A stretch of 32,000 nt of DNA from Candidatus Saccharimonadota bacterium (GTDB lineage: Bacteria; Pseudomonadota; Gammaproteobacteria; Johnevansiales; Johnevansiaceae), in contig NC_018677.1 in assembly GCF_000300075.1 (NCBI RefSeq), positions 319,659 through 351,658 of the forward strand, read 5' to 3'. The notes under the pieces were generated by a model. It did no database searches. It was not told where the DNA came from and saw nothing but the letters and a program-made list of their open reading frames with translations. The position numbers and the translations under genes were made by a program. Positions 1 to 32,000 of this stretch are shown here, in pieces. Numbering within the stretch: the first letter of the stretch is position 1; each line of letters starts with the position of its first letter.

Positions 1-100
1 ATTGTTGATTGTTGATTGTTGTTTGTTAGTTGAGGGTTGAGGGTTGAGGGTTGTAGGTTGTAGGTTGTAGGTTGTAGGTTGTTAGTTGTTAGTTGTTAGT
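1..100. repeat. Cascade of heptamer tandem repeats
   Basis: (ATTGTTG)x3 at 1-21, (TGAGGGT)x3 at 31-51, (TGTAGGT)x4 at 52-79, (TGTTAGT)x3 at 80-100. No C occurs in these arrays. Confidence 0.95.
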
Positions 101-103
101 TGT

Positions 104-186
104 GGTTTAGGTTTGATGGTTAAAAGGTCTTAACAAATTATCTTGTATAGTGGAAGACGATAGTAGAGGTTTAGGTTTGATGGTTA
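104..186. repeat. 19-bp exact direct repeat pair, 64-bp period
   Basis: GGTTTAGGTTTGATGGTTA occurs at 104-122 and at 168-186. Confidence 0.9.
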
Positions 187-694
187 GTAAAAAAAAAGTT
201 AGTGGGTTAGTTGTTTAGTTAAAAAGAGGTTGGTGTTTTGTGGTTGTAAAATATAAAATAGTTAATTATTAGTTGTTAGATAGAAGAAAGGTTGTGTAGT
301 AGTATGTGTTGTTGTAAAAAAGTGAAAAACATGTAAAAGAAGAAAACAATAGAAAAAAGTATATAAGAAAATACTTAAAAGATGAAAAAAAAGAACGGTA
401 ATAAATCAGAAAAGAATATATGTATAACATATAAAAAAAGAAAAATAGAACATAGATTAGAACATGGTATATAGGAGATGGCATAAGAATAAACAGATTA
501 CAGAAACAGAAAGGAATAAAAATGTAAACGTAAACAGGAATCATGAATAGTTAGTTAATAGGAAGATATGGGTATGTTATTACTGAATTAAAAATAAAGA
601 ACATTTAAAGAAACATATAAAAATAAATAAGTAAAAATAAACATACACCATAAAACAAAAAAAAACAAACAAAACAGAAAAAAGATAATAAAAT

Positions 695-3244
695 ATGAAG
701 ACAAAAATAAAAAAAAACATATATAATGCAACCCCAGCAATAACACAATACCTTAGGATAAAAAACCATTATCACAAAATTTTGTTAATGTATCGTATGG
801 GTGATTTTTATGAATTTCTTTTTGAAGATGCGCACACAGCCTCTGCTTTATTAAATATTCAATTAACTAGCAAAGGAAAATATAATAATAAACGTATTCC
901 TATGGCAGGAATACCTTGTCATAGTTTAAGAACATATTTAAAACGTATTATCACAGCAGGAATATCGGTTGCTATTTGTGAACAAATAAAAACAAAAAAA
1001 ACAAAGAAAAGTAAATTGCTTGAACGAAAAGTAATTCGAGTAATTACACCAGGCACTTTATATGAAGACAGTTTATTAGATGAAAGTAAAGATAATTTGA
1101 TTATATCAATAATTCAAAAAAATAATAAATGGGGTATTTCTTGGCTAGAATTCACAACAGGTGCTTTTGGTGTTTTGGAAGTTGATAATATACACGATTT
1201 ACGTTTGGAATTAGATCGATTAAACCCTGTTGAGCTCTTAATTTCTAGATTACATAAAAAATTACCTAAACTTCCCGTACACAAATCAATAATTAAACCT
1301 ATAAGTGATATTAATTTCGATTATAACAATGCTTGTAAAGTTTTGTTTAAAAAACTAAATATAAAAAATATAAATAAAAAACTTAATGCTGGTGTTTCTG
1401 CAGCTGGTGCTATAATACAATATATAAATAATAATAAAATTTATAATTTAGCACATATTAACCATTTAATTTTTGAAAATAAAAAAGATAAGTTAAAAAT
1501 AGATCGTATTACTAAAAAACATTTAGAACTTGATGTAAATGTTAATGGCAAACAAGAAAATACTTTGTTTAGTGTTTTAAATAATACAATGACACATATG
1601 GGGAGTCGTTTATTAAAAAAATGGATTAATAACCCTATTACTAATTATGATTTAGTTTTTTCTAGACAAAAAGGCGTTGAGATTGTTTTAACAAATAATT
1701 TCATAGATATTTTACAAAAATATATAAAAAAAATTGGAGATATAGAACGTATTGTTACGAGAATATCTTTAAAAACAGCAAAGCCCTTAGATTTAATCAA
1801 ATTTAAAATTGCTTTAAACGTTTTTCCTAAACTTAAAACTTTGTTAAAGGGACTATTAATAGTAAATAAAAACAGCAAGTCTATACTAAATTATATTCAT
1901 AAAGAGATTTTTACTTTTCCCAATATTGCTTTACTTTTAGATGAAGCATTAGTCGATAATCCTCCTAACTCCTTTAGATATGGATATGTAATAAAGTCAC
2001 ATTTTAATAAAAACTTAGATAAGTTGCGTAAAATCTATACTAATTCAGAAAAGTTTATAAAAACGTTTGAAAACAAAGAAAAATTACGTACCGGAATAAT
2101 AAAATTAAAAGTTACTTATAATAAGCTTCATGGTTTGTTTATAGAAATACCTAAAGGTCGTAAACATAAATACAAAATTCCTAAAAATTATATAAGAACA
2201 AAAACATTAAAAAATTCAGAAAGATTTTATACTAGTGAATTAAAGTACTTTGAAAAACGTTTAATAGAATCAAAAGAAAAGTCAATAAAATATGAAAAAA
2301 GTATTTTTAAAAAATTAATAAAGGTTCTTGTAGGTAATATACCTTATTTTATAAAAACATCAAAATCACTAGCCACGTTGGATGTTATTACTACTTTTGC
2401 TGAAAGAGCTTTAACACTGAATTATTGCAAACCAATAATAAATAAAAACAAAATAGGCATAAAAATCATGGAGGGTAGACATCCTGTAATTGAATCTACA
2501 ACTAACCATCACTTTGTACCTAATAATTTATTTTTAAATCATAATAAAAGTATACACATTATTACAGGACCGAACATGGGTGGAAAGTCTACTTTTATCA
2601 GACAAATTGCCATTATTGTTTTATTAACATATATTGGAAGTTATGTACCTGCTAAATATGCTGAAATCGGTCCTATTGATCAAATTTTTACCAGAATAGG
2701 TGGTTATGATGATTTAAGTGCAGGAAAATCAACTTTTATGATTGAAATGCATGAAACTGCTAAAATATTAAACACCGCAACTTTTAAAAGTTTAGTACTA
2801 ATGGATGAAATAGGAAGAGGAACTAATCCTACAGAGGGTTTATGTCTCGCTTGGGCATGTTTAGAAAGAATAATACAAATTAAAGCTTTAACGTTGTTTT
2901 CTACTCATTATTTTAGTTTAACTCAAATAGCAAAAAAATTTAAACAAATAACAAACTTACACTTTAGTGCTTCCATCAAATCTAATAAAGTTAGTTATAT
3001 TTACAATATACAAAAAGGTGCTACAAACAATAGTTACAGTTCGTCGGTTGCTAGTTTGGCTAATATAGCACAAGGCGTTATAAATAAATCCAACAATCTT
3101 ATAAAGCACTTTCAAGATCATCAAAAAAGCCTAAATAAAAGACATACGTTAATGAAATATATAAAATCTTTTAAATATAAAGACTTAACACGTTATCTAA
3201 AATTTATAAAAAGTTTTTTCAAAAACCTAAAAGATATGTTTTAA
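695..3244 (+). CDS. mutS: DNA mismatch repair protein MutS
   Basis: 849 aa, similar in length to E. coli MutS. N-terminal mismatch-binding motif TPAITQYLRIK...MYRMGDFYEFLFEDA contains the Phe-x-Glu. Walker A GPNMGGKST, Walker B LVLMDEIGRGT and the STHYF motif are present. The C-terminus is diverged. Confidence 0.95.
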   Translation: MKTKIKKNIYNATPAITQYLRIKNHYHKILLMYRMGDFYEFLFEDAHTASALLNIQLTSKGKYNNKRIPMAGIPCHSLRTYLKRIITAGISVAICEQIKTKKTKKSKLLERKVIRVITPGTLYEDSLLDESKDNLIISIIQKNNKWGISWLEFTTGAFGVLEVDNIHDLRLELDRLNPVELLISRLHKKLPKLPVHKSIIKPISDINFDYNNACKVLFKKLNIKNINKKLNAGVSAAGAIIQYINNNKIYNLAHINHLIFENKKDKLKIDRITKKHLELDVNVNGKQENTLFSVLNNTMTHMGSRLLKKWINNPITNYDLVFSRQKGVEIVLTNNFIDILQKYIKKIGDIERIVTRISLKTAKPLDLIKFKIALNVFPKLKTLLKGLLIVNKNSKSILNYIHKEIFTFPNIALLLDEALVDNPPNSFRYGYVIKSHFNKNLDKLRKIYTNSEKFIKTFENKEKLRTGIIKLKVTYNKLHGLFIEIPKGRKHKYKIPKNYIRTKTLKNSERFYTSELKYFEKRLIESKEKSIKYEKSIFKKLIKVLVGNIPYFIKTSKSLATLDVITTFAERALTLNYCKPIINKNKIGIKIMEGRHPVIESTTNHHFVPNNLFLNHNKSIHIITGPNMGGKSTFIRQIAIIVLLTYIGSYVPAKYAEIGPIDQIFTRIGGYDDLSAGKSTFMIEMHETAKILNTATFKSLVLMDEIGRGTNPTEGLCLAWACLERIIQIKALTLFSTHYFSLTQIAKKFKQITNLHFSASIKSNKVSYIYNIQKGATNNSYSSSVASLANIAQGVINKSNNLIKHFQDHQKSLNKRHTLMKYIKSFKYKDLTRYLKFIKSFFKNLKDMF

Positions 3245-3636
3245 CAACTTTGTCTTATAAACTTTCCTTATTTTACAAATAACTCTTTACCACAACTAAC
3301 CACTATAGAATTTACAGTTACTATTTTTTTACAATTCTATCATCAATTTCTTAAACAACAACCTTCTTTTATAAAAACATCTACTTCAATATTCTTTTAT
3401 ATGTCATACTTCTATATACCCCATATATATCCTATCATACCAATACTTCTTACACACAGCATTTAAACTTAACAACTAACTTTTTATAAGTATAACAAAT
3501 TACATTAAACATTAATCAACCTTCTAAAGCAATAACCATTTAAATTAATGACAAATAAAAAAATCAATGTTTAAAACATACCATCAACCTTTTTAACTTT
3601 TAATATAAAAGCACAAACCTTTTCCATTTTCCTTTT

Positions 3637-3696
3637 CCCTTTCCCTTTCCCTTTCCCTTTCCCTTTCCCTTTCCCTTCCCCTTCCCCTTAATCCCC
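3637..3696. repeat. (CCCTTT)n homopyrimidine microsatellite
   Basis: Ten C3-C4 runs separated by 2-5 nt of mostly T (the last spacer is TTAAT). About 7 perfect CCCTTT units are followed by CCCTT/CCCCTT variants. The minus strand reads (AAAGGG)n. Confidence 0.95.
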
Positions 3697-3750
3697 TTTC
3701 AACCTTTTTATTTTAACCAAAAACCTTTTACCCTTTATTTTTTTTCCAAC

Positions 3751-3943
3751 CTACAACCTACAACCTACTACCTACTACCTACAACCTACAACCACTAAAC
3801 ACTTACCAACAACCAACAACCAACTACCAACTACCAACTACCAACTACCAACAACCTACAACCTACAACCAACAACCAACTACCAACTACCTACAACCTA
3901 CAACCTACAACCTACAACCACTAAACACTAAACACTAAACACC
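3751..3943. repeat. Heptamer satellite arrays (CCTACAA / CCAACAA / CCAACTA / CACTAAA variants)
   Basis: Six units at 3751-3792. At 3806-3917 the blocks are CCAACAAx2, CCAACTAx4, CCAACAAx1, CCTACAAx2, CCAACAAx1, CCAACTAx2, CCTACAAx4. Then (ACACTAA)x3 at 3918-3943. The region is completely G-free. Confidence 0.95.
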
Positions 3944-4035
3944 ATTCAAACCTTACTACTAACATCAACCCATACTATCAGCAAACAATTACCAACCAAC
4001 ACTTACTTCCAACAACTCCTTACATTTACCCATCT

Positions 4036-4093
4036 TCTTTTTTAACTAACATAATCAAGTTTAATCAAACTCTTTTTTAACTAACATAATCAA
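4036..4093. repeat. 23-bp exact direct repeat pair, 35-bp period
   Basis: TCTTTTTTAACTAACATAATCAA occurs at 4036-4058 and at 4071-4093. Confidence 0.9.
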
Positions 4094-4230
4094 TAACTTA
4101 ATTTTAACTATAAAACTACATATTTTTTTGTTTTGTTTTCTAACAACTATTTACCTAACAAACAACCTCTATCTTTCTACTAATTTAACAAAATCTAATA
4201 ACTTAACAACTAAACCAATAATTTTTAACT

Positions 4231-4279
4231 ACCAGCTACCAGCTACCAGCTACCATCAACCATCAACCATCAACCATCT
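4231..4279. repeat. Heptamer array (ACCAGCT)x3 (ACCATCA)x3 ACCATCT
   Basis: Seven contiguous 7-mers read directly from the sequence. Confidence 0.95.
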
Positions 4280-4407
4280 AATTTAATACTACCAACATCT
4301 AACATTTAATAACTTCTACTTATTTCATATTATATATATATACAACTTCTAACATCTAACATCTAATTTTAGCAACATCTAATAACTATTTACTACAAAA
4401 CTACCAA

Positions 4408-4470
4408 CTATCTTTCATATAACTACTATACTATATACTACTATTATCTTTCATATAACTACTATACTAT
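4408..4470. repeat. 27-bp exact direct repeat pair, 36-bp period
   Basis: TATCTTTCATATAACTACTATACTATA occurs at 4408-4434 and at 4444-4470. Confidence 0.9.
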
Positions 4471-4653
4471 AATGTATCAATATAAATCAGTTTATATCTT
4501 AAATAAAATACAACAAATAATGAAGTAACTAATTCAAATACAAAGTTATAACATATAAATACTATATTTAAAATAATATAACTTGGTGCTTTAAACTAAT
4601 AACTACTGTATTACATATTACAAAACATATAAATACAAAGTACAAACAAATTA

Positions 4654-4827
4654 CTAACAACTAACAACTAACAACTAACCTAACACCTAACACCTAACAC
4701 CTCAAACCTAACAACTCTAACCTAACACCTCAAACCTCAAACCTCAAACCTCAAACCTAACAACTCTAACCTCTAACCTCTAACCTCTAACCTAACACCT
4801 AACACCTAACAACTCTAACCTCTAACT
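4654..4827. repeat. Long composite heptamer satellite (CTAACAA, TAACACC, TCAAACC, TCTAACC variants)
   Basis: About 25 contiguous 7-mers in blocks of 1-4 identical units. The stretch 4641-4827 contains no G. Confidence 0.95.
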
Positions 4828-4836
4828 GATAACAAT

Positions 4837-4868
<32 letters not shown>

Positions 4869-5297
4869 ATAACAACTTTAAAGCAAAACTCAAACATCTA
4901 TTAACTAATAACTAACAACTAACAACTAACAATTTACAAATACAAACTATTAAACAAAAAAGCATCAATTAACTAACAACTTTTAATCTATTTTTTTTAA
5001 TCTAACCTCTAATAACAAACATCAAAAACTTTAACTCAAAAATCAACAATACAAAACAGCAAACATAACCATCAACAATACAAACTCTAAACTTTAAACA
5101 AAAATATAACAAATAACACAAAACTGAAAAATACTAGTAGAAAACAACGAAAAAAGAAAACCTAAAAAGCAATAACAAAACACCTAACTGCAACTACAAA
5201 ACTAAAAAACAGCTAACAAACAACAAACAACACATAATATAAAGAGAGATAAACCCAAATATTAGATATAACAACAAAAATATTTGTAATAATATAC

Positions 5298-5394
5298 GAC
5301 CAGTATTAGCGGTAATAAAGTCAGTACCAGCGGTAATATACGACCAGTATTAGCGGTAATAAAGCTCCATAGACCAGTATTAGCGGTAATAAAG
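5298..5394. repeat. Three copies of a 23-bp direct repeat in a mixed-composition island
   Basis: GACCAGTATTAGCGGTAATAAAG occurs at 5298-5320, 5342-5364 and 5372-5394. Copies 1 and 2 also share the upstream AATATAC. Copies 1 and 3 share the downstream TCAGTA. A partial copy CCAGCGGTAATA lies at 5327-5338. Confidence 0.9.
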
Positions 5395-5821
5395 TCAGTA
5401 ATATATGGAGTTGTTTTTTTGAGCCAATTTAAATGAAGAATCTGTACATAAATAATCAGGTAAGTCAAAAAAAGTAAAAATGTAAGTTTGTCCATAATAG
5501 TATTGGTTGACACATTCTATAAAAATACATTAATAAACCACTTGAAAACGATGTAAATGCAAAATCTCTATCACTTACTGCATCGAAAAATTTTTATAAG
5601 ATCAAAACATAGTAGCTTTTTAATTAAGGCACAAATTCAAGTTGAATATGTAGTTACAGCAGATCATATCCTAAAGGTAATATATTTATTATTTTCCGCC
5701 AATCTAAAAATACGTAAATAAGCTCTAAATAGCTTTTAATTTTAAGCTAATACATGATGGCAAAAAGTAATTGTGTGCTGTGATGATTGTAACTGATTTT
5801 ATCCAGTTAATATAGTATAAG

Positions 5822-5856
5822 AATCACTAATCACTAATAGCTAATAGCTAATAGCT
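5822..5856. repeat. Heptamer array (AATCACT)x2 (AATAGCT)x3
   Basis: Read directly from the sequence. Confidence 0.9.
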
Positions 5857-6264
5857 ATTTTTCTTAAAGCTGGTCTTAACTTTAGTTAGTTAATGCATCT
5901 ATTTTTTTTCTTAAATTAAGATGAATAGCTGTAGAAAACAATCACATATATGCATTTTTTTTTCAAAGCTTTCTATTCTTTATTATTTTGCTAAACCACT
6001 TTATATTCTTTCTTAATACAACTTTCAATTACTTTTTATTCCTTTTTTTATACTTTTACTTTCTTTTCAACAACTAACATTTTTCTTATTGTTGTATTTT
6101 TTATATTTACGTTGATATCATACCAATAAATACGAAAATAAAACTTATAGAATTTAACTACGAAATTATCAGTATAAAAATTAAAACAGCTACGTCTAAT
6201 CAGGTTATTTTAACGTGTTCATTTTAAATTTTGCTATATGCTATTAAGTTTATATTATATATAA

Positions 6265-6337
6265 GCCGGAGTAGCTCATATGGTAGAGCACCGCATTCGT
6301 AATGCGAAGGTAATAGGTTCAATTCCTATCTCCGGTA
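6265..6337 (+). tRNA. thrW: tRNA-Thr (anticodon CGU)
   Basis: 73 nt hand-folded cloverleaf. Acceptor GCCGGAG/CTCCGGT, D arm GCTC..GAGC, anticodon loop TTCGTAA, T arm ATAGG-TTCAATT-CCTAT. The anticodon arm GCATTCGTAATGCGAAGGT closely matches E. coli thrW as I recall it. CCA is not encoded. Confidence 0.85.
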
Positions 6338-6343
6338 AATTAA

Positions 6344-7354
6344 TTATATTACTTTTTCATTTGTCAATTCACATTTAAAATACGCGTAATACATAGGAGC
6401 AGCTATTAAACCTGAAAAACCAAATGCTGCATCAAAAAATAACATAGCAAATAATAATTCCCATGCATTTGAGTTAATACGCAAACCTATGATACGAGCA
6501 TTTAAAAAATATTCTAATTTATGAATAGCTATTAAATAAGTAAGTGCTATAACTGCAGTCCACAAAGATACTGAAAGTGATACAATAAAAATCAATATAT
6601 TCGAAATAAGATTTCCTATTAAAGGTATTAACCCCATTATGAATGTAATTAATATTAACGTTTTTGTTAACGGTATATACACATTTAAACAAGGTGCACA
6701 GATTAATAATAAAATAGAACTTAACAATGTATTAACTAAAGATATTTTTAGTTGTGCAAAAACTACGTTATGAAAAGCGTTACTTAAAGTAATAGATCTT
6801 TGTAATAAAGCATAAGTTAACGGAGTAAGTGATTTAATATCAGGAATATCCTGTAAAGCAATTATTGCTCCTAAAATCATACCTGATAATAATGAAAAAC
6901 AAGTATGAATGGCACATCCAAAAACAAATTGAAGTTCGTTTACATGCTTATATATCAATTCATTTATAATTTGACTTAATTCATCTGCACTTTCTGGTAA
7001 ATAAATGACAACACTATGCGGCAATTGATGTCTAGCTTTATCAAAAATTAACATATATCTTTGAATTAAATTATCAGGTGTTTTTATGTCTTGTAAAATA
7101 AAACTAATAACTGTAAAAAAAAATAAACTTAAAATAGTTACTATACTGGCTCCTAATAAAACTACTGAACTTAATCTGGCTTTATTTACTGGGATTAATG
7201 TTTGTAACAAAGGTGTAATTGCCTTAACTAATTCAAATACAAATAAACCAGATAATAAACAAGGTAAAAGATGCAAAGGAAAGATTAATAACAAACCCAT
7301 AAAATAAATTAATAAACTTATAACGGTAGCTCTTGTCAACATATAATTGTTCAT
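6344..7354 (-). CDS. AI-2E family (PerM/UPF0118-like) inner-membrane permease
   Basis: 336 aa, multi-pass hydrophobic protein. The C-terminal half GLIPLIGNLISN...HKLEYFLNARIIGLRINSNAWELLFAML..FGFSGLIAAP fits the family signature (IPxxG ... P+i.g..l.l.P ... G..G..lA.P). The start lies 6 nt after the thrB stop. Confidence 0.65.
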   Translation of the reverse strand: MNNYMLTRATVISLLIYFMGLLLIFPLHLLPCLLSGLFVFELVKAITPLLQTLIPVNKARLSSVVLLGASIVTILSLFFFTVISFILQDIKTPDNLIQRYMLIFDKARHQLPHSVVIYLPESADELSQIINELIYKHVNELQFVFGCAIHTCFSLLSGMILGAIIALQDIPDIKSLTPLTYALLQRSITLSNAFHNVVFAQLKISLVNTLLSSILLLICAPCLNVYIPLTKTLILITFIMGLIPLIGNLISNILIFIVSLSVSLWTAVIALTYLIAIHKLEYFLNARIIGLRINSNAWELLFAMLFFDAAFGFSGLIAAPMYYAYFKCELTNEKVI

Positions 7355-7360
7355 AAAGAT

Positions 7361-8305
7361 TCAATTTTTAAAATAAAGAGGGTATTTGTTTTTACAATGA
7401 GAAACTAATATATCTCTATATTTTTTTGGTTCTTTATGTCTTAAATTATGAGTAACAGGAAAAATATTTTTAACTAATAAACGAGAAATCCAATATCTCA
7501 AAGCTGTTAACCGTAACATTTTTGGCAAAATATATACTTCTTCCTTTGTAAAAGGCCGTTCAAGAACATAATGATTTAATATTGCTTTATATTTATCTTC
7601 TAAAAGATTCCCATGTTGATCACTACACCAATCATTTATTAAAATTGCTAAATCAAAAATTAAATCCCCTGTACATCCATTGTAAAAATCTATTAACCCA
7701 CAAATATTGTTACCATTAAATAATGTATTGTCTCTAAACAAATCACCATGCAGAATACCTTGTGGTAAGTTTGTTACTATATGTTTTAATAAATAAATTT
7801 GATTAAACATTAACTCTTGATCTTCTTTAGTTAATAAAGATATTACTTTATAGTAATTTAAAACAATCCAATTAATATCTCTTAAATTTTGTTTTTTTAA
7901 TTTAAATTTATTAGAAATAGAATGTAATCTTCCCAAAGTTTTACCTATAATAGAACATTGTTCAATATTTTGTGTTCTTGGGTGTATACCATACAACTTA
8001 GGAAACAATAAAGCATGTTTACCAGATAACTTTTTTATTATTATATTATTTTTATCAATTAAAGGCATTGCTATTGGTAAACAATGTTCATAAAGAAATT
8101 TTAATAAGTCTATAAACCCCGTTAAATCCTTATAAGAACCTTGTTCAAATAAGGTTAATACAAACTTTTTAGTTTCTGTTTGAATAAAAAATGTTGAATT
8201 TTCTGTTCCTTGTTTTACTTCTTTAAATTTTATTTGTTTTTTTATATTAAAACTTTTTAAAAATAAACTTAATTTTTGTTTTTTTATTTTAGTAAATACA
8301 GCCAT
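7361..8305 (-). CDS. thrB: Homoserine kinase, type II (Pseudomonas-type ThrB, APH fold)
   Basis: 314 aa. MAVFTKI..., GTENSTFFIQTE..FVLTLFE, HGDLFRDNTLF...GLIDFYNGC, LAILINDWCS and LRYWISRL align along the whole length with my recollection of Pseudomonas ThrB. Confidence 0.9.
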   Translation of the reverse strand: MAVFTKIKKQKLSLFLKSFNIKKQIKFKEVKQGTENSTFFIQTETKKFVLTLFEQGSYKDLTGFIDLLKFLYEHCLPIAMPLIDKNNIIIKKLSGKHALLFPKLYGIHPRTQNIEQCSIIGKTLGRLHSISNKFKLKKQNLRDINWIVLNYYKVISLLTKEDQELMFNQIYLLKHIVTNLPQGILHGDLFRDNTLFNGNNICGLIDFYNGCTGDLIFDLAILINDWCSDQHGNLLEDKYKAILNHYVLERPFTKEEVYILPKMLRLTALRYWISRLLVKNIFPVTHNLRHKEPKKYRDILVSHCKNKYPLYFKN

Positions 8306-8312
8306 ATAATAT

Positions 8313-9356
8313 TTACTTTAATATATATTTAATCGTTTCTATTAAATAATTCATTTGTTGTATAGTTCCTATTGATATGCGTATATATTTTTTTATATTA
8401 TTAAAATATCTTAATAAAATACCATGATTGCGTAATTTAATAAACATTGTTTTTGCTGATATATTATTTGGTTTAACTAACATAAAATTAGCTTTAGACG
8501 GCAAAACAGTAAAACCAACATCTTTTAATTGCTTTGATAAAGTTTCACGTATATAAATAATATAATTACAAATTTTTTTTAAATACTTAATGTCTTTAAT
8601 TGCTTCAATAGCTATTAATTCACTAATAACATCAATAGGATATGAATTAAATGAATTTTTAACTTTTTCTAATCCTTTTATTAAATAAGTAGATCCTATA
8701 GCAAAACCAATTCTTATCCCAGCTAAACTATAAGCTTTTGATAAAGTGTTTACAATTAATAAATTTTTATATTTTTTTATCAGTGGTATTGCACTTTCAG
8801 AACCAAATTTTATATATGCTTCATCTATTAAAACTACATATTCATTATGTATATCAAGCAACTTGTTAACTTCTATATAAGAGATTGCATGACCTGTAGG
8901 TGTATTAGGATTAGCAAAGATTATACCTCCATTACTGATATTCATTTTCTTTAAATTTATTTCAAATTTGTTTTGCAATGGTATTGTTTTATATCTTATA
9001 TTATACAACTTACAGTAAACTGGGTAAAAACTATAAGTTATCGTTGGCATTAATAATGGTAATTTCTGACAAAAAAACGTCATAAAAGCTAACGCTAATA
9101 CTTCATCTGAGCCATTACCAATAAAGATTTGTTCAGATTTAACATTATATACTTTTGCAATAATTTTTCTAAGCTTACTAGTTGTTGGATCAGGATAAAG
9201 TCTTAATTTATAATAATTAAAATTTTTTAATAACTTATTTATTTTAGGAGTAGGAGGATAAGGATTTTCATTTGTATTTAATTTAATCATTTTTTTATAT
9301 GGTTGTTCACCAGGTGTATATGGATGTAATTTATTAATTTTATAACTCATTCTCAT
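8313..9356 (-). CDS. hisC: Histidinol-phosphate aminotransferase (class II aminotransferase)
   Basis: 347 aa. Motifs LNTNENPYPP, YPDP, GNGSDE, NPNTPTG, DEAY, and the PLP-lysine motif LSKAYSLAGIRIGFAIG. Confidence 0.85.
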   Translation of the reverse strand: MRMSYKINKLHPYTPGEQPYKKMIKLNTNENPYPPTPKINKLLKNFNYYKLRLYPDPTTSKLRKIIAKVYNVKSEQIFIGNGSDEVLALAFMTFFCQKLPLLMPTITYSFYPVYCKLYNIRYKTIPLQNKFEINLKKMNISNGGIIFANPNTPTGHAISYIEVNKLLDIHNEYVVLIDEAYIKFGSESAIPLIKKYKNLLIVNTLSKAYSLAGIRIGFAIGSTYLIKGLEKVKNSFNSYPIDVISELIAIEAIKDIKYLKKICNYIIYIRETLSKQLKDVGFTVLPSKANFMLVKPNNISAKTMFIKLRNHGILLRYFNNIKKYIRISIGTIQQMNYLIETIKYILK

Positions 9357-9367
9357 TTTATGTTACC

Positions 9368-10141
9368 TTAAAATCTAACAGAAATTCCTTTTTTTGCCAT
9401 ATATTTTTTAGCTTTATCAATTGTATATTCACCAAAATGAAATATACTAGCTGCTAAAACAGCATCTGCTTTACCTGTTTTTATGCCTTCAACAAAATGA
9501 TCTAAATTACCAACTCCTCCTGAAGCTATAATTGGTACGTTAACTCTTTGACTAATAGTTTTAATAAGATTAATATCAAAGCCTCTTTTAGTTCCATCTC
9601 TATCAATGCTAGTAATTAATAATTCACCTGCTCCATATTTAACCATTTTACAGGCCCAATCTATTGCACTAATACCACTATTTTTTCTGCCTCCATAAGT
9701 TAAAACTTCCCAATCTTCTTTTATATTTTTATTTGTTTTTCGTTTGGCATCTATAGCTACTACTATGCATTGACTCCCAAATTTATCAGATGCTTCACGC
9801 ACTATTTTTGGATTTAATACAGCAGCAGTATTTATTGAAATTTTATCAGCTCCTGCATTCAGTAATTCTCTAATGTTCTTACAAGTTTTTATTCCGCCTC
9901 CTACAGTTAATGGTATAAAAATTTCATTTGCTATTTTCTTAACTACTTCTATAGTATTATTTTTTCCACTATAACTTGCTTTTATATCTAATAATGCGAT
10001 TTCATCTGCCTTTTGTTCGTTATAAAACTTAGCAATTTTTAAAGGATCGCCTGCATAACGAGTGTTTTCAAACTTTATACCTTTTACTACTTTTCCACAA
10101 TCAATATCCAAGCATGGAATTATACGTTTAGACAAGCTCAT
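9368..10141 (-). CDS. hisF: Imidazole glycerol phosphate synthase cyclase subunit HisF
   Basis: 257 aa. [18 protein letters not shown]...[20 protein letters not shown], the [10 protein letters not shown] region, ASGG.G. Confidence 0.95.
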
Positions 10142-10170
10142 ATAAAATAAAACCTATTTTTTTTATTATT

Positions 10171-10887
10171 TTAAATTAATAGTGCTTTATATAAATCTAT
10201 TTTACCTTCATAAAAAGCACGACCTATAATAGTTCCTAATATAAAAGTGTTTTTATTTGTTTTTAAATTTACTATATCAAATACATTATTTAATCCCCCT
10301 GACGCAATTATTGGTATTTTGGCGAAATTAGCTAATTTAATTGTTTTTTTTAGATTTAATCCTTGCATCATACCATCTCTAGAAATGTCTGTATATATTA
10401 TTGAGCTGATACCACAATTAGAAACGTTTTTTGCTAACTCTGTAGATTTTATATTTGCTATTTTTTTCCAACCATCTATAGCAACATATCCCTTATATGA
10501 ATCTATACTTAAAATAATATGTTTACCAAATTTTTTACATAGATTATATAATCTATGTGGTTTTTTTATTGCTAATGTACCTATGATTACATATTTTATA
10601 CCAACATCTAAATATTTTTTTATTGTGGCACTATTTCTAATACCCCCACCTATTTGTAAAATCAAATTAGGATAATGTTTAATAAGTTTGTTTATAATAT
10701 ATTTATTTACTGGCTCTCCTAAAACCGCACCATTTAAATCTATTACATGCAATCTTTTTATACCTATTTTTACAAATCTTTGTACAACTTTTAAAGGATC
10801 ACCATAATCTGTAGTTTTATACATACGTCCTTGTTTTAATCTTACACATTTACCATTTTTTAAATCTATAGCCGGTATTATTAGCAT
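10171..10887 (-). CDS. hisA: ProFAR isomerase HisA
   Basis: 238 aa. MLIIPAIDLKNGKCVRLKQG, H.IDLNGA, QIGGGIR, YTDISRDGMMQG, ASGG. Confidence 0.95.
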   Translation of the reverse strand: MLIIPAIDLKNGKCVRLKQGRMYKTTDYGDPLKVVQRFVKIGIKRLHVIDLNGAVLGEPVNKYIINKLIKHYPNLILQIGGGIRNSATIKKYLDVGIKYVIIGTLAIKKPHRLYNLCKKFGKHIILSIDSYKGYVAIDGWKKIANIKSTELAKNVSNCGISSIIYTDISRDGMMQGLNLKKTIKLANFAKIPIIASGGLNNVFDIVNLKTNKNTFILGTIIGRAFYEGKIDLYKALLI

Positions 10888-11885
10888 TACTTATCTCTTT
10901 TTTCCATATTTTTCTTAATAACATACCTATTAGAAACTTTTTCTCTCTAATATTGAGTTTACAATACATACTGCTTGACCTTCTTTTACTCTAACTTTCT
11001 TTTACCAATATTTTTTTTCATACACACAACCCTTTTTCCTACTTCTACAACTAGTCTTTCTTCTAACAAATACACTAACAATATTCAACCATTTTTATAC
11101 CCCTACAACCACCACCACCAATACCAACACTTATTTTTACATCCTTTTACCGTTTATATACCCCTTTTACACCAATACCAACCCTTAACTATTACCTCCT
11201 AACCGCTAACCGCAAACACCAACCACTTAACATATATTCTTTTTAACCAAAACTATTAACAACTATCCTCAAACCTATACCTATACGCTTTTTACAATAC
11301 AAGCATTACAACCATCTTTGAATCCTATTCTTTTACCACGAACTAAACAGCTTTAAGACCTATTAACTAAACATATATTGTACCGCCTACTTTTCCTCAT
11401 ACAGCATATTACCTTGTTTTTTTTGTTTTACATTATACAGCCCTTACCACGAACTAACTAGCTAACAAAAATATAATAACTAATAACATACAGCTTAGTT
11501 TAACATCATACATTTCCTCTTAAACACTTCAATTAAAGCACATAACAAATTAGCCACAATTAAACAGAAATCAAATACTATAAAACACAAATCTAATACT
11601 ATAAAACAAGCACATCTGCTAACAACAAACCCACAACACATTTAATCCATTGATCATAAATATAGAAGCATAAACAACAAAACATCAAACCAAAAATCAC
11701 ACAACCCATAAATAAAAACATTATTATCAACAAAACAACATTTAGCCATTACAATTTTCCTATTTTTTTTTAATAATACATAAACAAACTAACAAAATAC
11801 TAAAGACATAAACAACACAAAAACCTTTTTTATTGTCCTTTTTCTTTCATTTAACACCTTTTTCAGCAAACACAATTTCTTTTGC

Positions 11886-11976
11886 CTAACAGCTAACAGC
11901 TAACAGCTAACAGCAAACAGCAAACAGCTAACAGCTAACAGCTAACAACTAACAACTAACAACTAACAACTAACAA
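11886..11976. repeat. Heptamer ladder CTAACAGx4, CAAACAGx2, CTAACAGx2, CTAACAAx5
   Basis: Thirteen contiguous 7-mers. Neighbouring blocks differ by one base. Confidence 0.95.
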
Positions 11977-12702
11977 GCAAATGTTTTTACATACAATATC
12001 TTCTTTTAGTATATATATTCTTTTTTTTATATAACTCCTTTCTGCTTACTGTAAACATTTATCAGCATACACATAACATCTTAATATCTTCCCATTAACA
12101 CCTCTTAACATTTAGATCTATATCTTAACCTTTACTACTTTTTTTTCACTTACTATATAACCTTCTACTTACTTTTCTATAATACTTTAGCCTTACTGCC
12201 TATACCTTACAATCTTTAGCATTCCACCATTCTCTTATACTTTTATATAACCTTTCACCTTTTACCTTTATGAACCTACCTTTAGCCTTATCTTCCTGTT
12301 ACCACAGAACCTGCTACAGCAAATACACACCACTTTTTTATTCTACTATCTTCATATAACACTGTTTCCATAACCAATATTTATTAATTATCTTATTAAA
12401 GATTTATACAACTTTTGTTATTAACCAAAATTAAACAATAACTTTTAAACTATTTTCTAAAAACTTAACAAACAATTACTTAGCAAAAAAAAAACACACA
12501 AATTTAACATAAAAACTAATTTGATATAAAAACTGTTTGATAACAACAATAAACAACAATAGCAAATAATTTTAATAACAAAATATATTTAAAAACAATA
12601 AACAAGAACAATTTTTTTTTTAATCAAAACAAGTAAACACCAAGCCACATCTTTAAACTTTTAACACTTAACTACAAATCAAATCACAAAACCTCTAATA
12701 AC

Positions 12703-12789
12703 TAACTACACAAAAACATAAAACACAGCACGTAATATCTAATTACTAACATAACTTTTTAAATTAACTACACAAAAACATAAAACACA
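12703..12789. repeat. 25-bp exact direct repeat pair, 62-bp period
   Basis: TAACTACACAAAAACATAAAACACA occurs at 12703-12727 and at 12765-12789. Confidence 0.9.
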
Positions 12790-13166
12790 TATCTTAACAC
12801 ATAATAACATAAACACAAATATCTAAAGAATATAATTTACTTTTAATTTTTTATTTAGTACATATAACACTTTATACATATCTTATATAAACCTAACATT
12901 AAGCCTACTGCAATTAATATAAGATACCTGTTGTAATAGAATAGACCAACTTTTTACATTACTATTAATAATATAACAACTAATGTACTAACAACATACA
13001 GAGTTTAAGAAGCTAAAAATAAAACAAAAAGTTTAGAATATAGTAAACAGCAGATAAATAAAGCATAATAATTTTGAAGCATAAGTTCAATTAACTTAAT
13101 ACAAAAAAATTAAAAAGATAAAAAGTAACATAATTAGTATTAAACTACAGATTATATTGTTGAACT

Positions 13167-13787
13167 TTAAGGCAACCAATTAATAAAATTCTTTAAAAAT
13201 TTTAGTCCTAAAGATGAACTTTTTTCAGGATGAAATTGAACCGTTATTACTGAATTATAATATGTAATAACATTAGCACATTTTCCACCATATTCCGTAA
13301 CACCCAACACATTATTTTTAAACCTTGTTTTTACATAAAAGCTATGCACAAAATAAAATCTTGATCCGCTCTTTATTCCATTCCAAATTTGATGTTCTTT
13401 GTGTTTATAGACGATATTCCATCCTGTATGTGGAATTTTAAAGTTTTTATTTTTATAGTTTTTAACTATACCTTTAATATAATTAATACCAAAAACACCT
13501 TTGTTTTCTTCACTCGATTCCATTAACAAATGTTGGCCAATACAAATTCCTAACACTGGTTTGTTTGTTGTATTAATTATTTCTTTTAATAACCAATATA
13601 GTTCTTTTTTTTTTAGTTCTTTTATACAATCTTTTATAGCGCCTTGACCTGGTAGTATTATGCGATTAGAAAGTTTTATTTTTTTAGCATCATTAGTAAT
13701 ATAAACCTTTTCCTTCGTAACTTTTTTTATTGCATTTGCTACAGAATATAAATTACCAATTCCATAATCAATAATTATTATTGCCAT
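13167..13787 (-). CDS. hisH: Imidazole glycerol phosphate synthase glutaminase subunit HisH
   Basis: 206 aa. IIDYGIGNLYSV, LPGQGA, catalytic-Cys motif GICIGQHLL, HTGWN, YFVHSF, QFHPEKS. Confidence 0.95.
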   Translation of the reverse strand: MAIIIIDYGIGNLYSVANAIKKVTKEKVYITNDAKKIKLSNRIILPGQGAIKDCIKELKKKELYWLLKEIINTTNKPVLGICIGQHLLMESSEENKGVFGINYIKGIVKNYKNKNFKIPHTGWNIVYKHKEHQIWNGIKSGSRFYFVHSFYVKTRFKNNVLGVTEYGGKCANVITYYNSVITVQFHPEKSSSLGLKFLKNFINWLP

Positions 13788-13798
13788 AATATATACTT

Positions 13799-14386
13799 TT
13801 ATAACGTACCTTTGGTTGAATATAACTTGTTAGTTATACGTTTATCTTTTGTAATGGCCTTTCGTATAGAAATACCAAAAGATTTAAATATACTTTCTAT
13901 TTGATGATGTGAATTAAATCCCTTTAAAATATCTATATGTAGTGTACTTTTGCAATTGTTAACCCAACCTTTGAAAAATTCTCTAAAAAGATCAAACTTA
14001 CCTACTTTAGTCATATGTAATGATGGTCTGCCTGATAAATCAATAACTACACGTGATAAAGATTCGTCCATAGGTACATAAGAACACCCATATCTTTTAA
14101 TGCCAATTTTTTTACCTAACGCTTTTTTAAACGCTTTACCCATTGCTATTCCTATATCTTCTATAGTATGATGATGATCTATATGTGAATATACGTTTGT
14201 TTTTATAGTTAAATCTATTTGTCCATTATTTGTTATTTGATCTAACATATGTTCTAATAATTCTATTCCACATTTTATATTTATTTTACCTTGACCATCT
14301 AAATTCACATATACCCTAATTTTTGTTTCCTTTGTTTCTCGATATATATTTGCAGTCCGATATTTTTTTTTCTTATTAACAGACAT
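13799..14386 (-). CDS. hisB: Imidazoleglycerol-phosphate dehydratase (monofunctional HisB)
   Basis: 195 aa. RETKETKI.V..NLDG.G, IDHHHTIEDIGIAMG, HHQIESIFKSFG. Confidence 0.95.
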   Translation of the reverse strand: MSVNKKKKYRTANIYRETKETKIRVYVNLDGQGKINIKCGIELLEHMLDQITNNGQIDLTIKTNVYSHIDHHHTIEDIGIAMGKAFKKALGKKIGIKRYGCSYVPMDESLSRVVIDLSGRPSLHMTKVGKFDLFREFFKGWVNNCKSTLHIDILKGFNSHHQIESIFKSFGISIRKAITKDKRITNKLYSTKGTL

Positions 14387-14446
14387 ACCCTTCCCTATTC
14401 TATTCTTGTTTTTTTTTTTTATAATTTTATAATTATATCTTCTTTT

Positions 14447-14519
<73 letters not shown>

Positions 14520-14552
14520 CTTTTTTCTTCTCATACTTTTTTTCTTTTTTTT

Positions 14553-14623
14553 TGGGGTATAGCCAAGTGGTAAGGCACCGGTTTTTGGTATCGGCATCCC
14601 AGGTTCAACTCCTGGTACCCCAG
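14553..14623 (+). tRNA. tRNA-Gln (anticodon UUG)
   Basis: 71 nt. TGGGGTA...TACCCCA acceptor stem, anticodon arm CCGGT-TTTTGGT-ATCGG, T arm CCAGG-TTCAACT-CCTGG. Closely parallels E. coli tRNA-Gln (UGGGGUAUCGCCAAG..GGUAAGGCACCGG...). Confidence 0.85.
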
Positions 14624-14629
14624 TATACA

Positions 14630-14702
14630 GCCGATATAGCTCATTTGGTAGAGTATCTGATTTGTAATCAGGTGGTATCAGGTTCGAGTCCTGATATCGG
14701 CA
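14630..14702 (+). tRNA. tRNA-Thr (anticodon UGU)
   Basis: 73 nt. Acceptor GCCGATA/TATCGGC, D arm GCTC-ATTTGGTA-GAGT, anticodon arm TCTGA-TTTGTAA-TCAGG, T arm TCAGG-TTCGAGT-CCTGA. Confidence 0.9.
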
Positions 14703-14718
14703 TTTAAGTAGAGGGAAG

Positions 14719-15088
14719 TGGAGGCGGCGGGGATCGAACCCGCGTCCATAAAATATAAAATGATTAAGTTTCTACATGTTAAGCTTCATCTTTATAATAC
14801 TTGTTAAAAAACCTGATGAGCAAGATTAATTAAGGTAAGTCTTAGTAAAGGTTAACGTTCAATAGTAAAGACAGTAATGAACGATATACTACTCTTTATA
14901 GCTCTTGATTCATTAATTATGGAATAGTAAACATAAAGTTATGAATTTGAATTATGCAGCTAAGCTATAATTCTGAGCACAACTTGTATTTTTGGAATAT
15001 AATAAATATTAACTTTTGATTAACGAGAGAAGAAAAATCTCGACATGCTCTTAAAAATTTTTATTTATGTCGAATCCATAACGCCCCC
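14719..15088 (-). ncRNA. ssrA: tmRNA (SsrA), one-piece, about 370 nt
   Basis: On the minus strand the 5' end is GGGGGCGTTATGGATTCGAC...GAGCATGTCGAG. The 3' end is GGACGCGGGTTCGATCCCCGCCGCCTCCA, a tRNA-Ala-like T arm and acceptor with a G3:U pair. The internal tag ORF GCT CAG AAT TAT AGC TTA GCT GCA TAA (plus-strand coordinates 14952-14978) gives (A)QNYSLAA. CCA is not encoded. Confidence 0.9.
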
Positions 15089-15297
15089 AGTAATATTATA
15101 CTAATTAAACTTATTATCTATGTCAAATCAAACAAAACATTGTTTATATAGTCGCTGTGTTTATATTTGTTAGTTTTTTTGTTTGTTAATATCTTTTGTT
15201 TAAAGATAATTAATGTTTGTTAATTAGAAAAGAAAATGTGTGTGTTATATAAAAGGAAAAGAATGGTCTATATAATAGAAAGAAAAAAGTTTAGAAT

Positions 15298-16227
15298 ATG
15301 AAAACGATAAAGTGTCTTTTAAGCATCAGGAAGGGACTGCGACTAGATAAAACATCAAGAAAGCTTTTTTATATTACTAGAGAAAAAATAAAAACATTTA
15401 TAAAAAAAAAAATAAGATTAGACGGTTTCACAGTTAAGCAAAATATATTTTTAAAAAAATTCAAATGGATAAGCCTAATACATTATACGAAGTTGTATAT
15501 TGTTGAACGAGTGTTTGAACCTGATTATTTTTACAAAAATTATGAAAATAACGAAATACTGGTTATAAATAAAAGATTTGGTTTAGTTGTACACCCTTCT
15601 AAAAGTAATATTAAAGGAACTTTAGTTAATGCAATTTTGTCTTATAAAAAGACCGACTTTATAAACTTACCAAGAGCAGGTTTGGTACATCGTATTGATA
15701 AAGATACGAGTGGGCTAGTAATAATAGCTAAGAACTTAGTATCATATAGAGACCTTAAAACAAAAATAAAAGAAAAAAGCATTATTCGAGAATATGATGT
15801 CGTTGTCCTAGGTCAACTTGATATAGGCGGTTATATAAATTCCCAAATAGGTCGAAATATAAAATATAGAAAGAAAAAAAATATAGTTAATGATGAAGGG
15901 AAAATAGCGATAACACATTTTAGAGTACTTGAAAGGTTTAATACACATACATACCTACGTTGTTGGTTAGAAACAGGACGTACTCATCAAATAAGAGTTC
16001 ACATGCAATCTATAAGTCGTGCTGTAATAGGTGATGAATTGTACTTAAATAACAAAATATTGCCTAATCTTAATATTAGGCAAGCTTTACATGCTCATTG
16101 TTTAATTTTAAAACATCCTTCAAAACAAATATATATTAAATTGTTAGCTAAATTGCCAAAAGATATGACACTTTTATTAGCTCTATTGAGGACAAATAAA
16201 ATACACACCATAAGCCATACTTTATAA
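15298..16227 (+). CDS. rluD: RluA-family 23S rRNA pseudouridine synthase (RluD-like, with N-terminal S4 domain)
   Basis: 309 aa. Catalytic motif HRIDKDTSGL, GRTHQIRVHM, LHAH.L. The N-terminal RLDK... region is S4-like. Confidence 0.8.
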   Translation: MKTIKCLLSIRKGLRLDKTSRKLFYITREKIKTFIKKKIRLDGFTVKQNIFLKKFKWISLIHYTKLYIVERVFEPDYFYKNYENNEILVINKRFGLVVHPSKSNIKGTLVNAILSYKKTDFINLPRAGLVHRIDKDTSGLVIIAKNLVSYRDLKTKIKEKSIIREYDVVVLGQLDIGGYINSQIGRNIKYRKKKNIVNDEGKIAITHFRVLERFNTHTYLRCWLETGRTHQIRVHMQSISRAVIGDELYLNNKILPNLNIRQALHAHCLILKHPSKQIYIKLLAKLPKDMTLLLALLRTNKIHTISHTL

Positions 16228-16590
16228 AAGTTATATAATTTCATTTTTTCTGGTTTTTTCATTTTTTTAGATTCTGTTACTATATTTTGATTAACTGTAT
16301 ATTGTTAGATTTTTATTACAGTATTGTCATTATATGTTGTTATTTATGGAAATGTGTGAAAGTTGTTTAAAGATAGTGATTTGTATAAGTTGTGCGTAGT
16401 GGAATGGTTAGGGAAGTTAAAATCTGTATGCACATGTTAATCAACTCTGTATCATTATTTTGTGTAATTGTTTTATTATTTAAATTAGAAACTAAATAGC
16501 ACATTTATATCATCTTTTGTATTGATGTAATTGTTGTAACGGTGTGTTTGTTTTTATTTTTTTTAATTCGTATTGTTTTGATAGACCTTT

Positions 16591-17235
16591 TTATAAATGA
16601 AATAGTACTATTAACATATTCTGGAAACCTGTAATAATAAATTGTACTCCCATAGAAATCAATATAAATCCCATAATACGAGAAATAGCATCAATACCAG
16701 AAGGTCCAATTCTTTTAAATATCTTATTCGCACTTAACAAACAAATTAAAAACATTAATGTAAACAACGCTGTAACAGACCATATTACAAAATGTATCAA
16801 ACATGAAGAAGGCAAACTTGAAGATGAACTAATAATCAAAGCAATTGTGCCAGGACCAGCTGTTCCTGGTAAAGCAAGTGGAACAAACGATATGTTGAGG
16901 TGTGATTGTTGTAAATGATTTTTTTCTGTAATCTGTTTCTTTTCGGTAACATTAAACAACAAGTCAAATCCAAAATATAACAAAATTATGCCTCCAGCTA
17001 ACCGTAGTGCATTTATAGAGACACCAAATGCATTTAGTATATTTTTTCCTGCATAAAAACAAACAAGAATAATAATACCAACATATAAAGTAGCAAAATA
17101 GATTTGTTTTTTTCGTTCCTTTGCTTTAATTTTCTTTCCTAAAGTCAACAATAAGGTCGTGCTTGCAATAGGGTTAGCAACAGGTAATAATGTTATAAAA
17201 AAAAATAGAACTGAATGTATATATTCTATAAACAT
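16591..17235 (-). CDS. MarC family (UPF0056) integral membrane protein
   Basis: 214 aa. LPVANPI, NISFVPLALPGTAGPGTIALIISSSS and GIDAISRIMGFILISMGVQFIITGF align nearly residue for residue with my recollection of E. coli MarC. Confidence 0.85.
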   Translation of the reverse strand: MFIEYIHSVLFFFITLLPVANPIASTTLLLTLGKKIKAKERKKQIYFATLYVGIIILVCFYAGKNILNAFGVSINALRLAGGIILLYFGFDLLFNVTEKKQITEKNHLQQSHLNISFVPLALPGTAGPGTIALIISSSSSLPSSCLIHFVIWSVTALFTLMFLICLLSANKIFKRIGPSGIDAISRIMGFILISMGVQFIITGFQNMLIVLFHL

Positions 17236-17696
17236 TGTTTTTTCAAATCCTTGTTTTTTTTTTTGACTGTACTTTATGTTGTATTTTATATTTATTTTGT
17301 TTGTGATCCTTTTTTGTCCTTATGTTTTATAATTAATACATTTGTTTTTAGCTTTTTGATATTTATGTACTTTTCTGCCTTTTTTTGTTTTTTGCTCTCA
17401 CTTCATGCTTAACAGTTACTGTGCTTAGCTCAATGCTTCATATAAACTTTGTATTTATGTATTTAGAGATTAAAATATGTGTTTGTTGTTAGATGAGAAA
17501 TGTAATTTAGTAAAAAGTTGAGTGTTGTTAGAGGTTGAATAAATGAGTGTTTAGATTGTAGAATTAGATTGTTGTTAAAAGTATTAAGTTTTAAGATAAA
17601 AGATTAAAGTTTTGAGAAAGTAGATTGTAGATTATAGATTAGAGTGTTTAGTTTAGATTAAAGTTTTTATGTTTAGAGGTTATATTAAAATGTTTA

Positions 17697-17746
<50 letters not shown>

Positions 17747-18092
17747 GTTTTTTATTTTGTGGTTAGAGGTTATTTTGGTATTTTGTGTTTATCTTATTTT
17801 GCTGATAGTTGTTATAATGTTGTTTGTTGCTTAAAAGTTTTTAGAATTTATGTTTTAGAGGTTGTTATTCTAACATATAATTTGTATTATCACTATTTAG
17901 TTTAAGTTTGTACATTTTTTGTTTTTTTGTTTTTTTGTTAGATGTTGATTTTTATGTTGTTAGATGTTAATAAATTAATGGTTTATTTAGTGTTTGTTAG
18001 ATGTTTATTTGTTAGTTGAGAAGAGGTTGTAGTTTAGAGTTTTATTTTTAAGAGGTGTTTGTTAGAGGTTGGTTAAAAGATTAAATATTAAA

Positions 18093-18162
18093 GATTTTAG
18101 ATTTTAGATTTTAGCTTTTAGCTTTTAGCTGTTAGCTGTTAGCTGTTTGCTGTTTGCTGTTT
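18093..18162. repeat. Heptamer single-substitution ladder GATTTTAx3, GCTTTTAx2, GCTGTTAx2, GCTGTTTx3
   Basis: Ten contiguous 7-mers. Each block differs from the previous block by exactly one base. Confidence 0.95.
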
Positions 18163-18180
18163 GAGGTTGTATAAAAGAGG

Positions 18181-18222
18181 TTATCTGTTATCTGTTAGTA
18201 GTTAGTAGTTAGTAGTTAGTAG
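18181..18222. repeat. Heptamer array (TTATCTG)x2 (TTAGTAG)x4
   Basis: Read directly from the sequence. Confidence 0.95.
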
Positions 18223-19466
18223 ATGTTATCTGTTAGAGGTTATGTTTTGTGGTTAGAGGAGGTTTTTTGCTTAAATTATTAATTAGATGTTTAAGGCTTG
18301 TAGCTTGTAGGTTAGAGTTGTTAGGTTAGAGGTTAGTTGTTAGAGTTGTTAGTTGTTAGGTTTGATGTTTCTTTTTGTTTAGAGTTTTTAGGCTTGTAGG
18401 TTACTTTGATGTTGTAGTTTAGAGGTTTATTTAATTAAAATGGTTGCTTTGATTGTTTGTTATTGATTATTTATTAGATGTTTGCTTAAAAGATATTGTA
18501 GTTTAGAGGTTATTTGTTTAGAGGTTAGAATTATAATGGTTGCTTAAATTGTTTATTAGAGGTTGTTTATGTTTGTTGCTTAACTTGTTTTTTATTAATT
18601 ATAAGTTAGAAGTTAGAAGTTAGATGATAGTTGTTAGAGTATTGTTATCTTGTTCTTGTTGTTAGTTTAGAGTAAATATGTTAGATAATTTAGATCTTGT
18701 TGTTGTTGTTAGTTTAGAGGTTTGCTTATTAGAGCTTTGGTGTGTATGACTTAAAATTATTTAGGTATGGTTCTGTGGTAGAGTGCATTTAAATTTGTTT
18801 GTTATTAATTTTGATAGTTATACGCAATATTAAATTGATAAATAGCTGTTAGTAGTTATGTTAGTCGTTGATATTAGGTGTAGTGTATTTGTGGAAGGTG
18901 TGTATTTAAAGATGTTAGAGTGATTTGCTGTAGTGTTTATAAGGACTTGTAATTGATATAAGGTTTAAAATTGCTAGATAAGAGCTATATATAGGGTATA
19001 AAATAAAAATAAAGAGTTGTATGTATATAAAACTTAAGTAAAAGAAAAAGGAAAAAATTGTTTGATATATGAAAATGGTAATTCATTATACTAAAAAGTT
19101 ATTGGTAAATGTTGTGTAAAAAGGTTTAAGTTGATAGTAGATGAAATGAAAATGGTAGAGCGATAAAAATAGTGTGTTATTTGTATAATTAAAAACAAAG
19201 TAAGTAGGTTGTAAAAGGAAATTGTAGAATAAGGTTTAGGAAAAAAGGATTTTTGTTAAAGGTAAATGCATGTGAATAATGTTTGTTGAAGACTGGTAAG
19301 AGGTTATTTGTTATTAGATAAAATGTTGCAGTATGATTGATATTATTTTGTTGTGTGGTATTAAAGTCATAATGTGATGTAAAAAAAAGTAACTCTAATA
19401 GTTTAGCATAAAAATTGTAATAAATTGAACTATGTTATAAAATAAAAACAAATTTATCTATATAAA

Positions 19467-19472
19467 AAGGAG
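19467..19472 (+). promoter_or_regulatory. Shine-Dalgarno AAGGAG for ilvI
   Basis: AAGGAG lies 7 nt upstream of the GTG start at 19480. Confidence 0.55.
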
Positions 19473-19479
19473 CTAAAAA

Positions 19480-21222
19480 GTGGAATTGTTGTCAGGAGCA
19501 GATATGATAATACGGTTTTTAAAAGATGAAAACGTGAAATATGTTTATGGGTATCCAGGTGGAGCAGCTCTTCATATTTATGATGCTTTATTTCGTCAAA
19601 AAGTTGTTAAACACATTTTGGTTCGCCATGAACAAGCAGCTACACATATGGCAGACGGATATGCAAGGGCTAGTGTAAAACCAGGGGTAGTATTAGTAAC
19701 ATCAGGGCCAGGCGCTACAAATGCAGTAACGGGTATTGCAACAGCATATATGGATTCTATACCGATGGTAATACTTTGTGGACAAGTTGTAAGTAAATTA
19801 ATAGGAGAAGATGCATTTCAAGAAACGGATATAGTCGGTGTAACTAGGCCAATAGTTAAACATAGTTTTACTATCCGTGATACGGCAGATATACCTACAA
19901 TATTAAAAAAGGCATTTTATATAGCAAGCACAGGAAGATTAGGTCCAGTTTTGGTAGATATTCCTAAAGACATGACGGCACCTAATGAGTTATATGAATA
20001 CATTAAACAAAATGATATAAAACTAAGAGAAAAAAAGAAAAATGTTTGTAACAATAAAGAGTTTATAAAAAAAGCATTAAAATTATTGTTAAAAGCAAAA
20101 AAGCCTGTATTATTTGTCGGTGGTGGAGCAATAACAGGAAAAGCGAGTCAGAAAATAAGAGAATTTGCAAACATAGCGTATTTACCAGTTGTCACATCTT
20201 TAATGGGAATTGGTGCGTATCCTCAAAGTGATTTCCAATATATAGGTTGGCCAGGGATGCATGGATCTTATGAAGCAAATAATGCTATGCATAATTCAGA
20301 TCTTATATTTTGTGTAGGGGCGAGATTCGATGATAGAGTAACAAACAATACAGAAAAATTTTGTCCTAACGCAAAAGTAATTCATGTAGATATTGATCCG
20401 TGTTCAATTTCAAAAACTATATTGGCAGATATACCTATAATAGGATCGGCAAAAAAGGTAGTAAAAGAATTGTTAAGTAAAATTAACAAGAGCTATAAAG
20501 ATGAAATTAATCTTGAAAATAGAAAAAAGCATTTAGAAATTTGGTGGAAATGTATAAACAAATGGATAAAAAATAGAGACGGTAAATTATATAAGCCAGT
20601 TACAGCTTTAAGTAGAGATTTAATAAAACCTCAACAAGTAATTGAAGCTGTATATAAAAAAACAAAAGGAGAAGCTATTATAGCAACTGACGTTGGGCAA
20701 CACCAAATGTTTGCAGCACAATATTATAAGTTTAATAAACCTAATAAATTGATAACTTCTGGTGGTTTAGGGACTATGGGTTTTGGGTTACCGGCTGCTA
20801 TGGGGGTAAAATTAAGTTATCCTCATGAGAACGTTGTATTAATTACTGGAGAAGGAAGTTTTCAAATGATGATGCAAGAATTATCAACATGTAAACAGTT
20901 TGATATATCATTAAAAATTATACATTTAAATAATGGTTCGTTAGGTATGGTGAGGCAATGGCAAGATATAAATTATAAGGCACGGCATGCTAATTCTTAC
21001 GTTGAATCTTTACCAGAGTTTCATAGATTGTTTGAAGCATATGGATTAAACGCTATCACAGTAAAAGTAATAGAGGAATTAGAATCGGCTTTAGAAACAG
21101 TATTTATTAATAAAAATGAGCTAGTATTTTTAAATATTTATATTGATCCACTTGAACATGTTTATCCTATGCAAAAACCTTTAGGAGCTATTAATGATAT
21201 GATCATTTCAAAAGCGGAGTAA
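19480..21222 (+). CDS. ilvI: Acetolactate synthase (AHAS) large subunit
   Basis: 580 aa with a GTG start. GYPGGA..HIYDAL, HEQAA.HMADGYARA.GKPGV, GPGATN, the ThDP motif GGLGTMGFGLPAAMG...GEGSFQM, and NNG.LGMVRQWQ. The small subunit gene follows directly. Confidence 0.95.
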   Translation: MELLSGADMIIRFLKDENVKYVYGYPGGAALHIYDALFRQKVVKHILVRHEQAATHMADGYARASVKPGVVLVTSGPGATNAVTGIATAYMDSIPMVILCGQVVSKLIGEDAFQETDIVGVTRPIVKHSFTIRDTADIPTILKKAFYIASTGRLGPVLVDIPKDMTAPNELYEYIKQNDIKLREKKKNVCNNKEFIKKALKLLLKAKKPVLFVGGGAITGKASQKIREFANIAYLPVVTSLMGIGAYPQSDFQYIGWPGMHGSYEANNAMHNSDLIFCVGARFDDRVTNNTEKFCPNAKVIHVDIDPCSISKTILADIPIIGSAKKVVKELLSKINKSYKDEINLENRKKHLEIWWKCINKWIKNRDGKLYKPVTALSRDLIKPQQVIEAVYKKTKGEAIIATDVGQHQMFAAQYYKFNKPNKLITSGGLGTMGFGLPAAMGVKLSYPHENVVLITGEGSFQMMMQELSTCKQFDISLKIIHLNNGSLGMVRQWQDINYKARHANSYVESLPEFHRLFEAYGLNAITVKVIEELESALETVFINKNELVFLNIYIDPLEHVYPMQKPLGAINDMIISKAE

Positions 21223-21228
21223 TAAATA

Positions 21229-21720
21229 ATGCGGCATATTATATCTATTTTATTAGAAAACGAGCCAGGGGCATTATCAAAAATAGTAGGAGTATTTTCA
21301 CAACGTAATTTTAACATAGAAACTCTAAATGTAGCTCACACAGAAGATATAACATTGTCTAGATTGACATTAACGACAAATGGAGATGCATGTGTAATAG
21401 AGCAAATTATAAAACAGTTAAATAAATTAGTAGATGTAGTGAAAATATTAGATTTAACAGAAGTATCTCATATTGCTAGAGAATTAATGTTAGTAAAAGT
21501 AAAAGCAGAAGCAGATGACAGGAGAGCTGAAATAAAAAGGATTACAGATATTTTTAGAGCTAATATTGTGGATGTAACAACAACAGATTATATAATACAA
21601 ATCACTGGAGATGAAGATAAATTAGATGCTTTTATTAATGCATTAAAAGGTATTAATGAAGTAGTTCGCACTGGAGTTTCAGGGATACCGCGTGTTTGGG
21701 TAAAAGTAAAATTAAGTTAG
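21229..21720 (+). CDS. ilvH: Acetolactate synthase small (regulatory) subunit
   Basis: 163 aa. RHIISILLENEPGALSKIVGVFSQRNFNIETLNVA.TED..LSR.TL forms the ACT domain. Confidence 0.95.
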   Translation: MRHIISILLENEPGALSKIVGVFSQRNFNIETLNVAHTEDITLSRLTLTTNGDACVIEQIIKQLNKLVDVVKILDLTEVSHIARELMLVKVKAEADDRRAEIKRITDIFRANIVDVTTTDYIIQITGDEDKLDAFINALKGINEVVRTGVSGIPRVWVKVKLS

Positions 21721-22758
<1,038 letters not shown>

Positions 22759-22777
22759 TAAGCATGGAGTTAGTGTA

Positions 22778-23026
22778 ATGGTTAAAATACGGATGACGCG
22801 TTGTGGATGTAAAAATAGGCCATTTTATCAGATTAATGTTAAAGATTCTAGAAGTTCACGTGATGGAAAATTTATTGAAAAAATAGGTTATTATAATCCA
22901 TTAGTTATAAGTGAAAAAAGATTTTGTATAAACAGTAGTAGATTAGGTTATTGGAAAAATAAAGGTGCAAAAATTTCTAATAGGGTTTTATCCTTATTAA
23001 AAAAAAATAAGAAAGACAAAAAGTGA
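22778..23026 (+). CDS. rpsP: 30S ribosomal protein S16
   Basis: 82 aa. MVKIRMTRCGCKNRPFYQI...RDGKFIEKIGYYNP. A GGAG motif lies upstream. Confidence 0.95.
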   Translation: MVKIRMTRCGCKNRPFYQINVKDSRSSRDGKFIEKIGYYNPLVISEKRFCINSSRLGYWKNKGAKISNRVLSLLKKNKKDKK

Positions 23027-23343
23027 ATATAATTATGGGAAGTATAGCTAAGTCTTATGGGGTTAAAGGGTGGATAAAAGTTAACTCTTATACAAATCAA
23101 AGATGTAACATAATAGATTATAGTAGATTGTGGATTTTAGAAATAAAAGGTAAAAATATATATTTTAAAGTAAAGCGTATACGTTTAGTGCATAGATTTT
23201 TTATTGTGCAATTGTATGGAATTAAAACATGTGAAAAAGCTAAAACTCTTATTGGATCTTTAATTAAATTACAAAAAAAATTATTACCTAACTTACAAAA
23301 AGGTGAGTATTATCTGTATCAATTTAAAAATTTAAGAGTTTAA
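23023..23343 (+). CDS. rimM: RimM N-terminal domain only (truncated 16S rRNA processing protein)
   Basis: 106 aa ORF with a GTG start overlapping the rpsP stop. GSIAKSYGVKGWIKV...LP.LQKGEYYLYQFKNL aligns with E. coli RimM residues from about 15 to 115. The ORF stops where the PRC-barrel domain should begin. Confidence 0.6.
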   Translation: MNIIMGSIAKSYGVKGWIKVNSYTNQRCNIIDYSRLWILEIKGKNIYFKVKRIRLVHRFFIVQLYGIKTCEKAKTLIGSLIKLQKKLLPNLQKGEYYLYQFKNLRV

Positions 23344-23505
23344 TATTAAAAATATATAGGAAAGGTACAGTAGATTTTTGTAACAGGTAAGAATTATATT
23401 CTAGTAGTAAAGAATAAAAAATAATATTTATTGACTGCTAGTGTTCTTACTAATGTAAATATAGATAAATTTATACTAGCAATTTCTTATCTGTGAGGGT
23501 CTACT
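23344..23505 (+). pseudogene. rimM: Decayed RimM C-terminal (PRC-barrel) region, in frame with the upstream ORF but carrying further stop codons
   Basis: Reading on in the same frame gives *Y*KYIGKVQ*IFVTGKNYILVVKNKK*YLLTASVLTNVNIDKFILAISYL*GS. This parallels E. coli [21 protein letters not shown]...ERLVPFL...V.KVDL..R.I.V. Including the ORF's own terminator at 23341, there are five in-frame stops: TAA at 23341, 23347 and 23422, TAG at 23371, and TGA at 23494. No frameshift is needed. Confidence 0.7.
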
Positions 23506-23517
23506 ATTAAACAATTT

Positions 23518-23525
23518 AAAAGGAG
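23518..23525 (+). promoter_or_regulatory. Shine-Dalgarno AAAGGAG for rplS
   Basis: AAAGGAG ends 6 nt upstream of the GTG start at 23532. Confidence 0.5.
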
Positions 23526-23531
23526 TGTACA

Positions 23532-23885
23532 GTGAGTATTAATCAATTAATTCAAGCAATAGAATTAGAACAAATGAAAACTAAAATAATTCCAAAGTTT
23601 ATGACGGGTGATACAGTTATAGTACAAATTAAGGTGCTTGAAGGTTCTATTGAAAGATTACAAGCTTTTGAAGGATTAGTTATTGGAAAACGCAATAGGG
23701 GTTTAAATTCGTCTTTTACAGTGCGTAAAGTAACTAGTGGAATAGGTATCGAACGTACATTTAAGACTTATTCTACATGTATATTTAGCATTAAAATTAA
23801 TCGTAAAGGCAAGGTTCGTAAATCTAAACTTTACTATCTTCGTGATCTGAAAGGTAAATCGGCACGTATAAATAATATAAGTTAA
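23532..23885 (+). CDS. rplS: 50S ribosomal protein L19
   Basis: 117 aa with a GTG start. GDTV.V...[27 protein letters not shown]...G.G.ERTF...S........R+GKVR+SKLYYLR. Confidence 0.95.
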
Positions 23886-23898
23886 GGGAATATGAAAA

Positions 23899-25173
23899 TT
23901 GATACGAATAGGTATTTGTGGATTAGGAACTGTAGGTGGAGGGACTTTTAATCTTTTAAAAAAAAATTATAATGAAATTTTTCGGAGAATAGGTAGTCAA
24001 TTTATTATAGAACAGATAGGTACACGTAGTGATAATCCAATTTGTAATTTAACAGGTATTAAAGTAACGAGAAATATTTTTGAAGTTGTGCGAAATCCTA
24101 ATGTTGATGTAGTTGTTGAATTAATAGGGGGGTGTAATATAGCTAGAAAACTTGTATTAGAAGCTATTAATAATAAAAAACATGTTGTTACAGCAAACAA
24201 AGCAATGATTGCAATACATGGGAAAGAAATTTTTTGTGCTGCTAAAAAACGAGGGGTAATGGTAGCTTTTGAGGCAGCAGTAGCTGGAGGTATTCCAATA
24301 ATAAAATGTATTCGTGAAGGGTTATGTGCCAATCGTATTTATAGTATAGCTGGAATTATTAATGGTACAGTTAATTATATACTTACAAATATGAAAAAAG
24401 GGATATCTTGTGAAAACATACTTAATCAAGCTAAATTATTAGGATATGCAGAAGAAGACCCTACATTGGATCTAGAAGGAACTGATACTGCACATAAATT
24501 AACAATTTTAGCGGCAATAGCTTATGGTATTCCTTTACACTTTGAAAAGATTTATATTGAAGGTATTGGTTGTATAAACCTAACTGATGTAAAAAAAGCT
24601 GATAAATTAGGATATAATATAAAACATTTAGGACTTTCTAAACGAAAGAAAACTGGAATAGAATTAAGAGTACACCCTGTTCTACTTCCAAAAAACAGAT
24701 TATTATCTAATGTACATGGAGTAACAAACGCTATTGAAATAAATGGTGATGCTGTTGGATCAACATTGTTTTATGGCATAGGGGCTGGTTCAGAACCTAC
24801 CGCTTCAGCCATAATATCTGATTTGTTAGATGTATCTAGAAATAAATTAACAGAACATATTAATCGTACTCCTTATTTAGCTTTTAGTACTATGGCAACG
24901 GTATCTATTTTACCAATAGATCAAGTAATTACAGATTATTATTTGAGATTTATGCTTATTAGTTTCAATATGATAGGACATGTAGTAAATATATTTTATA
25001 AACTAGGAATTAGAATAAAACATTTATTGCTAAAAAAACAGGAAAGTTCATTTGTTATTATTTTATTAACTTATAGTACAAAAGAAGCAAATATGAATTT
25101 AGCGATCGGTAAACTAGAATCTACAAATGTTATTCTAGGACATATTACTAGAGTAAGGGTTGAAAACGTTTAA
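23899..25173 (+). CDS. hom: Homoserine dehydrogenase
   Basis: 424 aa with a probable TTG start. NAD-binding motif IGICGLGTVGGG, TANKA, EAAVAGGIPII, INGT.NYILT, GYAE.DPT.D.EG.D.AHKL.ILA. A C-terminal ACT-like region (YYLRF...) is present. Confidence 0.93.
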   Translation: MIRIGICGLGTVGGGTFNLLKKNYNEIFRRIGSQFIIEQIGTRSDNPICNLTGIKVTRNIFEVVRNPNVDVVVELIGGCNIARKLVLEAINNKKHVVTANKAMIAIHGKEIFCAAKKRGVMVAFEAAVAGGIPIIKCIREGLCANRIYSIAGIINGTVNYILTNMKKGISCENILNQAKLLGYAEEDPTLDLEGTDTAHKLTILAAIAYGIPLHFEKIYIEGIGCINLTDVKKADKLGYNIKHLGLSKRKKTGIELRVHPVLLPKNRLLSNVHGVTNAIEINGDAVGSTLFYGIGAGSEPTASAIISDLLDVSRNKLTEHINRTPYLAFSTMATVSILPIDQVITDYYLRFMLISFNMIGHVVNIFYKLGIRIKHLLLKKQESSFVIILLTYSTKEANMNLAIGKLESTNVILGHITRVRVENV

Positions 25174-25203
25174 AGTTTTATGACAAAAAATGGGTGGTAA
25201 ATA

Positions 25204-26589
25204 ATGCGTTACGTTAGTACTCGCGGTGTTGCTCCTGTACTTTCATTTGAAGATACAGTATTGACTGGTTTAGCAAGTGATGGTGGTTTATATGTTCCAG
25301 AAATAATTCCTAAACTTTCGCATAAAGAATTTATCGAATTAAGTAAGTGTTCATATATTGAATCAGCATATCGTATAATGCGTCTTTTTATTGATGATGT
25401 TGATGATATGTCCTTAAAACTTTTAATTAAAAAAAGCTATACAAGGTTTTGTAATGATTCAATAGTTCCAATAAAACAAATAGGTAACAATCAATTTTTA
25501 TTGGACTTGTTTACTGGTCCTACATTTGCTTTTAAGGATATAGCTTTACAATTTATGGGTAATTTAATAGATTATTTTTTAAAAAAACGTGGCGAAAAAG
25601 CTGTTATTATGGGTGCAACGTCAGGAGATACAGGATCAGCTGCTATTGCTGGTTTTTGTGATTGTAATAATTTAGACATGTTTATTTTACACCCAAATAA
25701 AATGGTATCAGAAATTCAAAGAAGACAAATGACTACAGTTAAACAAGATAATATACATAATATAGCTTTAAAAGGAAATTTTGATGATGCGCAGGCAATA
25801 GTTAAAGATAGTTTTAATAATCGTGGCTTTATTAAAGGAAGAAGGTTAATTGCTATAAACTCAATAAATTGGGCACGTATTTTAGCACAAACAGTATATT
25901 ATATTGTTTCAGCACTTGCAGTAGGTGCTCCTTTTAGGAATGTAAGTTTTACCGTACCGTCAGCAAATTTTGGAAATATTTTTGCAGGATATATAGCTTA
26001 TAAAATGGGCTTGCCAATTAGGCAACTAATAATTGCAACAAATGTTAATAATATACTTCATCGTATTATAGAATATAATGATTTTTCTATAAGAAATTTA
26101 GTTAATACTATAGCGCCAGCTATGGATATAGTTGTTTCTTCTAATTTTGAACGGTTGTTGTTTTATGCTTATAATAAAGATTCAAATGCTATTAACAATT
26201 TGATTTATAACTTTAATAATAAAAATTACACTATACTAGACGAAAAACCTTTGAAGAAATTAAGAACTTTGTTTTATAGTACGAGTGTAAATGATAACAC
26301 TATTTTGTCTATACTAAGTCAGTTTTATAACCGTAATGGTTTTATAGTAGACCCTCACACAGCTATAGGTTTAATTGCTGCCGAAAGATGTAATAATTTT
26401 CCAGAAATACCCATGATTACGTTAGCTACAGCTCATCCAGCTAAATTTTATGATACCATTTTAAAATCTGGACTTTTTCTTAAATTACCTTCTTTACTTA
26501 ACGAATTATTACTAAAAGAAGAACAATATTCTATTTTGCCTGCAGATATTTCAAAAGTGCACAGTTATATATTAAGTGTTTGTCATTAA
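25204..26589 (+). CDS. thrC: Threonine synthase (long form)
   Basis: 461 aa. MRYVSTRG.AP.LSFEDTVLTGLASDGGLYVP, the PLP-lysine motif PTFAFKDIALQ, ATSGDTGSAA, NSINWARI. Confidence 0.95.
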   Translation: MRYVSTRGVAPVLSFEDTVLTGLASDGGLYVPEIIPKLSHKEFIELSKCSYIESAYRIMRLFIDDVDDMSLKLLIKKSYTRFCNDSIVPIKQIGNNQFLLDLFTGPTFAFKDIALQFMGNLIDYFLKKRGEKAVIMGATSGDTGSAAIAGFCDCNNLDMFILHPNKMVSEIQRRQMTTVKQDNIHNIALKGNFDDAQAIVKDSFNNRGFIKGRRLIAINSINWARILAQTVYYIVSALAVGAPFRNVSFTVPSANFGNIFAGYIAYKMGLPIRQLIIATNVNNILHRIIEYNDFSIRNLVNTIAPAMDIVVSSNFERLLFYAYNKDSNAINNLIYNFNNKNYTILDEKPLKKLRTLFYSTSVNDNTILSILSQFYNRNGFIVDPHTAIGLIAAERCNNFPEIPMITLATAHPAKFYDTILKSGLFLKLPSLLNELLLKEEQYSILPADISKVHSYILSVCH

Positions 26590-27091
26590 TTTTTTTTTGC
26601 AGTGCTTTTTCTTGGTCTTTTTATTGTAGTACTTCTTTTTTATTTTATAGCTTTAATTCTATGTTTGATATATTAAAGTTTTTATTGTTTCGTTAAATCT
26701 TATTTTAAAAATTTTTCTTATTATTTTTCTTTTTTTAGTACAGCTATTTATCCTATATTTTTTCTTGTTTTTAGATAATTGTTATTTGTATTTTTTTTTA
26801 AAAACTTTTTCTGGTTTGTTCTTCTGTTAAATAATTTATACTGCTATATGAATTAACAATATTGATATTTTATTTTAGATGTTCAACGTTAGTAGTTATT
26901 CTGTTGTTTTTTTTTTGCTTAGATGTTTAGATCTTATGCTTTTATGTTTTTCTGCTGTTAAGTTAAGATTATATACTTAAATTGTGTTAATTATATAGAA
27001 TAGTTATATGTCTTTTAAGTTTTCCATTATATTTTAGTTTTTTATTCTTTGTTTGTTGTAAGCTGTTATTTTTTAGAGTTTAGAATATGTT

Positions 27092-27140
27092 GGTCTGAGG
27101 TCTGAGGTCTGAGGTTTGTGGTTTGTGGTTTGTGGTTTGT
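27092..27140. repeat. Heptamer array (GGTCTGA)x3 (GGTTTGT)x4
   Basis: Read directly from the sequence. Confidence 0.95.
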
Positions 27141-27311
27141 GTTTTGCGCTTATAGGCAGTTAATGTGTTAGGTGTTTTCTTTTAAATGTTTTGTTGTTTT
27201 TTTTTATATGTTGCTTATTAGATGTTATTTGTTAGTTATTAGAGGTTGCTTTAAGCTTTTAGATGTTGCTTTTGTTGTAGTTGGTATAAGGAACTGATAA
27301 GAGGTAAGAGG

Positions 27312-27497
27312 TTGTTTGTTGTTTGTTGTAGGTAGTTGGTAGTTGGTAGTTGGTTGTTGGTTGTAGGTTGTAGGTTGTAGGTTGTAGGTTGTTGGTTGTT
27401 GGTTGTTGGTAAGAGTAAGAGTAAAGAGGTAAGAGGTAAGAGTTGTTAGGTTAGAGGTTAGAGGTTAGAGGTGTTAGGTGTTAGGTGTTAGGTTAGA
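27312..27497. repeat. Composite satellite: heptamer blocks, a TAAGAG(G) tract, then further heptamer blocks
   Basis: Blocks in order: TTGTTTGx2, TTGTAGGx1, TAGTTGGx3, TTGTTGGx1, TTGTAGGx4, TTGTTGGx3. A (TAAGAG/TAAGAGG) tract follows, then AGGTTAGx3, AGGTGTTx3, AGGTTAG. The region is C-free. Confidence 0.95.
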
Positions 27498-27570
27498 GTG
27501 TATATGTTGTAGTAAAGAGGTTGTATCTGTTAGAGGTTGTTTGTTGAGTGAAAAAAAGAATTGTGAAAGG

Positions 27571-28020
27571 TTATATAATAGGAAAAAATATATGATGTTT
27601 ATAAGGATTTTGTTTAATATCTCTTTGTTTTTCTAAATCACGTTTGTCTAGAAAATTATTGCCTTTGACTAAAGCTAATTGACATTTTATAAGATGGTTT
27701 TTCCAATAAAACTTTAAAGGTATACAAGAATATCGTTTAATAGTTATATAAGATTTAATATAAAAGATTTCTTTTTTTTTTAGTAAAAGTTTTTTTGTTT
27801 TTTTTATAGTAATTAATTTATTAGTAGTATTTATTGGGATAAAGTTAGCTCCTAATAACAAAGCTTCATTGGCTTTAATTATTACATACGTATTATCCAG
27901 ATTAAACTTTTTACAGCGTATACTTTTTATTTCCCAACCAAAAAAAGAAATTCCTGCTTCTAGTTTGTCAAAAATCAAAAACTTATGTTTTGCTTTACGA
28001 TTAAAATATATTATTGACAT
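27571..28020 (-). CDS. smpB: SsrA-binding protein SmpB
   Basis: 149 aa. NRKAKHKFLIFDKLEAGISFFGWEIKSIR...L.NTYV...NEA.L....I, with a basic C-terminal tail. Confidence 0.9.
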   Translation of the reverse strand: MSIIYFNRKAKHKFLIFDKLEAGISFFGWEIKSIRCKKFNLDNTYVIIKANEALLLGANFIPINTTNKLITIKKTKKLLLKKKEIFYIKSYITIKRYSCIPLKFYWKNHLIKCQLALVKGNNFLDKRDLEKQRDIKQNPYKHHIFFPII

Positions 28021-28106
28021 TAACGGTTTATTAACTTGAAAATTTCTATAAACGCACTTAAATCTAAGTTTAACATAAAACTAACGAACATGTTAGGAAT
28101 ATAATT

Positions 28107-28634
28107 ATGTTTAAAAAAAAAATATATTCAAATAACAATAAGTTGATTTTTCAAGAACAAAAAATTACAGATAAAATAAAATCACAGATATTAAGTCTTG
28201 AAATAAAACTAGAAAATTATAAAAACGAAAACTTAAAGTCTAAAGCAGAAACAAAAAACTATATACGTAGGGCTGATAAAGAAATAAAAAACACACGTAA
28301 ATATGCAATAGAAACATTTATAAAAGAATTACTACCTGTTATTGATGGGCTAGAAAAAGCTTTTGAACTTATGAAAAAAGAAAAAATAAATAATTATCAC
28401 ATAGAAGGCTTTAAAATGACATTAAACATGCAACTAAATGTTATAAAAAATTTTGGGGTGAATCAAATTAATCCTTTAGGAAAACTTTTTAATCCACTAT
28501 GTCACGAAGCAATTGCGACTGTAAAATCTTTAAATAATAACAACAACTTAATTGTAGATGTTTTACAAAAAGGATATTTTCTTAATGACCGTTTATTACG
28601 TCCTGCTATGGTAATTGTAAGTAAAACAAATTAG
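28107..28634 (+). CDS. grpE: Nucleotide exchange factor GrpE
   Basis: 175 aa. Coiled-coil N-terminus, RRADKEIKNTRKYAIETFIKELLPVIDGLEKA, G...INPLGK.FNP..HEAI, RPAMV.VSK. Confidence 0.9.
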   Translation: MFKKKIYSNNNKLIFQEQKITDKIKSQILSLEIKLENYKNENLKSKAETKNYIRRADKEIKNTRKYAIETFIKELLPVIDGLEKAFELMKKEKINNYHIEGFKMTLNMQLNVIKNFGVNQINPLGKLFNPLCHEAIATVKSLNNNNNLIVDVLQKGYFLNDRLLRPAMVIVSKTN

Positions 28635-29652
28635 TACTTGTATTATAAGCTAGTTGTTGTTGTGTTTTGTAAAAATAATATGGGTTTGCTGTTATTTTTT
28701 GTTTTAAAAGGTGTTTTTTTTGTTAGTTATTTGTTCAACTGTTTATATCGTATATTAGAGTTTTGAGTTTGGATATTGTTAGTTATTTAAATTATAGTAA
28801 TAATATAATCAGTATATGTAAAAGGTTTGAGGTTTGAGGTTTAGTAGCAAGTGTTTAAGGTTTAGTATTTTTTAGAAAATATGTATTTGGTGTTTTGTGT
28901 TATTAAAATGCAGTTATGCAGTTATCTGTTTTGTGATAGCTGTTATAAACTTGTTAGAGGTGTTGTTTATAAACTTATTTAGGTTGTTAAGTTATATATA
29001 TTGTGTAATGTTTACAGTTTATATTATCTAGTAGTTGTTAAAATCAGAAAGTTTTTGCTGTAAAGGTTTAAATTATTTAATAGTTGTACTTTCTTAAAAT
29101 TATTATTATTTTTTGTTTTATGTTTAGTAAAAAACAGTTGTATGAAGTAGAAAGAAGTTTTATTGTTAGGTTGCTAAAAAAAAGGGTTAGAAGTTAGTTA
29201 TTATCAGTTAGTAGTTAAGTGTATAGTTGTTATATGAAAGAGAAAAGAAATAAGTGGAAAGTGTAAGAGGATGTTGTAGGTTGAGTGGTTGCTTAAAAGA
29301 TTAAAGAGGTGTTTTAAAAGATGTTATGGTTTAGAGTTTAGTTATTAGATATTTTTTGTTAGATGTTGTTGTTGTAAATTATCTGTTAGAGTTTGCTTAT
29401 AATAAAGGTTGTATGAAGAAGAAAGAATGTTAGTCTGTTAGATGTTGTTTAAAAAAGAGGATAAAGAGTAGCTTAAAAAGTTATTGTAAAATTAGATGTT
29501 TAATTATTAATTGTTAGATGATATCTGTAAGATGTTAATTTGTTTGTTATTAGAGGTTTATTTATTAGTTGTTGTTTGTTAGAGAATTGGTTGTTGTTAA
29601 ATCAGTTAGAGTTTGTAGGTTTATTAATTAGAGGTTAGTTTTTAAAAGACTT

Positions 29653-29687
29653 TAGATCTTAGATCTTAGATCTTAGATTGTAGATTA
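29653..29687. repeat. Heptamer array (TAGATCT)x3 TAGATTG TAGATTA
   Basis: Read directly from the sequence. Each of the first three units contains the palindrome AGATCT. The TAGATTG/TAGATTA vocabulary also occurs at 17621-17641. Confidence 0.9.
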
Positions 29688-31350
29688 AAATAGTTTTTAT
29701 ATTTTTTGTATTAAAACAAACAAACAGTTAATCATAATAGTTGTATTAAAAAATCTTAAAAAATGTAAAAGTGTTAGTGTTATAAAAAAAAATAAAGAAG
29801 TTGAAGGTAAAAGGTTTGATAAATATAATTGGTTGTACATATTAAAAAAAAATGGGTTATAGGAGTTGTTTAAAGAGGTAGATTCATTAGAAATTTGTAT
29901 TATAAGAGGAGTTGTTATAGATGTTTGTTTTAAATGATGTTGTTTTTTAGATAGTTGTTTAATGAGTGTGTTTTGAAATGAAATTTGTATAATGGAAAAG
30001 GTAAGTTAGAGGAGGAAAAAAGAAGAGTTGTATACAGAAGAGGTAAGACGAAGTTTGATATAAAAAAGTTGTTAGAAGGTGTTTAGTAGGCAAGGAGAAT
30101 AAGACGTAAATTAATAGAAAAAGGTTGTTAGATGTGGTTGGTAAGATGCTTAGTTCAAAGTTTGTAGGTTAAAGTTGATAGGTTAGATGTTGCTTTATAG
30201 GGTTGTGATTTTGGTGGTTGTTTTTTTGAAAGTGATATTTTATTTGTTATGATAAATGGTTAGAGAAGTGTTGTTAAAAGTTAAATAAAAGTTTTTTGTT
30301 AGTGTGTTTGATAAAATATGTTATATGTAAAAGGTTGTATTAAAGAGTAAAGTTATTAGAGGATGGTTAGTAAATGTTGTAAGTTGATAGTTTATTTGTT
30401 AGGTTAGAGGAAAAATTAATTAAGTTGAATGTTGTAAAATAATTGTTAGGTTAGTGTTAAGTAAAAAAATGTTAAAGGTTGTAAGCTAAAAGTGGTTGTT
30501 TGTTAAATGAGGATTGGTTAGTTGTTAGTTGTGAGTTTGTTAATAAGTTAGGTTGCTAAAAAAAAGTTTATAGTTGTAAGTTAGTTGTTTGTTAAAAAAG
30601 GTTATGTGATTATTATGTAAGAGTTGTACGAAAAGTTGTATGGTGTAAGAGAATTATTAGGTTAGAGAAAAAGTTGTAAAGCAATAGAGTAGTATGAAAA
30701 AAAGAGAAAGAAATGCTTGTTAGAGGTAATTGCTTAGATGTTAGTTGTTATTACAAAAAACAAATAAATGTATAAAAGGAAATAAATGGAAGTTGTTAGA
30801 TGATAAAAAGGTTAGTTGTTAGAATAAAATTGTGTTAAGAATTGAGGTAAAATAAACAAGATATGTTGTACAGATAAGAAAGCAAACAAGTTGTAGTATA
30901 ATATGTAGTGATATTAGTTATAATTGTTGGTTAGTAAATTTTTGTGTTATGTCATGACAATTGTTGGTAGTTAGATAATTGTTGTTTGTTAGGTTTTGCT
31001 GTTAATTAAAAGAGTTTGAAAAAGTTAGGTTTTGCTGTTAACTAAGTTACAAAAGTTGTATTTATATATAATAGGGTAGTAGTTAGTATTAAGTTGATAG
31101 ATGTGTTATGTAAATTTGTTATGCTAATACAAAAAAAACAGTTAAGGCAAAAAAAAAAGAGTTATACAAAGGGTGAAGAATGTTAGTTGTTAGTTGTTAG
31201 TTGTGTATTTGTGTTAGGAAATGATGAAAAAAGTTGATTGTTAGTATTAGGAAAAGTTTGTTGTGTAGGTATGTAAGAGGATTGGTGTAGATGTGTAGGT
31301 AGGGGATGCAGTTATGTGTAAGGGTTTTGTGGTAAATGGTTAGTTAAAAA

Positions 31351-31413
31351 CAGTTAGCAGTTAGCAGTTAGCAGTAGCAGTAGGAGTAGGAGTAGGAGTA
31401 GGTGTAGGTGTAA
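31351..31413. repeat. (CAGTTAG)x3 heptamers followed by a hexamer ladder CAGTAGx2, GAGTAGx3, GTGTAG, GTGTAA
   Basis: Read directly from the sequence. The period changes from 7 to 6 at 31372. The hexamer blocks differ by single substitutions. Confidence 0.95.
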
Positions 31414-32000
31414 AGAAATTAGAGGATAGATAATGGTTGTTTAGAATGTAGATAAAAGAGGTTAGGTTTGATTACTTGTAAAGTGTAAGGAGGTATATTA
31501 GGTGTATGTTTGTTAATAAGGGGTTAGTAAGTAGTTAGGTTAAAAAGAATGGTTTGTTGTTGTTAAATAAAGTTGTAGGAAAAGCGAAGTAGAGAGAAGA
31601 AAAAAAGATATAAGCAGTTAGTGGTTGTAGGTAGTTTGGTAAAAAAAGTAAATATATAAAGGTGTGTTGATTAAAGTTCAAAAGATTGGCATTGGAGAGT
31701 AAAAATTATTAGTGTTGTGTGTGTAGATGTTAAAAGCAAAATTTGGTATACAAGAGTATTGCTTATAAGTGAAAAAGAAGTAAAGAGTTGTGTTGAATAG
31801 TTATGCGTAAATGAAGGAGGTTATGTAGGTGTTGTAGTTATGCGTTTAGAAAGTTGTAAAAAGGTTGTTATGTAATGGTAAACAGGTTGTAAAAAGAGGT
31901 TGGTTACGTGAAAAAAGATCAAAGTAAAAAAAAATGGATAGATTAGAATAAAAATAAGTAAAAATTAATATAAAAAAGATTAGATTAAAGAGGTAGTAAA

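Follow-up and report, generated by a model that had tools for sequence, protein, structure and literature searches.

The long intergenic spacers described here, in which one strand is almost devoid of C or of G, are probably expanded microsatellite-derived DNA, made of short units copied by slippage or local duplication. They do not have the composition of neutral DNA at a point-mutation equilibrium, and the G-rich strand of every large spacer coincides with the sense strand of its gene block. The window, meaning the whole stretch of 32,000 nucleotides that was analysed, belongs to Candidatus Portiera aleyrodidarum, the obligate symbiont of the whitefly Bemisia tabaci.

Genome identity and earlier work

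Six B. tabaci Portiera records, complete or at chromosome level, encode proteins identical to those of the window, with HisA, GrpE and MutS matched exactly in CP007563.1, CP016304.1, CP016343.1, CP016327.1 and CM014390.1. The window's ilvI is 87% identical to that of Portiera SiSi (the sister lineage from Singhiella simplex) and PeMo. The lineage is that of a gammaproteobacterium derived from the Halomonadaceae, and mutS is intact within the window.

That B. tabaci Portiera has large intergenic regions full of 7-bp microsatellites is already known. Sloan & Moran 2013 (PMC3673631) published the chromosome as a circular map, described the large intergenic regions, found that repeats and indels both spike at 7 bp, and listed dnaQ, dnaN, dnaX, holA, holB, mutL, ruvC and ssb as lost. 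Work on this symbiont (Sloan & Moran 2012/2013; Santos-Garcia et al. 2012, 2015, 2020) reports no deletion bias and ties intergenic expansion to rearrangements. The expansion is also associated with loss of dnaQ and mutL (PMC3673631, PMC7821994), and SiSi combines a dnaQ pseudogene with 40% intergenic DNA (Santos-Garcia et al. 2020, PMC7821994). On GC skew, PMC5322561 states that a clear genome-wide pattern is wanting in B. tabaci Portiera and says no more; PMC3673631, PMC7821994 and PMC6699477 do not use the word "skew". In the literature searched, we found no description of the extreme local GC skew of Portiera spacers, of their polarity relative to genes, or of the 5-bp periodicity of the C-poor SiSi spacers.

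Composition of the spacers

A preliminary description made from the letters of the window alone had put about 43% of it outside recognisable genes, and our own annotation agrees closely (42.0% intergenic, 13,446 bp). The base-free runs reported there are real: the + strand has no G at 3612-3980 (369 bp) and 4641-4827 (187 bp), and no C at 27295-27526 (232 bp) and 30194-30485 (292 bp), to which we add two more C-free runs, 17448-17699 (252 bp) and 17914-18114 (201 bp). Shuffling the mononucleotides of the window 200 times gave runs no longer than 93 without G and 98 without C, against 369 and 292 observed, so that the observed runs are three to six times the longest seen in any shuffle. The three-letter compositions assigned to six named spacers likewise hold, the minor base making up 2.1-4.6% of each. 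In 400-bp windows the spacers attain GC skews of -0.97 and +0.91, whereas genes lie at about 0 to +/-0.4. On the G-rich strand T exceeds A (41.6% vs 32.1% in B. tabaci Portiera, 51% vs 24% in SiSi).

The spacers are not artefacts of assembly, a possibility raised in the same description. Six complete or chromosome-level records (CP007563.1, CP016304.1, CM014390.1, CP016343.1 and two JGI contigs) carry them at identical junctions, and they were recovered too in four independent Logan run assemblies. Table 1 lists the features of the window.

Table 1. Spacers and associated features, with the tandem arrays that they contain.
Feature	Position	Strand	Composition or basis	Tandem arrays or content
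3' part of the ~2.0-kb rsmH-mutS spacer	1..694	+	G-rich strand +; G 21.8%, C 4.3%	heptamers ATTGTTG, GTTGAGG, GGTTGTA (1-113)
Spacer S2, mutS (+) to argH remnant/perm operon (-)	3245..5261	G-rich strand -	+ strand G 2.1%, C 25.5%	(TTTCCC)n 3618-3689; CAACCTA family 3747-3942; CTACCAT 4229-4280; ACTAACA/CCTAACA family 4641-4932; (AAC)n 4831-4868
argH pseudogene remnant	5404..5867	-	tblastn, Portiera TV ArgH query	
Spacer S3, within his operon, hisH-hisA	10888..13166	-	+ strand G 4.6%, C 21.5%	(CTAACAG)n 11886-11975
Polarity switch, - block to + block	14387..15297			tRNA cluster, tmRNA, short spacers
Spacer S4, marC (-) to ilvI (+)	17236..19479	+	G 21.3%, C 4.2%	heptamers GGCTAGT, GTGGTTT, TTTTAGC, TTAGCTG, GTTAGTA, TTAGAAG
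Spacer S5, thrC (+) to smpB (-)	26590..27570	+	G 22.3%, C 5.2%	TGGTTTG 27091-27146; GGTTGTT/AGAGGTT/AGGTGTT family 27310-27498
Sigma-32-like -35 element CTTGAAA	28035..28041	+		upstream of grpE
Spacer S6, grpE-dnaK (dnaK start 32009)	28635..32000, on to 32008	+	G 23.5%, C 2.7%	

The whole rsmH-mutS spacer is seen at 8002-10000 in L214, with a skew of +0.70. S2 occupies the site at which the 3' part of argH, lysA and dapF stood in the ancestral gene order; what remains of argH was found as three frameshifted pieces of about 45% identity (E 1.5e-15). The polarity switch coincides with a rearrangement breakpoint, tmRNA/rluD, relative to the ancestral order, and S5 lies at a rearrangement junction, PeMo having prfB after thrC.

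Repeat structure and oriented vocabulary

Identity between bases of the pooled spacers rises to 0.445 at lag 7, 0.415 at lag 14 and 0.400 at lag 21, against about 0.35 at other lags. This heptamer periodicity is present in each large spacer, and TRF run on the window returned many period-7 rows. In about 15 kb of spacer there are 22 perfect heptamer units and one pentamer unit. None of the 22 heptamers is without G, and 15 have no C; the mean is 2.4 G per 7 bp, while neutral sites have 8.5% G. The words GTTGT, GTTAG and AGGTT recur 4-23 times per kb in each of six spacers, where that same strand has 0-1 copies of their reverse complements. The spacers of SiSi are equally C-poor and are built of 5-bp units.

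Clear tandem arrays make up only 6-42% of each spacer. S6 is at the low end, with about 6%, and the remainder is a cryptically simple mixture of the GTTGT, GTTAG and AGGTT words. A simple model of array birth followed by erosion through point mutation fails, since composition is alike in the least periodic quartile of 105-bp windows (G 24.0%, C 3.2%) and the most periodic (G 27.8%, C 2.8%). We tentatively attribute the constant composition where periodicity has been lost to continuing small duplications of variable length, that is, to cryptic simplicity.

Turnover among strains and insertion at tight junctions

The window and CP016304.1 are separated by five indels (6, 7, 7, 21 and 1 bp) and by 0 substitutions over 20.7 kb. 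Multiples of 7 account for 6 of the 11 indels that separate CP007563.1 from a close relative, JGI contig PWF_10001, and for 8 of the 12 that separate it from JGI contig PQ2WF_10001. The strain indels lie in arrays and are enriched for multiples of 7 bp, and the polymorphic segments have 28-44% G and 0-5.6% C. S2 ranges from 864 to 2058 bp across strains, a 989-bp segment (3807-4795) being missing in CP016343.1. Only 15 substitutions in spacers could be cleanly polarised.

In compact Portiera relatives the junctions that hold these spacers are only 13-97 bp long. Spacers of 2.0-3.4 kb stand where Portiera TV and PeMo have 14, 56 and 97 bp: hisH and hisA are 14 bp apart in Portiera TV, and likewise in one more Portiera-like contig; grpE and dnaK are 56 bp apart in Portiera TV; and the marC-ilvI junction is 97 bp in both PeMo and SiSi. 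SiSi has expanded elsewhere, at rluD-marC (6.7 kb) and at ilvH-ilvC, which is 3.5 kb there and 3-13 bp in PeMo. These spacers are insertions at once-tight junctions.

These junctions bear directly on the suggestion of Zhu et al. 2019 (PMC6699477) that intergenic spacers hold decayed pseudogenes. Gene loss did occur at S2, and the argH fragment adjoins that spacer. Even so, it is exceedingly improbable that the spacers as a class are remnants of inactivated genes: four of the spacer junctions (hisH/hisA, grpE/dnaK, marC/ilvI and SiSi ilvH/ilvC) are gene-free in compact relatives, tblastn with the lost genes gave no match inside three-letter DNA, and the one real pseudogene remnant, argH, is unskewed.

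Origin of the three-letter composition

The preliminary description had offered two origins for such DNA. One was neutral DNA at the balance point of a mutation process that treats the strands very unequally, C-to-T deamination combined with poor uracil repair being the example; the other was repeated slippage expansion of already skewed seeds. Fourfold-degenerate sites of the window genes, the comparison it proposed, largely remove the ground for the former. Spacers have 3.56% of the minor base and 22.8% of the major one; the corresponding values at fourfold sites are 5.02% and 8.5% (chi-square p = 2e-46 for the major base). For this genome the anomaly is thus a threefold excess of the major base, and not an unusual loss of the minor one. 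Fourfold sites have a GC content of 13.5% and a coding-strand skew of only +0.17 to +0.31, and the argH remnant, an internal control of neutral decaying DNA, has 12.7% G, 13.4% C and a skew of -0.02. Deamination lowers C but cannot triple G, the GC content of spacers (22-39%) exceeds the neutral value, and near-identical strains differ in indels, not in substitutions. Against this weigh the excess of T over A on the G-rich strand, a fourfold skew of the same sign both here and in the PeMo ilv region (+0.63), and loss of the mismatch repair gene mutL (PMC3673631). Substitution equilibrium is nonetheless a very improbable source of the spacers.

Expansion from short units draws support from the heptamer periodicity, the oriented vocabulary, the unit-length indels and the inserted junctions. 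Under this preferred explanation, ancestral gaps of 13-97 bp, and places from which genes had been deleted, would have been inflated to 1-3.4 kb by replication slippage and local duplication, with 7-bp units in B. tabaci Portiera and 5-bp units in the Portiera of Singhiella. Whole units would be gained and lost much faster than points are substituted, so that composition would be set by the units copied and not by a point-mutation equilibrium. The copied units would belong to one G/T-rich, nearly C-free family of words (GGTTGTA, AGTTGTT, AGGTTAG and relatives), held in one orientation per gene block, leaving one strand with about 23% G and 3-4% C. Because an AT-biased genome rarely makes C, that strand would stay close to three letters even where arrays have been scrambled into cryptically simple sequence. 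Slippage is the likely physical mechanism, and the published gene losses suggest a tie between the expansion and missing repair functions. The explanation gives no account of why the units are G-rich, nor of why one lineage steps by 7 bp and the other by 5 bp.

Polarity relative to genes

Polarity matches gene orientation in all eight large B. tabaci spacer segments and in the three SiSi spacers examined. S3 follows the rule, the G-rich strand being the sense strand of the his operon, and the adjacent divergent blocks grpE-dnaKJ and his each carry sense-G-rich spacers. Polarity flips at rearrangement breakpoints; in the convergent dnaJ/nuoN spacer the flip lies inside the spacer, at an inversion breakpoint. 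A skew that changes sign only at the replication origin and terminus does not describe these data, as the sign switches at least four times within about 52 kb: at mutS, between 14.4 and 15.3 kb, in the dnaJ/nuoN spacer and, as placed by gene orientation, at the crt/gat-hisG boundary.

The polarity may reflect inheritance through inversions, a transcription-linked process, or selection acting through the retained Rho factor. Ancestral neutral DNA could have supplied C-free seeds in the ilv region, where fourfold sites of PeMo have 9.3% G and 2.1% C. The his region of Portiera TV supplies no C-poor seeds, with counts of 34 G and 35 C, and seed skew alone therefore does not explain the polarity.

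It is possible, if on balance doubtful, that the expansion itself has a direction relative to replication or transcription, so that G/T-rich units would grow in one orientation only, and that later inversions carried polarity along with the gene blocks. R-loops made by G-rich RNA could impose such a direction, as could a difference between leading- and lagging-strand slippage in a replisome that lacks its clamp, clamp loader, proofreading subunit and SSB. The coherence of polarity over blocks, the flip at the inversion breakpoint within dnaJ/nuoN and the sense-G-rich state of the divergent grpE-dnaKJ and his neighbours all fit such a process. So does the same composition (G 22-23%, C 2-4%) reached by two lineages with unequal unit lengths, a convergence that favours a process bias over a single founder motif. 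Replication direction as it now stands cannot set the polarity, given the number of switches; the two strands, folded as DNA, do not differ usefully in hairpin formation (minimum free energy -0.6 vs -0.7 kcal/mol); and C-containing units expand on the "G-rich" strand too, including, in SiSi, units with C and no G (AACTT x21, AAAAC x15).

Transcription termination offers another route to a single orientation. The spacers had been judged unlikely to encode intrinsic terminators or structured RNAs, and this stands. We found nothing terminator-like in them, a scan of 20 kb giving one site, inside rluD, against 4.6 expected. The C/A/U strand is unstructured (-0.34 kcal/mol over 292 nt), and the G/U/A strand, which folds to -31.4 kcal/mol by G-U and A-U pairs, does no better than shuffles (z = -0.78). 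B. tabaci Portiera encodes rho, nusA and nusG, and Zhu et al. 2019 (PMC6699477) place the one sigma-32 site that they report for grpE-dnaK-dnaJ ahead of grpE; CTTGAAA is the only sigma-32-like -35 element that we find in 27.9-32 kb. Since dnaK and dnaJ are heat-induced 6.3-fold and 5.3-fold (PMC6699477), read-through of the 3.4-kb grpE-dnaK spacer, whose sense RNA has 2.7% C, is implied.

Slippage might make the DNA while Rho-mediated polarity lets kilobase expansions within or downstream of transcription units persist only in the orientation whose sense RNA is nearly free of C. Rho loads on C-rich, G-poor, unstructured and untranslated RNA, so that RNA polymerase would read through to downstream genes on one strand and C-rich antisense transcripts would be terminated. 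The distribution of YC dimers agrees with this, at 0.4-2.1 per 78 nt on the block-sense strand of spacers, 5.9-8.6 on the opposite strand and 3.2 on gene sense strands, as does the share of windows with more C than G (0-6.5% on the block-sense strand, 89-100% on the opposite). Where the upstream gene, at least, leads into the spacer on the same strand, as it does at six junctions (rsmH-mutS, hisH-hisA, grpE-dnaK, the dnaJ side of dnaJ/nuoN, SiSi ilvH-ilvC, and SiSi downstream of rimM), its sense strand is the G-rich one each time (binomial p = 0.03), but six junctions cannot separate selection from polarity inherited with gene blocks. The retention of rho, nusA and nusG, the implied read-through and the unstructured C/A/U strand also speak for such selection. 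However, ftsH and hslV are heat-induced without a recognised sigma-32 site (PMC6699477), so dnaK may have an unrecognised promoter; the equal purity of convergent and divergent spacers is not accounted for; and no reason is given for G-rich rather than plain A/T units. We consider selection through Rho unlikely. We would likewise give only a small chance to the broader statement that polarity is enforced or generated either by transcription, through Rho, or by a crippled replisome that lays down G/T repeats directionally in 5- or 7-bp steps.

Implications

B. tabaci Portiera is the textbook exception to the compact, static genomes of ancient endosymbionts. The present results add that its spacers are a distinct, self-propagating class of sequence with a strict polarity tied to gene orientation, not a mutational equilibrium, and that the sister lineage arrived at the same composition by a different unit length. 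Portiera has kept Rho, and its heat-inducible dnaK lies 3.4 kb beyond the one recognisable sigma-32 promoter; taken together, these provide a testable reason why only one orientation might be tolerated. If selection through Rho were correct, kilobases of untranslated DNA would be tolerated in operons (hisH-hisA, grpE-dnaK, Singhiella ilvH-ilvC) only when their sense RNA is essentially C-free, and such "Rho-proof" junk would silence antisense transcription too. Should either the transcription or the replisome version be true, it would amount to a previously undescribed rule for the de novo growth of bacterial non-coding DNA; polarity that is selected, or mechanistically directional, would mean that transcription termination or replisome composition constrains that growth. 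Polarity merely inherited through inversions would be a descriptive footnote to a known phenomenon.

Comparison with known systems

One parallel is cryptic simplicity, together with the simple sequence that slippage generates. In both cases a few short motifs are locally over-represented in scrambled order beside pure arrays, and unit turnover exceeds substitution. The Portiera spacers differ in their kilobase scale, in making up about 30-40% of a bacterial genome, in a strict lineage-specific unit length and in a near-absolute strand polarity.

Replication- and transcription-associated GC skew in bacteria enriches G and T on the sense (usually leading) strand. The spacers share its sign, and a moderate version is seen at the fourfold sites of the window. 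In contrast, spacers reach 0.65-0.97 where neutral sites of the same genome have 0.17-0.31, are enriched in G rather than depleted in C, change sign several times in 52 kb, and show the effect only in repeat-derived DNA.

The STRR sequences, heptanucleotide tandem repeats reportedly found in heterocystous cyanobacteria, are likewise 7-bp tandem units in bacterial intergenic DNA. They belong to another taxon and have other unit sequences, in short arrays without kilobase three-letter tracts, and we know of no link between them and lost repair genes. STRR units include CCCCAGT, TTGGTCA and CAACAGT; no perfect heptamer unit here can be turned into CCCCAGT or TTGGTCA by rotation or reverse complementation, and the host is a gammaproteobacterium, so we do not place the spacers among the STRRs. 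The unit AGCTGTT, a reverse-complement rotation of CAACAGC (CTAACAG array), is one base away from CAACAGT.

Telomeric repeats (TTAGG in insects, TTTAGGG in plants) have units of 5-8 bp and a G/T-rich, C-free strand. Short-unit arrays with such a strand are common to both, and some Portiera units hold TTAGG (AGGTTAG, CCTAACA). This is resemblance only: the spacers are chromosome-internal, with dozens of unit variants, no telomerase and no evidence of end-addition. Telomerase-type repeats were rejected, as 22 different perfect units occur in about 15 kb, between genes, in the interior of complete single-record assemblies.

Among ancient insect symbionts, Tremblaya princeps, Hodgkinia and Uzinura share low coding density and genome instability with Portiera (Santos-Garcia et al. 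2020, PMC7821994); Table 1 of that paper gives tandem repeat counts of 0 for Tremblaya, 0 for both Hodgkinia and 11 for Uzinura. The published intergenic DNA of B. tabaci Portiera is that of the same organism, and the same DNA as that analysed here, with the 7-bp spikes in repeats and in indels shared by both descriptions.

Gene content of the window

The window encodes mutS; thrB-hisC-hisF-hisA, followed after a spacer by hisH-hisB; rluD and marC; ilvI-ilvH-ilvC-rpsP-rimM-rplS-hom-thrC; and smpB and grpE, together with a tmRNA and four tRNAs. IlvI is 87% identical to its counterparts in Candidatus Portiera aleyrodidarum SiSi (from Singhiella simplex) and PeMo (a compact Portiera genome) and 64-69% identical to Halomonadaceae sequences, and proteins of the window are matched exactly in Portiera chromosomes of the Bemisia tabaci complex. 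Neither the organism nor its repeat-expanded spacers are new. Published accounts of this genome give an intergenic share of about 30%, a 7-bp spike in tandem repeats and indels, rearrangements, and the loss of dnaQ, dnaN, dnaX, holA, holB, mutL, ruvC and ssb (Sloan & Moran 2013, PMC3673631; Santos-Garcia et al. 2015, 2020).

Several gene models deserve comment. The rimM gene (23023-23531) is truncated, its 106 residues matching positions 2-105 of a 166-position profile; the unskewed 188-bp gap between rimM and rplS lies at the usual place of trmD, and the rpsP-rplS gap in PeMo is only 117 bp. In the China 1 strain (CP016343.1), hisF (window 9368-10141) is called at 238 rather than 257 residues, rluD (15298-16227) at 244 rather than 309, and marC is uncalled, differences that may reflect truncation in this strain or faulty sequencing. 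A 336-residue membrane protein (6344-7354, minus strand), 80% identical to its counterpart in the compact Portiera TV of Trialeurodes, matches no NCBIfam model and scores 31.6 bits against the Pfam AI-2E transporter family, under the gathering score of 34.3. An 80-81 residue ORF in public gene calls (window about 3600-3840, minus strand; records L081 16976-17218, L084 16980-17225 and L214 12899-13141) lies wholly within (TTTCCC)n and (CAACCTA)n arrays, with 35% C and 1.2% G on the plus strand; its length varies with repeat copy number, and the call is almost certainly an artefact of low complexity.

Composition of the spacers

Our annotation puts the intergenic share of the window at 42.0%, close to the 43% of the preliminary description, and base counts bear out its reported runs without G (3612-3980, 369 bp; 4641-4827, 187 bp) and without C (27295-27526, 232 bp; 30194-30485, 292 bp) on the plus strand. 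Shuffling the window 200 times gave such runs of at most 93 and 98 bases, respectively. Each of the six named spacers nearly lacks one base, at 2.1-4.6%, and over 400-bp windows the GC skew of spacers extends to -0.97 and +0.91, while that of genes stays within about +/-0.4. Six complete or chromosome-level records, as well as four independent run assemblies, have these spacers at identical junctions, and the tracts are therefore not assembly artefacts. The expected scarcity of intrinsic terminators also holds: a scan of 20 kb gave one terminator-like site where 4.6 were expected, and the spacers have none. Sigma-70-like sites occur at chance level (122 found, 129 expected) and are uninformative in DNA this AT-rich.

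Spacers and related features, in window orientation unless a record is named
Feature	Position	Length	Strand or GC skew	Context
Far-left gene blocks			-, then +	crtB-crtI-gatB-gatA (-, compact), then hisG-rplM-rpsI-rsmH (+)
Spacer rsmH-mutS	1-694 (part in the window)	2.0 kb	+0.70	before mutS (+)
Spacer after mutS (+)	3245-5261	2.0 kb	-0.85	before argH remnant-perm-thrB-hisC-hisF-hisA (-)
argH pseudogene remnant	5404-5867		-	frameshifted; tblastn E 1.5e-15 to Portiera TV ArgH residues 138-291
Spacer hisA-hisH	10888-13166	2.3 kb	-0.65	before hisH-hisB (-), then tRNAs, tmRNA, rluD, marC
Spacer marC-ilvI	17236-19479	2.2 kb	+0.67	before ilvI...thrC (+)
Spacer thrC-smpB	26590-27570	1.0 kb	+0.62	before smpB (-), grpE (+)
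Spacer grpE-dnaK	28635-32008	3.4 kb	+0.80	before dnaK-dnaJ (+)
Spacer dnaJ-nuoN		1.0 kb, then 0.4 kb	+, then -	before nuoN-nuoM (-)
SiSi spacer	L001 2482-9243			built from 5-bp units
SiSi spacer	L001 12235-15706			built from 5-bp units
SiSi spacer	L001 17258-21734			built from 5-bp units

Mutational equilibrium or repeat expansion

Two origins had been proposed for this composition, neutral DNA at the equilibrium of a strand-asymmetric mutation process such as deamination of C, and slippage expansion of skewed seeds. The former is refuted by fourfold-degenerate sites of the window genes, where GC is 13.5% and the coding strand carries 8.5% G and 5.0% C. On the G-rich strand of the six pooled spacers the minor base stands at 3.56%, about equally rare, and the major base at 22.8%, a threefold surplus over fourfold sites (chi-square p = 2e-46). 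Spacer GC, at 22-39%, lies above the neutral level. The equilibrium reading fails by the criterion of the preliminary description itself, and the anomaly is an enrichment of the complement base, not a depletion of the missing one. Deamination of C is incapable of raising G. The argH remnant, about 45% identical to its Portiera TV counterpart by tblastn as against about 80% for intact neighbors, contains 12.7% G and 13.4% C (skew -0.02); neutrally decaying DNA in this genome has not turned three-letter. Substitutions polarized across eight aligned strains, 15 clean ones in spacers and 9 in annotated genes, are too few for a spectrum, and misalignment near indels inflates the raw number of mismatches in spacers.

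The unskewed stretch around the argH remnant spans 5262-6264 in total. It includes an ORF at 5262-5513 that has no Pfam match, contains a 23-bp tandem repeat (3.2 copies, 5290-5361), and overlaps the remnant at its upstream end (about 5404-5513). The lysA and dapF genes, located after argH in Portiera TV, have been lost. GC at fourfold sites in B. tabaci Portiera is more than double that of Portiera TV (about 6%), which suggests a mutation spectrum shifted after repair-gene loss. Neutral-site skew also differs sharply between compact Portiera regions (PeMo ilv, +0.63; TV his, about 0).

Slippage expansion is supported by 7-bp periodicity, a shared vocabulary, and unit-length indels. Tandem Repeats Finder (TRF) reports dozens of period-7 arrays in the window, and pooled lag identity is 0.445, 0.415 and 0.400 at lags 7, 14 and 21, against about 0.35 elsewhere; the lag-7 excess is present in every large spacer and absent from coding DNA. 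All 22 distinct perfect heptamer units contain G (mean 2.4 per unit) and 15 lack C. The other seven have a single C each, and several are one position away from a listed C-free unit, as in the pairs AGCTGTT/AGTTGTT and AGGTCTG/AGGTTTG, which differ only at the C. The words GTTGT, GTTAG, TGTTA and AGGTT occur on the G-rich strand of all six spacers at similar densities, and their reverse complements on that strand number 0-1, or 7 for TGTTA. Against CP016304.1 the window shows no substitutions over 20.7 kb and five indels (6, 7, 7, 21 and 1 bp), all within spacers, and among MED-type records the differences are mostly 7-bp and 14-bp indels. Segments polymorphic among strains contain 28-44% G and 0-5.6% C. 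The mutS-side spacer is 2017 bp long in the window but only 864 bp long in CP016343.1, where 3807-4795 are missing, so at least half of it is dispensable. Spacer turnover is dominated by gain and loss of units.

Unambiguous arrays make up no more than 6-42% of any one spacer; the remaining DNA is almost equally skewed. Erosion of former arrays by point mutation was considered for this remainder and dropped, since among 105-bp windows the least periodic quartile has 24.0% G and 3.2% C and the most periodic 27.8% G and 2.8% C; the lower G and higher C expected of less periodic windows appear as a trend in neither B. tabaci Portiera nor SiSi. The non-array DNA is probably cryptically simple sequence whose composition would be kept up as short G-rich stretches go on being duplicated and deleted. 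Hairpin-driven, orientation-dependent expansion was rejected because the array at 3700-3980, folded as DNA, yields about 0 kcal/mol on either strand. Where two spacers differ in polarity, their arrays of one unit family constitute long, imperfect inverted repeats (3819-3934 with 27295-27410, 116 nt at 84% complementarity; 2-108 with 3811-3917). Such repeats could serve as substrates for the inversions typical of this genome.

Junctions and a 5-bp analogue in Singhiella Portiera

The gene order in Portiera of Trialeurodes is dnaJ-dnaK-grpE / smpB-hisB-hisH-hisA-hisF-hisC-thrB-perm-argH-lysA-dapF / nuoN. The hisH/hisA gap is 14 bp there and 2279 bp in the window, and the grpE/dnaK gap is 56 bp as against 3374 bp. 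PeMo, which is compact and retains dnaQ, has gaps of 42 bp at rluD/marC, 97 bp at marC/ilvI (2.2 kb in B. tabaci Portiera), and 3-13 bp at ilvH/ilvC, depending on the ilvH start codon chosen. SiSi, with a dnaQ pseudogene, is expanded elsewhere, with 6.7 kb at rluD/marC and 3.5 kb at ilvH/ilvC. Because different junctions are enlarged in B. tabaci Portiera and SiSi, expansion was independent in the two lineages. By these comparisons of gene order, the spacers are insertions and not dead genes. Only the spacer at 3245-5261 stands in for lost genes, and a tblastn search found no lost-gene homology inside its three-letter DNA.

The three SiSi spacers contain 22.5-22.7% G, 2.3-3.9% C and about 50% T, with skew of +0.71 to +0.81 and C-free runs up to 393 bp. 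Their periodicity is 5, not 7 (identity 0.55 at lag 5, 0.51 at lag 10). Perfect units comprise 25 pentamers (AATGT x55, ATGTT x37, GTGTT x35 and others) and no heptamers, as against 22 heptamers and one pentamer in B. tabaci Portiera. Two lineages with different unit lengths thus converge on one strand composition. TRF gave 191 rows on 21.7 kb of SiSi; for the whole genome, Santos-Garcia et al. 2020 (PMC7821994, Table 1) count three tandem repeats, presumably under stricter criteria.

Polarity of the spacers

Extending the window on both sides gave a polarity map of about 52 kb. Every large spacer segment, and each of the three SiSi spacers, is G-rich on the sense strand of its own gene block; lone contrary genes (smpB, marC) do not reset polarity. 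The convergent dnaJ/nuoN spacer flips internally from +0.95 to -0.76 at about L211:17900 (L211 being a B. tabaci Portiera record), at an inversion breakpoint relative to the Trialeurodes order, and the other switches, at tmRNA/rluD and mutS/perm, are likewise breakpoints. A scan of 241 million metagenome records for the 14-mer GGTTGTAGGTTGTA, aimed at genome-wide polarity, gave no Portiera contig among the matches listed, the 14-mer being too short. As side observations, a tRNA-Phe/Gln/Thr cluster with the tmRNA (14447-15088) lies exactly at a polarity switch, tRNA-Thr(CGU) (6265-6337, plus strand) directly abuts the stop of the minus-strand transporter gene, and, relative to the Trialeurodes order, an inserted 12-kb rluD...thrC block parts smpB from the tmRNA.

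With at least four switches in 52 kb, present-day replication direction is not the determinant. A replication origin at the divergent grpE/smpB junction was considered because public records begin at dnaK, and was rejected: fourfold sites in Portiera TV show no skew flip there, and the upstream pnp is on the other strand. Ancestral skew of the seeds could plausibly have biased orientation around ilv, given 9.3% G and 2.1% C at the PeMo fourfold sites there; for the his region it is contradicted by Portiera TV fourfold sites (G 34, C 35).

Transcription termination offers another reading. The rho, nusA and nusG genes are retained in B. tabaci Portiera, which under heat shock induces dnaK 6.3-fold, dnaJ 5.3-fold and grpE 4.8-fold, the sole sigma-32 site for all three being upstream of grpE (Zhu et al. 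2019, PMC6699477). Our own search of 27.9-32 kb gave a single sigma-32-like -35 box, at 28035 and likewise ahead of grpE. Induction of dnaK from that site would oblige the polymerase to transcribe 3.4 kb of untranslated sequence first. Untranslated RNA is normally terminated by Rho when it is C-rich, G-poor and unstructured, as at Rho loading sites. A filter imposed by Rho would explain why in-operon spacers are always G-rich on the sense strand, and strand figures fit it. On the block-sense strand the spacers carry 0.4-2.1 YC dimers per 78 nt, with C exceeding G in 0-6.5% of 78-nt windows; on the opposite strand the values are 5.9-8.6 and 89-100%, and on the sense strand of genes 3.2 and 21.6%. 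Folded as RNA, the 292-nt tract at 30194-30485 gives -31.4 kcal/mol in the block-sense orientation, no better than shuffles, and -0.34 kcal/mol on the opposite strand. Six junctions (p = 0.03) cannot separate a Rho filter from a generator coupled to transcription or from inheritance along with inverted blocks.

Relation to published descriptions

The literature searched held no description of local skew, strand asymmetry or heptanucleotide polarity in Portiera. It likewise contained none of the following: the near-three-letter composition, its basis in enrichment and not depletion, the 5-bp analogue in Singhiella Portiera, or the sense-strand polarity with flips at rearrangement breakpoints. 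Among what this analysis adds to the published repeats are the polarity rule and a testable hypothesis on Rho.
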